Origin: Bacteroidales bacterium
GTDB lineage: Bacteria > Bacteroidota > Bacteroidia > Bacteroidales > CAIWKO01
NCBI GenBank assembly: GCA_035389045.1
Contig: DAOORA010000023.1
Location: 1 to 56,387, forward strand
Direction of reading: 5' to 3'
DNA length: 56,387 nt
Positions 1-56,387 of the stretch are shown here, in pieces. The translations under genes and the position numbers were made by a program. Position 1 is the first letter of the stretch, and each line of letters begins with the position of its first letter. The notes beneath the pieces were generated by a model that did no database searches, was not told the DNA's origin, and was given only the letters and a program-made list of their open reading frames with translations.

Positions 1-102
1 TGCAACTGTGTCCACTCCGTGTAACTCTGTGTAATACTAAAAAAAGTCACATTAAAAACTAATAATGTTCACAAAGTGCCCCAAAGAAGTATTATCATAT
101 TT

Positions 103-462
103 TTATTTGTTCAGCTTAAAAAAGATTTCGTTCATAGCCTGTACAAATTGATGTTTGGGCATAGCGCCCCTTTTCATCTGCGGCTCGCCATCAACAGGGC
201 AGAATAAAATGCTGGGTATGCTCTTTATGTCAAAAACCACTGAAAGCTCCTCCTCTGTTTCGGTATCCACTTTATATATTACAATTTTCCCGGCATATTC
301 TTCCGCCAATTCTTCCAGGACAGGCGCCACCATCCGGCATGGCCCGCACCAGTCGGCATAAAAATCGATGATACAAGGCAGGGTACCTTTATACTTCCAA
401 TCCTGCCCCGCGTCATAATCGAAAACTTTTTCCCTGAATGTTTCTTTTGTCAGATGTTCCAT
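103..462 (-). CDS. trxA: Thioredoxin (cytoplasmic)
   Basis: DFYADWCGPC active site, IYKVD and SIPSILF cis-Pro loop; 119 aa; no signal peptide. Confidence 0.93.
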   Translation of the reverse strand: MEHLTKETFREKVFDYDAGQDWKYKGTLPCIIDFYADWCGPCRMVAPVLEELAEEYAGKIVIYKVDTETEEELSVVFDIKSIPSILFCPVDGEPQMKRGAMPKHQFVQAMNEIFFKLNK

Positions 463-488
463 GATATTTATTTTTAGATTATAATTGC

Positions 489-1121
489 TCAGTTACTGAT
501 AGCCGGCGCTTTGCGAATGTACTTATTATCCTGAACCTGGTCAACAAAAAACCGGGCAAGGTCCTTCCTCGACACACCCAGGTTCAATTTATCTCGGCCA
601 TAATAACCAATATGTTGAATACCTTTTGCCGGCCCGTTAGTAAGTAATGCCAAGCGTATCATAGTCCATTCGAGGTCCGATTCTTTGATTATTGCGCCCA
701 TTTTTCTTATCTCGCAATATGCACCGGGGATAAGCCTTTTAACAATACCCACCAGCAACCTGAATTTAAATGACGGAAGATCATTCCCGTCTTCCACACT
801 GGCAGTACCCATGGCCACCAGCCGGCACACATGAAACTTTTTCATGCCAGTGATGATATTCCGGGTTCCATCGCTGAGTTCTGTAGTTTTCACATTGGTG
901 CTTGGCCCGAGTATGCTTACCACAGCATCGGTATCTTTAACCGCAGACTCAATAGCCTGAATGTCTTTCAATGTGCCTTTTATCACGGTCAGGTGCGGAT
1001 CGCTGAACACTATTTTCGAAGGATCTCTTGCATAAGCATTTACCTCATATCCCTTTGAAAGGGCATACTGCACTATGAGCTGCCCCGAAGGACCTGTAGA
1101 ACCGAAAACTGCTATTTTCAT
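489..1121 (-). CDS. NAD(P)H-binding oxidoreductase (atypical SDR / flavin reductase, BVR-B-like)
   Basis: N-terminal Rossmann motif KIAVFGSTGPSG, YARDPSK, LEWTMIR, VSRKDLA; ~210 aa is typical of the family. Confidence 0.85.
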   Translation of the reverse strand: MKIAVFGSTGPSGQLIVQYALSKGYEVNAYARDPSKIVFSDPHLTVIKGTLKDIQAIESAVKDTDAVVSILGPSTNVKTTELSDGTRNIITGMKKFHVCRLVAMGTASVEDGNDLPSFKFRLLVGIVKRLIPGAYCEIRKMGAIIKESDLEWTMIRLALLTNGPAKGIQHIGYYGRDKLNLGVSRKDLARFFVDQVQDNKYIRKAPAISN

Positions 1122-1179
1122 ATCCTCTTGGTTGATTGATTAATTCTTGTTTTCGCCAGGAATATTGGGATAAGTACAT

Positions 1180-1872
1180 TTATGGAGCTGGGAAATAGAT
1201 CGGATGTTTTTCATTATACTTAAGTAAAAAATGATGGATCATCTTGCGCTTTTGCTTTGTTTTCTGCAATTCCGCATAAAGTTCCTCATCATGGGTTTTT
1301 AAAAAATCGCTGAAGTCCCTGAAATTGAAATGAATGCTGTTGCCGGTTTCAAAATCCAGCAAATATTCTGTATAATCACCCGTGGAGCCCATATAGGCCA
1401 TTGGCTCGGTTGCGAAATACATATCATGCATGCTTGATCTGTTAAAGGCAATGTAATGAGACAAGGCGCCCACAATGAACATGCGGTAATAATATCCGGA
1501 AAAGCCCTGGCTTAGATACAACACGCCATTTTTGCAGAAAGCAAAACATTCATCAATTAGGCAGGTTCGCTTACTTCCGATGGAATCCGGGCAAGGGTAT
1601 TTCAATATGATGCTACCCTCCTCGCCATATATTCTATCTTTTACTACTTCAAATTCCGGGAGAGAAGGCTTGTTGTTTTTAAATTCATTAAAAGTCTGAT
1701 AAATCCCGTCTTTAAGCTTAAAATCGCGCGTATATTTTACATAAACAGAATCGTTTTGAGCATTAAGGGGGTTAGATAACAAAGTAAAAAAACAGAAAAT
1801 AGCGGCAAAAATCTTAATAAATAGAAGGTTAAAACAATTTGAACGACGAATGAGCCGGCAGACATAAGACAT
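1180..1872 (-). CDS. Hypothetical exported protein
   Basis: Long ORF with signal-peptide-like stretch ending LNA-Q. Start moved from 1899 to ATG 1872 because a TAATTTTG promoter box on the minus strand (1897-1904) overlaps the longer start; true start uncertain. Confidence 0.7.
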   Translation of the reverse strand: MSYVCRLIRRSNCFNLLFIKIFAAIFCFFTLLSNPLNAQNDSVYVKYTRDFKLKDGIYQTFNEFKNNKPSLPEFEVVKDRIYGEEGSIILKYPCPDSIGSKRTCLIDECFAFCKNGVLYLSQGFSGYYYRMFIVGALSHYIAFNRSSMHDMYFATEPMAYMGSTGDYTEYLLDFETGNSIHFNFRDFSDFLKTHDEELYAELQKTKQKRKMIHHFLLKYNEKHPIYFPAP

Positions 1873-2324
1873 GGAAACAGTATTTTTAATCATATACAAA
1901 ATTACGATAATTTATTTCTCCGGATTAATGCTATTCTATAATTAGGCAAAATCACCATGTTCGGCTTAGGCTCCAGCCTAAGTCGTCATTATTATCGCAG
2001 GCTCCAGTCTGCACTATTCAACCGTTTTCCATAAAAAGGCACCTGTTGAAACTTACTTTTTCTATGAAAATGTTATTGTTTGGTTACAGGCAGAGCCTGT
2101 TAATATATAACCGGCGAAGGTAGAACCTTCGCCGAACAGAAGTTCGGCTTAGGCTCCAGCCTAAGTCGTCATTATTATCGCAGGCTCCAGCCTGTACTAT
2201 TCAACTGTTTTCCATAAAAAGGCACCCTGTTGAAAATTTCTTTTTCTATGAAAAATGTTATTGTCTGGTTGCAGGCAGAGCCTGTTAATATAACCGGCAA
2301 AGGTAGAACCTTCGCCGAACTGCG

Positions 2325-3031
2325 GTTCGGCTTAGGCTCCAGCCTAAGTCGTAATTATTATCACAGGCTCCAGCCTGTATTATTTTACCGTTTCCCATAA
2401 AAAGGTTACTTTTTCTACATCAATAACAGCACTTAAATCAGCATAATTTCTTGCGCTTGAATAAAGGTAGTCTTCTGGTTTTTCAACTATACCAGCCCGT
2501 ACCGGATTATTGTGAATATAATTAATCTTTTGCTCTATAAACTTTTGGCTATAAACATGTTCCGGATGGTTCTTATGTGTCCATATTTGATTTGTTTGTT
2601 TTGGTTTGTTTTTACCATGGTATTCAAACACAAGTTTCATCCAGTCTTTTCTACTCTCGGATTTATCTTTAATAATTTCTAAAAATTCCTGACTGGTGAA
2701 ATTCTTAAAATCCCTGATAAATCCGCTCAGGTCGTTTTGTTCGCTTTGAGCCAACAAATGAATATGGTTTGACATAATTACATAGGCAAATAAATTCAGT
2801 CCTTTATGTTGTTGGCAGTACTTGAAACTTCCAATTACAACATCCCGATATGCCTTCCTGGTAAAAAGATCAACCCAGCCTACAATTTGAAATGTAAGAA
2901 AGTACGCACCTTGCTTTTCAATGATTTTATATCCTGTTGACATTTTCAATATTTTGAAAAACAAAGTTATTTATTTTTTACAGGCAGAGCCTGTTAATAT
3001 ATAACCGGCGAAGGTAGAACCTTCGCCGAAC
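2325..3031 (-). mobile_element. 707-bp putative autonomous HUH/Y1 element: RAYT-type transposase between two inverted double-hairpin ends
   Basis: Same left and right ends as the 179-bp units, with the whole transposase gene and its promoter between them. Confidence 0.75.
2380..2943 (-). CDS. REP-associated tyrosine transposase (RAYT, IS200/IS605 TnpA-like, Y1 HUH family)
   Basis: YFLTFQIVGWVDLF, HUH motif VIMSNHIHLL, catalytic Tyr in KINYIHNNPV..G, YLYSSA. ATG 2943 (MSTGY) preferred because TAACTTTG promoter lies at 2962-2969 on the minus strand. Confidence 0.92.
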   Translation of the reverse strand: MSTGYKIIEKQGAYFLTFQIVGWVDLFTRKAYRDVVIGSFKYCQQHKGLNLFAYVIMSNHIHLLAQSEQNDLSGFIRDFKNFTSQEFLEIIKDKSESRKDWMKLVFEYHGKNKPKQTNQIWTHKNHPEHVYSQKFIEQKINYIHNNPVRAGIVEKPEDYLYSSARNYADLSAVIDVEKVTFLWETVK

Positions 3032-3276
3032 TGCGGTTCGGCTTAGGCTCCAGCCTGTATTATTTAACCGTTTTCCATGAAAAGATTACCCTGCTGACAT
3101 TCTCTTTTTTCTTTAAAAAAAGTCATTGCGTGGTTACAGGCAGAGCCTGTTAATATAACCGGCGAAGGTAAAACCTTCGCCGAACAGCGGTTCTGCTTAG
3201 GCTCCAACCTAAGTCGTCATTATTATCACAGGCTCCAGCCTGTACTATTCAACCGTTTTCCATAAAAGATATCATT

Positions 3277-6117
3277 TTAATAGATACTCCGTGAAAAGCC
3301 GGATTTAAACCTCAATTGGTCAAAATTCACACTGTAAACAAATTCAGGCAGTATGGCTCCGTTATCAAAACGGTATGTGGCACGGATACCCATGCTCAGC
3401 GGGGCCAGAAAACGCAGAAAATGAAAATCAGCAAGTATGGCAAGACCTGCAGAACTTAAATCATAATTATGATTATTAACATCGGTGATATGTGCATAGT
3501 CATAATATGCCGAAGCCCTGAAACGTTTGATATAAAACAGGGAGCCGATACTCCAGTCGGGATAAAATAAGGGCATTTCGTAGGCACCTTTCACGACGAA
3601 GATTTTTTTTAATCCTGTGGCATCGTAACCGTGCGGTAAAGAAACGATATCGCCAAAAAGATATTCCCTGCCACATTTCTGCTGATATCCCCCGTAGATG
3701 TTCAAACTGTGGTGGCGGCCAATACCCGGAAAAAATAACAATCCCTGCAAAGCGGCTGTTTGGCCCAGCTGTGCTCCGCTGAACGGAGTATGCCTGTATG
3801 TAAACTCCAGCATTTGCCCCCACCTTGGATTGATATCCCTCAGCGAGGTCTTTAAAATGCTGTAACCATAAAAACGATATTCCATTGCCTGATAATATCC
3901 GGAAAACCGTTCTGCCGGATAATTTTTACCGGGCAGAAGTCCATAAAAATTGAAATTCACCTCCGGCTGAATAAAAATATGATATTTTCCCTTAGTGAGG
4001 TAAAAAGGCACATCAATACCACACTGTAAGGCCAATACATCCCAGGTTATGGTATCATCCTTAAAGAAATAATAAGCCGTCTGCAGGTTGATCCGCGGGT
4101 ACAAGCCCCGGTAACTTAACTTTGCATAGATATGCGACTGGGGTTTGTTCCACTCATGCTCGTAACCGGCGCTCAGGTACATGGTACTCAATAGATTCTG
4201 TGAAAGCAGTTCAACACCGGGTTTTACAGTCGTATTATCCGCATTGACAGAAATCGGTCCCCAACTGTGAAAATTAAAAAGGTTCAGAAATTTAGAATAC
4301 TTTTTCACAGGATATGTCATTTTTTCTTTTTCATAAAAATCAATTACCATGGTATCTGCAGCAGTCAGTGGCTGATTAAGCGAATCTGAATGGTTTCCGA
4401 CATCGGTTACCGGAATCCATAGTGAGGTATCAATGGCACATCGTACCGGCTTGAAACCGTCAGATGTATAATCGGAATACAGTAGCTCTTTCCCATCTTC
4501 AGATACAACAGGATCTGAAACGCCGAAGGCTGAAGAAGTCACCTTCCAGGTGCTTTTTGTATGGATATCAAGGGCAAAAATGTTATTTATTCCTGACTGT
4601 GCGGAAACAAAATACACCAGGTCTTTGTATAAAACCGGCTGTGCAATTTCTGCATATCCGGGCTCGGTCAGATCGGACGGTTTGCCGGTGCTGTCAAGCA
4701 AACAAATTCGTTTTCCGTAACGGTTCAATGCTATATATACAATTTTATTACCTGTTTCAGACCAACAGGGCGTCATCAAAAAATCAGCGGAATCTGCTTC
4801 ATAACGGTTCAGTATGTTACCATTTCCCGCATCCAGAACCACAATAGCAGAATGATTACCGATACTTTGCTCCACGCATACCACTTTTTCACCCCGTCTG
4901 TCCAAAGCAGGTGCAAAATACCTCGAACGATGCGTTAACCGGCGAATACGGTGACTATTGATATCATAAATTTTCAGGATAGAATATGTGCGGTTTTCCC
5001 ATCTGAGATCATAACTTATCTCTGCCCAGACCATTTTCCCTGAGCAAACACTGAATGCGGTATTCTGAAAAGAACCCGGAGTACACAGTTTACGTTCGCT
5101 GCCGTTGCTATCGAGACATACAAAGCGGGTAATATCATTCATTCCGGAACGGACACTAATGTATGAACCATTACCATGATACCCGGTGAAATTATAGCTG
5201 GTATATAGTTTGTTTTTAGGGGTCTTTACTTGGGTGAACTCTGTCAGTTTTATTTGCAATCGCTGTTCATTCCACAAGCATTGCAGGTTCTGAAAGCAAT
5301 ATTTATAAAGATTAACTTTATTCAATCCGCTCACATTTTTGATACCTGAATTGAAAGGCACCACCATAACAGGAAGTTTTCCCACCTTGTTCATAGCTCT
5401 TTCCCACACAGCCGCAGAAAAATACTTCCTGGCCGTTGCCACCAGCTGATAACCAAATTCATACCTGTTGGGAGTATAAGTTCTGTAAGAGCCAAAACAT
5501 GCTTTGTTGTAATTATAAATACCTTTTTCCAGGACCTGTGCACGCATCTTCATGGAGAACGATGGCAAACGTCCGCGTCCGCTGTTGCTGAAAGCGGTTT
5601 CGGCATATACCGCGTCTCCTTCCACAAACCACAGGGGAACAAACGTACCAATCACGCCGGCTGTGATCTGCTGCCCGAATATGTATGACAGTGCTTTGGT
5701 GAATCCATGATTGATCTTACTGTACTGAACCACATGCCTGAACTCATGCAGCATAAGCTGATCTGCCCATGGCTGCGCATAATCATCCTGCCCGGGACAC
5801 AAAAAAAATTCTATCCTTTTGGGAGCCCAGGGAACCTCTGCATTGGATATTACAGACCGGTTGTGCAGTACTACGGGAATTCTTTCCGGTTTTATCTTCA
5901 TGTCGGCGCTGAGCGGTTCATAAACCTGCTCAAAGCCATTGGCAATATGCTGTGCCTGTGACTCGATGCCGGCAGGAAAAATGATCTTGAAATGCCCGGT
6001 CTTAATCACATTCCATTTTACCGAAGCCGGATCCTGCCCAAGGTCATAAAACTGGGCATAGGCCTGAACTGACATTAATAATACACAGGAAAAAAGAAAA
6101 TATCTCAGGTTATTCAT
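3277..6117 (-). CDS. Outer-membrane protein: N-terminal HExxH metallopeptidase-like domain, TolB/PD40 beta-propeller, C-terminal Omp85-like beta-barrel
   Basis: Signal peptide (..AYA-Q), LHEFRH plus WFVEGDA gluzincin pattern, PD40-like repeats (DPVVSEDGKELLYS, TPCWSETGNKIVY), aromatic alternating C-terminus; likely start MNNLRY at 6117. Confidence 0.7.
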   Translation of the reverse strand: MNNLRYFLFSCVLLMSVQAYAQFYDLGQDPASVKWNVIKTGHFKIIFPAGIESQAQHIANGFEQVYEPLSADMKIKPERIPVVLHNRSVISNAEVPWAPKRIEFFLCPGQDDYAQPWADQLMLHEFRHVVQYSKINHGFTKALSYIFGQQITAGVIGTFVPLWFVEGDAVYAETAFSNSGRGRLPSFSMKMRAQVLEKGIYNYNKACFGSYRTYTPNRYEFGYQLVATARKYFSAAVWERAMNKVGKLPVMVVPFNSGIKNVSGLNKVNLYKYCFQNLQCLWNEQRLQIKLTEFTQVKTPKNKLYTSYNFTGYHGNGSYISVRSGMNDITRFVCLDSNGSERKLCTPGSFQNTAFSVCSGKMVWAEISYDLRWENRTYSILKIYDINSHRIRRLTHRSRYFAPALDRRGEKVVCVEQSIGNHSAIVVLDAGNGNILNRYEADSADFLMTPCWSETGNKIVYIALNRYGKRICLLDSTGKPSDLTEPGYAEIAQPVLYKDLVYFVSAQSGINNIFALDIHTKSTWKVTSSAFGVSDPVVSEDGKELLYSDYTSDGFKPVRCAIDTSLWIPVTDVGNHSDSLNQPLTAADTMVIDFYEKEKMTYPVKKYSKFLNLFNFHSWGPISVNADNTTVKPGVELLSQNLLSTMYLSAGYEHEWNKPQSHIYAKLSYRGLYPRINLQTAYYFFKDDTITWDVLALQCGIDVPFYLTKGKYHIFIQPEVNFNFYGLLPGKNYPAERFSGYYQAMEYRFYGYSILKTSLRDINPRWGQMLEFTYRHTPFSGAQLGQTAALQGLLFFPGIGRHHSLNIYGGYQQKCGREYLFGDIVSLPHGYDATGLKKIFVVKGAYEMPLFYPDWSIGSLFYIKRFRASAYYDYAHITDVNNHNYDLSSAGLAILADFHFLRFLAPLSMGIRATYRFDNGAILPEFVYSVNFDQLRFKSGFSRSIY

Positions 6118-6218
6118 TGCTCGTCTTATAGTCCAAAAATACAAAATCAAACAAATAATCTATCACAAAACTTTGAATGACTTTTTGAAATCCGTATTTT
6201 TGTTGAAAAATTCAGATC

Positions 6219-6578
6219 ATGAAATTCATCATCAAAGTATTGATCACGGCATGTGCTGTGATGCTTACAGCATGGCTCCTTGATCCGCATATTCACGTAG
6301 ACAACTTCCTGGCCGGTATCATTGTAGCGCTTGTGCTGGCTGTATTAAATGCCATCGTAAGGCCCATTTTGCTGTTTATCAGTATCCCCGCAACAATACT
6401 TACCCTGGGATTGTTTATTTTTGTTATCAATGCGATGATCATTTTACTTGCCGCCTACCTTATCGGATCAAAATTCCAGGTTGAAAACTTTTGGTGGGCA
6501 TTGCTTTTCAGCATTATTGTGTCATTGTTCAGCAGCATTCTTAACAGCGTGTTAAAAACAGATTCTCCGCAGCAATAG
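6219..6578 (+). CDS. 4-TM membrane protein, YvlD / phage holin superfamily IV-like
   Basis: LNAIVRPIL..ISIP.TILTLGLF.FVINA signature, FWWALLFS; TATTTTTG promoter at 6195-6202. Confidence 0.88.
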   Translation: MKFIIKVLITACAVMLTAWLLDPHIHVDNFLAGIIVALVLAVLNAIVRPILLFISIPATILTLGLFIFVINAMIILLAAYLIGSKFQVENFWWALLFSIIVSLFSSILNSVLKTDSPQQ

Positions 6579-6622
6579 CAGAACAACGCATGTTCATGGT
6601 ATAAAGTAATAATATATTCTTC

Positions 6623-7780
6623 ATGGATATTTCAGATATCATCAACCATCTTGGGGAAGAGCGCAGCAGGTATTATAACGCCGTGGCGCCGCCGGTGATA
6701 CGTACCAGCAATTTTTGTTTCGGCAGTGTTGAAGATATGCGGAATAACATCGACAAAGAATTTGAGGTACCCTTTTATACAAGAGGTTCCAATCCTACTG
6801 CAGGTATCCTGCGAAAAAAAATGGCTGCCCTGGAGAAGACGGAAGATGCCCTGATCACATCGAGCGGATGTGCTGCGATAAGCGTCGCTGTATTTGGAAA
6901 CCTTTCGGCAGGAGACCATGCGATCTGTGTGAAAAACTGTTACAGCTGGACTCATACCCTGTTCCACGATATCCTGGCACGGTTCGGCGTTAATGTAAGT
7001 ATCATTGATGGCACAAGGACTGAACATTTTAAAAATGCAATCATGCCGAACACCCGGCTGATCATGCTGGAAAGCCCGACATCATTCCTTATGGAATTGC
7101 AGGATCTCAAAGCGATAGCTGCCCTTGCAAAACAACATGAGATCACAACCATAATTGACAACAGTTATTCAACACCGCTTTTTCAGAATCCGGCTGAACT
7201 GGGCATTGACATTGTGGTTCATTCGGCTTCCAAATATCTGGGCGGCCACAGCGATCTGATAGCAGGTGTGATATGTTCGTCAGAAAAAATGATACGAAAA
7301 CTTTTTGCTCAGGAATATTTGTCTTTTGGCGGCATCATCACCCCTGACAATGCCTGGCTGGTTTTACGCGGTTTGCGGACGCTGCCCCTGCGCATGAAAC
7401 ATAGTCACGAATCAACAAAAAAAATCGTGGTTTACCTGGAAAATCACCCGAAAATTGACAAGGTATTATGGCCATTTGCGTCGGGTTCCCGTCAGTCTGC
7501 ACTTGCGCAGCAACAAATGAAGGGCGCTGGAGGATTGTTTTCGTTTACAATGAAAACAACAGATATCCATACTGTGGATGTCTTTTGCAACGCCCTGAAA
7601 CGTTTTCTGCTTGCCTGTTCCTGGGGCGGCTATGAATCCCTTGTTTTCCCGGGTTCAGTTTTATATAGTTCCTCAAACAACAACAAGGAAATACCGTTTA
7701 ACCTCATAAGGATGTACGTGGGACTTGAAGATGCAGAATTGCTTATTAAAGATATTGAACAAGCCCTGGACCGGATTTAA
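6623..7780 (+). CDS. PLP-dependent Cys/Met metabolism enzyme (cystathionine beta-lyase / gamma-synthase family)
   Basis: YTRGSNPT, SSGCAAI, LESPT, IIDNSY, HSASKYLGGHSD (PLP-lysine), SWGGYESL, IRMYVGLED. Confidence 0.92.
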   Translation: MDISDIINHLGEERSRYYNAVAPPVIRTSNFCFGSVEDMRNNIDKEFEVPFYTRGSNPTAGILRKKMAALEKTEDALITSSGCAAISVAVFGNLSAGDHAICVKNCYSWTHTLFHDILARFGVNVSIIDGTRTEHFKNAIMPNTRLIMLESPTSFLMELQDLKAIAALAKQHEITTIIDNSYSTPLFQNPAELGIDIVVHSASKYLGGHSDLIAGVICSSEKMIRKLFAQEYLSFGGIITPDNAWLVLRGLRTLPLRMKHSHESTKKIVVYLENHPKIDKVLWPFASGSRQSALAQQQMKGAGGLFSFTMKTTDIHTVDVFCNALKRFLLACSWGGYESLVFPGSVLYSSSNNNKEIPFNLIRMYVGLEDAELLIKDIEQALDRI

Positions 7781-7850
7781 TGTATTAATCCATGCTGCAT
7801 AACATCCTCTTGTGGCTCGACCTAAGCCCCCACCCTCGAGCTACGGCTGT

Positions 7851-8037
7851 GTTCGACTCAGGCTGGAGCCTAAGTCGTTATTATTTTCTCAGGCTCCAGC
7901 CTGTATTATTTAATCGTTTCCCATAAAAAGGCTGACCTGTTGGCCTTTTCATTTTTAGTTTTTAGCAAAAAATTATTGCTTTGTTACAGGCAAAGCCTGT
8001 TAGTATGGTTTCGACGAAGGTAGAACCTTCGCTGAAC
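7851..8037. repeat. Solo diverged copy of the RAYT-associated ~180-bp unit
   Basis: GTTCGACTCAGGCTGGAGCCTAAGTCG...CCCATAAAAAGG...TTACAGGCAAAGCCTGT...CGAAGGTAGAACCTTCGCTGAAC, colinear with the units at 1959-2320. Confidence 0.9.
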
Positions 8038-8156
8038 GGGAGATTCAATCAATGAAATAAGAGTTTCGTTTTACCGGAAATTTTACCTATTAATACCAAT
8101 GATTTTCAGTCATCGGATAACTATAAACTGCAAAAAGATTTTGAAATAGTTATTAA

Positions 8157-8315
8157 GAAATTGTTTTGATTTTATCTTTTCATATCTTTATGCGTCTTTT
8201 TTGCTGCAACTTCGTTAGATTTTTCGACATAGGATAAACTATGTCTGCAAAATCTGCCTCGTTTTGCTAAAAAATCCATCATAAATCTTATGTAACATAA
8301 AATCAAAACAGTTTC
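8157..8315. mobile_element. 159-bp palindromic MITE (IS5/IS1031-like ends)
   Basis: 19-bp terminal inverted repeat GAAA(T/C)TGTTTTGATTTTAT with one mismatch, TAA on both flanks as a candidate target duplication, central hairpin GACATAG-GATAAA-CTATGTC. Confidence 0.7.
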
Positions 8316-8372
8316 TAAGTCATAAGAAGGCTACTTCAAAAAATTTGTAACTTTGGCTGAAGCAAAAATTCC

Positions 8373-8681
8373 ATGCTTTTGAATATAATAAATTGGCTCG
8401 AAAGTCATACATTACCCTGCCTTTATCAGACCTTTTTCGGCATAGAATGTCCCGGCTGCGGCGCGCAGAGAGCCCTGATTGAACTGCTCAAAGGTAACCT
8501 TATGGAAAGTTTGAATGCATGGCCGGCATTGATACCCGTCCTGTTCATGTTGGTGTACCTGGTGTTTTTTGTAATTTTCAGGTTTAAAAATGGCCTGCAA
8601 ATCTTAAAAATTACTTTTGTAATTAATGTTTCCATTATTACTATTAATTACATTTATAAGCTAACTTTGCATTTATTATGA
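8373..8681 (+). CDS. DUF2752-like membrane protein
   Basis: PC....FGIECPGCGAQRA...LLKG signature; TAACTTTG promoter at 8348-8355. Confidence 0.88.
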   Translation: MLLNIINWLESHTLPCLYQTFFGIECPGCGAQRALIELLKGNLMESLNAWPALIPVLFMLVYLVFFVIFRFKNGLQILKITFVINVSIITINYIYKLTLHLL

Positions 8682-8708
8682 TACTGCTGTCATTTAAATA
8701 AATTAATT

Positions 8709-9050
8709 ATGGAAAATCAATCAGAATATCCCCGGCCTGCCTATGGACAGAAAATGATCCCTTATTCTGTCACTGCCATGGTTTTCGGCATTGTATCCAT
8801 CGCTGTAACATGCTGGTTCGGATGGGTTGCCGCAATAGTGGCTCTGGTGCTTTATAAAAAAGGCATGGCCATTTATTATGAAAACCCGACGGACTACAAG
8901 CGTTCATCCCTGGGAATGCTCCGTACCGCTAAAATTTGCGGCATAATCGGTTTGATCGTTTCTATTATTACTACCCTGGTGTATATCCTTTATATTTTGT
9001 TTATCATGGGCATGATTAATTATTCTTCTCACTTCAATTTTAATTACTGA
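8709..9050 (+). CDS. Small 2-3 TM membrane protein (DUF4190 / CCC-motif-like)
   Basis: AMVFGIVSI, Y..NP..Y, AKICGIIGL pattern; such genes commonly follow DUF2752 genes. Confidence 0.7.
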   Translation: MENQSEYPRPAYGQKMIPYSVTAMVFGIVSIAVTCWFGWVAAIVALVLYKKGMAIYYENPTDYKRSSLGMLRTAKICGIIGLIVSIITTLVYILYILFIMGMINYSSHFNFNY

Positions 9051-9053
9051 CCT

Positions 9054-10577
9054 ATGAAAATATTAACGGTCAGCCAGATCCGCGAAGCAGATGCTTATAC
9101 CATAGCTCATGAGCCCATAGCTTCAGTGGATTTGATGGAACGGGCGGCTTTGAAATGTTATAACTGGCTTATACAGCAATACGGACGGAATAAAAATTAT
9201 AAGATTTTCTGCGGTACAGGCAACAACGGCGGCGACGGACTGGTTATCGCCCGTCTGCTTTCCGCCAAAAACATCAATGTTCAAACATACATTGTAAGAT
9301 TCAGCGAAAATTGTTCTGCAGATTTCTGTATTAATTATGACCGGTTGGTACAAATAAAAAATATCCAAATCTCCGATATTACGTCTGCCTCAGAAATGCC
9401 TCCGATAAAACAGGATGATGTAGTTGTCGACGCCATTTTCGGTTCAGGGCTTTCAAAACCTGTAAGGACAGGTATAGCTGCCGAGGTGATCGGGACTATT
9501 AACAAAAGCGCTGCATCAGTTGTTGCTATTGATATCCCTTCAGGACTTTTCGGCGAAGACAACTCTGCTAATGACGGAAAGATTATACAGGCACAACATA
9601 CTATGACATTTCAATTTCCCAAATTATCATTTTTTTATGCCGGCAATGAAAAATATGTTGGAAACTGGCATGTTCTTCCTATCGGTTTGCATCCGGAATT
9701 CATCGAAAAAGCTATGGTCAGAAACTACCTTGTTGAAAAAGAAGATGTCCGGGCCATGATCAGACCGCGCAAAAAGTTTTCACATAAAGGGAATTTCGGC
9801 CATGCTCTTCTGGTGTGCGGTTCATACGGGAAAATGGGCGCTGCGGTATTGGCTGCCCGTTCCTGCATAAAATCCGGTGCAGGCCTGGTTACATCACATA
9901 TTCCCGTATGTGGTTATGATATCATGCAAAGCACTGCTCCTGAAATCATGTGCAGTATTGATAATGGCGAACGGATCATTACAGACACCATTGATCTGAA
10001 ACCATATAATGCTGTTGGTGTTGGCCCCGGCATAGGCCAGGACGAAAAAACACAAAAAGCGATAAAACTCCTCATTCAGAACTGCAACTGTCCTGTGGTT
10101 TTTGATGCAGATGCTATCAATATTCTCTCAGAAAACCAAACATGGCTTGCCTTTGTCCCGGAAAATTCCATATTTACACCTCATCCAAAAGAATTTGAAC
10201 GCCTGGCCGGAAAAAGTATTAACGAAAGCCAGCGACAGGCATTGCAAACCGATTTTTCAAAAAAATACGGCGTTTTTGTTGTCCTGAAAGGAGCTTACAC
10301 CTGCATCAGCACACCTTCGGGCGACTGCTATTTCAATACTACCGGTAACCCGGGTATGGCCACCGCCGGCAGCGGTGACGTACTTACCGGCATCATCACG
10401 GGATTGCTGGCACAAGGCTATTCCCCTTTCGCGGCAAGTATTCTGGGAGTATACGTACACGGGTTTTCCGGTGACCTGGCCGCCGGTCGTTATGGTTACG
10501 AAGCAACCACTGCCGGAGAAATCATTAATATGTTAGGAAAAGCTTTTTTAAAGACAGGGGCATCAACCAATAAATAA
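9054..10577 (+). CDS. nnr: Bifunctional NAD(P)HX epimerase/dehydratase
   Basis: LMERAA, GTGNNGGDG, DAIFGSG, IDIPSG, HKGNFG, GVGPGIG, DADA, TPHPKEF, MATAGSGDVLTG. Confidence 0.95.
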   Translation: MKILTVSQIREADAYTIAHEPIASVDLMERAALKCYNWLIQQYGRNKNYKIFCGTGNNGGDGLVIARLLSAKNINVQTYIVRFSENCSADFCINYDRLVQIKNIQISDITSASEMPPIKQDDVVVDAIFGSGLSKPVRTGIAAEVIGTINKSAASVVAIDIPSGLFGEDNSANDGKIIQAQHTMTFQFPKLSFFYAGNEKYVGNWHVLPIGLHPEFIEKAMVRNYLVEKEDVRAMIRPRKKFSHKGNFGHALLVCGSYGKMGAAVLAARSCIKSGAGLVTSHIPVCGYDIMQSTAPEIMCSIDNGERIITDTIDLKPYNAVGVGPGIGQDEKTQKAIKLLIQNCNCPVVFDADAINILSENQTWLAFVPENSIFTPHPKEFERLAGKSINESQRQALQTDFSKKYGVFVVLKGAYTCISTPSGDCYFNTTGNPGMATAGSGDVLTGIITGLLAQGYSPFAASILGVYVHGFSGDLAAGRYGYEATTAGEIINMLGKAFLKTGASTNK

Positions 10578-11108
10578 TTCCGGTATTTCTTTTCTTGTCC
10601 TGGCCGTTTTTGCCCTTCGCTGAAGCTGATCGGGCAATACCTTTATATCGCCTTCATAACCTATTGCTGCTACCGAGATAACAGAATACTCATCGGAAAT
10701 ACTAAAATTCTCGCGTGCTTTTTCCTGGCTGAACCCGCCCATCTGGTGAACAAAAATATTCATTTCAGATGCTCTGATAATCAAATTCTCAACAGCCATA
10801 CCCGTATCATACATGTGAAAATAATTGGGTTTATTATTATGTGAAAAGTTTCTTTTTGCCAGCACCAGAATCAGCACAGGAGCTGTTCTTGCCCACTCCT
10901 GATTGGCCTCCACCAGGCATCCATATAGTTTATTATATTTTTCAGGTTCGTCTTTGCTGGTATAAACAAACCTCCAGGGCTGTTCATTGTAAGCCGAAGG
11001 AGCCCAGCGGGCAGCATCAAATAAATGCATTATTATTTCCTCACCAGGGATTTCATCGGTAAAGGCCAGCGGACTGTACCTTTGCTTAATGGCATCTGAA
11101 ACTTTCAT
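10563..11108 (-). CDS. Nitroreductase family protein
   Basis: RYSPLAF, AARWAPSAYNEQPWRF, VHQMGGF, RTRK; likely start MKVSDAI at 11108; 3' end overlaps convergent nnr by 15 bp. Confidence 0.92.
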   Translation of the reverse strand: MKVSDAIKQRYSPLAFTDEIPGEEIIMHLFDAARWAPSAYNEQPWRFVYTSKDEPEKYNKLYGCLVEANQEWARTAPVLILVLAKRNFSHNNKPNYFHMYDTGMAVENLIIRASEMNIFVHQMGGFSQEKARENFSISDEYSVISVAAIGYEGDIKVLPDQLQRRAKTARTRKEIPELFIG

Positions 11109-11360
11109 AAATCTTTTTAATTTGTTAGGCAAAAATACTCAATGTAACATGATAAAATAAGTTTCGATTCAAATAATACAGAATATAGTTATTTTTTCAA
11201 ATCCCGTTCCCTCAATATCAGCCGGAGCGGGCATCTTGTGGATATGCTTATTAGAGACAATAACTCATTTCTGCACTTTAAAGGCAACACAAAACACCAC
11301 CATTTTCCCAGCTTTTCCATTCAGATTTAAAAATTATGTATTTTTGAAAAAAAATAAAAA

Positions 11361-11864
11361 ATGAGAAAATACCTTTTCCTTATTATCACTGCCATCGTTT
11401 TTGTATCTTGCAGCAGCAATAACGCCAAAAATGAAAAAATAGAAGAATCCGGAACCGATACCGTAAAAAAAGTTGAAAAGGTGGTTATATTAAAACCTGA
11501 GGTTTTAGACGAAGCCTCCTTTCGGCAAAAAGTATTTGATTATACCAGCGGGAAAAAATTTAAATTTCTTGGTGAGAAACCCTGTTTGATTGATTTCTAT
11601 GCCGACTGGTGTGCACCCTGCCGCAAACTTGCCCCTATACTGGAAGAAATTGCTGCGGAATACGGAGGGAAAATTAATGTTTACAAAATCAACACAGACC
11701 ACAATCCGAATGTTTCCGGTTATTTCAATGTATCCAGTATTCCTGCCGTGCTTCTTTGCCCCATGCAAAGCCAGCCCCAGATGATGGTCGGGCTTTACCC
11801 GAAACAGGAATATGTAAATGCCATTAACCAGATCTTGCTGGATACGGTTAACAACCAGCAGTAA
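11361..11864 (+). CDS. Thioredoxin-domain lipoprotein
   Basis: Lipobox FVS-C after hydrophobic leader, DFYADWCAPC, SSIPAV; TATTTTTG promoter at 11339-11346. Confidence 0.88.
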   Translation: MRKYLFLIITAIVFVSCSSNNAKNEKIEESGTDTVKKVEKVVILKPEVLDEASFRQKVFDYTSGKKFKFLGEKPCLIDFYADWCAPCRKLAPILEEIAAEYGGKINVYKINTDHNPNVSGYFNVSSIPAVLLCPMQSQPQMMVGLYPKQEYVNAINQILLDTVNNQQ

Positions 11865-11964
11865 GCTGTTTTGGGTCAGCAGTCACAGAGAGTGCAATCC
11901 CGGAGTCTAATATTATAAATACAACACTGTATTATATCTTATTAACTTGAAGTACAGCATCTTG

Positions 11965-12831
11965 TCATTTACCATTGAATCCCACAGATTTCGTTCTGAC
12001 ATAATCAAAAGTGCCTTTTTCTCTTACCCTTACCCCTTTTTCTGTAAGATGCACCGTACAACATTCGTGCAGGGTATCATGCTGGAACAATAAAAGATAA
12101 TTTTGATCAGCGGCTTCGTTCAGGAAGATTTGTTTTTCCTCCAGCGAAAGCAAAGGCCGGGTATCATAACTTGCCACGAAAGACAGTGAAATATGCGCCG
12201 CGGTGGGAATAAAATCCGCCATATAAACCAACGTCTGCCCCATGAACCGGATCATTGGAATAATTTGGCCGTCGGTATGACCGCCCACGATTTTCAAAAA
12301 AATATTTTCTGAAAATGACATCTCCTTTTCAATGAATTTCAATCGTCCGCTCTTTTCCATAGGCAACAGGTTTTCATGGAGATACGAGGCTTTTTCGCGC
12401 GGGTTGGGATCATTTGCCCAGTTCCACTGCCGCCGTGAACACCATAATGAAGCATATTGAAATACCGGAACGGTTTCGTTACTTTCGTTTTTACGGTATG
12501 TTCCTCCGCAATGATCAAAATGAAGGTGTGTATGTACAACATCTGTTATATCATCCGGAGAAAAGCCATGTTCTTTGATGGCATTCACAAGATTATCATA
12601 ACCATCAATATAAAAATGGCTCCGGAATTTCTCATCCTGTTTGTTTCCCACACCGGTGTCGAAAAGGATGAGGCGGTCACCATCTTTCACCAATAATTCA
12701 CGCAAAGCAAACGTCACCATATTGTTTTCATCGGGAGGATATATTTTACTCCAGATAGATTTCGGCACAACCCCAAAACAAGCGCCTCCGTCAAGTTTAA
12801 AGTTCTCAGCATTAACAAAAAAGATTTCCAT
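11965..12831 (-). CDS. MBL-fold metallo-hydrolase (YtnP-like)
   Basis: FKLDGG..FGVVPK, THLHFDH (HxHxDH), GHTDG, ADF, FQHD. Start MEIFF at 12831 because the longer ORF runs through a terminator. Confidence 0.9.
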   Translation of the reverse strand: MEIFFVNAENFKLDGGACFGVVPKSIWSKIYPPDENNMVTFALRELLVKDGDRLILFDTGVGNKQDEKFRSHFYIDGYDNLVNAIKEHGFSPDDITDVVHTHLHFDHCGGTYRKNESNETVPVFQYASLWCSRRQWNWANDPNPREKASYLHENLLPMEKSGRLKFIEKEMSFSENIFLKIVGGHTDGQIIPMIRFMGQTLVYMADFIPTAAHISLSFVASYDTRPLLSLEEKQIFLNEAADQNYLLLFQHDTLHECCTVHLTEKGVRVREKGTFDYVRTKSVGFNGK

Positions 12832-12878
12832 ACCACATGCAATTATACCAACCGACAAAGTTACTTGTAAAAACGAAC

Positions 12879-12912
12879 AAAAAAAGCCACCCCTTTGCAG
12901 AGGCAGCTTTTT
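12879..12912 (-). terminator. Rho-independent terminator after the S46 peptidase gene
   Basis: Minus strand GCTGCCTCT-GCAA-AGGGGTGGC followed by a T7 run, 20 nt after the stop codon. Confidence 0.85.
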
Positions 12913-12932
12913 CAGTATCATTCATATAGATC

Positions 12933-15149
12933 TTATTGAATGAAAGTCATCTCATCAATAAGGTTTTTAGCCCCTGCATATTTGTCAATCACGAACATCA
13001 CATAACGGATATCGACACAAATGGTGCGTTGAACGGCCGGCTCATAAGCAATATCGCCGCTCATGGCTTCCCAGTTGCCATCAAAGGCAATACCGATAAG
13101 GTGGCCATCGGCATTGATCACAGGGCTGCCCGAATTACCCCCGGTAATATCGAGGTTGGCAATGAAACATACCGGCATTTCGCCGTTTTTGCCGTAACGC
13201 CCGTAATCCTTAGCTTCGTAAAGTTGCTTGAGTTTAGCCGGAACAATAAATTCATTATTTGAAGGGTCTTCTTTCTCCATCACTCCTTTCAGAGTAGTAA
13301 TATAATTATAATGTACTGCATCGGCCGCATCATAATCAAGCACTTTCCCATAGGTCATACGCATGGTAGAATTGGCATCCGGATAATATTTTTTATCTTT
13401 ATTCATTTCGCGAAGCCCGGCAATAAACAGCCGGCTGCCTTTATTGATTTTGGATTCAAGTTCGCCCATAGGCCCGTAAAGTCCACGGATACAGCTCACC
13501 ATCGACAACGTGATCTTAAATCCGGGATCATTCAATAATACTTTATAAGCGGGCTGATCAAGGAAACCCATCAATTTGACCTTATCAACAAAAATAGATT
13601 TTGCATAAATATTTTCTGCCCATTTGTTGAAATCACCTTTGAATTTCTTTTCAAGCTCATTGGCAAAAATATCCGGCAACTGGTCTTTTGGAATGTTATC
13701 ATAATACATTTTGATCAGGGCGCTAAACAGTTTTTTGTCTGTCGGAAGGTTATAATCTTTAAAATATTTTTCCACTTCAGGTTTGAAATTCTCTGCCAAC
13801 GTTTTAATATCACCGTTGTATGAATCTTTGATGGTTTTGTTTTTCTCTTCACTCTGCGCTTTGAGTTTCATATAGAGCTGGAACACCCCAAAAGAAAAAT
13901 ATATAAACTCTGGTCCCTGAAACACAGTTTCCTCAAGGTACTTCATGTGTTTATTATATTTCTTTAAATCATTATACCCGTCGGCAACCATCTGCAGGGC
14001 ATCGCCGTACTTAGCCTTACGTGCTTCGTCGGAAACCACCCATTGTGAGAAATCTTTTTCAAGGTTCAGTTTTTTATCATAAACTTTCAGCTGTTTCAGC
14101 ATTTTTGATTCCCCTATCCATTTTTTCCAGTAGTTCGATGTCCTGGTGTAATATTTATCGGCATACTGAAGTTTCACTTTGGGGTCTGCATCCATATCCT
14201 CCTTCATAATGGCAAGTTTTTTATTGCGTACTTCTATGGCTATAGGATTGGACTGCTGAAGTGTCATATCTACACCATATGAAGTCATATAGCGTGTTGT
14301 AGTACCGGGATATCCCCATATCATGGAGAAATCATCTTTTTTAACCCCTTTCAGCGATATCGGCAGATGATGTTTGGGTTTCAGAGGAATGTTGTTTTCA
14401 GAATATTCTGCAGGAGAACCGTCAGGTGCACTATATACGCGGAGCATGGAAAAATCTCCCGTATGACGCGGCCACATCCAGTTGTCCGTATCACCGCCGA
14501 ATTTTCCGATTGCCGAGGGCGGGGCGCCTACCAGGCGGACATCTTTATAAATAATATAAACAAACATATAAAATTCGTTCCCTTCAAAAAAACTTTTGAC
14601 ATCGGCCACATATTTGCCCTTTTCAGAAGCTTCCTTTTCAAGTTTTCCGGATATTTTATTGATAGCCGCATCACGTTCACCTTCGGTCATATCGTCACGT
14701 AATTCCGCCATCACCTTTGATGTTACATCCTCCATCCGTACAAGAAAGGATGCTGTGACGCCTTCATTACGCAGTTCTTCCTTTTTGCTGAAGGCCCAGA
14801 ACCCGTTTGTCAGGTAGTCATGCTCTATGGAACTTTGCTCCTGAATAGCTCCAAAACCGCAATGGTGGTTCGTCAGGAGCAATCCCTGATCCGAAACAAC
14901 TTCAGCCGTGCAAAAATGAAAGGTCGGATGGTCGGCATTACCCAATCCCACTATAGCGTCTTTCAATGAAGAATTATTGACACTGTATAATTCTTCTGCC
15001 GTCAGGTGGAGGCCGCTCTTTTGCATATCAACATAATTGAGACGCTCGATCAGCATCGGCAACCACATGCCCTCGTCGGGCGGGTTTGTTGCAAGCACTC
15101 CGGTAAAGAGCGCAAAGCACATCATCAGTGAAATAAAGATTTTTTTCAT
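12933..15149 (-). CDS. dpp7: S46 family dipeptidyl peptidase, DPP7-type
   Basis: DEGMWLP, TNHHC, KFGGDTDNWMWPRHTGDF, TGGNSGSP; FDGNWEAMSGD has Gly rather than the Arg typical of DPP11. Confidence 0.9.
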   Translation of the reverse strand: MKKIFISLMMCFALFTGVLATNPPDEGMWLPMLIERLNYVDMQKSGLHLTAEELYSVNNSSLKDAIVGLGNADHPTFHFCTAEVVSDQGLLLTNHHCGFGAIQEQSSIEHDYLTNGFWAFSKKEELRNEGVTASFLVRMEDVTSKVMAELRDDMTEGERDAAINKISGKLEKEASEKGKYVADVKSFFEGNEFYMFVYIIYKDVRLVGAPPSAIGKFGGDTDNWMWPRHTGDFSMLRVYSAPDGSPAEYSENNIPLKPKHHLPISLKGVKKDDFSMIWGYPGTTTRYMTSYGVDMTLQQSNPIAIEVRNKKLAIMKEDMDADPKVKLQYADKYYTRTSNYWKKWIGESKMLKQLKVYDKKLNLEKDFSQWVVSDEARKAKYGDALQMVADGYNDLKKYNKHMKYLEETVFQGPEFIYFSFGVFQLYMKLKAQSEEKNKTIKDSYNGDIKTLAENFKPEVEKYFKDYNLPTDKKLFSALIKMYYDNIPKDQLPDIFANELEKKFKGDFNKWAENIYAKSIFVDKVKLMGFLDQPAYKVLLNDPGFKITLSMVSCIRGLYGPMGELESKINKGSRLFIAGLREMNKDKKYYPDANSTMRMTYGKVLDYDAADAVHYNYITTLKGVMEKEDPSNNEFIVPAKLKQLYEAKDYGRYGKNGEMPVCFIANLDITGGNSGSPVINADGHLIGIAFDGNWEAMSGDIAYEPAVQRTICVDIRYVMFVIDKYAGAKNLIDEMTFIQ

Positions 15150-15371
15150 ACGTTTTTTATTTAAATTATTAAATGATTTTTTCTAACCCACGAAAATAAT
15201 TTCCACAAAAATAATTATTTGACTGATTAAAAAGATACAGCGCCATAATAATATTAAAAGACTCATAGGCAACGCACGTTATAATGGGTTTTGCGGATTT
15301 AATTCCCAGCATGTTTGTTTTCTTTTCATCCATTGGACAGGATGATAAGACTTTTGTTACAAAAACTCCCT

Positions 15372-16118
15372 TTATTTTTTCAACCCCGTTACAGTATCTT
15401 TGTTTTCTTCCTTCACTCCTGTTCCGAAAAGTTTTCTTCCGGTTTTTTCAGAAATAAATTTTACATGCATCTTACCACCAAGATGTGTTGCATTCTCCAG
15501 TAAGGAAATATTCTCCCGTTCAAGATAAATATTAACCTCTCCTGTTTTAATGTTTTTCAATTCCTCGGGATTCATCTTCATACTTGTTGACCCGACAGCA
15601 TTAGTATAAACAGAAGAAGCGTTTCCCGCTATATCTTCAATGAATAACCGGATATTTTCTCCGTTTTGAAGCGGGTATACCCATTCAACAGAGAAGCCCT
15701 GGTCTTTATCTATTGTACCCGCAGCTAATACACATTCCACCGGGATTACCGTCGCAAGGTTCGTATAGGAATATCCATCACCGTTGATATAAATAAAGGT
15801 ATAAAACGGTTTGGCATCAGCCTGTAAATTCATTTCATAGAATGTTCCGGAAAAAACGCTTGCATCATCCGGCATCTCCTGGTTTTCAAACAGAACTTTA
15901 CTGGGCTTCACAAGAAACAACGTCGTTCCGTTAGCCCCTCCGAAACGGAAAGTGGCCACTGCCGTCAGTTCTTTCTCACCGGAATTATAGGTTATAGAAT
16001 AATGCTGGTATATCTCCGATTGTTTTACCGTATCAGAATTGGCTGTTTCATTTGAGGCGCAGCTTGCCAGCATCATCACACCCAAACTAACAAAAAAAAA
16101 CCTGAATAAGGTTTTCAT
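15372..16118 (-). CDS. Hypothetical lipoprotein
   Basis: Lipobox LAS-C after hydrophobic leader MKTLFRFFFVSLGVMM; alternative start 16142. Confidence 0.75.
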   Translation of the reverse strand: MKTLFRFFFVSLGVMMLASCASNETANSDTVKQSEIYQHYSITYNSGEKELTAVATFRFGGANGTTLFLVKPSKVLFENQEMPDDASVFSGTFYEMNLQADAKPFYTFIYINGDGYSYTNLATVIPVECVLAAGTIDKDQGFSVEWVYPLQNGENIRLFIEDIAGNASSVYTNAVGSTSMKMNPEELKNIKTGEVNIYLERENISLLENATHLGGKMHVKFISEKTGRKLFGTGVKEENKDTVTGLKK

Positions 16119-16152
16119 TTTATGTTTATTAAATATTTTCATCCATCAAATT

Positions 16153-16950
16153 TTATCTATAGCATTTGTCCACAAATGTTTTAACGGCATAGTAAGTCTT
16201 GTCCTTAGCTTCCATATAACCCATGTGCGCCACGTCGCCCATCAATAAAGCCGTACTGTCTGAAGGCATCCCTATCTGTTCAAGCAGCACAGCGAGAGGC
16301 AACCGCACATCAAGTTTCCCGGCAATAAATAAAACCGGGTACGGGGCATTATTCAAAACATGGGTGCGGTCGGGTCGCTCTGCCATACCTGAATTAGCTG
16401 CCAGCACAGCTTCCGGGCTCATCTTTTCAGATTCCCTGACCATGTCGTTTATTTCAGATACATACTTCAACTGGTTTTCAAGGGTGAACAGGGAAGGAAT
16501 GAACTCCCCCAAAAAATTAAAAAGATTGTTTTTTATCAGGTTGTTGGTGCGCATACGGTTTTTGAATTTTTCGGGAGTATCTGCCAAAGCATACGAATGA
16601 AACAATCCCAGTCCCTTCATCATAGCCGGATATATGTCCGCAAAAGCGAGGGCAACATATCCGCCCATGGAATGTCCGATGATCACACTTAGTTTAACTC
16701 CAATGGTATCAAGGACATTCTTAACACAACCGGCCATCATTTCCATAGTGTGTACCTGTGATACACATTCACTCAGCCCGTGTCCCGGCAGATCTATGCT
16801 GATCACATGGTACGAAACGGATAAACGTTCGGAAAAGTCATTCCAGATGTTGAGTGATTCGGTAAAGCCATGTAAAAGCACAACAGCATCACCCGCCCCA
16901 TGCTGCTTGTAATGTATCTTGAAGTTCTTATAATAGCAAAAATCGCCCAT
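16153..16950 (-). CDS. Alpha/beta-fold hydrolase
   Basis: LLHGF, IDLPGHG, nucleophile elbow GHSMGG, GKLD, AHMG. Confidence 0.92.
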   Translation of the reverse strand: MGDFCYYKNFKIHYKQHGAGDAVVLLHGFTESLNIWNDFSERLSVSYHVISIDLPGHGLSECVSQVHTMEMMAGCVKNVLDTIGVKLSVIIGHSMGGYVALAFADIYPAMMKGLGLFHSYALADTPEKFKNRMRTNNLIKNNLFNFLGEFIPSLFTLENQLKYVSEINDMVRESEKMSPEAVLAANSGMAERPDRTHVLNNAPYPVLFIAGKLDVRLPLAVLLEQIGMPSDSTALLMGDVAHMGYMEAKDKTYYAVKTFVDKCYR

Positions 16951-17030
16951 GCAGTTTTTGTGTAAAGTTAAAAATTATTCATGTGTTTTCATGAAATTTA
17001 TTGGAAAGATAATGATATTTTTGCAGAAAT

Positions 17031-18272
17031 ATGCCACTATCCATCTTCAGAAAGAAGCATTATCAGGCTTCCGGGTCCTTGTCGAAACTTGCCGTGCGGA
17101 AATTACTCAAAGACCGCATGGCTCTTATTTCCATGATATTTATTCTCTTTCTGTCCATTATTGCCGTGCTGGGTTACCTTATCACACCCGACTCAACGCC
17201 ATTCGCCAATCAGCAGTTTCTTGAACTCACCACCAAAAAACCCGGAGTCAAAGTAAAAATGCTGAAAGTATGCAAAAATGAACCCTATGACAAGCCGGGA
17301 TTTTTTAAAAAAATGTTCTTTGGTGCAAAAAATGATTATCAATACATTCCTATTGATAAGTATTTCTTTCAGGAAGATAAGATCTTCGTGGAAACATATA
17401 CCGGCATGACACCGAATAACGGGGAGATAATATCTTTCAGCCTTGCTGATGTGGTATATGCATTGCCTCCTGATAATTCCGCAATTAACCATGAAGGCAG
17501 CCAGCTAACATTCACAGATATTTATGGTCATAAGATCACCGAAGAACTCAGCGTGCTAAAAGAAAAAACAGAAAGCGGAAACATTATCACAAAAAGGTTT
17601 TTATTAGGTACCGACCGTTTTGGTCGCGATGTGCTCAGCCAGATCATGATCGGCACCCGGGTAAGCCTTTCCGTAGGGTTTATTTCTGTTTTCATCTCCC
17701 TGCTGATCGGAATTTTCCTGGGAGCCCTGGCCGGCTATTTCAAGGGTAAGGTTGATAATCTTATCATGTGGTTTATCAATGTGGTATGGTCGATACCGAC
17801 TTTGCTTCTGGTCATTGCCATAACTTTTGTGCTGGGAAAAGGTTTCTGGCAGGTTTTCATAGCCGTAGGGCTTACCATGTGGGTAGAAGTTGCCCGTGTT
17901 GTCCGGGGGCAGTTTCTGAGCATACGTGAAAAGGAATTTGTTGAAGCTGGGGTAGCATTGGGATTCTCAAATTCACGGATCATCTTCAGACACATTTTAC
18001 CTAATGTCCTTGCTCCGGTAATTGTCATCTCTGCAGCCAATTTTGCATCAGCCATACTTATTGAAGCCGGCCTGAGTTTTCTTGGGATAGGCGTTCAACC
18101 TCCAATGCCGTCCTGGGGAACCATGATCAAAGAGCACTATGGTTATATCATCCTCGATTCCGCATATCTTGCCATCGTTCCCGGCATAGCGATCATGCTG
18201 ACTGTGCTGGCTTTTATGCTTACCGGCAATGGACTTAGGGATGCCCTTGATGTGAAAATGGTCAATAAATAG
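17031..18272 (+). CDS. Oligopeptide-type ABC transporter permease (OppC/DppC-like) with large extracytoplasmic insert
   Basis: LGTDRFGRDVLS, EAA-like loop EFVEAGVALG, FRHILPN, EAGLSFLGIG..PP.PSWG, GNGLRDALD; no partner subunits in the window. Confidence 0.92.
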   Translation: MPLSIFRKKHYQASGSLSKLAVRKLLKDRMALISMIFILFLSIIAVLGYLITPDSTPFANQQFLELTTKKPGVKVKMLKVCKNEPYDKPGFFKKMFFGAKNDYQYIPIDKYFFQEDKIFVETYTGMTPNNGEIISFSLADVVYALPPDNSAINHEGSQLTFTDIYGHKITEELSVLKEKTESGNIITKRFLLGTDRFGRDVLSQIMIGTRVSLSVGFISVFISLLIGIFLGALAGYFKGKVDNLIMWFINVVWSIPTLLLVIAITFVLGKGFWQVFIAVGLTMWVEVARVVRGQFLSIREKEFVEAGVALGFSNSRIIFRHILPNVLAPVIVISAANFASAILIEAGLSFLGIGVQPPMPSWGTMIKEHYGYIILDSAYLAIVPGIAIMLTVLAFMLTGNGLRDALDVKMVNK

Positions 18273-18443
18273 TTTCTAAAAATTTTCATTTTTTTTTGTT
18301 TCAAATTAAAAAATGTATATTTGCACGGAATTTCCCTTTTGAAATATTCTGTTTCTCTAACGTTCGTTACCGGAAACATTCTTTTAATCAGAAATTTACA
18401 TATTTTTTTTTAAAATACAAAATTCACAACCAAATTTTACTTT

Positions 18444-20366
18444 ATGTATAATATTATCGACCTGAATGGAATGAGTATTCCTGAATTACAGGAAATTGCA
18501 GAAAAACTCAACGTTCCCGACTATGAAGACCTTAGAAAAAAAGACCTCATTCACCGGATTTTGGACATCCAGGCTATCAAACCAGAAGAAATTAAACCTA
18601 TTGATAAAGACCGTGAAGAAAACGGCAAAAACCGCCGCAGGGTGACACAACGGCGTACACGGATCGAAAATCCAGAAATAAAGCAACAGCAAGGCAATGG
18701 CCAACCCAGGCCGGCCGAACCTGTAAAAATATTCAACAAAAAACAAAAAGCCAATGCTGATACCATAAAACATAAATCCTTTGAAAAACCTGTAACCAAG
18801 ATAAAACCAGAAACCGAAACACCAAAGACGGAACACAAACCGGAGACAAAAATTGTACAAAAAAACGAAGCAAAACAACAGGAAATAGTTTTTAAGTCAG
18901 AGGACCATAAAAGACCGGAACAGCATCCCGATAAGGTCTATAAAAAAGAGCTTTTTCAGGAAGAAGCCAAAAAATTCGATTTTCTACTGCCCTCTTTTGA
19001 TGAGGAAGACCACACCGCTCCGGTTTCGGTACGTTCCGAAGATGAAAAAGTACCGGCAGTTACTCCGGAGACCAGAGATACCGAAGTACCAGCAACTAAT
19101 GATGTTAATGGAGACAAAACTGAACCCATCGTTAAGGAAGAGCCGGCCGGCGAAGAAGCCAAAACCGGCGATCAGGAACGTATTCAGCGTGACAACCAGT
19201 TTCGTAACCGCCAGCAACGCGAAAAACAACCCGAATATAACTTCGATTTTGAAGGTATCGTTTCCAGCGAAGGAGTGCTTGAAATCATGCCGGATGGTTA
19301 TGGTTTCTTACGTTCATCGGATTACAACTATCTTACCTCCCCCGATGATATTTATGTGTCGCAATCACAGATCAAACTGTTCGGATTAAAAACCGGCGAC
19401 ACCGTAAAAGGCAGGATACGCCCTCCCAAAGAAGGTGAAAAATATTTTCCGCTCATAAAAGTCGAACACATTAACGGGCGTAGTCCCGAAATAGTGCGTG
19501 ACCGCGTGAATTTCGACCACCTCACCCCACTGTTCCCCGAAAAAAAACTCAAACTTACCGGACACCCACAGATGACAGTGACCTCACGCATCATCGATAT
19601 GTTCACACCTATAGGCAAGGGACAGCGCGGATTGATCGTCGCACAGCCCAAGACCGGTAAAACGATGATCCTGAAAGAAATCGCCAATGCCGTGGCATAC
19701 AACCATCCGGAAGTGTACCTTATTATTCTTTTGGTGGATGAACGTCCTGAAGAAGTTACCGACATGCAGCGCAGCGTGAAAGCGGAAGTAATCGCATCGA
19801 CTTTCGACGAACCGGCCGACCGTCATGTAAAGATCGCCAATATTGTCCTTGAAAAAGCAAAACGTCTGGTTGAATGCGGACATGATGTGATGATTTTGCT
19901 TGACTCTATTACCCGTCTTGCACGGGCATATAATACGGTAGCGCCGGCATCCGGGAAAGTGCTGTCAGGCGGAGTGGAAGCCTCGGCACTTCAGAAACCT
20001 AAGAAATTTTTCGGAGCTGCCCGGCAAATCGAAAACGGAGGCTCACTCACCATCATTGCCACTGCACTTACCGAAACAGGCTCAAAAATGGACGAAGTTA
20101 TTTTCGAAGAATTTAAAGGTACCGGCAATATGGAATTACAACTCGACAGAAAACTATCCAACAAACGTATGTTCCCCTCTATTGACCTGGTTGCTTCCAG
20201 CACCCGCCGCGACGACCTGCTGCACGAAAAAGAAGCCTTACAGCGTATATGGGTTTTACGAAACCACCTTGCCGACATGAATCCGGTGGAAGCTATGGAC
20301 TTTCTCAAAGACAAAATGAAGTTCACCCAGACTAATGAAGAGTTTCTGCTCTTTATGAATACCTAG
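18444..20366 (+). CDS. rho: Transcription termination factor Rho with long N-terminal low-complexity insertion
   Basis: Rho_N helix, [70 protein letters not shown] promoter at 18316-18323. Confidence 0.98.
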
Positions 20367-20516
20367 TCAACTTCTCTCTTACATTTTGTAGTCAATATTT
20401 GGCCCGCAACTACGTTATGCATATGCTTGCATATCATTATTTTTAATGCTTTCCGGTAATTTGTCTTATAAAAATTCATACTTTTGCAGAGGTAATGATA
20501 TTAAAAATCTACAACT

Positions 20517-22670
20517 ATGAATCTTCAGGAATTTAAGAACAAATACAAATTATTAAAGGAATGGTCATACACCCTGAAACCTATTGAAAAAGGTTATAAT
20601 ATGCGTACTTTGTACGTTAATGTGGGCAGTCATGAGATCAAAGAAAAACCTGTTTCACAACTCATGAAGGATAAATTCACGGGGGGCAAAGGTTTCGGAT
20701 TGAAATTATTATGGGAAGCCACCCAACCGGAGACCAAATGGAATGACCCTGAAAATGAAATAGTGATCAATACCGGCCCTATATGTGGTATCACACAATA
20801 TTCCGGCACAGGAAAATCGCTGGTTGTGTCTATTTCGCCGCAAACCCATATACCAATCGACAGCAATGTTGGCGGTTATTTTGGCCCTTTCATGAAATTT
20901 GCAGGTTTTGATTCCATGGAGATTCAGGGTAAATCAGACAAAGAAGTAATAATATATATTGATGGCGTTAGCGGAAAAGTTGAAATCTATGATGCTGATG
21001 ATCTTCCCATCGACAGCCATGTCATCGGCGAAGTGCTTCATGAAGTTTTTGCCAATGATGAAAAGGACAGGATGAATGTTTCGGTAGTATCGGCCGGTAC
21101 TGCTGCCGATCATTCGCTTATCGGATGCCTGAATTTCACCTTCTTCGACATGAAACGCAAGGTGGTGCGTCTGAAACAAGCCGGCAGAGGCGGTCTGGGT
21201 ACCGTGTTGCGTGATAAAAAAATCAAGGCCGTGGTGGCTAAAGTCCCCGGTGTAAAAGGCAACCTGAACAATGTTGTTGACCTGGATGCGATCATGGAAC
21301 GCGGAAAACGCTTCAACAAGGAAATGCGTGAACTTGACGATTCACAGTGCCAGATGCGCAAGATAGGAACGGCACACCTGACGCACATCATGAATGATTA
21401 TGATCTGTTCCCTACCCATAATTTTAAATACGGAAGTCATCCTGATGCCATAAAAGTTCATGCTGAACGCTACAAGGAACGTTTTACACAGAATATGCCC
21501 GACGGATGCTGGATCGGCTGCAACATGTCGTGCGCCAAAGGTGTGGATAATTACGAACTGAGAACCGGCCCTTATAAAGGGTCTAAGGTGATTGTTGACG
21601 GGCCTGAATATGAAACTGCGGCATCTCTGGGTTCCTGTGCAGGAATTTTCAACCCGGATTTCACTATTGAAGCCAATTTTTATTGTGACACCTATGGTAT
21701 ATGTACCATTACCTGGGGAACTATCCTGGGATTTGTAATGGAGTGTTATGAAAACGGTATCCTTAACGAAGAGCGCACCGGCGGACTGAAACTCAACTTC
21801 GGCAATGAAGACAGCGCAATGGAACTGCTTCATCAGCTTGCCCGTGGAGAAGGTTTTGGCGTTATTGCCGGACAGGGTGTTCATGTGATGAAAGAAATAT
21901 TTGTTTCAAAAGGCTGGGGCGACCCGGGCTTCCTGCAGGATATAGGAATGGAGAACAAAGGCCTTGAGTATTCTCAATATGTCTCCAAAGAATCGCTGGC
22001 ACAGCAGGGCGGTTATGCCATGACCAACAAAGGCCCTCAGCACGACGAAGCCTGGCTGATCTTCATGGACATGGTGAACAACCAGATCCCGACCTTTGAG
22101 AACAAAGCCGAAGCACTGTATTATTTTCCTATGTTCCGTACCTGGTTTGGCCTGCAGGGCTTATGCAAACTCCCCTGGAATGATGTGGAACCCGCTGACA
22201 ATCACGAACAGTCAGAACCGGCCAAAGTACCCGAACATGTTGACAATTATGTTACGATTTACAAAGCCGTCACCGGACTCGAGCTGGACAAAGATTCACT
22301 GATCATCCAATCAGAACGCGTCTATCAGTTCCAGCGTGTTTTCAATATCCGTTGCGGAAAAGGCTTGCGCAGGCACGATGCCCAGCCATACCGCGCCTGC
22401 GGCCCGGTGACCATCGAAGAATATGAATCCCGCCAGGAACGTTACGACAAACAGATGAAAGAAAAAATCGGCATCGACCCGGAAGGAAAATCCACTGAAG
22501 AAAAAATCGACATAACACGTAAATACAGGGAAGAACAATACGAAAAACTGCTCGACGCTGTTTACAAACGCCGCGGATGGACGCCCAACGGAGTGCCTAC
22601 TATTGAACGGCTCAAATCGTTGGGTATGGATCTGCCGGAAGTGCTTGAAATTGTGACACCCCTGCAATAA
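20517..22670 (+). CDS. aor: Aldehyde:ferredoxin oxidoreductase family (W/Mo-pterin, 4Fe-4S)
   Basis: GGKGFG, DSNVGG.FG..MKFAGFD, AGRGGLG.V...KKIKA, CWIGCNMSC, GPEYET, GLCK, Y..RGW..NGVPT.E.L..LG. Confidence 0.9.
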   Translation: MNLQEFKNKYKLLKEWSYTLKPIEKGYNMRTLYVNVGSHEIKEKPVSQLMKDKFTGGKGFGLKLLWEATQPETKWNDPENEIVINTGPICGITQYSGTGKSLVVSISPQTHIPIDSNVGGYFGPFMKFAGFDSMEIQGKSDKEVIIYIDGVSGKVEIYDADDLPIDSHVIGEVLHEVFANDEKDRMNVSVVSAGTAADHSLIGCLNFTFFDMKRKVVRLKQAGRGGLGTVLRDKKIKAVVAKVPGVKGNLNNVVDLDAIMERGKRFNKEMRELDDSQCQMRKIGTAHLTHIMNDYDLFPTHNFKYGSHPDAIKVHAERYKERFTQNMPDGCWIGCNMSCAKGVDNYELRTGPYKGSKVIVDGPEYETAASLGSCAGIFNPDFTIEANFYCDTYGICTITWGTILGFVMECYENGILNEERTGGLKLNFGNEDSAMELLHQLARGEGFGVIAGQGVHVMKEIFVSKGWGDPGFLQDIGMENKGLEYSQYVSKESLAQQGGYAMTNKGPQHDEAWLIFMDMVNNQIPTFENKAEALYYFPMFRTWFGLQGLCKLPWNDVEPADNHEQSEPAKVPEHVDNYVTIYKAVTGLELDKDSLIIQSERVYQFQRVFNIRCGKGLRRHDAQPYRACGPVTIEEYESRQERYDKQMKEKIGIDPEGKSTEEKIDITRKYREEQYEKLLDAVYKRRGWTPNGVPTIERLKSLGMDLPEVLEIVTPLQ

Positions 22671-23012
22671 CTACAATTTACATATAACATCGGCAGGCAA
22701 GAACCTCCCTGCACATAAACAACACCAAAACCCTAATGGATTTTGCCTGAACACAATGGCATTTTCTGACAGGGGCTATTAAGGATTATTTCTGAAACTG
22801 CCCGGGGTTGACAACATATCATTGTTTTACTAAGAAGACATAATACAAATTTTACAGCCGGAGCTGATCTCGGAAACCTATTTTGAAACCATTGACCCCG
22901 CCGTCATCGGAAAATCTCAGTCCCAAAAGGCTCTATATCAAATATTGTGTTCCTCTTATCAGCATAATACGTTTTTATCTAAATTTGTGAAAACATTTGC
23001 AGTAGTTATTTT

Positions 23013-24962
23013 ATGGCACAAAAGCCCCTTAATAAAAAGAAAGCAGCCCCAAAAAATCAAAAAAAGCAGGGACCCCGTATTGATAATAGCATGGAAAAAA
23101 TACCGTCATGGGCTATTTATGCGGTGTTGGTTTTTACTTTTTTAATTTATATAAGGGCTCTTTTCAACGGCTTTGCCAGTTACGATGACGACATGTATAT
23201 TTTGGATAATCCATACATCCGTAGTTTTTCCCGGGAGGGTATCCAGCATATTTTTTCCTCTTTTTATTTTGATATTTATCACCCACTGACGACCCTCACC
23301 TATTTATTTGAATACAAACTTTTTGGGACAAATCCATTGCCTTACCACCTGTTGAATATTCTGCTTCATTTGCTCAATACATGGCTTGTTTATCATGTGA
23401 CGCTGAAACTGAGTACGAATAAAATTACATCATTGCTTGTTTCTGTTTTATTTGCCGTACATCCTATGCATGTCGAAAGTGTAGCCTGGATTTCTGAAAG
23501 GAAAGATGTATTATACTCACTGTTCTATCTGTTGTCATTATTGACGTATCTGCGTTATATCGAAACCGGTTATAAGAAAAAGCATTATTCAGCCGCCCTG
23601 TTATTTTTTATTCTTTCCCTACTTTCAAAACCCACAGCAGTTACCATATTTGCGCTCCTGATTGCTATTGATATTTATAAAGGAAGAAAAGTCAGCCTGA
23701 AATCATTAGCCGATAAACTACCCTTTTTAGTTTTGTCACTGATTTTGGTGATTGTTACATTTACGAACTCAGGATCAGGTGGCAATCAATTATTGACCTA
23801 TGGATTTGCAGACAGGATTTTCCTTTTTACTTACGCCCTTTCGTTCTATATCGTGAAAGCTATCATTCCTTTCCATATGTCTGCCATCCATGGTTTTCCC
23901 GATAACTCCGGTGGTACTTTGCCAATAGTGTATTACGCATCATTACCTTTCATCCTGCTCGTTTCAGCGATTTTTATTTATATCGCGGTTCGTGCATTCC
24001 GGAAAGGTGGTTTCGGCAAAGAAATTGTTTTCGGCGTCTGCTTTTTTCTTATTACCCTTTCTATTGCATTACCCATAGTGCCCATTGGAATTTCAATTAC
24101 CAGTGAAAGATATTCGTACATTCCTTATATTGGATTGTTTTACATTGCTGGCCAATGGCTCTTAACTATTAAGAAAGATCTCTACAAAAAAATCCTTCGC
24201 TTCCTGCTTGTTATCATCATTATTGTATTTTCAATACAGACATGGACAAGGATAGGCGTATGGAAAGATGGCTTAACACTTTTTAATGATGTAATAAAAA
24301 AATACCCCGACAGTTATATTGCATACGATTACCGTGGTAATGTCAAAAAGAAGAAGCTGAAAGACTTTGATGGCGCTTTGCAGGATTATAATAACTGCCT
24401 CAGGTTGAATCCTTTTTTCGTGCAGGGGTTAATAGACCGGGGAGATGTTTACAATGAATTCGGAGAATACAATGCTGCTCTGGCGGATTTAAATCAGGCC
24501 ATAAAACTCGACTCCTCAGTATCCATAGCTTTCAACAACAGGGGAATGTCCTATTACAGATTTGGCGACTCTGTATCTGCCCTGCGTGATTATAATAAAG
24601 CATTGAAGTTAGATCCCCTTTCGGCTATAGCCTATAATAACAGAGCGGTTCTAAATGCTTCGAAGGGAAATATCACAGCAGCCATGAATGATGTTAATAA
24701 TGCCATCAGACTGGATATAAATTATGCAGAGGCATACAGCAACAGGGGCGCCTTTAAGGCCGGACAGGGAGACTTTCGGGCTTCCCTTGAGGATTATAAT
24801 TTTTCGGTTAAATTAAATCCCGCAGACAAGGTCGTATATTTCAACCGCGCCTTTACCAGACTAAACCTGCAGGATACCTCAGGGGCATGCATAGACTGGC
24901 AAAAAGCTAAAGAACTCGGGGTGGGCATAGCTGAAGAAAAAATCAATCAATACTGCAAATAA
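23013..24962 (+). CDS. TMTC-like GT-C membrane glycosyltransferase with TPRs, copy 1
   Basis: DD motif (SYDDDMY), YHPLT, LFAVHPMHVESVAWISERKD, SERYSY, multiple TM helices, 6 TPRs, ends YCK. Confidence 0.85.
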   Translation: MAQKPLNKKKAAPKNQKKQGPRIDNSMEKIPSWAIYAVLVFTFLIYIRALFNGFASYDDDMYILDNPYIRSFSREGIQHIFSSFYFDIYHPLTTLTYLFEYKLFGTNPLPYHLLNILLHLLNTWLVYHVTLKLSTNKITSLLVSVLFAVHPMHVESVAWISERKDVLYSLFYLLSLLTYLRYIETGYKKKHYSAALLFFILSLLSKPTAVTIFALLIAIDIYKGRKVSLKSLADKLPFLVLSLILVIVTFTNSGSGGNQLLTYGFADRIFLFTYALSFYIVKAIIPFHMSAIHGFPDNSGGTLPIVYYASLPFILLVSAIFIYIAVRAFRKGGFGKEIVFGVCFFLITLSIALPIVPIGISITSERYSYIPYIGLFYIAGQWLLTIKKDLYKKILRFLLVIIIIVFSIQTWTRIGVWKDGLTLFNDVIKKYPDSYIAYDYRGNVKKKKLKDFDGALQDYNNCLRLNPFFVQGLIDRGDVYNEFGEYNAALADLNQAIKLDSSVSIAFNNRGMSYYRFGDSVSALRDYNKALKLDPLSAIAYNNRAVLNASKGNITAAMNDVNNAIRLDINYAEAYSNRGAFKAGQGDFRASLEDYNFSVKLNPADKVVYFNRAFTRLNLQDTSGACIDWQKAKELGVGIAEEKINQYCK

Positions 24963-25049
24963 AATTTACTACTAATCCCCTTTAAACAAGTCCGCATTAA
25001 TTTCCACGAATATGAGTCTGAATCAAATGATCATTTATGAATTAAATTT

Positions 25050-25191
25050 GAGATTCCTCATTCCACTTCGTTCCATTCAGAAAGACAATCATTCTTTAGA
25101 CGTTAGTGGGAGGCAACGGGACGCGCTGCGTCCCGTTGCCTCCCACTTCTTACCTCATTATTAGAATTGTCATTACGAAGTGAGGAATTTC
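25050..25191. repeat. REP-like palindromic element with a 20-bp perfect central hairpin
   Basis: GAGATTCCTCA...TGAGGAATTTC ends; AGTGGGAGGCAACGGGACGC-GCT-GCGTCCCGTTGCCTCCCACT at 25105-25147; related to 39773-39924. Confidence 0.8.
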
Positions 25192-25287
25192 AGCCATATA
25201 TATTTGAATAAACCATTAAACTTGACCGAGGGGGATAAACAATTAATTATATAAAGTAAGGATATTTATTATTTACAGATACTAAAA

Positions 25288-27228
25288 ATGACAAAACAGC
25301 ACAGCAAAAAGAAAGAGATTATTCATCAGAATAAAAAACTTTCTAAAAAAAGTCTCATACAGGGCAAACGTTCCGCTGCACCGCCATGGGCCATTTACGC
25401 TTTACTGGTGCTTACTGCCATCATTTACACCAGAGCTGTTTTTAATGATTTTTCAAGCCTCGATGACGACATCTATCTTTTTCGTAATCCTTTTTTAATG
25501 AACCTTAACCTGCAGGGAATAATATCTATTTTCACTTCATTCTATTTCGGCATTTACCATCCGCTTACCACTCTCACTTTTCTTTTTGAATATCATATCT
25601 ATGGATTTAATCCCTTGCCCTATCACCTGTTTAATGTTGTACTTCATCTGATCAATGTGTACCTGGTCTATAAACTGACAGAACAGTTGAGCGGAAAAAT
25701 TTTTACGGCACTATTTGTGTCGGCGTTGTTTGCCCTCCACCCCATGCATGTGGAGTCGGTGGCCTGGATCGTTAGCCGCAAAGATGTACTGTACACATTG
25801 TTTTACCTCGCCTCCCTGATCGTCTACGTGCAATACCTGAATAAAAAAGATCACAAAACCGGAAAGATCATTTTGTGCATACTCCTGTTTCTGTGTTCAT
25901 TGTTATCAAAACCTTCCGCGCTAACCCTTCCTGTACTCCTTATTGCCATTGACCTTTACAGAAACAGAAAGCCGGACTTAAATATGTTTCTGGAGAAAAT
26001 TCCATTTTTTCTGCTTGCCTTGTTTTTTGGCCTTCTGCCTTTCTTTCAGGAAAAACCAGCAATGGCCGAAGATACCATTCCTGTTCATGCGTTCTATGAC
26101 CGGATTTTTGTTGTCACGTATAACATTGCTTTTTATGTCGTAAAACTCTTAGCCCCCTTCCATCTTTCAGCCATGCATTATTATCCGGAAAACAACGGTG
26201 GCGCCCTCCCATGGTATTACTATGCCTCGCTGCCTTTTGTTCTTTTAGTGATATGGCTAGTCATAAGAAAAAGTCCGTTTCGCCGCGAAAAACTTTTCGG
26301 GGCATCGTTTTTCCTGATCGTAATTTCAATCATGCTTCAGATCACCTATATCGGTTATGCGGTCACGTCGGAGCGGTACACCTACATTTCCTACATCGGA
26401 TTATTTTATATTGCAGGACAGTGGATTTCAAACCTGCAAAAAACAGCCCTCAAAAAATGGGCGTTAATAACCTGTGGACTAGTTATGATTATTTTTACCT
26501 ATCTCACCTGGGAACGAATCGGCGTTTGGAAAAACGGCATTGTGCTTTTTAATGATATCGTCGAAAAAAATCCGGACAGCTACCGTGCTTACGGGGGAAG
26601 AGCTTATGCAAAATCGAACCATAATGATTTTCAGGGCGCGCTCCAGGATTATAATAAAACATTAGAGATCAATCCCCGTTACGCCCTTGGGCTTACCAAC
26701 CGTGCCACGATTTTGATTGAAAGATTCAATGACTATGATGCCGCATTCCGCGATCTGGATTTATCCATACAATTAGATTCCACCGTTGCGGAATCATACC
26801 TTATGCGGGGGCTTGCCTATAAATTTCTTCATGATACAGCCGCTGCGATGCGTGATTATAACAAAGCCATCCAAATAAATCCCAAACTACAGAAAGCCTA
26901 TAACAACCGCGGGGCGCTCAAGATAGATATGAACAATCCCCAGGGCGCCTTAGAAGATATACTTATTGCCATAAAACTAAATCCGGGCGATGGCGACGCA
27001 TATAAAAACCGTGCAGCAATAAGGTATATGACGAACGATTTCCCGGGATGCATGGAAGATTGCAATACTGCCTTACAAATAAATCCTGAAGATGGCTGGG
27101 CTTTCAATACAAGGGCTTATGCAAAGCTGAACCTGTATGATACTGCAGGAGCCTGTAATGACTGGAACCGCGCTGTAAATTACGGATTCACGAATGCCGC
27201 AAATGCCGTTCAACAATATTGCAAATAA
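25288..27228 (+). CDS. TMTC-like GT-C + TPR protein, copy 2
   Basis: SLDDDIY, YHPLT, HPMHVESVAWIVSRKD, SERYTY, 6 TPRs. Confidence 0.85.
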   Translation: MTKQHSKKKEIIHQNKKLSKKSLIQGKRSAAPPWAIYALLVLTAIIYTRAVFNDFSSLDDDIYLFRNPFLMNLNLQGIISIFTSFYFGIYHPLTTLTFLFEYHIYGFNPLPYHLFNVVLHLINVYLVYKLTEQLSGKIFTALFVSALFALHPMHVESVAWIVSRKDVLYTLFYLASLIVYVQYLNKKDHKTGKIILCILLFLCSLLSKPSALTLPVLLIAIDLYRNRKPDLNMFLEKIPFFLLALFFGLLPFFQEKPAMAEDTIPVHAFYDRIFVVTYNIAFYVVKLLAPFHLSAMHYYPENNGGALPWYYYASLPFVLLVIWLVIRKSPFRREKLFGASFFLIVISIMLQITYIGYAVTSERYTYISYIGLFYIAGQWISNLQKTALKKWALITCGLVMIIFTYLTWERIGVWKNGIVLFNDIVEKNPDSYRAYGGRAYAKSNHNDFQGALQDYNKTLEINPRYALGLTNRATILIERFNDYDAAFRDLDLSIQLDSTVAESYLMRGLAYKFLHDTAAAMRDYNKAIQINPKLQKAYNNRGALKIDMNNPQGALEDILIAIKLNPGDGDAYKNRAAIRYMTNDFPGCMEDCNTALQINPEDGWAFNTRAYAKLNLYDTAGACNDWNRAVNYGFTNAANAVQQYCK

Positions 27229-27363
27229 AAGATATGGACATAAAACTTATGCCATCAAGAGAACAGAAATAAATATCAATTTAAAAGTTCCGGTTTTAAA
27301 TTACCGGACTCAAATTATGATCAATTTATTTAATTTTGTTTACCATTTATACACAACCACGAT

Positions 27364-29295
27364 ATGCCGGGCAAGTCTGAGAAATTGAAACAAAGCACCA
27401 CGCTGAAAAAAAAAGCCTCCAGAGACAGCCGCATACAGGATAAATCATTCCGTGTCCCGTCGTGGGCCATATATTTAGTTATTCTGATCACGACACTGAT
27501 CTATACGCGTGTTTTGCAGTACGACTTTATCGCCTGGGATGATGATGAATATCTGTTGAAAAATCCTGACATTAAAAACTTTAATTTTGAGGCAGTAAAA
27601 CTTATTTTCACCTCATTCTATGTCGGACATTACCAGCCATTCACCATACTTTCCTACCTGTTCGAGTATCATTTGTTTGGTTTGAATCCATTGCCTTTTC
27701 ATCTGATCAATATTTTGCTTCACCTGGTTAATGTCCTTCTGGTGTACCGGCTCACCGAAAAACTCAGCGGTCACAAATTCACAGCTTTATTTGTGTCTGC
27801 CATGTTTGCTGTTCATCCGATGCACGTCGAATCTGTGGCATGGATTGCCGAACGTAAAGACGTTCTGTACACATTATTTTACCTGACCGCCTTACTGGTT
27901 TATATGCAATATCTGAAACATGGCTATAAGGTCAAGCACTATCTGCTGTGTCTGCTGTTATTCACCGGATCATTGCTTTCAAAATCAGTGGCGCTGACGC
28001 TGCCGGTGCTGATGATCGCCTTTGACCTGTATACAGGCAGAAAACCGGGAAAAAAAATGTTTATCGAAAAAATCCCATTCTTTGCCTTGTCGGTGCTGTT
28101 CGGCACGGTTGCCCTGCTCTCACAAAAGGTGGCTATGGGCGATATTCCGCTGGCATATTCAATCCCTGACCGGATATTTTTCTTCACTTACACCCTTGCA
28201 TTTTATATTGTAAAACTTATTGCGCCCTTCAACCTGTCTGCCATGCATTATTATCCCGAGACTTCCGGAGGCGCCCTTCCCTGGTATTTCTATGCTTCAC
28301 TGCCTTTCCTTCTGCTGGTGGCATGGTGGATAATAAAAAAGAGCCCTTTGCGCCGTGAAAATATTTTTGGAATATTCTTTTTTCTGATTGTCATTTCCAT
28401 CATGCTTCAGTTAGTTTCTGTGGGCACGGCTATTGTCGCAGAACGCTATACTTATGTTTCTTACATCGGCTTGTTTTATATCATCGGACAATGGATCTCC
28501 GCGTTGAATAAACCATTGCTGAAAAAATCTGCAGGATTTCTTTGCGTCTTATTCTTTTTGTTGTTTTCATATCTTACCTGGAACAGGATCAGTGTATGGG
28601 AAAACAGCAATGTACTTTTTACCGATGTCATAAAAAAATACCCCAACAGTTACCATGCCTACTGGGCCAGAGGTGATGGAAAAAATAAGCTTAAAGACTA
28701 CCAGGGCGCACTTCAGGATTATAACAGGTCCATACAACTGAATCCAGACTTCTCCATAAGCCGTAACAGCCGGGGATATATTTTTCTCGAATTAAATGAT
28801 TATGCCCCGGCACTGAGCGATCTGAATGCCTCTATCCTACTTGATTCTAACGCATCCCAGGCATACCACAACCGGGGATTGGTTTATGACAGGCTTGGGG
28901 ATACCAGTGCCGCCATGCGCGATTATAACAAAGCCATCAGTATCAACCCCAAACTGCAAAACTCTTATGCCGCCAGGGGCATCCTCAAAGCCAGAATGGG
29001 TAAGCCCGAAAGCGCCCTTACCGATTTCAACGAAGCCATAATCCTGAATCCCGATGACCAACTCTCATATCGCAACCGTGCCGCTGTAAGATTCATGCTG
29101 AAAGATTTTACAGGCGCCCTGGATGATTGCAATTTTTCCCTGAAAATGAATCCGAAAGACAGTATTTCTTTGTTTAACCGGGGCCAGATACGTCTTAATC
29201 TTAACGATACTGCCGGTGCGTGTATTGACTGGAACCAGGCCTTAAAACATGGGTACCCGCCTGCAGCTGATGCCATAAACCAATTTTGTAAATAG
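27364..29295 (+). CDS. TMTC-like GT-C + TPR protein, copy 3
   Basis: AWDDDEY, YQPFT, HPMHVESVAWIAERKD, AERYTY, 6 TPRs. Confidence 0.85.
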   Translation: MPGKSEKLKQSTTLKKKASRDSRIQDKSFRVPSWAIYLVILITTLIYTRVLQYDFIAWDDDEYLLKNPDIKNFNFEAVKLIFTSFYVGHYQPFTILSYLFEYHLFGLNPLPFHLINILLHLVNVLLVYRLTEKLSGHKFTALFVSAMFAVHPMHVESVAWIAERKDVLYTLFYLTALLVYMQYLKHGYKVKHYLLCLLLFTGSLLSKSVALTLPVLMIAFDLYTGRKPGKKMFIEKIPFFALSVLFGTVALLSQKVAMGDIPLAYSIPDRIFFFTYTLAFYIVKLIAPFNLSAMHYYPETSGGALPWYFYASLPFLLLVAWWIIKKSPLRRENIFGIFFFLIVISIMLQLVSVGTAIVAERYTYVSYIGLFYIIGQWISALNKPLLKKSAGFLCVLFFLLFSYLTWNRISVWENSNVLFTDVIKKYPNSYHAYWARGDGKNKLKDYQGALQDYNRSIQLNPDFSISRNSRGYIFLELNDYAPALSDLNASILLDSNASQAYHNRGLVYDRLGDTSAAMRDYNKAISINPKLQNSYAARGILKARMGKPESALTDFNEAIILNPDDQLSYRNRAAVRFMLKDFTGALDDCNFSLKMNPKDSISLFNRGQIRLNLNDTAGACIDWNQALKHGYPPAADAINQFCK

Positions 29296-29325
29296 ATTTT
29301 TAATTTCATATAAACATTATTTACT

Positions 29326-31368
29326 ATGGCCAACAAGCCCGGACAAAAAAAAACAACAGCGCCTCGCAGTCCACAGACTTCAGCAGGTGACCGTGAGAAA
29401 AAATTCACATTCAGGGTTCCTTCCTGGGCAATTTATGCTGTTTTAGGCCTGACAGCCCTTATATACATACGTGCGTTCAATAACTTTTTCACAAACTTTG
29501 ATGATGATTTTTACATACTCTATAACCCATATCTCAGAAATTTCAGTATAGACGGTATAATATCAATCTTCAGTTCTTTCTATAATTATAACTATCATCC
29601 GCTTACCACGCTGACTTACTTATTCGAATATCAGATATACGGTTTAAACCCATTGCCTTATCATATTTTCAACGTGCTGCTCCACCTCATCAATACGTTT
29701 CTGGTATATAAACTTGCGGAAAAGCTTAGCGGGAATAATTTCACAGCACTCTTCGTATCACTGCTTTTTGCGGTTCATCCGATGCACGTCGAATCAGTGG
29801 CATGGGTATCCGAAAGAAAAGATGTGCTGTACGCTTTGTTTTATCTTAGTGCACTTATTATGTATCTTAAGTACCTGAAATCAGGTCTTAATACAAAGTT
29901 TTTCATATTCTGCCTTGCATTTTTCATCCTTTCACTCCTGTCGAAACCGGCTGCCGTCACGCTGCCCGTTCTGTTGTTAGCCATTGACTTTTATAAAAAA
30001 AGAAAACCAGGTACAAAGATGTTCCTTGAAAAAACACCTTTTTTTGCACTTTCCGTATTGTTCGGGATATTGGTCATTATGGCACAGCAATCTATTATGA
30101 GAGATGTTTCCATATATTCATTTTCCTTTATGGACAAGATATTTTTATTTACATATACTATTGCTTTTTATGTAGTAAAACTTATAGTCCCGTTCCATTT
30201 ATCTGCCTGGCATTATTATCCTGATGTAAACGGCGGCACCTTACCCTGGCAGTTTTATGCTTCGCTGCCTGTTGTGGCGTTGCTGGTATGGCTGACGGTA
30301 AGGCGTACTTCTTTCCTGCGCGAAAAAATATTCGGAGTGTGTTTTTTTCTGATCGTAATTTCGGTCATGCTTCAGATCATCGGTGTCGGTGTGGCGATCA
30401 CAGCAGAACGGTATACCTACCTTTCGTATATCGGACTGTTTTATATTGCGGGACAATGGATTACAAGCATACAAAAGCCGGCATTCCGAAAACCTGTACT
30501 TATTATCTGTACAATGGCTGTGCTGGTGTTTTCATACCTTTCCTGGGACAGAATCCGTGTTTGGAAGGATGGAAATTCACTTTTTACCGATGTCATCAAA
30601 AAATACCCCGACAGCTTTCATGCCTATTGTATAAGGGGCAAGTTCAAATATGAATACACTAAAGATTACCAGGGCGCCCTGCAGGATTTCAACAAGTCGC
30701 TTCAGTTGTATCCCACCTATTATGAATGTCTGATCAGCCGGGGAACATTGTTGATCAATGAAATAAAAGACTATGCTACCGCTTTACACGACTGGAACCT
30801 TGCCATTCAGTTGAATCCTGAAGTGGCCAAATCATATAATTATCGCGGGATCGCTTACGCTAACCTGAACGACCTGGGATCAGCACTGAAAGATTTTAAC
30901 ACAACTTTGCAGATGGATACCGTAAATGCGGAAGCCTATAATAACCGGGGCATGGTTTTCGACAAAATGAATGACACCGCTGCCGCGCTAAAGGATTTTA
31001 ACAAAGCTACCCTGATAAATCCCGGAATGAACAACGCATATTACAATAAAGGAATGCTCAAAGCCAGAATCGGAAACCTCGCAGGCGCCTTAGAGGATAT
31101 CACCAAAGCCATCAGTTTAAATGACGATGATGATCTGGCGTACCGCAACCGGGCGGCCATCAGGTTCATGATGAACGATTATTCCGGCTCACTCGAAGAT
31201 TGCAATAATGCCATAAAAATAAATCCGAAAGACAGTATCGCACTGTTTAACCGCGGCCAGACAAGGCTCAACCTGAACGATACCTCCGGCGCCTGTAATG
31301 ACTGGAACCAGGCATACAGTCTTGGATACACCGCTGCAGGCGATGCCTTAACCCGATTTTGCAAATAG
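29326..31368 (+). CDS. TMTC-like GT-C + TPR protein, copy 4 (one extra TPR)
   Basis: NFDDDFY, YHPLT, HPMHVESVAWVSERKD, AERYTY, 7 TPRs, 680 aa. Confidence 0.85.
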   Translation: MANKPGQKKTTAPRSPQTSAGDREKKFTFRVPSWAIYAVLGLTALIYIRAFNNFFTNFDDDFYILYNPYLRNFSIDGIISIFSSFYNYNYHPLTTLTYLFEYQIYGLNPLPYHIFNVLLHLINTFLVYKLAEKLSGNNFTALFVSLLFAVHPMHVESVAWVSERKDVLYALFYLSALIMYLKYLKSGLNTKFFIFCLAFFILSLLSKPAAVTLPVLLLAIDFYKKRKPGTKMFLEKTPFFALSVLFGILVIMAQQSIMRDVSIYSFSFMDKIFLFTYTIAFYVVKLIVPFHLSAWHYYPDVNGGTLPWQFYASLPVVALLVWLTVRRTSFLREKIFGVCFFLIVISVMLQIIGVGVAITAERYTYLSYIGLFYIAGQWITSIQKPAFRKPVLIICTMAVLVFSYLSWDRIRVWKDGNSLFTDVIKKYPDSFHAYCIRGKFKYEYTKDYQGALQDFNKSLQLYPTYYECLISRGTLLINEIKDYATALHDWNLAIQLNPEVAKSYNYRGIAYANLNDLGSALKDFNTTLQMDTVNAEAYNNRGMVFDKMNDTAAALKDFNKATLINPGMNNAYYNKGMLKARIGNLAGALEDITKAISLNDDDDLAYRNRAAIRFMMNDYSGSLEDCNNAIKINPKDSIALFNRGQTRLNLNDTSGACNDWNQAYSLGYTAAGDALTRFCK

Positions 31369-31473
31369 TATAAATATTATAAATCGCATTATGTTATAAA
31401 CATGCTTTATATAAAAATGGTTCTTATTTTTTTATTTTTGAGATGGTATTTCTAATTTTTTTTAAAACGACCT

Positions 31474-33411
31474 ATGTCCAGAGATACTAAATACAATAAA
31501 AAAAACTCCATACAAAAGGTCATCCCCAATAAAAGCAATCTGTCGGAAAATACTTTTGAGATTCCGTCATGGGCCATTTATGGAGTATTAGTATTAACGG
31601 CTCTGGTTTACACCCGCGCATTGTTCAACGATTTTGCCAACTGGGATGATGATGTATATCTGTTTAATAATTCCGACCTGAAAAACTTCAGTTTTGATGC
31701 CGTGAAGTCATTGTTTACTTCTTTTTATTTGGGACATTATCATCCTCTTACCATGCTTACCTATTTCTTCGAATATCATCTCTTTGGACTGAAGCCCTTT
31801 CCCTTTCACTTGTTCAATGTTCTGCTTCATTTGGCGAATGTCTGGCTCGTTTACAGGCTTACCCAAAAACTCAGCGGGAAGAGGTTCACCTCCGTGTTTG
31901 TTGCCGCTATGTTTGCCCTGCACCCCATGCATGTCGAATCAGTAGCGTGGATATCCGAGCGGAAGGATGTGCTGTACACGCTGTTTTACCTTGCCGCACT
32001 GCTGGTTTATCTACGCTATATCAATAATGGTTTTAAATTCCGGACTTACTTATTTTGCTTACTGCTGTTTATTTTTTCCCTGTTGTCGAAATCCGTTGCA
32101 TTGACACTGCCTGTGCTCATGATCGCCATTGATTTATATAAAGGACGTAAGCTGAACAGGAGGATGATCCTGGAAAAGCTCCCTTTTCTGGCGTTTTCGG
32201 CACTTGCCGGTTTCGTGGCCTTAAAGTCGCAGGGCATAGCCTACAATGATGTTTCTATGACCTACGCATACTCCATCACCGACCGGATATTTTTATTGGC
32301 ATACGCCTTAGCTTATTACATTGTGGAAATTATTATTCCCTTTAACCTGTCGGCCATTCATTACTACCCTGACATTCAGGGAGGCTACCTGCCCTGGGTC
32401 TACTATGCCGCTCTGCCCTTTTTGCTTTTTCTGATATGGCCGGTCATAAGGCGCACTTCTTTCCGGCGTGAAAAACTCTTCGGCGTATCCATTTTCCTTA
32501 TTGTTATTTCCATCATGCTCCAAATCGTTTCGGTAGGAAGCGCTATTACCGCCGAACGTTATACCTACGTCTCCTATATAGGCTTATTTTATATTGCAGG
32601 ACAATGGATCCCGAACCTGAAAAAAACAACATGGAAGAGAATATCGTTGATCATCTGCGGCATTTTTCTTTTGTTGTTTTCGTATCTCACATGGGATCGT
32701 ATCAGTGTCTGGAAAAATGGTATCGTACTTTTTACCGACGTAATAAAAAAATATCCTGAATGTTACCATGGGTACAAAATCAGGGGAAATTATAAATTCA
32801 ATATGAAAGATTACCAGGGCGCTTTAAAGGATTATGACAAAACCTTGCAAATTAATCCCAGCTATGTGGAAACCCTGAGGCAACGTTCTTATGTTTTACT
32901 CAATTACAAAAACGATTATCAGGGGGCGCTGAGAGACCTGAATCTTTTTATACAACAGGATTCGACATCGGCCGACGCGTACAACAACCGCGGCATGTCC
33001 TATAAAGCGCTGAATGACACTGCCGCTGCGATGCGTGATTATAACAAAGCCATAGCACTCAAGCCGGATTTTCAGAATGCCTATAATAACCGGGCAGCGC
33101 TTAAAATAGAAATAAACTGTCCCCAAAGCGCCACAGCGGATATAAACAAAGCCATTGAACTGAATCCGAACGACGGTCACTCCTACACCAACCGCGCTAT
33201 CATCGGGGTTATGCTGAACGATTTTTCTGCCGCCATCCAAGATTGCAACACCGCATTACATCTGGACCCCAAAGACTACATCGCATTGTTCTACCGTGGC
33301 CTTGCCTATCTGAATCTCAACAATAAAACCGCCGCCTGTGCCGATTGGGAAAAAGCTTCGGAACTGGGACATGCCGGCGCCAAAAATATGATCAGTCAGT
33401 TCTGCAAATAA
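31474..33411 (+). CDS. TMTC-like GT-C + TPR protein, copy 5
   Basis: NWDDDVY, YHPLT, HPMHVESVAWISERKD, AERYTY, 6 TPRs. Confidence 0.85.
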   Translation: MSRDTKYNKKNSIQKVIPNKSNLSENTFEIPSWAIYGVLVLTALVYTRALFNDFANWDDDVYLFNNSDLKNFSFDAVKSLFTSFYLGHYHPLTMLTYFFEYHLFGLKPFPFHLFNVLLHLANVWLVYRLTQKLSGKRFTSVFVAAMFALHPMHVESVAWISERKDVLYTLFYLAALLVYLRYINNGFKFRTYLFCLLLFIFSLLSKSVALTLPVLMIAIDLYKGRKLNRRMILEKLPFLAFSALAGFVALKSQGIAYNDVSMTYAYSITDRIFLLAYALAYYIVEIIIPFNLSAIHYYPDIQGGYLPWVYYAALPFLLFLIWPVIRRTSFRREKLFGVSIFLIVISIMLQIVSVGSAITAERYTYVSYIGLFYIAGQWIPNLKKTTWKRISLIICGIFLLLFSYLTWDRISVWKNGIVLFTDVIKKYPECYHGYKIRGNYKFNMKDYQGALKDYDKTLQINPSYVETLRQRSYVLLNYKNDYQGALRDLNLFIQQDSTSADAYNNRGMSYKALNDTAAAMRDYNKAIALKPDFQNAYNNRAALKIEINCPQSATADINKAIELNPNDGHSYTNRAIIGVMLNDFSAAIQDCNTALHLDPKDYIALFYRGLAYLNLNNKTAACADWEKASELGHAGAKNMISQFCK

Positions 33412-33625
33412 TACCGGGGGTAGGATTTTCCGGACAGGGTTGATCAAAATAGTACCAGAAATACTATTGAATGAAAATAAAACTGGCCACCCCCTCGCGG
33501 ATATTATAATAGAGCAGACCTGATACGTTATGAAACTATTGTAAAAACACATATTTGTGCACTCTTTTTTTTTCATCCGGTATTATGTATTTTTGTGAAA
33601 CCATTTTTTAAGAATTAATTTGTGT

Positions 33626-35557
33626 ATGGCCGGCAAGTCAAAAAATAAAAAGAAACCTGTCATTCATAATCCCAGGCCACTGAAAAGTAATTTTCAAAAA
33701 GAGGCTTTTCATATACCGGCATGGGCCATATATGCGGTGCTGGTAATTACCGCTCTGGTTTATATCCGGGCGCTGTTCAACGGCTTTGCCAGCCTCGACG
33801 ACGACATCTATGTATTCGAAAACCCATACATCAAATATTTAAGTTTTGATACGGTAAAATCAGTTTTTACTTCTTTCTATTTTGGAATCTACCATCCACT
33901 CACAACACTGAGTTATATGCTCGAATATCATTTCTTCGGGCTGAATCCGTTTCCATTCCACTTATTTAATATTATTCTTCATCTGATAAATGTTTACCTT
34001 GTATATATCCTCACCGGAAAACTTAGCGGGCAGCGGTTCACCTCCGTGTTTGTGGCCGCTATGTTTGCCCTGCACCCTATGCACGTTGAGTCGGTAGCAT
34101 GGGTTTCTGAACGGAAAGACGTATTATATTCGTTATTTTATTTATTATCCCTTATTTCATACCTGCGCTACATTGATTCGGGATATAATAAAAAACACTA
34201 TGTATTTACACTGTTACTTTTCATTGCCTCCTTGCTTTCAAAACCATCAGCAATAACATTGTTCATGCTCCTGCTTGCTGTGGATATATACCGGGGAAGA
34301 AAAATCAGCATAGGAATATTCATCGAAAAACTTCCATTCTTTGCGCTGTCGGTGCTTCTGGCAGCCGTTACGTATTTGCAACCCAAAGCTGACGATGGCA
34401 CCGCCCTGTTGTACGCATACACCTTTGTAGAAAGGATATTTCTTTTTACCTATTCGCTGGCATTTTACATTGTGAAACTCGTCGTTCCTTTTCATTTATC
34501 AGCCATACATTATCATCCGGAAACGGGCGGCGTTGCGTTCCCCTGGTATTATTATGCTTCGCTGCCTTTTCTGATGCTGTTGGCCTGGCTGGTGGTCAGA
34601 AAAACCCGCTTACGTCGTGACAAGCTTTTCGGAATTACTTTTTTTCTGGTTGCAATTTCGATCATGCTTCCGGTTTTACCTATCGGCCTGGCAATAACCT
34701 CCGAACGGTATACTTACATTGCCTACATCGGGTTATTTTTTGTGGCAGGCCAGGGAATCGTTGCTATCAAAAACACAATGGTCAGAAAAGCAGCATTGAT
34801 ACTTTGCGCATTGATACTTGCTGCCTTTTCGTATCTCAGCTGGGACCGGATAAAAGTCTGGGAAAGCGGTATTACGCTGTTTACCGATGTCATAAAAAAA
34901 TATCCTGAACATCCCGACGGTTACATTAAAAGGGCTATCATAAAAAAGAATCAGGAGAATTACCAGAGTTCGCTGGAGGATTGCAATAAAGCGCTGGCCA
35001 TAAATCCGAATTTTACTCCAGGCCTTTCGGCACGCGGGAGCACTTACATTGAAATGAAAAATTACGAGGCTGCCCTTACCGACCTTGATCTGGCCGTAAA
35101 ACTTGGTTCGTCCGAAGCTGACACATACAACAACAGGGGATTCGCTTTTCAGAATGTAAATGATACGGTTGCTGCCATGCGTGATTATAATAAAGCGCTA
35201 AAAATCAATCCCATGAAACAGGTCGTATACAACAACCGCAGCACACTGAAAGCGATCATGGGCAATTTTCCGGGCGCCCTTGAAGATATCAACAAAGCGA
35301 TAAGTCTTAATCCTGATGACAGCAAAGCCTACTGCAACCGCGGTAACATCAAATACTTTTTGAACGATTTTTCCGGAGCTGTCAACGACTACAGCATCGC
35401 AGTAAAACTAAAGCCAAAAGACAACCAGGTACTGTTCAACTGCGGTATGGCACGCCTGAACTTAAATGACACTTCCGGAGCCTGCGAAGACTGGCAGAAA
35501 TCACTAAACCTTGGAAACCAGGCTGCAGGTAATATGATCAATCAGTATTGCAAATAA
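33626..35557 (+). CDS. TMTC-like GT-C + TPR protein, copy 6
   Basis: SLDDDIY, YHPLT, HPMHVESVAWVSERKD, SERYTY, 6 TPRs; ATG 33626 preferred over TTG 33620. Confidence 0.85.
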   Translation: MAGKSKNKKKPVIHNPRPLKSNFQKEAFHIPAWAIYAVLVITALVYIRALFNGFASLDDDIYVFENPYIKYLSFDTVKSVFTSFYFGIYHPLTTLSYMLEYHFFGLNPFPFHLFNIILHLINVYLVYILTGKLSGQRFTSVFVAAMFALHPMHVESVAWVSERKDVLYSLFYLLSLISYLRYIDSGYNKKHYVFTLLLFIASLLSKPSAITLFMLLLAVDIYRGRKISIGIFIEKLPFFALSVLLAAVTYLQPKADDGTALLYAYTFVERIFLFTYSLAFYIVKLVVPFHLSAIHYHPETGGVAFPWYYYASLPFLMLLAWLVVRKTRLRRDKLFGITFFLVAISIMLPVLPIGLAITSERYTYIAYIGLFFVAGQGIVAIKNTMVRKAALILCALILAAFSYLSWDRIKVWESGITLFTDVIKKYPEHPDGYIKRAIIKKNQENYQSSLEDCNKALAINPNFTPGLSARGSTYIEMKNYEAALTDLDLAVKLGSSEADTYNNRGFAFQNVNDTVAAMRDYNKALKINPMKQVVYNNRSTLKAIMGNFPGALEDINKAISLNPDDSKAYCNRGNIKYFLNDFSGAVNDYSIAVKLKPKDNQVLFNCGMARLNLNDTSGACEDWQKSLNLGNQAAGNMINQYCK

Positions 35558-35710
35558 GAATATTGGAAAACACAACCGAGCCAGACATAACCATTTAATG
35601 ACCATATCCATTGTATGAAACAAAACAAAAACAGGTTTGCCGGCCAATTTGCAAGAAATAATAAGAGTATTGAGTAATTTTAAATCAATATCATAAACCA
35701 GTAATTTTTT

Positions 35711-37636
35711 ATGACCGCTCAGTCAGTAAAGAAAAAGAAAATCACCACTCAGCATCTGAAGCCTCTGAAAACTAATTTACAAAAAGAATCGTTCAGAATT
35801 CCTTCATGGGCCATATATGCAGTGCTGGTAATAACCGCTCTGGTATACGCCAGGGCATTGTTCAATGATTTTGCCACATGGGATGATAACGGATATATAA
35901 ATGAAAATCCGGATATCCGGGACTTCAGCTTTAATGGGATCAAAAAGATCTTTTCGTCCTTTTATATGAGCAACTTCCAGCCGCTTACAATGCTCACATA
36001 CATGGTCGAGTTCCGCCTTTTTGGGTTGAATCCTTTTCCATACCACTTGTTTAGTGTTCTGTTGCATCTGATAAATGTGTTTCTGGTATATAAATTTATC
36101 GAAAAACTCAGCGGTAAAAAATTTACGTCCTTATTTGTAGCAGCCCTGTTTGCGCTGCATCCGATGCATGTCGAATCGGTGGCATGGATAGCCGAACGAA
36201 AGGATGTATTGTACACTTTGTTTTACATCGCGGCTTTGCTGGTTTACGTCAACTATTACCACAGTCACAAAACTAAAGACTACCTGCTCTGCTTGTTTCT
36301 GTTTTTATTTTCCCTTCTGTCCAAATCCGCAGCAGTAACGCTGCCCGTGGTGATGATTGCCATTGACCTGTATAAAAGAAGGAAAATTAATATAAAAATG
36401 TTTCTTGAAAAGTTACCTTTTTTTGCACTGTCATTACTTTTTGGGATTGTAGCCCTGTTTTCGCAGGAAGAAGCCCGTAGCGACTACTCAACGGTGTATT
36501 CATACATTGACCGGATATTTATGCTCTCCTACACCCTGTCCTATTACATAACACAGCTTTTTGCACCTTTTCACCTTTCGGCCATGCACTATTATCCGTT
36601 TACCCACGGAGGCCCCTTGCCATGGTTTTTCTACGTTTCCTTACCCTTTTTGCTGGTTCTTGTATGGTGGACGGTGAAAAAATCAACATTGCGACGTGAA
36701 AAAATCTTCGGTGTCATGTTTTTCCTGATCGTGATTTCCATCATGCTGCAGGTTATTGCAGTAGGCGCTGCTATTGTCGCCGAGCGCTATACCTACGTTT
36801 CATATATCGGTTTTTTCTATATCGCCGGACAATGGATATCGAATATCCAGAAACAGAAACTTAAAAAAATGGCTTTAATTATCAGTGCGTTGTACTTGCT
36901 GGCGTTTTCATACCTGACATGGGACAGAATTAAAGTCTGGGAAAACTGTATTGTGCTCTTTACTGATGTGATCAAAAAATATCCCAATCATCCTGACGGA
37001 TACAATACAAGGGGGATATTCAAAAAAAACCTTGAGGATTACCAGGGCGCCCTGCAGGATTATAACAAGTCACTGCAGCTGAATCCGGTCTTTAACGACT
37101 GCCTGATAGGCCGAGGCAGCGTCTTTATCGAGTTCAAAGATTATAAAGCGGCTCTTGCCGATCTCAACTTGTCTATCGAAATAGACAGTACCCTGGCGAA
37201 TGCCTATAATAACCGCGGAATGGCCTTGCAGGGACTCAATGATACGGCAGCAGCATTACGCGATTTCAACAAAGCCTTACTCCTCGAACCCGAACACCAG
37301 GGCGCTTACAACAACCGCAGCATATTAAAAGCCATCATGGGCAATTTACAGGGCGCTCTGACGGATGCCAATAAAGCATTGGAAATCAGTCCGGATGAAA
37401 GTATTGAATATTGCACACGCGCCAATATCAGGACATTTATGAAAGATTACCAGGGCGCTGTTGAAGATTACAGCAAAGGTCTGCAGCTCAAACCCGACGA
37501 CAATGAAATTTTATTTAACCGCGGGTTGGCCCGGCTGAACCTTAATGATACTGCCGGAGCCTGCGAAGACTGGCACAGATCACTAGAACTTGGTGACAAG
37601 AATGCAGAGCAAATGATCAACCAACATTGTAAATAA
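35711..37636 (+). CDS. TMTC-like GT-C + TPR protein, copy 7
   Basis: TWDDNGY, FQPLT, HPMHVESVAWIAERKD, AERYTY, 6 TPRs. Confidence 0.85.
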   Translation: MTAQSVKKKKITTQHLKPLKTNLQKESFRIPSWAIYAVLVITALVYARALFNDFATWDDNGYINENPDIRDFSFNGIKKIFSSFYMSNFQPLTMLTYMVEFRLFGLNPFPYHLFSVLLHLINVFLVYKFIEKLSGKKFTSLFVAALFALHPMHVESVAWIAERKDVLYTLFYIAALLVYVNYYHSHKTKDYLLCLFLFLFSLLSKSAAVTLPVVMIAIDLYKRRKINIKMFLEKLPFFALSLLFGIVALFSQEEARSDYSTVYSYIDRIFMLSYTLSYYITQLFAPFHLSAMHYYPFTHGGPLPWFFYVSLPFLLVLVWWTVKKSTLRREKIFGVMFFLIVISIMLQVIAVGAAIVAERYTYVSYIGFFYIAGQWISNIQKQKLKKMALIISALYLLAFSYLTWDRIKVWENCIVLFTDVIKKYPNHPDGYNTRGIFKKNLEDYQGALQDYNKSLQLNPVFNDCLIGRGSVFIEFKDYKAALADLNLSIEIDSTLANAYNNRGMALQGLNDTAAALRDFNKALLLEPEHQGAYNNRSILKAIMGNLQGALTDANKALEISPDESIEYCTRANIRTFMKDYQGAVEDYSKGLQLKPDDNEILFNRGLARLNLNDTAGACEDWHRSLELGDKNAEQMINQHCK

Positions 37637-37784
37637 TACCTGAACAATGGACTCCGACATGTGTTATTCAGCAATACAAGCTAAAGGACAACATAATGCA
37701 CAACCGGTTTCACAAAATTATTATTCGGGTTTTAACAGACTGATATTATGGGAATAGCCCGGATTTTTCAACATATTATTACCT

Positions 37785-39716
37785 ATGGCCAGCCCCTCAG
37801 TAAATAAAAAGAAACTAAGCGCCCAGCATCTGAAACCGCTGAAAAATAATTCACAAAAAGCGTCTTTTACTATTCCCCCGTGGGCCATTTATGCAGTGCT
37901 GGTAATCACTGCCCTGATCTATATCCGTGCTCTGAGCAACGGCTTCTGTTCTTTTGATGATGATGATTATGTATTTAAAAATCCCGATATCCGAAACTTC
38001 AGTTTTGAAGGCCTGAAACAAATACTTACTTCCTATTATGTCGGCCACTACCACCCGCTGACCATGCTTACCTATTTTTTCGAATATAAATTGTTTGGCC
38101 TCAATCCGATGCCTTATCATTTGTTTAATGTCATACTACACCTGGCAAACACCTTTCTGGTATATAAGCTCGCCGAAAAACTCAGCGGGAACCGGTTTAC
38201 GGCTATATTCGCAGCGGCACTGTTCGCCCTGCATCCCATGCATGTCGAATCGGTTGCCTGGGTATCCGAACGCAAAGATGTGTTATATGCATTGTTTTAC
38301 TTCGCTGCGCTGATCATATATATCAACTATGTAAACCATGGCCTGAAGCTTAATCATTACTTAGTGTGCCTGCTCCTGTTCGTATTGTCATTGCTTTCAA
38401 AATCAGTGGCACTCACACTGCCCGTGCTGATGATTGCCATTGATTTATACAAGAACAGGAAACCAAATGCCCGGATGTTTTTGGAAAAAATCCCCTTCTT
38501 AGCCCTTTCCATAGTTTTCGGATTGCTGGCAATAAAATCACAGCAGGTGGCCATGAAAGAAGTCGAAATCAGTTTTTCATTCCTTGACCGGATATTTTTA
38601 TTTACCTACGCTATATCCTTCTATATTGTCAAACTGTTGGCACCTCTGCATTTATCGGTGATGCACTATTATCCCGGCACCGCCGCCGGCGCCCTGCCCT
38701 GGATGTATTACGCCTCTTTGCCCTTTCTCGTCCTGTTGGGCTGGCTGCTTATAAAACCCAGCCGATTCCGGAGAGAAAAACTTTTCGGAGCGATGTTTTT
38801 CCTTATTGTAATTTCGGTGATGCTTCAGATCATTTCAGTTGGAGATGCCATTACTTCAGAACGATATTCGTACATCTCATATTTTGGATTATCATATATT
38901 GCCGGGCAATGGGTATCTAAAATCCGGAAAGAAAAGATGTTGCGTCTGGCGAAAATGATCTGCCTGTTATTACTGATCCTCTTTGCTTACCTCAGCTGGG
39001 ACAGGATCAAAGTATGGAAAAATGGAATCGTGCTGTTTACCGACGTTATTAAAAAATATCCCGACAGTTATCATGCCTACTGGGTACGCGGAAATATAAA
39101 ATGCAAAAGCAATAATTATGAAAGCGCGCTTGATGATTACAATAAATCCCTTCAAAACAACCCGAATTTTCTGCTATGCCTGAATCAGCGCTCGCTGATA
39201 CTGATCGACCAGTTTAAAAACTATCCGGCTGCCCTGCAGGACCTGAACCTTTCCATAAAACTGGATTCCAATACAGCAGAAACTTATAATAACAGAGGCC
39301 AGATCTATGAAAAGATGAACGATACAGCCGCAGCATTGCGCGACTTCAACAAAGCCATCATGATTGATCCCGGACAGCAGAAAGTTTACAACAACCGCGG
39401 TGCACTCAAACTCAGGATGGGCAATTACCAGGGCGCTCTGACAGATATCAATAAAGCCATTGAGCTGAATCCCGAAGACGGACACGCATACACCAACCGC
39501 GCCGGCGTGAAATACATGCTGAACGATTATTCCGGTACGATTGAAGACTGTAAACGCGCATTAGCATTGGATCCGGGAGATTATATTGCGCTGTATTATC
39601 AGGGAATGTCGCTATATAACCTCAACGATAAAAATAACGCTTGCAGCGTCTGGACAAAAGCATCGGAAATGGGTTATGCAGCGGCAACAGAATTATTAAA
39701 CCAGTATTGTAAGTAG
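37785..39716 (+). CDS. TMTC-like GT-C + TPR protein, copy 8
   Basis: SFDDDDY, YHPLT, HPMHVESVAWVSERKD, SERYSY, 6 TPRs. Confidence 0.85.
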   Translation: MASPSVNKKKLSAQHLKPLKNNSQKASFTIPPWAIYAVLVITALIYIRALSNGFCSFDDDDYVFKNPDIRNFSFEGLKQILTSYYVGHYHPLTMLTYFFEYKLFGLNPMPYHLFNVILHLANTFLVYKLAEKLSGNRFTAIFAAALFALHPMHVESVAWVSERKDVLYALFYFAALIIYINYVNHGLKLNHYLVCLLLFVLSLLSKSVALTLPVLMIAIDLYKNRKPNARMFLEKIPFLALSIVFGLLAIKSQQVAMKEVEISFSFLDRIFLFTYAISFYIVKLLAPLHLSVMHYYPGTAAGALPWMYYASLPFLVLLGWLLIKPSRFRREKLFGAMFFLIVISVMLQIISVGDAITSERYSYISYFGLSYIAGQWVSKIRKEKMLRLAKMICLLLLILFAYLSWDRIKVWKNGIVLFTDVIKKYPDSYHAYWVRGNIKCKSNNYESALDDYNKSLQNNPNFLLCLNQRSLILIDQFKNYPAALQDLNLSIKLDSNTAETYNNRGQIYEKMNDTAAALRDFNKAIMIDPGQQKVYNNRGALKLRMGNYQGALTDINKAIELNPEDGHAYTNRAGVKYMLNDYSGTIEDCKRALALDPGDYIALYYQGMSLYNLNDKNNACSVWTKASEMGYAAATELLNQYCK

Positions 39717-39735
39717 CTTATGGATATTAATAAAA

Positions 39736-40020
39736 CGTAACTATTCACCCCATTGAAGCATTTGAAAACAAAGAGATTCCTCATTTCGCTTCGCTCATTC
39801 GGAATGACATTCGGGTTTGTTATTAGGGAGGAGGAACGCAGCGGGGCGCTTTGCGCCCCGCTGCGTTCCTCCTCCCTATACCCTCCAAAATTGAATTGTC
39901 ATTCCGAACAGCGTGAGGAATCTTTTTTAATTCGAGAAAAAATATAACATTGTGAATGACAAGCATATAGCAAGCCATGTAGAATTCCTTATGATATTTT
40001 ATATGGGGTGAATAGTTACA
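39736..40020. mobile_element. 285-bp MITE with 17-bp perfect terminal inverted repeats and candidate 6-bp target duplication
   Basis: GTAACTATTCACCCCAT (39737-39753) / ATGGGGTGAATAGTTAC (40003-40019); ATAAAA at 39730-39735 and 40021-40026. Confidence 0.8.
39773..39924. repeat. REP-like palindromic element with a 26-bp perfect central hairpin, nested in the MITE
   Basis: GAGATTCCTCA..TTCGGAATGACA ... TGTCATTCCGAA..TGAGGAATCTT ends; TAGGGAGGAGGAACGCAGCGGGGCGC-TTT-complement at 39824-39878. Confidence 0.85.
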
Positions 40021-40148
40021 ATAAAAACAAATCACGATCTCTGAACGGGTTTTAGGCAGAGCAGCCCCACTTCATTTTTATGATGGTTTAACTGATTTTT
40101 TTGTAAGTTTGTTTGTTTATAAAAATAATAAATAACACATCTGTAAAT

Positions 40149-42077
40149 ATGAATTCCAAGCCCCTGAAAAAAAAACAGATTATGCCTCAGAAGCAAAAAA
40201 CTTCAAAAAAAAATAGTCTTCAGAACGACACATTTCACATACCACCCTGGGCTATATATGCCGTAATTGCGTTGACTGCCATCGTGTATTTCAGGTCGTT
40301 TTTCAATGGTTTTGTCAACCTCGACGATGACATATACCTGTTTGATAACCCCTACAGCAGAAATTTCAGCTTTGATACGGTTAAAGCGGTATTTACCTCC
40401 TTCTATGATTGCAACTACTTTCCGCTGACACTGCTGGCCTACATGTTTGAATACCAGTTATTCGGCCTGTCGCCCATGCCCTATCACGTTATCAATGTAT
40501 TGCTGCATCTGATCAACACCTTCCTGGTTTATAAACTTATTGAACGATTAAGCGGAAAAAGCCTCACCGCATTGCTGGTATCGGTTTTGTTTGCCATTCA
40601 TCCCATGCATGTTGAATCGGTAGCCTGGACCGCCGAACTCAAAGATGTTTTGTATACCGTGTTTTACCTGGGGTCACTGCTGTTGTACATGAAATACCTG
40701 CAATCTGGATTCCAGACCAAACATTATGTGATCTGCCTGTTGCTTTTCATCTTATCTCTCCTGTCTAAATCGGCCTCTGTTACCCTACCCGTAATACTTA
40801 TCGCTGTTGATTTGTATAAAAACAGGAAACTGAACCTGAAAATGCTCCTGGAAAAATTGCCGTTTTTTGCACTGTCGTTACTCTTCGGTATACTGGCTAT
40901 CCTATCACAGGAAGAAGCCATGAAAGAAGTCTCTACCTCATTTTCCTTGGTTGACCGGATATTCTTCTTTTCATATTCCATATCTTTTTATATCGTTAAA
41001 CTGGTGGTTCCTTTTCACTTGTCGGCTATGCATTATTATCCCGACGGCGGGGTTCTGCCCTGGTATTTCTATGCCTCCCTGCCCTTCCTGCTGGCGATGG
41101 TTTGGCTGGCCATCAGAGGCAAATCGTTCAGGAGGGAAAAAATTTTCGGAGCCATGTTTTTTCTCATTGCGATTTCCATTATGCTCCAGGTTATTTCGGT
41201 GGGCGACACGATTACTTCGGAACGATACACCTACGTTGCATATATCGGTTTGTTTTTTATTGCAGGACAATGGGTTTCCAATATCCAAAAAATATCACTG
41301 AAAAAATTAGTATTGGTTGGCAGCGGAATTATCATTTTAATATTTTCGTTCGTCACCTGGCAGCGCATCGGCGTATGGAAAGACGGCATCACCCTGTTCA
41401 ATGATGTGGTAAAAAAATACCCGGGCAAATATCCGGCTTACTGGATGAGAGGAAATATCTATTATAAAAAAAACGACTACACGAATGCCCTTAATGATTA
41501 CAATAAATCCATACAGCTTTTCGACGGTTATGGGCCCAGCAGGGCTGCCCGTGGCAAGGTTTTACTCAAGGGATTCCATGATTATAAAGCAGCGCTGGAA
41601 GACCTGAATGTGGCCATCCGGCTGGATTCTTCAGAAGCTGAAATGTATAGCGACCGGGGAATGGCATACTCCCAGACAGGCGACACGGCAGCGGGTATGC
41701 GCGATTTTAATAAAGCCATTTCGATGAATCCGAACTTATCAAAAGCATACGCCAACCGCGCGGTGTTAAAGGTCAACATGGGGAACCTCAACGGAGGCCT
41801 GGAAGATATAAATAAAGCCGTCAGCATGGATCCAAAAGACAGCGAAGCCCTCCGTAACCGGGGTGGTATAAAAAACATCCTCAAAGATTATAACGGCGCT
41901 CTCGAAGATTGTAACAGCGCACTACAGATCAACCCCAGGGACAATATTGCATTATTTAACAGGGGACACGTAAAATTTAATCTCAAAGATATAAACGGCG
42001 CCTGCAACGACTGGCACCAGTCCCTTGAACTGGGTTACACACCGGCAGAAAGCGTCATCCAACAGTTTTGCAGGTAA
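40149..42077 (+). CDS. TMTC-like GT-C + TPR protein, copy 9
   Basis: NLDDDIY, YFPLT, HPMHVESVAWTAELKD, SERYTY, 6 TPRs; ATG 40149 lies downstream of a TAAGTTTG promoter (40104-40111). Confidence 0.85.
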   Translation: MNSKPLKKKQIMPQKQKTSKKNSLQNDTFHIPPWAIYAVIALTAIVYFRSFFNGFVNLDDDIYLFDNPYSRNFSFDTVKAVFTSFYDCNYFPLTLLAYMFEYQLFGLSPMPYHVINVLLHLINTFLVYKLIERLSGKSLTALLVSVLFAIHPMHVESVAWTAELKDVLYTVFYLGSLLLYMKYLQSGFQTKHYVICLLLFILSLLSKSASVTLPVILIAVDLYKNRKLNLKMLLEKLPFFALSLLFGILAILSQEEAMKEVSTSFSLVDRIFFFSYSISFYIVKLVVPFHLSAMHYYPDGGVLPWYFYASLPFLLAMVWLAIRGKSFRREKIFGAMFFLIAISIMLQVISVGDTITSERYTYVAYIGLFFIAGQWVSNIQKISLKKLVLVGSGIIILIFSFVTWQRIGVWKDGITLFNDVVKKYPGKYPAYWMRGNIYYKKNDYTNALNDYNKSIQLFDGYGPSRAARGKVLLKGFHDYKAALEDLNVAIRLDSSEAEMYSDRGMAYSQTGDTAAGMRDFNKAISMNPNLSKAYANRAVLKVNMGNLNGGLEDINKAVSMDPKDSEALRNRGGIKNILKDYNGALEDCNSALQINPRDNIALFNRGHVKFNLKDINGACNDWHQSLELGYTPAESVIQQFCR

Positions 42078-42201
42078 AAATAATATTAAATAATGCAACA
42101 GGTCCCCGACAAACACATGGAATTTTTGTTTATGTTTTTATGCTGAAAACTGTTTTAGAAAATATATTTGTTTAACATGTTGGAAAATAACATTTTAACA
42201 C

Positions 42202-44133
42202 ATGGCGGGCAAGACTGAGAAAAAAACACATGTTCCATCACAGAAGAAAAGAAACCGCGGAGATACCGGAGTTCGAAAAAGTTCTTTTCAGATACCTTCC
42301 CGGGCTTTATACGCCTTACTGGTTGTAACGGCAATCATATATACCCGTGCATTATTCAATGGTTTTGCCAGCCTCGACGACGATGATTACCTCTTCAAAA
42401 ACCCTTATATCAAGGATTTCAGTTTCGATGCCATAAAATCTATATTTTCTTCTTTTTATACCGGTAATTATCACCCGCTGACCACCCTTACGTATTTGTT
42501 TGAACTCCATATTTATGGATTGAAACCATTTCCGTATCATCTGTTGAATGTATTGCTGCACCTGGCCAATGCATGGCTGGTTTATAAACTTGCTGAAAAG
42601 CTCAGCGGAACAAGGCTGACCGCACTGCTGGTGTCGGCTTTGTTCGCCCTGCACCCCATGCACGTTGAGTCGGTGGCATGGATCTCTGAACGCAAAGATG
42701 TGCTGTATACTTTTTTTTACCTGGCCTCACTGCTGGCTTACCTTGACTACCTGAAATCAGATCTTAACAAGAAACATTACATGGTCAGCCTGCTGCTTTT
42801 TTTGTTATCACTGTTATCAAAATCTGCTGCAGTCACCCTGCCTGCGCTCATGATCGCCATTGACTTTTATAAATCCAGGAAACCCGGTGTAAAAATGTTT
42901 GTTGAAAAGATACCCTTCGTGGCGCTTTCGTTGTTGTTCGGGATACTGGCCCTGTTTTCACAGCAAGGGGCTATAAAAGAAGTGTCGGCAATTTTTACTT
43001 TTTTTGAACGGATTTTTTTATTTACCTATGCTCTTGCTTTTTACCTGGTCAAAATCATCCTTCCGGTAAAGCTGTCGGCCATGCACTATTATCCGGAGAC
43101 ACACGGCGCCCCCCTGCCCTGGTATTATTATGCTTCATTGCCTTTGCTGTTGTTACTGATCTGGCTGGTGGTGAGAAAAACAGGTTTTTCACGCGAAAAG
43201 CTTTTCGGCGCTTCCTTTTTCCTCATTGTTATCTCCATCATGCTGCAGTTAATTCCTGTCGGAAATGCCATCACGGCTGAACGTTATACCTATGTATCAT
43301 ACATAGGGGTGTTTTATATTGCAGGTCAATGGTTATCGCATCTTCAAAAAGAATCCCTCCGGAAAGCCGCTCTTATAGGGTTCGGAGTCTTTTTACTGGC
43401 TATCTCTTTACTGACATGGAACCGTATCAAAGTTTGGGAAAACGGCAATACCCTTTTCACGGATATCATAAAAAAATATCCCGACAGTTATGTGGCCTGG
43501 TGGATGCGCGGGAATTACAAAAACGAACTGAAAGACTACCAGGGAGCTTTGCAGGATTATAATAAAACCCTTCAGCTATATCCTTACTTTGATCAGTGCC
43601 TGACTAACCGGGGACATATCTTAAATGAGTTAAAAGACTACAAGGCTGCCCTGCGCGATCTGGATCTTGCCATCCAGCTTGACTCTACGGTGGCAGAAAC
43701 ATTTAACAACCGCGGTATGGCCTACGACGGGCTGAGGGACACTGCAGCAGCCATGAAAGATTACAACAAAGCCATCCTGCTTAATCCCGAACTGCAGAAA
43801 GCGTACAACAACAGAGGCGTTCTGAAAGCGACCATAGGGAACCTGCAAAGTGCAATCACAGATATTAATAAGGCCATCAGCCTGAAACCCGACGACGGCG
43901 AAGCATACAGCAACCGCGCCAACATCAGGGCCATGATGAAAGATTTTAAAGGCTCCTTTGATGATTACAGCATCGCCTTACAATATAATCCCAAAGACGA
44001 TATCGTGCTGTTCAACCGGGGGCTGACACGCCTCAACCTGAATGACACCGCGGGCGCCTGTGAAGATATGAACCAATCACTCAGCTACGGAAACAAAATT
44101 GCCGGCGAAGTGATCAGCGCATTATGTAAGTAA
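42202..44133 (+). CDS. TMTC-like GT-C + TPR protein, copy 10
   Basis: SLDDDDY, YHPLT, HPMHVESVAWISERKD, AERYTY, 6 TPRs. Confidence 0.85.
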   Translation: MAGKTEKKTHVPSQKKRNRGDTGVRKSSFQIPSRALYALLVVTAIIYTRALFNGFASLDDDDYLFKNPYIKDFSFDAIKSIFSSFYTGNYHPLTTLTYLFELHIYGLKPFPYHLLNVLLHLANAWLVYKLAEKLSGTRLTALLVSALFALHPMHVESVAWISERKDVLYTFFYLASLLAYLDYLKSDLNKKHYMVSLLLFLLSLLSKSAAVTLPALMIAIDFYKSRKPGVKMFVEKIPFVALSLLFGILALFSQQGAIKEVSAIFTFFERIFLFTYALAFYLVKIILPVKLSAMHYYPETHGAPLPWYYYASLPLLLLLIWLVVRKTGFSREKLFGASFFLIVISIMLQLIPVGNAITAERYTYVSYIGVFYIAGQWLSHLQKESLRKAALIGFGVFLLAISLLTWNRIKVWENGNTLFTDIIKKYPDSYVAWWMRGNYKNELKDYQGALQDYNKTLQLYPYFDQCLTNRGHILNELKDYKAALRDLDLAIQLDSTVAETFNNRGMAYDGLRDTAAAMKDYNKAILLNPELQKAYNNRGVLKATIGNLQSAITDINKAISLKPDDGEAYSNRANIRAMMKDFKGSFDDYSIALQYNPKDDIVLFNRGLTRLNLNDTAGACEDMNQSLSYGNKIAGEVISALCK

Positions 44134-44364
44134 TAGTTATACCGATATAGTAGCTGTTGACTTTCAAAGTGCAAATGTACTATTTGACGTCTAATACTGG
44201 TACCTCATCGGTATAAAGAGATTTTATATAATCAGTTTTGCTAATTGTAATCATAATAAATTCCTGATTAACAAAATGTAATGAACAAAATCATTATAAC
44301 CTTACTATTCGGGTTATACTCCCTTCCGGGCACGTTCGATACATCATTACTTCTTTAGAATTTC

Positions 44365-44420
44365 TTTATATTCCCTGGATAAATCTTTATAAAACACTTA
44401 TAAGTTCCACAGTAATTTTG
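44365..44420 (+). promoter_or_regulatory. Putative KdpE-binding direct repeats and Bacteroidota -7 promoter box
   Basis: TTTATA (44365), TGGATA (44376), TTTATA (44386), CTTATA (44397) at 10-11-bp spacing, then TAATTTTG (44413-44420) just upstream of kdpF. Confidence 0.6.
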
Positions 44421-44443
44421 TATAGGTGTTAAATGATAAGGAT

Positions 44444-44572
44444 ATGAAAGCATCTTTTTTATTCATGATCTTGGAAACAAACAGCTCACTGGGATATTTT
44501 GCCGGTGCTGTAATCGCTGCATTAATATTTGGTTACCTGATTTACACTCTTATAAAACCAGAGAAATTTTAA
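44444..44572 (+). CDS. kdpF: K+-transporting ATPase subunit F (absent from ORF track)
   Basis: MKASFLFMILETNSSLGYFAGAVIAALIFGYLIYTLIKPEKF*; hydrophobic helix and the characteristic YL.Y.L..PEKF terminus, first gene of the kdp operon. Confidence 0.9.
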   Translation: MKASFLFMILETNSSLGYFAGAVIAALIFGYLIYTLIKPEKF

Positions 44573-44583
44573 TCAATGTAAGT

Positions 44584-44739
44584 ATGGAAACTCTTTTGAT
44601 TTTGACAAAGTTTTTTGGAGGTATCATCCTGTTGTTTGTGATAGGTTGGCTGATCGGTCATTTCCTGAAACTTGATAAAATATATGAAGAAACTCAAAGT
44701 GAGTTGAAATCAAAAAACCGTAAAAAATACCATGTATGA
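44584..44739 (+). CDS. 51-aa single-TM protein between kdpF and kdpA (absent from ORF track)
   Basis: METLLILTKFFGGIILLFVIGWLIGHFLKLDKIYEETQSELKSKNRKKYHV*; starts 11 nt after kdpF stop, ends 1 nt before ATG 44741. Confidence 0.65.
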   Translation: METLLILTKFFGGIILLFVIGWLIGHFLKLDKIYEETQSELKSKNRKKYHV

Positions 44740-44740
44740 T

Positions 44741-46435
44741 ATGTTCACAATATTTGATTTTATAGAGATTTTCTTGTTTTTGGGCGTATTGATTTTTTTA
44801 ACACCCATTCTAGGAAATTACATGTATAAAGTATTTGCTGGCAAAAATCATATGATGAAACCCGTTTTGGGGTGGCTTGAAAAATTGACTTATCGTTTTA
44901 GCGGAGTAAACCCTGAGGAAGAAACGAATTGGAAAAGTTACCTCTTTAGCTTGCTGTTGTTTAATTTAATCGGTTTTGTTTTTTTATTTCTCATACAATT
45001 ATTTCAGTCGTACTTACCCTTGAATCCGGCACACAGTGGCAATGTCAACTGGCATTCGGCATTCAATACTGCCATCAGCTTTGTAACCAATACAAACTGG
45101 CAGGGATATGCGGGAGAAACAACGCTGAGTTATTTAGTTCAGATGATTGGATTAACCGTGCAGAACTTTGTTAGCGCTGCAACAGGAATTGCCGTATTAT
45201 TAGCCATTATCAGAGGATTGACCCGACAAAATACCGAAAAACTCGGAAACTTCTGGACTGATTTAACGCGGTCCACATTGTACATTCTATTGCCTTTATC
45301 TATTGTTATTGCCATTATTTTAACCGGACAAGGCGTTGTCCAGAATTATAAAACTTATGAAACTGTTTATACACTGGAAGGAAACCAGCAAATGATTCCG
45401 ATGGGACCGGCGGCTTCCCAAATTGCTATTAAGCAATTGGGCACCAATGGAGGTGGTTTTTTCAATTCTAATAGTTCTCACCCATTTGAAAACCCCACCC
45501 CGCTTTCAAATTTTATTGAAATGCTGTTAATTCTTCTTATTCCCGCATCACTGACATTTACTTACGGCAAAATGATTGGTTCTGCCCGTCATGGCTGGAC
45601 TATATTTTCGGCAATGCTGATCCTATTGATGGCCGGATTAGGTATATCATTATTTGCCGAGTACGCTGCAAACCCTGTTTTCGGCCACCTATCACTGATG
45701 GAAGGCAAAGAAACACGCATTGGGATTACCGGCAGTATTCTTTGGACAACTTCAACAAGTGCAGCTTCAAGCGGTTCTGTAAATGCTATGCACGACAGTT
45801 TGTCTCCATTAGCCGGAATGGTTGCTATGCTGAACATCATGACGGGAGAAGTTATTTTTGGCGGAGTAGGTTCAGGATTGTACGGAATGATAATTTTCAT
45901 TATTCTTACTGTTTTTATTGCAGGGCTGATGGTGGGTCGTACCCCCGAATACCGGGGCAAAAAAATTGAGGCCTATGAAGTCCAGATGGCAATAATTGCA
46001 ATACTTGCACCTGGTGCTGTCATATTACTCTTTTCTGCCTGGGCATCCCTAAGCAGCTATGGGTTATCAAGTCTTAACAATCCCGGGGCACACGGTTTTT
46101 CCGAAATACTATATGCATACAGCTCAGCAGCAGGCAACAACGGTAGTGCTTTTGCCGGATTAAATGCAAATACTGTTTTTTACAACCTTACATTGGGTTT
46201 GGGAATGTTGATAGGTCGTTTTGGCGTTATCATCCCGGTATTGGCCATTGCCGGAAGCATAGCCAAAAAGAAAACCATCCCGTCCTCTGCGGGCACCTTC
46301 CGTACGGATAATTTTTTGTTTGTGGGTTTGTTAATCGCTGTCATCATCATTGTCGGAGGTCTGACATTCTTCCCCTCCCTGTCGCTGGGACCGCTCATCG
46401 AGCACCTGCTTATGAATAAAGGAATAATCTTATGA
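44741..46435 (+). CDS. kdpA: K+-transporting ATPase subunit A
   Basis: SFVTNTNWQ.Y.GE, KQLGTNGGG, SGSVNAMHDS, GLMVGRTPEY, AGNNGSAFAG; alternative start 44732. Confidence 0.97.
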   Translation: MFTIFDFIEIFLFLGVLIFLTPILGNYMYKVFAGKNHMMKPVLGWLEKLTYRFSGVNPEEETNWKSYLFSLLLFNLIGFVFLFLIQLFQSYLPLNPAHSGNVNWHSAFNTAISFVTNTNWQGYAGETTLSYLVQMIGLTVQNFVSAATGIAVLLAIIRGLTRQNTEKLGNFWTDLTRSTLYILLPLSIVIAIILTGQGVVQNYKTYETVYTLEGNQQMIPMGPAASQIAIKQLGTNGGGFFNSNSSHPFENPTPLSNFIEMLLILLIPASLTFTYGKMIGSARHGWTIFSAMLILLMAGLGISLFAEYAANPVFGHLSLMEGKETRIGITGSILWTTSTSAASSGSVNAMHDSLSPLAGMVAMLNIMTGEVIFGGVGSGLYGMIIFIILTVFIAGLMVGRTPEYRGKKIEAYEVQMAIIAILAPGAVILLFSAWASLSSYGLSSLNNPGAHGFSEILYAYSSAAGNNGSAFAGLNANTVFYNLTLGLGMLIGRFGVIIPVLAIAGSIAKKKTIPSSAGTFRTDNFLFVGLLIAVIIIVGGLTFFPSLSLGPLIEHLLMNKGIIL

Positions 46436-46447
46436 TATCAGGATACC

Positions 46448-48526
46448 ATGAATATAAAACAAAATACCAGTCTCTTACATAAATCAATACTGTTAAAAGC
46501 TGCAAAAGAAAGCCTTATAAAACTGAATCCGGTATTGTTAATCAAAAATCCTGTGATTTTCATTGTGGCAGTGGGTTCTTTGCTTACGACCCTCGCCGTG
46601 CTTTTTGAGGTTTTTAATGGATCTTTTTCATCCTTTAACTTTCAAATTTCTATATGGCTTTGGGTCACGGTATTGTTTGCCAATTTTTCTGAAGCTATTG
46701 CCGAAGGAAGGGGTAAAGCGCAAGCCGAAACGTTAAGAAAAAACCGGACCCAGACAAAAGCCCGGAAAATGGTTGGTAAACATGAACACACTGTGTTTGC
46801 TTCTGAACTTAAAAAAGGCGATATTGTTGTTTGTGAGGCAGGCGATGTAATACCCTCCGATGGCGAAGTCATTGAAGGAGTGGCAAGCGTCGACGAATCT
46901 GCAATTACAGGCGAATCTGCCCCTGTTATCAGAGAAAGCGGAGGCGACCGTTCAGCGGTGACCGGCGGAACCAGGGTTATCAGCGACCGCATAATTATTC
47001 AAATTACAGCCGAACCGGGCAACACATTTATCGACCATATGATTGCTTTGGTTGAAGGAGCCAAAAGACAGAAAACGCCGAACGAAATAGCTCTTTCTAT
47101 CTTACTTTCGGGATTATCCATCGTGTTTTTATTAGCCGTAGTCACGCTTCCGGCATTTTTCCATTATAGTCTTACTGCGTCAGGTTTGCCATTATCACAA
47201 AACTTAACGCTTCCGGTTTTGATAGCATTATTGGTGTGTTTAATTCCGACTACGATCGGAGGATTGCTGAGTGCAATTGGTATCAGCGGCATGGACAGGC
47301 TTCTGCAGCGAAATGTCATTGCCACGAGTGGCCGCGCTGTTGAAGCTGCCGGGGATGTTGACGTGCTTTTGCTTGATAAAACAGGGACAATTACTTTAGG
47401 TAACCGCATGGCCTCCGATTTTATACCCGCCGAAGGTGTCAGTATTTCAGAACTTGCCGATTTTGCGCAACTTTCATCACTATCCGATGAAACACCCGAA
47501 GGCCGGTCCATTGTGGTATTGGCAAAAGAAAAATTCAATATCCGTGAACGGGATGTAAACTCCTTGCATGCTTCATTTATTCCGTTCACAGCACAATCCC
47601 GTATGAGCGGCGTTGATATAAAAACAAAAAGCGGGCAAATACATCGGATTCGCAAAGGTTCTTCGGAAGCAATACAGGCATTTGTACTCAATAATAATGG
47701 TTTTTATCCTCAAAAAATTCAGGACACCGTTACGGCTTTATCACAACAGGGGGCTACACCTTTGGTTGTTGCCCGGGACAATAAGGTACTTGGAGTGGTC
47801 CATCTTAAGGATATTGTAAAAGGCGGCATAAAACAACGATTTGCAGAATTGCGAAAAATGGGTATAAAAACCGTAATGATTACGGGCGACAATTCACTAA
47901 CAGCAGCAGCAATTGCAGCCGAAGCAGGCGTCGACGACTTTATGGCCGAAGCAAAACCCGAAGACAAATTGCGCCGTATCCGAGAAGAACAGGCTAACGG
48001 CCATTTAGTTGGCATGATCGGCGACGGTACAAACGACGCCCCGGCATTGGCTCAGGCTGACATTGGCATTGCCATGAATTCAGGAACACAGGCCGCCCGT
48101 GAAGCCGGAAATATGATTGACCTGGATAGTAATCCTACTAAATTAATTGAAGTTGTAGAAGTCGGAAAACAATTACTTATGACCCGCGGCTCGCTGACGA
48201 CGTTCAGTATTGCGAACGATGTGGCCAAGTATTTTGCTATTATTCCGGCAATTGCAATATCGCTGTATTCAGGCGGCTCTGGCACGGGGCCTCTGTCCGC
48301 ACTAAATATCATGCACCTTGGTTCGCCTCAAAGTGCTATCCTTAGTGCTGTAATATTCAACGCGATTATCATCATTCTTCTGGTTCCATTAGCATTAAGA
48401 GGCGTTCGTTATCGGCCGGTATCGGCAAATAATGCACTTGCCCGAAACCTGCTGATTTTTGGATTAGGCGGGCTAATTATTCCATTTATCGGGATAAAAA
48501 TAATTGACCTTTTACTTAACTTTTAA
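46448..48526 (+). CDS. kdpB: K+-transporting P-type ATPase subunit B
   Basis: [58 protein letters not shown]. Confidence 0.98.
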
Positions 48527-48638
48527 TATGAAGATAAATCTTGTTGTTATTTTTAAGGGTATTTAACGACACTGACTATAAATAATAAGTTTGAATGAAA
48601 TGACACCACCAAAAAACTGTGAAAAAACAACATCCAAA

Positions 48639-49211
48639 ATGAAAACGTTATTAATATCGATAAAAATATTCCTGCTTTTTATGGTGCTGACGGGTATTCT
48701 TTATCCGCTTTTTATTACTGGAATTGCACAGCTTTTATTTCCTTCAAAGGCAAACGGGAGCCTGATACTCAGAGACAACAAAATTATTGGCAGTGAACTT
48801 ATCGGCCAACAATTCGACAGCACGATATATTTCACTTCCCGCCCTTCTGCAATAGGATATAACCCCTTGCCTTCAGGCGGCTCAAATTATGGATTGACGA
48901 ATTCCGTACTAAAACAGCAGGTAAATAAACGGAGGCAACAGTTTATTCAAAACAATCTGTTAGATAGTGTAACCGATATTCCGGCTGAAATGTTATTTGC
49001 TTCTGCAAGCGGGCTTGACCCTCATATTTCAAAACAGGCTGCTATGCTGCAGGCAGATCGTGTAGCAAAAGCCCGGGAATTCAACGAAGTGCAAAAACAA
49101 CAACTTTTTTCCTGTCTGAATAACTTAACAGAAACTCCCATGATTTTGGGCCCCGGAACAGAAAAAGTTAATGTTTTATTGCTTAATTTAGAGGTCGATA
49201 AAATAAAATGA
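48639..49211 (+). CDS. kdpC: K+-transporting ATPase subunit C
   Basis: LTGILYP, ANGSL, GSELIGQ.F, SRPSA, SGGSNYG, ASASGLDPHIS, VNVLLLNL; likely start MKTLL at 48639. Confidence 0.95.
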   Translation: MKTLLISIKIFLLFMVLTGILYPLFITGIAQLLFPSKANGSLILRDNKIIGSELIGQQFDSTIYFTSRPSAIGYNPLPSGGSNYGLTNSVLKQQVNKRRQQFIQNNLLDSVTDIPAEMLFASASGLDPHISKQAAMLQADRVAKAREFNEVQKQQLFSCLNNLTETPMILGPGTEKVNVLLLNLEVDKIK

Positions 49212-51898
49212 ACGGTTTTGATGATAATCGCCCCAGTCCCGATGAACTTTTAGCTTCTCTTTTAAACGAAGAAGAAAAAAGCAAACGGGGAAAGCTGAAA
49301 ATATTCTTTGGCATGTGCGCCGGTGTGGGCAAAACATACACCATGCTGCAAGCTGCAAAAACCGAAAAGTCAAAAGGCATTGATATTATTATCGGCTATA
49401 TTGAAACCCATGACCGGAAAGAAACAGCAATTCTGGCTGAAGGGTTTGAAATGATATCACGAAAATCTTACGAGTATAAATATACATCCGTGCAGGAAAT
49501 GGATTTAGACGCCATAATTGCCCGTAAACCACAAATTGTTTTAGTCGATGAACTGGCTCATACCAATGCCCCGGGTAGCAGGCACACAAAAAGGTATCAG
49601 GATGTTTTGGAATTACTCGAATATGGCATCAATGTATATACGACCTTGAATGTTCAGCATCTCGAAAGCCGTTCGGAAACAGTTGCTCAGATTACGGGAA
49701 TCATTGTACGTGAAACCCTGCCCGATGATGTTTTTGAAAATGCTGATGAAGTTGAACTGATCGACCTTACCCCCGGCGAATTATTGCAACGCCTTTCCGA
49801 AGGGAAAGTATATACACAGGAACGTTCAAGGGAAGCCATTGAAAACTTCTTCCGCCGGGGCAACATCACAGCACTGCGTGAAATGGCTCTGCGTATTGTA
49901 GCCGACCGTGTCGATAAGCAACTGTATGATTATATGCAGCACAAACGCATACGCGGGCCATGGAAATCGGGAATGCACCTACTTGTGGCCATCGGATATA
50001 GTCCATACTCTGCCCGTTTATTGCGCTGGGCAAAGAATCTCGCTTATTCGATGGGGGCACAGATTCAAGCCTTATATGTTGAAAAAAATGTTAACCTCAG
50101 TGATCAGCAAAGAGAACAACTTGATAAAAACATTAATCTCGCAAAACAGCTCGGAATAAAGGTTCGGATCACTACAAATAATGATCTGGTAAAAGCTATT
50201 ATTGATTTTTCTTATAAAGAAAATATATCTCACATCATTGTAGGCAAACCTGGTGTTCAAAATATTTATACAAGGTTTCGGCTCAATAGCTTTGTCACCA
50301 GGCTTATCAGACTTAGCGGGAATATAGATGTTTACATCCTTGGTTCTGACAAAAAGGACAATAATAATTATAAAAGGAACGTTTCCTTACCTTCTTTTAC
50401 ATCAGGATACAAGCAATATTTCATTGTAAGTATCTTCGTCATCCTTTCTTCAGCTCTATGCTATTTGGTTAAAGACCTGATAGGTTATCAGGCAGTTTCT
50501 TTTGCATTGCTGTTTCTCATTTCTATTCTGGCAATTTTTTTTGGCACAGGGCCGATATTGCTTGCATCAATTTTAAGTGCCCTTATCTGGGATGTTTTTT
50601 TCATTCCCCCTCAATTTACCCTGCATATCGAAAACCCTTTAGATGTGCTGATGCTGATAATGTTTTTTATTATCGCACTTATAAATGGAATTTTAACTTC
50701 CAGGGTGAGGCGGCAGGAATATAAAATACGGGTTCGGGAAGAAAGGACAAATGCTCTGTATCAGTTAACCAAAGACCTTGCAATTATTTCCGGTTTGGAA
50801 GATGTAACCCGTGTTGCTTCAAATTATATCCAAAGGTATTTTAAATGGAATTGTTTTATTTTTATTAAAAATGATCACGGCTTACTTGAATATCAATCAA
50901 AAAATAGTTCGGAAAATATTTTTTCAGATAATGATTTGAGTATTGCCGACTGGGTTTTTAAAAACTCCATTAAAGCAGGTAAAAATACAGATACCCTGCC
51001 GTCGAGCGATTACACCTTTTTCCCTTTAATGGGCAACAACCAAACTATAGGGGTAATCGCTGTTAAACAATCCACCCTGTTCACTTATGGCGAAGAACAG
51101 TTTTGGGAAGCTTGTTTAGCTCAGATAACAGGCAAATATGAACGGGAACTGTTGCGCGATGCAGCAAAAAGGACATACATCATCAGTGAATCCGAAAAAT
51201 TGTATAAGATTCTTTTTAATTCCTTATCTCACGAACTTCGTATTCCTGTAGCTACCATCTTAGGGGCTTCTGATACATTGATTGCACAGGAATACCCGGA
51301 AAAAACGCGAAAAAAACTTTACCATGAAATAAACACCGCATCAATACGGCTCAACAGGCTTATCGAAAACCTTCTGAATATGTCGAGACTCGAATCAGGC
51401 CTTATTACCCCTCATCTTGTCTGGTGCGATATTCACGACCTTGCAAACAGGGTGACGGATTCACTGGAAACCGAGTTAAAACCTTTTAAACTTTCAATTA
51501 TTGTTCCTTCCAATATGCCGTTGGTCAGTATTGATTTTGGCCTGATGGAGCAGGTTTTGCATAATCTTGTACTGAATTCCATTCAACATTCACCCGTGGG
51601 TAGTTTGATCAGAGTGAAATTTTTTCTTGATAATGGTTTTCTTACCATACAGGTCATGGACAGTGGTCTGGGTTTCTCCCCGGCAGATATTCCATCGGTA
51701 TTTAACAAATTTTATCGGGGTAAGGATGCAAAAGCCGGAGGTATTGGGTTAGGATTATCTATTGTAAAAGGTTTTGTTGAGGCACATAAAGGTACTGTCG
51801 TAGTTGAAAACCGTCGAAATGGTGGTGCATTATTTACCATAAAAATTCCTGTGGAAATCTCCGATATTAATACAATAAATCAAATACATCAAGGATGA
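49208..51898 (+). CDS. kdpD: Sensor histidine kinase KdpD (full length)
   Basis: RGKLKIFFG.CAGVGKTY.ML, LVDELAHTN, USP domain, 4 TM helices, GAF region, SHELRIP H-box, GIGLGL G2 box. Confidence 0.97.
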   Translation: MNGFDDNRPSPDELLASLLNEEEKSKRGKLKIFFGMCAGVGKTYTMLQAAKTEKSKGIDIIIGYIETHDRKETAILAEGFEMISRKSYEYKYTSVQEMDLDAIIARKPQIVLVDELAHTNAPGSRHTKRYQDVLELLEYGINVYTTLNVQHLESRSETVAQITGIIVRETLPDDVFENADEVELIDLTPGELLQRLSEGKVYTQERSREAIENFFRRGNITALREMALRIVADRVDKQLYDYMQHKRIRGPWKSGMHLLVAIGYSPYSARLLRWAKNLAYSMGAQIQALYVEKNVNLSDQQREQLDKNINLAKQLGIKVRITTNNDLVKAIIDFSYKENISHIIVGKPGVQNIYTRFRLNSFVTRLIRLSGNIDVYILGSDKKDNNNYKRNVSLPSFTSGYKQYFIVSIFVILSSALCYLVKDLIGYQAVSFALLFLISILAIFFGTGPILLASILSALIWDVFFIPPQFTLHIENPLDVLMLIMFFIIALINGILTSRVRRQEYKIRVREERTNALYQLTKDLAIISGLEDVTRVASNYIQRYFKWNCFIFIKNDHGLLEYQSKNSSENIFSDNDLSIADWVFKNSIKAGKNTDTLPSSDYTFFPLMGNNQTIGVIAVKQSTLFTYGEEQFWEACLAQITGKYERELLRDAAKRTYIISESEKLYKILFNSLSHELRIPVATILGASDTLIAQEYPEKTRKKLYHEINTASIRLNRLIENLLNMSRLESGLITPHLVWCDIHDLANRVTDSLETELKPFKLSIIVPSNMPLVSIDFGLMEQVLHNLVLNSIQHSPVGSLIRVKFFLDNGFLTIQVMDSGLGFSPADIPSVFNKFYRGKDAKAGGIGLGLSIVKGFVEAHKGTVVVENRRNGGALFTIKIPVEISDINTINQIHQG

Positions 51899-52578
51899 CT
51901 GTTAAAGATACCATTTTGATCATTGACGATGAAATACAGATTCGCCGGTTGCTTGATATTACACTTTCAGCCCATGGGTTTAAAATCATCGAAGCCTCAG
52001 CAGGTAAAGAAGGTATTACTCTTGCAGCTTCCCAACAGCCTGGTTTGATCATACTCGATCTGGGCTTACCCGATATGGACGGTCTTGATGTGATTCTTAA
52101 ACTTCGCCAATGGTATCAAAAACCGGTAATTATTCTTTCCGTGCGTAATACGGAGGAAGATATTGTTAAAGCACTTGATAACGGAGCAAACGATTATCTC
52201 ACAAAGCCATTCAGGACAGGAGAACTTCTTGCGCGCATACGTGCTGCTTTTCGTCAAAGCCAGACTATATCAGAAAATCCTGTCCTGGAATTTGGTACAT
52301 TGACGATAGATTTAGCCAGCCATACTGTAAGAAAAAACAATGAATTAATGAAACTTACATCAACCGAATATTCCCTTTTAACATTGCTGGCAAAAAACGA
52401 AGGCAGAGTGCTTACGCATCAATTTATTCTGAAAGAAGTATGGGGAATGAGTTATGTCGAACAAACCCAATATTTAAGGGTGTTTGTGGCTCAATTACGA
52501 AAAAAAATAGAAGATGATCCGGCAAAACCGAAATGGCTAAATACTGAATCCGGCATTGGATACAGGTTTGGTAATTAA
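51895..52578 (+). CDS. kdpE: Response regulator KdpE (OmpR family)
   Basis: IIDDE, LDLGLPDMDG, GANDYLTKPF, YLRVFVAQLRKKIE.DP..P, TE.GIGYRF; ATGA overlap with kdpD. Confidence 0.95.
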   Translation: MTVKDTILIIDDEIQIRRLLDITLSAHGFKIIEASAGKEGITLAASQQPGLIILDLGLPDMDGLDVILKLRQWYQKPVIILSVRNTEEDIVKALDNGANDYLTKPFRTGELLARIRAAFRQSQTISENPVLEFGTLTIDLASHTVRKNNELMKLTSTEYSLLTLLAKNEGRVLTHQFILKEVWGMSYVEQTQYLRVFVAQLRKKIEDDPAKPKWLNTESGIGYRFGN

Positions 52579-52664
52579 TCCCCCTGGAAAAAACATCCTC
52601 AGAAAATCTTTCTTCCGGAAAAATACCGGAAAAAACGTATTTTTGATTTAGCAAATAACCCATT

Positions 52665-53219
52665 ATGGCAATTTACATTATCATCGGAATCGTCCTTCTG
52701 ATCATTCTGATCACAGTGATTTTCTTCAACAAATTCATTTCGTACCGCAACAGGATACGCAATGCCTGGAGCGATATTGATGTACAACTGAAAAGACGAT
52801 ATTCGCTGATACCCAACCTTGTCGAGTCGGTGAAGGGCTATGCCGTTCACGAAAAAGATCTTTTCGAAAACGTGGCTAAGTACCGTGCACAGGCCGAAAA
52901 CGCCCGGACGCTGAAAGAACACGAAGCTGCTGAAAACAATATGATATCCGTGCTGAAGAATATCCTGGTCACCGTGGAAAACTACCCCGCCCTGCTGGCC
53001 AACGAAAACTTCATGAAGCTGCAGGATTCGCTGATCGAGGTGGAAGACACCATACAGAATGCCCGCAGGTATTACAATGCGGTGGTACGCGACAACAACA
53101 CAGCCGTGGAATCATTCCCCGGAAACGTATTCGCCGGTCTGCTTGGTTTTAAAACAGCAGATTTTTTCGAGATCGACAGTATCGAACGCGAAGTAATCAA
53201 GGTCGAAATAAAGAAATAA
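52665..53219 (+). CDS. lemA: LemA family protein
   Basis: N-terminal TM, AWSDIDVQLKRR..LIPNLV..VKGY..HE, ENYP.L.A, ARRYYN..V..N, FP.N; TATTTTTG promoter at 52638-52645. Confidence 0.95.
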   Translation: MAIYIIIGIVLLIILITVIFFNKFISYRNRIRNAWSDIDVQLKRRYSLIPNLVESVKGYAVHEKDLFENVAKYRAQAENARTLKEHEAAENNMISVLKNILVTVENYPALLANENFMKLQDSLIEVEDTIQNARRYYNAVVRDNNTAVESFPGNVFAGLLGFKTADFFEIDSIEREVIKVEIKK

Positions 53220-53222
53220 GAC

Positions 53223-56200
53223 ATGAAAAAAACTTTCGTAATCATTGTATTGATATTCCTGAGTATCAGCGGATTCTCAGAAGCCTTCCACATCACCAAT
53301 TATTTCGTTAACATGCAAATGAACGCGGATGGCTCCGTGTGGGTCACCGAAACGATTGATGTTCACTTCACGGAACAAAGGCATGGTATCATCCGGTCCA
53401 TCCCCTACCGTTACAGGCAGGTTGATTTCCCGGGGAGGGAAAGAGCAGAAAGAGCAAGTTTTTCGGCTGATTACGAACTTATTATAAAAAATGTCGGTGT
53501 GGATGGTCATGAATTCAGCACTTCCGTTGAAGGCGACTTCCTGAAAATAAAAATCGGCTCTGCCGACACATACGTTGAAGGCAACCAGAAGTACATCATA
53601 AAATACCTGGTGTGGGGCTGCCTGAACAAATTCCGCGACCATACGGAGTTATACTGGAACCTGGTCGGACATATGTGGGATTGCAATATTGCAGCAGGAG
53701 GTTTCAGGATCAGCCTGCCCAGACCGCTCAGCCTCACGAATAACGATATATTGCTTTTTACCGGCGCCGAAGGAGCCAAAGATAAAGGTGCAACATACAA
53801 AATAAGCCCAGAGGCAATTACAGGTACGCTGGTAAATCCGCTGAAAGCCAATGAAGGCATGACGGTAGTAATAAAATTTCCCTTGTCATACTTCCCCAAC
53901 ACCAGCATTCCTGTGGAGGATATGGCTTCAAATTTTTATATAGACAAGTTTCTGGCAAAAATCAAAGTCAAAGCCGATGCCTCGCTCGATGTCGAAGAAA
54001 AATATTCGGTTGTATTTCTAAATCCGCAAACGTCTTTCCTGCGCGACTTTTACACTCTGGCGCCTGACGATTCGTCCGTTATCAAAGATCATGTGATCAG
54101 GGATTTACAAGTGAATTATGTTGCTGCAGACATAAAGGATGCCCGCTTTACAGCCCAGACAGAAGGTGAAAAAAAATACATAAGCCTTTACAGCGACACT
54201 AAACAATTCGCCGGTAAACTGGAAGTTACCCTCAGATACAAGGTCTGGGGCGCTGTAGTCTTCAAAAACGGCAGGGCAGAGATTAAATGGCCATTCAACG
54301 GCGAAATGTCCGGCGAACCGTTCAGGGGCTTTGAAGCAGAAATTTCAGCCGACCCCGCCATCAATATGGAAAAAACTTTTTTCCGTTTTTTCAAAGGTGA
54401 TGAAAGCCACATGGTTTCCCCAACCATCAAATTTGACAACACAAAGAAAACATACTTTATAACGTATGACAATGTGTTCGCCACAAATCCGATATTCCTG
54501 ACTCAGACACTCAGCGACGAGGGATTTCATAAAAACATGCTGCCATTCGAAATCTTTGCAAAAAAATATTACATCAGGGATTTTCTCACCGAAATTACGG
54601 TCAACAAAAATGGCAGCCTGCACGTCAACCATTTTTATAATGTAAAATTTAAAAATCCATACAGTACCGAAAATAGTTTTTCCGTCAGAGAAAACTTCTC
54701 CTATTACGAAAGCCGCCCTGAAAATGAATATCCGGGAATAAAACTTCCTGACTGGTCATTTTTAAGCGGATATACGAAGCTCCTGGTGAGCAACCTGAAA
54801 GTAAGCGGACAGGACGACGATTATTCCCGCAGAAACACTTATTTTAATTCAATATACTGGGGAAACACCGGAGGGACAGCACAGGACACCGCTTATAGCT
54901 ACGAATACGACATCTTCGGCCTGCTGACAAAAAAAGACGGCAGGTATCACCTGAACAAGGCGCTGGCCAACATCTTCGAAGAACCCATAAAAGCAGGCAC
55001 AATAAAGATCATACTTCCTGAAGGCGTTAACCCGGAAGGTATGGTAACATCTTTTCTTATCAATAATGACACATCACAACAATTAAATTTTACCACTGAA
55101 AAGAACACGATTATCTGTAAACTGAACAGACCATTGTATGGTCATGAAACACCCGTTATCAGCACTTACATACCAAAAGACAAGCTGTCTGTTTCGGGGA
55201 TGCTCACCTGGAAAATTATTTGGAAAAACAACAAACTGCTTATATTGCCCTTCATTATTTTCCTGATACTGCTGCTGCTATGGTATGTGCTCGGAAGGGA
55301 TAAAAAAGACGCTATTGTTGTCCAGTACAACCCGCCCAAAGAGATCACTCCTGCTGAAGCCGGTTATCTGTGGGATAATAAACTTCATAAACGCGACCTG
55401 GTTTCACTCATCTATTACTGGGCAGGACATGGTCTGCTTTCCATAAAAGAAATCAATCAGGCCGGAAAAAAAACAGATTATGATCTGACAAAACTTAAAG
55501 ACCTGCCGCCGGATGCCAGGAGTTTTGAAAAAAGAATGTTTGGTGGATTGTTCAAAGCCGGGAGTAAAGATCCCGTAAAAGTAAGCTCGCTGAAAAACTC
55601 TTTCTATGTTACCATGAATTATACCGACAAAGATTTGAAGGCCTATGCCAAATCAAATAAATTCTATGTCCCCGGAACACGCGGTTTCAGCCGCTTTCTG
55701 AAAGTTATTGCTTTTGTATTTCTGGGCATAGGTATCTTCGCTTCCCTGTTTTTTGGACAAAACTGGTTGCAGTTTCAGCTCTTTGTGCTGCTGACTTCTA
55801 TGTCCTTATACTTTTTCGGGTTGTTAATGCCCAAACGAGCACATTTTGCAACAGAACAGTACCATAAACTTCTTGGTTTCAAAGAGTTTATACAAAGAGC
55901 TGAAAAAGAAAAACTGCGCGACCTGCTGCAGGAAAACCCGAAATACTTTGACGAAACTGTTTCTTATGCCATCGTCATGGGGCTTGGCAGCGAATGGGCC
56001 GACAAATTCCACGACCTGATCATTTCCAGCCCCGACTGGTATCAATCTGCCGGCAGTCATCCGTTCTCCACCGGTCTCCTTGTGTCATCCATCATTTCCA
56101 GCATGTATCATATGGACCACAACTTTAATTATAAATACACATCCTATTCATCGGGCTCTTATTCCGGCGGTTCGCGGAGTTCCGGTTTCAGTTCGTTTGG

Positions 56201-56285
56201 AGGAGGCGGAGGTTTTTCCGGATTCAGCGGCGGTGGTGGATTCTCGGGAGGGGGATTCGGCGGCGGAGGTGGGTCGAGCTGGTAA
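53223..56285 (+). CDS. DUF2207-like membrane protein with triplicated N-terminal domain
   Basis: DGSV.VTETI.V.F....HGI.R.IP, LYWN..G..W, Y.PP..ITPAEAG, YAIV.G...EWA..F, Gly-rich tail GGGFSGGGFGGGGGSSW; directly follows lemA. Confidence 0.85.
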   Translation: MKKTFVIIVLIFLSISGFSEAFHITNYFVNMQMNADGSVWVTETIDVHFTEQRHGIIRSIPYRYRQVDFPGRERAERASFSADYELIIKNVGVDGHEFSTSVEGDFLKIKIGSADTYVEGNQKYIIKYLVWGCLNKFRDHTELYWNLVGHMWDCNIAAGGFRISLPRPLSLTNNDILLFTGAEGAKDKGATYKISPEAITGTLVNPLKANEGMTVVIKFPLSYFPNTSIPVEDMASNFYIDKFLAKIKVKADASLDVEEKYSVVFLNPQTSFLRDFYTLAPDDSSVIKDHVIRDLQVNYVAADIKDARFTAQTEGEKKYISLYSDTKQFAGKLEVTLRYKVWGAVVFKNGRAEIKWPFNGEMSGEPFRGFEAEISADPAINMEKTFFRFFKGDESHMVSPTIKFDNTKKTYFITYDNVFATNPIFLTQTLSDEGFHKNMLPFEIFAKKYYIRDFLTEITVNKNGSLHVNHFYNVKFKNPYSTENSFSVRENFSYYESRPENEYPGIKLPDWSFLSGYTKLLVSNLKVSGQDDDYSRRNTYFNSIYWGNTGGTAQDTAYSYEYDIFGLLTKKDGRYHLNKALANIFEEPIKAGTIKIILPEGVNPEGMVTSFLINNDTSQQLNFTTEKNTIICKLNRPLYGHETPVISTYIPKDKLSVSGMLTWKIIWKNNKLLILPFIIFLILLLLWYVLGRDKKDAIVVQYNPPKEITPAEAGYLWDNKLHKRDLVSLIYYWAGHGLLSIKEINQAGKKTDYDLTKLKDLPPDARSFEKRMFGGLFKAGSKDPVKVSSLKNSFYVTMNYTDKDLKAYAKSNKFYVPGTRGFSRFLKVIAFVFLGIGIFASLFFGQNWLQFQLFVLLTSMSLYFFGLLMPKRAHFATEQYHKLLGFKEFIQRAEKEKLRDLLQENPKYFDETVSYAIVMGLGSEWADKFHDLIISSPDWYQSAGSHPFSTGLLVSSIISSMYHMDHNFNYKYTSYSSGSYSGGSRSSGFSSFGGGGGFSGFSGGGGFSGGGFGGGGGSSW

Positions 56286-56324
56286 TAGATTTGCCATTAG
56301 CCACAGATCAGGAGTCACGTGACT

Positions 56325-56387
56325 TAACAGCCTAACAGCCTAACAGCCTAACAGCCTAACAGCCTAACAGCCTAACAGCCTAACAGC
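56325..56387. repeat. Perfect 8-bp tandem repeat (TAACAGCC)n, at least 7.9 copies, truncated by the window edge
   Basis: Direct reading of the sequence. Confidence 0.95.

Follow-up and report, generated by a model that had tools for sequence, protein, structure and literature searches.

Among bacterial enzymes of the GT-C plus TPR build, a literature search found only one that had been studied, TfpW of P. aeruginosa. [quoted passage not shown] It is encoded by a single gene immediately downstream of the acceptor gene pilA. The metazoan proteins TMTC1-4 (CAZy family GT105) are protein O-mannosyltransferases of the ER, for which passages of PMC7801869 give a DD motif and a SYRP-like motif in EL1, an acidic EL2 with a lysine in EL3, a DW motif in EL4 and AER in EL5. 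The full-text literature search revealed no experimental work on bacterial TMTC-like proteins.

The enzymes of the PMT family (GT39; yeast Pmt1/2/4 and actinobacterial Pmt) use a lipid-phosphate-mannose donor and Ser/Thr of proteins as acceptors. ArnT (GT83) and the three-component systems of the GtrA/GtrB/GT-C type are not known to contain TPRs; their substrates are lipid A or glycans, and in most cases they are encoded next to their own synthase and flippase.

In this study, an array of ten genes of the GT-C plus TPR build was analysed in the genome of an uncultured wastewater Bacteroidales bacterium. The array represents a known type of enzyme that has expanded to an extreme degree, and not a new system. 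By description, its proteins share size and architecture with TfpW, and the statement of the initial annotation that no characterised bacterial locus like this was known had overlooked that enzyme (parts of 10.1101/2020.04.19.049825).

Organization of the array

The array occupies positions 23013-44133 on the plus strand of the window, i.e. the whole stretch of 56,387 nucleotides that was analysed. According to the list of open reading frames (ORFs), it comprises ten intact genes in the same direction, which encode proteins of 641-680 aa without internal stops. The spacers are 30-396 nt long and contain no ORF of more than 55 aa, which agrees with the initial description of ten co-oriented intact ORFs with no other genes between them.

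Copy 1 (23013-24962, 649 aa) has a GT-C domain and seven TPRs. It is the most divergent array member, reached the cut-off of PMT_2 in the six-frame search and is sister to the other nine array copies in the paralogue tree. Copy 2 (25288-27228, 646 aa), which like all following copies has a GT-C domain plus TPRs, scored 25.6 bits in the same search and was slightly below this cut-off. Copies 3 (27364-29295, 643 aa), 5 (31474-33411, 645 aa) and 8 (37785-39716, 643 aa) were seen in the ORF list, the alignment and the six-frame search. Copy 4 (29326-31368, 680 aa) has eight TPRs with an additional 34-residue repeat at 30814-30915. As it starts only 30 nt past copy 3, both genes are probably co-transcribed. 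Copies 6 and 9 start with TTG in the ORF list (33620, 645 aa, and 40113, 654 aa, respectively), but ATG codons at 33626 (33626-35557, 643 aa) and 40149 (40149-42077, 642 aa) are the likelier starts because the profile match begins there. Copy 7 (35711-37636, 641 aa) scored 36 bits with PMT_2 and was the representative chosen for folding; like copy 9, it has a one-to-one orthologue in genome G009. The anchor copy 10 (42202-44133, 643 aa) has orthologues in G008, G009, G010 and G016.

A palindromic repeat element of about 150 nt occurs in two spacers of the array. After copy 1 (25035-25200) its central 20-bp arms are perfectly complementary; after copy 8 (39770-39935) it has perfect arms of 26 bp and a fold of -104 kcal/mol and is followed by a T-run. 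Copies of the latter element were present on 8 contigs of the genome. Near it, contigs from other runs part ways at position 39732. Expression of the array was seen only as short contigs from RNA libraries.

The array is flanked upstream by the genes for Rho and an aldehyde:ferredoxin oxidoreductase and downstream by a kdp operon. No GT2 gene for donor synthesis, obvious acceptor gene, pilin gene or gene for a GtrA-like flippase was found in the window, nor did a polysaccharide locus adjoin the array there; the absence of GT2 and acceptor genes had been noted initially. In contrast to the single tfpW gene beside pilA, as described in parts of 10.1101/2020.04.19.049825, ten genes thus lie in tandem without an adjoining pilin or other acceptor gene, and unlike in three-component systems, neither a synthase nor a flippase is encoded in the window.

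Conserved motifs and selection

The alignment confirmed the motif set previously ascribed to each copy: all ten proteins contain, in this order, a Lys-rich N-terminal tail, TM1, DD, (Y/F)(H/Q/F)P(L/F)T, HPMHVESVAW, KD, SK and (A/S)ERY. The DD motif is located 7-8 residues past the TM1 helix (residues 34-51). D58 and D59 are invariant in all ten copies; at the position that follows them, copy 7 has N (DDN instead of DDD). The decapeptide HPMHVESVAW in EL2 is identical throughout, and the conserved basic residues are K205, which is the K of SK in EL3, and R359. The genome encodes 42 full-length paralogues including the ten of the array; all possess the DD motif, and D58, D59 and K205 occur in every one of them. 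Together with the decapeptide, these residues match ligand-binding motifs of TMTC and ArnT as described in PMC7801869.

Amino acid identity was 48-60% across all 45 pairs of array copies. Synonymous sites were saturated (pS 0.71-0.83), whereas pN was only 0.24-0.35; dS could be computed for 14 of the 45 pairs, and in these dN/dS was 0.07-0.16. All ten copies are under purifying selection, as had been proposed from their intactness despite synonymous divergence.

Most copies might be catalytically idle scaffolds or chaperones, which bind envelope proteins via the TPRs and use the GT-C domain as a membrane anchor only. No bacterial member of the family has a demonstrated activity, and in passages of PMC7801869 the transferase activity of the TMTC proteins was likewise inferred and at that time not yet demonstrated. 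Nevertheless, such a role is extremely improbable, as DD and K205 are retained in 42 of 42 paralogues and the EL2 decapeptide is still identical in ten of ten copies after synonymous saturation. In the alignment of the copies, the loops that are predicted to be periplasmic are moreover at least as conserved as the TM helices, which an anchor would not need.

Predicted structure

The membrane domain of copy 7 was modelled with AlphaFold2 from an alignment of 27 paralogues, all of one genome, and the model had a pLDDT of 86.7 and a pTM of 0.87. VIA-align comparisons gave Z-scores of 17.6-19.4 with AglB (19.4), ArnT (19.3), Pmt1/2 (19.3), Pmt4 (18.7), STT3, ALG12 and PglB. The best 20 entries were GT-C enzymes or GT-C-like subunits, down to EmbA/B with a Z-score of 9.1, and the first entry of another kind was a designed repeat protein (5.7). 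The membrane domain is therefore predicted to have a GT-C fold, and with Z-scores of up to 19.4 against 5.7 for the next fold the structure comparison upheld the earlier claim. In the ESM Atlas, a eukaryotic DUF1736 cluster had a feature score of 0.93 and bacterial GT-C plus TPR clusters had TM-scores of 0.87-0.90.

The 19 Foldseek matches in the PDB at E <= 0.001 were all chains that belong to entries for oligosaccharyltransferases (OST complexes of eukaryotes, AglB and PglB) or to Pmt4. These best matches, together with the top Z-score of AglB, would fit O-oligosaccharyltransferases that transfer glycans en bloc from undecaprenyl-diphosphate. In one version of this reading the array proteins would represent the O-OTase behind general O-glycosylation in the Bacteroidota, an enzyme which is mentioned without a gene name in passages of PMC10897501, where TPR proteins also appear as frequent O-glycoproteins. 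However, the top GT-C Z-scores are tied within 1-2 units, so that OSTs are not singled out. Among 100 other Bacteroidota genomes of high quality, no more than 20 matched the profile (E <= 1e-10), and Bacteroides thetaiotaomicron was not among the 9 control genomes with PMT_2 matches; this family can therefore not be the basis of a system that operates throughout the phylum. As 42 copies would also be unexpected for a general OTase, this function is very unlikely.

Profile searches against PDB sequences gave no match. The cut-off of PMT_2 (PF13231) was reached by one of the ten copies with hmmscan and by six in the six-frame search, while neither PMT (PF02366) nor MIR was listed for any of the ten copies in Pfam. 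The array proteins thus have the GT-C fold (Z 19.3 with Pmt1/2 and 18.7 with Pmt4) and the acidic pair of loop 1 in common with the PMT family, but lack MIR and PF02366, and acceptors would be recognized by TPRs instead of MIR. In the model of copy 1, the membrane domain is followed by seven TPR helix hairpins. The TPR part showed weak NCBIfam matches to the polysaccharide-export proteins PgaA and BcsC. [quoted passage not shown]

Relation to TMTC proteins

Compared by description, the array proteins resemble TMTC1-4 in their predicted architecture, with a cytoplasmic N terminus, 11 TM helices, long EL1 and EL4 loops and a non-cytoplasmic C-terminal TPR domain. Judged against passages of PMC7801869, four of the five TMTC motifs are present, namely DD after TM1, Y(H/Q/F)P in EL1, the acidic residues E155/D165 together with K205, the K after TM5, and finally (A/S)ERY before TM10. 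The HPxHxE sequence after TM3 also corresponds to a stretch of TMTC3 quoted there. The DW motif of EL4, however, is absent from all ten copies in the alignment, and none of them matched the Pfam family TMTC_DUF1736, which covers the EL4 loop between TM7 and TM8, even at E <= 10. The match to TMTC claimed in the initial annotation found support in the predicted architecture, four motifs and HPxHxE, but not in DUF1736 and DW.

Four distant paralogues of the same genome matched TMTC_DUF1736, two of them above the cut-off. In hhalign, the ten copies aligned with these four proteins over the whole domain (368 columns) at a probability of 99.9 and an E-value of 4.3e-32, and the motifs of both groups were in register. 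The ten proteins are a divergent sister subfamily, which is tied to the DUF1736-bearing paralogues by profile comparison only. They further differ from TMTC in the bacterial periplasmic setting, where a sugar on a bacterial polyprenyl phosphate would serve as donor in place of Dol-P-Man, and in number, with 42 paralogues in this genome as compared to four TMTCs.

History of the array and distribution of the family

In three genomes of the genus, 1, 5 and 10 copies are present at this locus. Copies 7, 9 and 10 have one-to-one orthologues in a syntenic array, with tree support of 99/98, 100/100 and 100/98, respectively. The orthologue pairs shared identities of 0.67-0.75 in the GT-C domain and 0.66-0.76 in the TPR domain, whereas the mean values for paralogue pairs were 0.60 and 0.51. 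The TPR domains are thus divergent between paralogues and as conserved as the catalytic domain between orthologues. Tandem duplication enlarged the array at a single locus, which lies downstream of the gene for the aldehyde:ferredoxin oxidoreductase, and selection has held the copies apart mainly via the TPR domains and the first part of EL4. As the copies differ mainly in these regions, each copy most likely has a different acceptor.

The initial annotation had named ubiquity in the lineage as an argument against its reading, and this argument applies by half. Within the taxonomic family of this bacterium, 22 of 22 further genomes contained such proteins (7-30 matches each). With the membrane domain alone as query, 100,332 clusters formed at 50% identity were retrieved, and 23,988 of these had E <= 1e-30. 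In the sample of 100 other Bacteroidota genomes mentioned above, each matching genome had only 1-5 matches. Existing annotations of the family read 'TPR protein' only or, at JGI, 'protein O-mannosyl-transferase'.

Donor candidates and possible acceptors

The initial annotation had suggested a genome search for a polyprenyl-phosphate-mannose synthase. Six GT2 candidates for lipid-sugar synthases, of 294-319 aa with two C-terminal TM helices, were found, and no finding pointed to mannose in particular. They matched the ArnC and PgfS models over the full length, although all remained under the equivalog cut-offs. On contig C11, which carries a second array, one of these candidate synthases is encoded 108 bp from an array paralogue. 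Two GtrA-family genes are also present in the genome, a GtrA-like gene adjoins a candidate synthase on C64, and a separate PMT_2 protein is encoded beside a candidate synthase on C9. The neighbourhoods of the other 32 paralogues revealed no recurrent partner among the 105 ORFs scanned. Four neighbours with T9SS sorting domains were rejected as partners and regarded as background, since proteins with this domain number at least 150 in the genome.

The ArnC/GtrB-like synthases and GtrA-like proteins resemble components of GtrA/GtrB/GT-C systems, and passages of PMC11127046 describe such three-component systems as common. The array proteins could accordingly be the GT-C part of side-branch systems that decorate glycans or lipids (LPS, capsule, exopolysaccharide or peptidoglycan-linked polymers), and many paralogues would then provide many surface-glycan variants. 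The PMT_2 protein beside the synthase on C9 is in line with this, as are the tied best structural match to ArnT (GT-C fold, Z 19.3) and the weak matches to PgaA and BcsC, TPRs being known in polysaccharide-export proteins. Yet the characterised relatives with a GT-C domain and C-terminal TPRs act on proteins, according to passages on TMTC (PMC7801869) and TfpW (10.1101/2020.04.19.049825), and no polysaccharide locus lies next to the array. The divergence of the TPR domains between paralogues and their conservation between orthologues fit protein partners at least equally well. Glycan or lipid decoration is therefore rather unlikely.

Proposed function

It is fairly probable that the array encodes periplasm-facing glycosyltransferases which depend on polyprenyl-phosphate sugars and whose TPRs choose different acceptors, probably proteins. 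We infer the topology, the use of a donor linked to a lipid, action in the periplasm and proteins as the acceptor class. Each copy would be a GT-C enzyme of the inner membrane whose Lys-rich tail lies in the cytoplasm and is followed by eleven TM helices, with the catalytic DD motif opening the first periplasmic loop. The K of SK in EL3 and the R of ERY before TM10 would hold the phosphate of the donor, which may be made in the cytoplasm by one of the ArnC/PgfS-like GT2 synthases of the genome and then be flipped across the membrane. The conserved K205 and R359 and the six candidate synthases are indirect hints of such a donor. The periplasmic TPR domain with its 7-8 repeats would bring in the acceptor.

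More tentatively, the 42 paralogues could possibly constitute a TPR-addressed repertoire for periplasmic protein glycosylation, in which each enzyme transfers a single lipid-carried sugar to a separate class of proteins of the envelope or the secretome, with at least 150 T9SS-sorted proteins encoded in the genome. If so, this would be a bacterial counterpart of the TMTC1-4/cadherin division of labour on a tenfold larger scale, and the series of 1, 5 and 10 copies would document the origin of new acceptor specificities through tandem duplication.

The GT-C plus TPR build is one of the larger unstudied families of bacterial membrane enzymes, and this genome, with its 42 copies, is an extreme case in comparison with the sampled Bacteroidota genomes. 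The natural copy series with its distinguishable orthologues could help to select enzymes for expression, to search for acceptors and to ask how TPR domains encode the choice of targets. Should proteins be the acceptors, the use of TMTC-type enzymes for protein-specific O-glycosylation would be ancient and widespread in bacteria.

Sequence and selection of the ten genes

Ten open reading frames of 641-680 aa each, all on the + strand, filled positions 23013 to 44133 in the ORF listing of the window. The array was preceded by the genes for a Rho factor and an aldehyde:ferredoxin oxidoreductase and was followed by a kdpABC-kdpDE operon. The copies were separated by spacers of 30-396 nt, and a scan of these spacers detected no ORF of more than 55 aa. 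ATG 33626 and ATG 40149 are the likelier starts of copies 6 and 9, respectively, as the profile match begins at these codons.

The ten proteins were aligned end to end and shared 48-60% identity in all 45 pairs. With pS values of 0.71-0.83 the synonymous sites were saturated (pN 0.24-0.35, 45 pairs), and the dN/dS ratios of 0.07-0.16, obtained for the 14 of 45 pairs with computable dS, are therefore rough. They nevertheless indicate purifying selection, in agreement with the retention by selection proposed in the initial annotation. The copies are thus duplicates of considerable age that purifying selection has maintained, and they show no trace of recent gene conversion.

The motifs described in the initial annotation were confirmed in this alignment. 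The DD motif was present in all ten copies (extended to DDN in copy 7), HPMHVESVAW was identical in every copy, and (Y/F)(H/Q/F)P(L/F)T, KD, SK and (A/S)ERY were also found. The second extracytoplasmic loop (EL2) was invariant, while the N-tail, one short cytoplasmic loop, TM11, the TPR domain and the first part of EL4 were the least conserved regions. Such a pattern would be expected from a shared catalytic chemistry combined with differing acceptor-facing parts. In the copy 1 model, the C-terminal third folded into seven TPR-like hairpins, and copy 4 contained one additional repeat of 34 residues in this part.

Two cysteines at the very C-terminus (...GAC...C(K/R/NK)) were conserved without exception among the ten copies and the nine orthologues examined. 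They lay within the C-terminal 30 residues of all ten proteins (e.g., window 44044-44133), and a disulfide between them would fit a periplasmic TPR domain. The tripeptide D(S/T)(A/I/L/V/M/T), which we take to be the sequon of general O-glycosylation in Bacteroidota, occurred at the same TPR position in nine of the ten copies (column 570 of the ten-copy alignment). The ten enzymes may themselves be glycosylated; TPR proteins are mentioned among the frequent O-glycoproteins in a passage of PMC10897501.

Fold and topology of the membrane domain

Searches with Pfam and NCBIfam gave essentially TPR matches only, those from NCBIfam all being sub-threshold. PMT_2 passed in one of the ten copies by hmmscan and in six of ten in a six-frame genome search; TMTC_DUF1736 matched none of them, even at E <= 10. 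Profile searches of PDB sequences with the membrane domain yielded nothing meaningful: a first search gave two phage maturation proteins with an E value of 0.73, and a second gave no hits.

As the full-length model of copy 1 matched only TPR proteins in a fold search, the membrane domain was folded separately. That of copy 7 was modelled from an alignment of 27 paralogues, with a pLDDT of 86.7 and a pTM of 0.87. All 19 Foldseek matches of this model at E <= 0.001 were Pmt4 or chains of oligosaccharyltransferase entries. In a second structure search, independent of Foldseek, places 1 to 20 were all occupied by GT-C enzymes or GT-C-like subunits, with Z-scores of 19.4 for AglB, 19.3 for both ArnT and Pmt1/2, 18.7 for Pmt4, 18.3 for STT3, 18.2 for ALG12 and 17.6 for PglB. 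EmbA/B was the last of these entries with 9.1, and the score then dropped to 5.7. Because of the model quality and the outcome of both structure searches, the GT-C fold assumed in the initial annotation can be regarded as established as far as prediction can do so.

The helices of the model, together with the positions of the TMTC motifs in PMC7801869, suggest eleven transmembrane helices with the N-terminus inside and the TPR domain outside, and long loops EL1 (52-107) and EL4 (252-304). A crude hydropathy scan scored a hydrophobic helix within EL4 as a transmembrane segment. According to a passage of PMC7801869, the DUF1736 loop of the TMTCs invites the same miscount.

Relation to TMTC and TfpW

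The likeness to TMTC1-4 proposed in the initial annotation held for most of the motifs and for homology to DUF1736-bearing paralogues, but not for membership in the DUF1736-defined family. Compared with the motif description in PMC7801869, four of the five TMTC motifs have counterparts in the ten copies. The 'DW' motif that this description places in EL4 is missing, which fits the absence of a DUF1736 match. Such matches were present in four other paralogues of the genome, located on contigs C41, C47, C31 and C104, and two of them were over the cut-off. These four proteins carry LDD, RYRP, HPLHTE, SKE and ERF. A profile-profile comparison aligned them with the ten copies and kept the motifs in register across 368 columns (probability 99.9, E 4.3e-32). 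In the ESM Atlas, bacterial clusters of the GT-C plus TPR type from Bacteroidota, Thermodesulfobacteriota, Verrucomicrobiota and Acidobacteriota were found at TM 0.87-0.90, and a eukaryotic DUF1736 cluster at a feature score of 0.93. We conclude from these comparisons that, among the bacterial TMTC-type proteins, the ten probably represent a divergent sister subfamily.

Two characterised enzyme types share the predicted layout of the ten. One is TMTC, as described in PMC7801869; the other is TfpW of P. aeruginosa, a pilin glycosyltransferase of 646 aa that combines 11 transmembrane helices and an essential DDX motif with a TPR domain in the periplasm (10.1101/2020.04.19.049825).

Paralogues and distribution of the family

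With a membrane-domain profile, 42 full-length paralogues of 604-864 aa were detected in the 4.46-Mb genome, and all 42 kept D58, D59 and K205, the presumed catalytic or donor-binding residues. The ten genes of the window formed one clade in the paralogue tree (SH-aLRT 100). Further arrays occurred on contigs C11 (six plus two genes), C5 (four), C51 (three) and C35 (two). The array on C11 (38562-51462 and 62573-67975) is phylogenetically separate from that of the window.

Among the relatives searched, 34 of 41 genomes matched, including that of the window. All 22 other genomes of the same taxonomic family did so, with 7-30 matches listed per genome, as did 11 of 18 genomes representing one other family of the order each. 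In an even sample of the phylum, the number fell to 20 of 100 other genomes of >= 90% completeness (E <= 1e-10), with 1-5 matches each. Ubiquity in the lineage, which the initial annotation had considered damaging to its proposal, was thus found within the family and not across the phylum. This distribution also speaks against the family acting as the en-bloc O-OTase of a phylum-wide O-glycosylation system; such a role is unlikely, and the idea of a general O-OTase was rejected on these grounds.

Among clusters at 50% identity, 100,332 matched at E <= 0.001 and 23,988 at E <= 1e-30, and 4,597 of 8,000 candidates scored from a 90% identity collection passed. Judged by these profile matches, the family is common. 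Its members are named 'tetratricopeptide repeat protein' in the source data and 'protein O-mannosyl-transferase' by JGI. Two loci were confirmed on contigs of named genomes, one in an uncultured Bacteroidales MAG (58% identity) and one in a Solibacteraceae MAG (27%).

Predicted function, donors and acceptors

Facing the periplasm, the ten copies would transfer a sugar from a polyprenyl-phosphate carrier to acceptors chosen through the TPR domain. That they are active, periplasm-facing GT-C transferases dependent on polyprenyl-phosphate sugars is probable. A non-catalytic role is unlikely, as the catalytic loops are invariant. Proteins would be the acceptors with about an even chance, by analogy with TMTC and TfpW, both characterised enzyme types of the same layout; a glycan or lipid acceptor is a serious rival.

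Domain annotation bore out that the window holds no GT2 gene. In the genome there were 32 GT2 matches, and six of these proteins (294-319 aa, two C-terminal transmembrane helices) matched the models for ArnC and PgfS along their entire length, with scores under the equivalog cut-offs. They are candidate polyprenyl-phosphate-sugar synthases. An ArnC/PgfS/PpgS-like synthase of this kind (294 aa, two C-terminal transmembrane helices) was encoded 108 bp downstream of a paralogue on C11; nowhere else in the genome did a candidate donor synthase lie next to a paralogue. Another of the six lay beside a GtrA-family gene on C64.

The 105 ORFs neighbouring the other 32 paralogues included no recurrent partner. 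T9SS cargo proteins made up 4 of these 105 neighbours, which is at the background of the genome, so that the neighbourhoods did not point to an acceptor. At least 150 open frames with a T9SS C-terminal sorting domain were counted in it (150 scored of 302 candidates), a very large secreted or surface proteome for a genome of 4.46 Mb.

History of the array locus

The array clade was represented by one copy in each of G007, G008 and G010, by two in G016 and by four in G009, five other genomes of the genus. The locus was syntenic among G010, G009 and the genome of the window. In G010, the oxidoreductase gene (92% identical) was followed by one gene with 70% identity to copy 10 and then by unrelated genes. 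In G009, Rho and oxidoreductase genes were followed by five genes and then by LemA and DUF2207 genes. Of these five, the first two were 67% and 63% identical to copy 7, the third was divergent, and the fourth and fifth shared 71% identity with copy 9 and 70% with copy 10, respectively. In the genome of the window, Rho and oxidoreductase genes were followed by the ten copies, the kdp operon, and LemA and DUF2207 genes.

In a maximum likelihood tree of 23 rows, copy 10 grouped with genes of G008, G009, G010 and G016 (support 100/98), while one G009 gene paired with copy 7 (99/98) and another with copy 9 (100/100). This places the origin of at least three copies, which have remained distinct since, before the split of these species. 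Orthologue pairs shared identities of 0.67-0.75 (GT-C part) and 0.66-0.76 (TPR part); the means for paralogue pairs were 0.60 and 0.51, respectively.

The kdpABC-kdpDE operon (44732-52578) was missing between the array and LemA in G009, where the two are immediate neighbours; this difference at the downstream edge reflects either insertion or loss. Just 5' of kdpA, a 42-codon ORF (44444-44572, +) containing a single hydrophobic stretch probably encodes KdpF, judging from its position and the resemblance of its ending. The Rho factor (18444-20366, +, 640 aa) had a Rho_N match at 6-47 and an RNA-binding domain match at 276-349, about 230 residues lying between them; a long insertion in Rho is typical of Bacteroidota. 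A 957-aa ORF (3277-6150, -) without a Pfam match at E <= 0.001 adjoins an IS200-like (Y1_Tnp) transposase ORF (2380-2964, -).

Transcription and spacer elements

The sequence TAnnTTTG, presumably the Bacteroidetes -7 element, was present within 150 nt upstream of seven of the ten listed starts. On the window's + strand it has a density of 0.585 per kb, from which about 0.09 would be expected per 150 nt. It was missing upstream of copies 4, 7 and 8, and copy 4 starts 30 nt after copy 3. The array is likely read as several transcription units. Scans of the window for sigma-70 promoters (63 found, 55 expected) and terminators (17 found, 18 expected) remained at the level of shuffled sequence, and Rfam gave no match in the window. 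Phase variation by invertible promoters was rejected, as no inverted repeats bracket the spacers and the only strong palindromes are two repeat elements.

These palindromic, nested elements of about 150 nt lay in array spacers at 25035-25200, with perfect GC-rich arms of 20 bp, and at 39770-39935, with arms of 26 bp, a folding energy of -104 kcal/mol and a subsequent T-run. BLAST with the latter element located it on 8 contigs of the genome, in several instances next to a glycosyltransferase gene (C11:54727, C70:10133 and C78). The element may be MITE- or REP-like and act as a terminator.

Four sequencing runs compared with the window all consisted of contigs. In two metatranscriptome runs from two studies, short contigs matched portions of copies 1-6, 9 and 10 identically, and some depth also fell on copy 8 and the end of copy 7. 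The depth of such contigs can neither rank genes nor prove transcription, and uncovered bins prove nothing. As DNA can contaminate RNA libraries, these data are a weak hint that the copies are expressed. DNA of the window was found in activated-sludge, anaerobic-digester and wastewater runs.

Known and distinctive features

In the main texts of the full-text literature, no paper on bacterial TMTC-like proteins was found save two passing mentions. Prokaryotic homologues are noted in one sentence of PMC7801869, and PMC8724618 contains a remark on protists. The enzyme type as such is already known. What is distinctive here is the scale, with ten such genes in a row and 42 in one genome, together with an EL4 loop that has diverged and a single locus whose growth can be traced.
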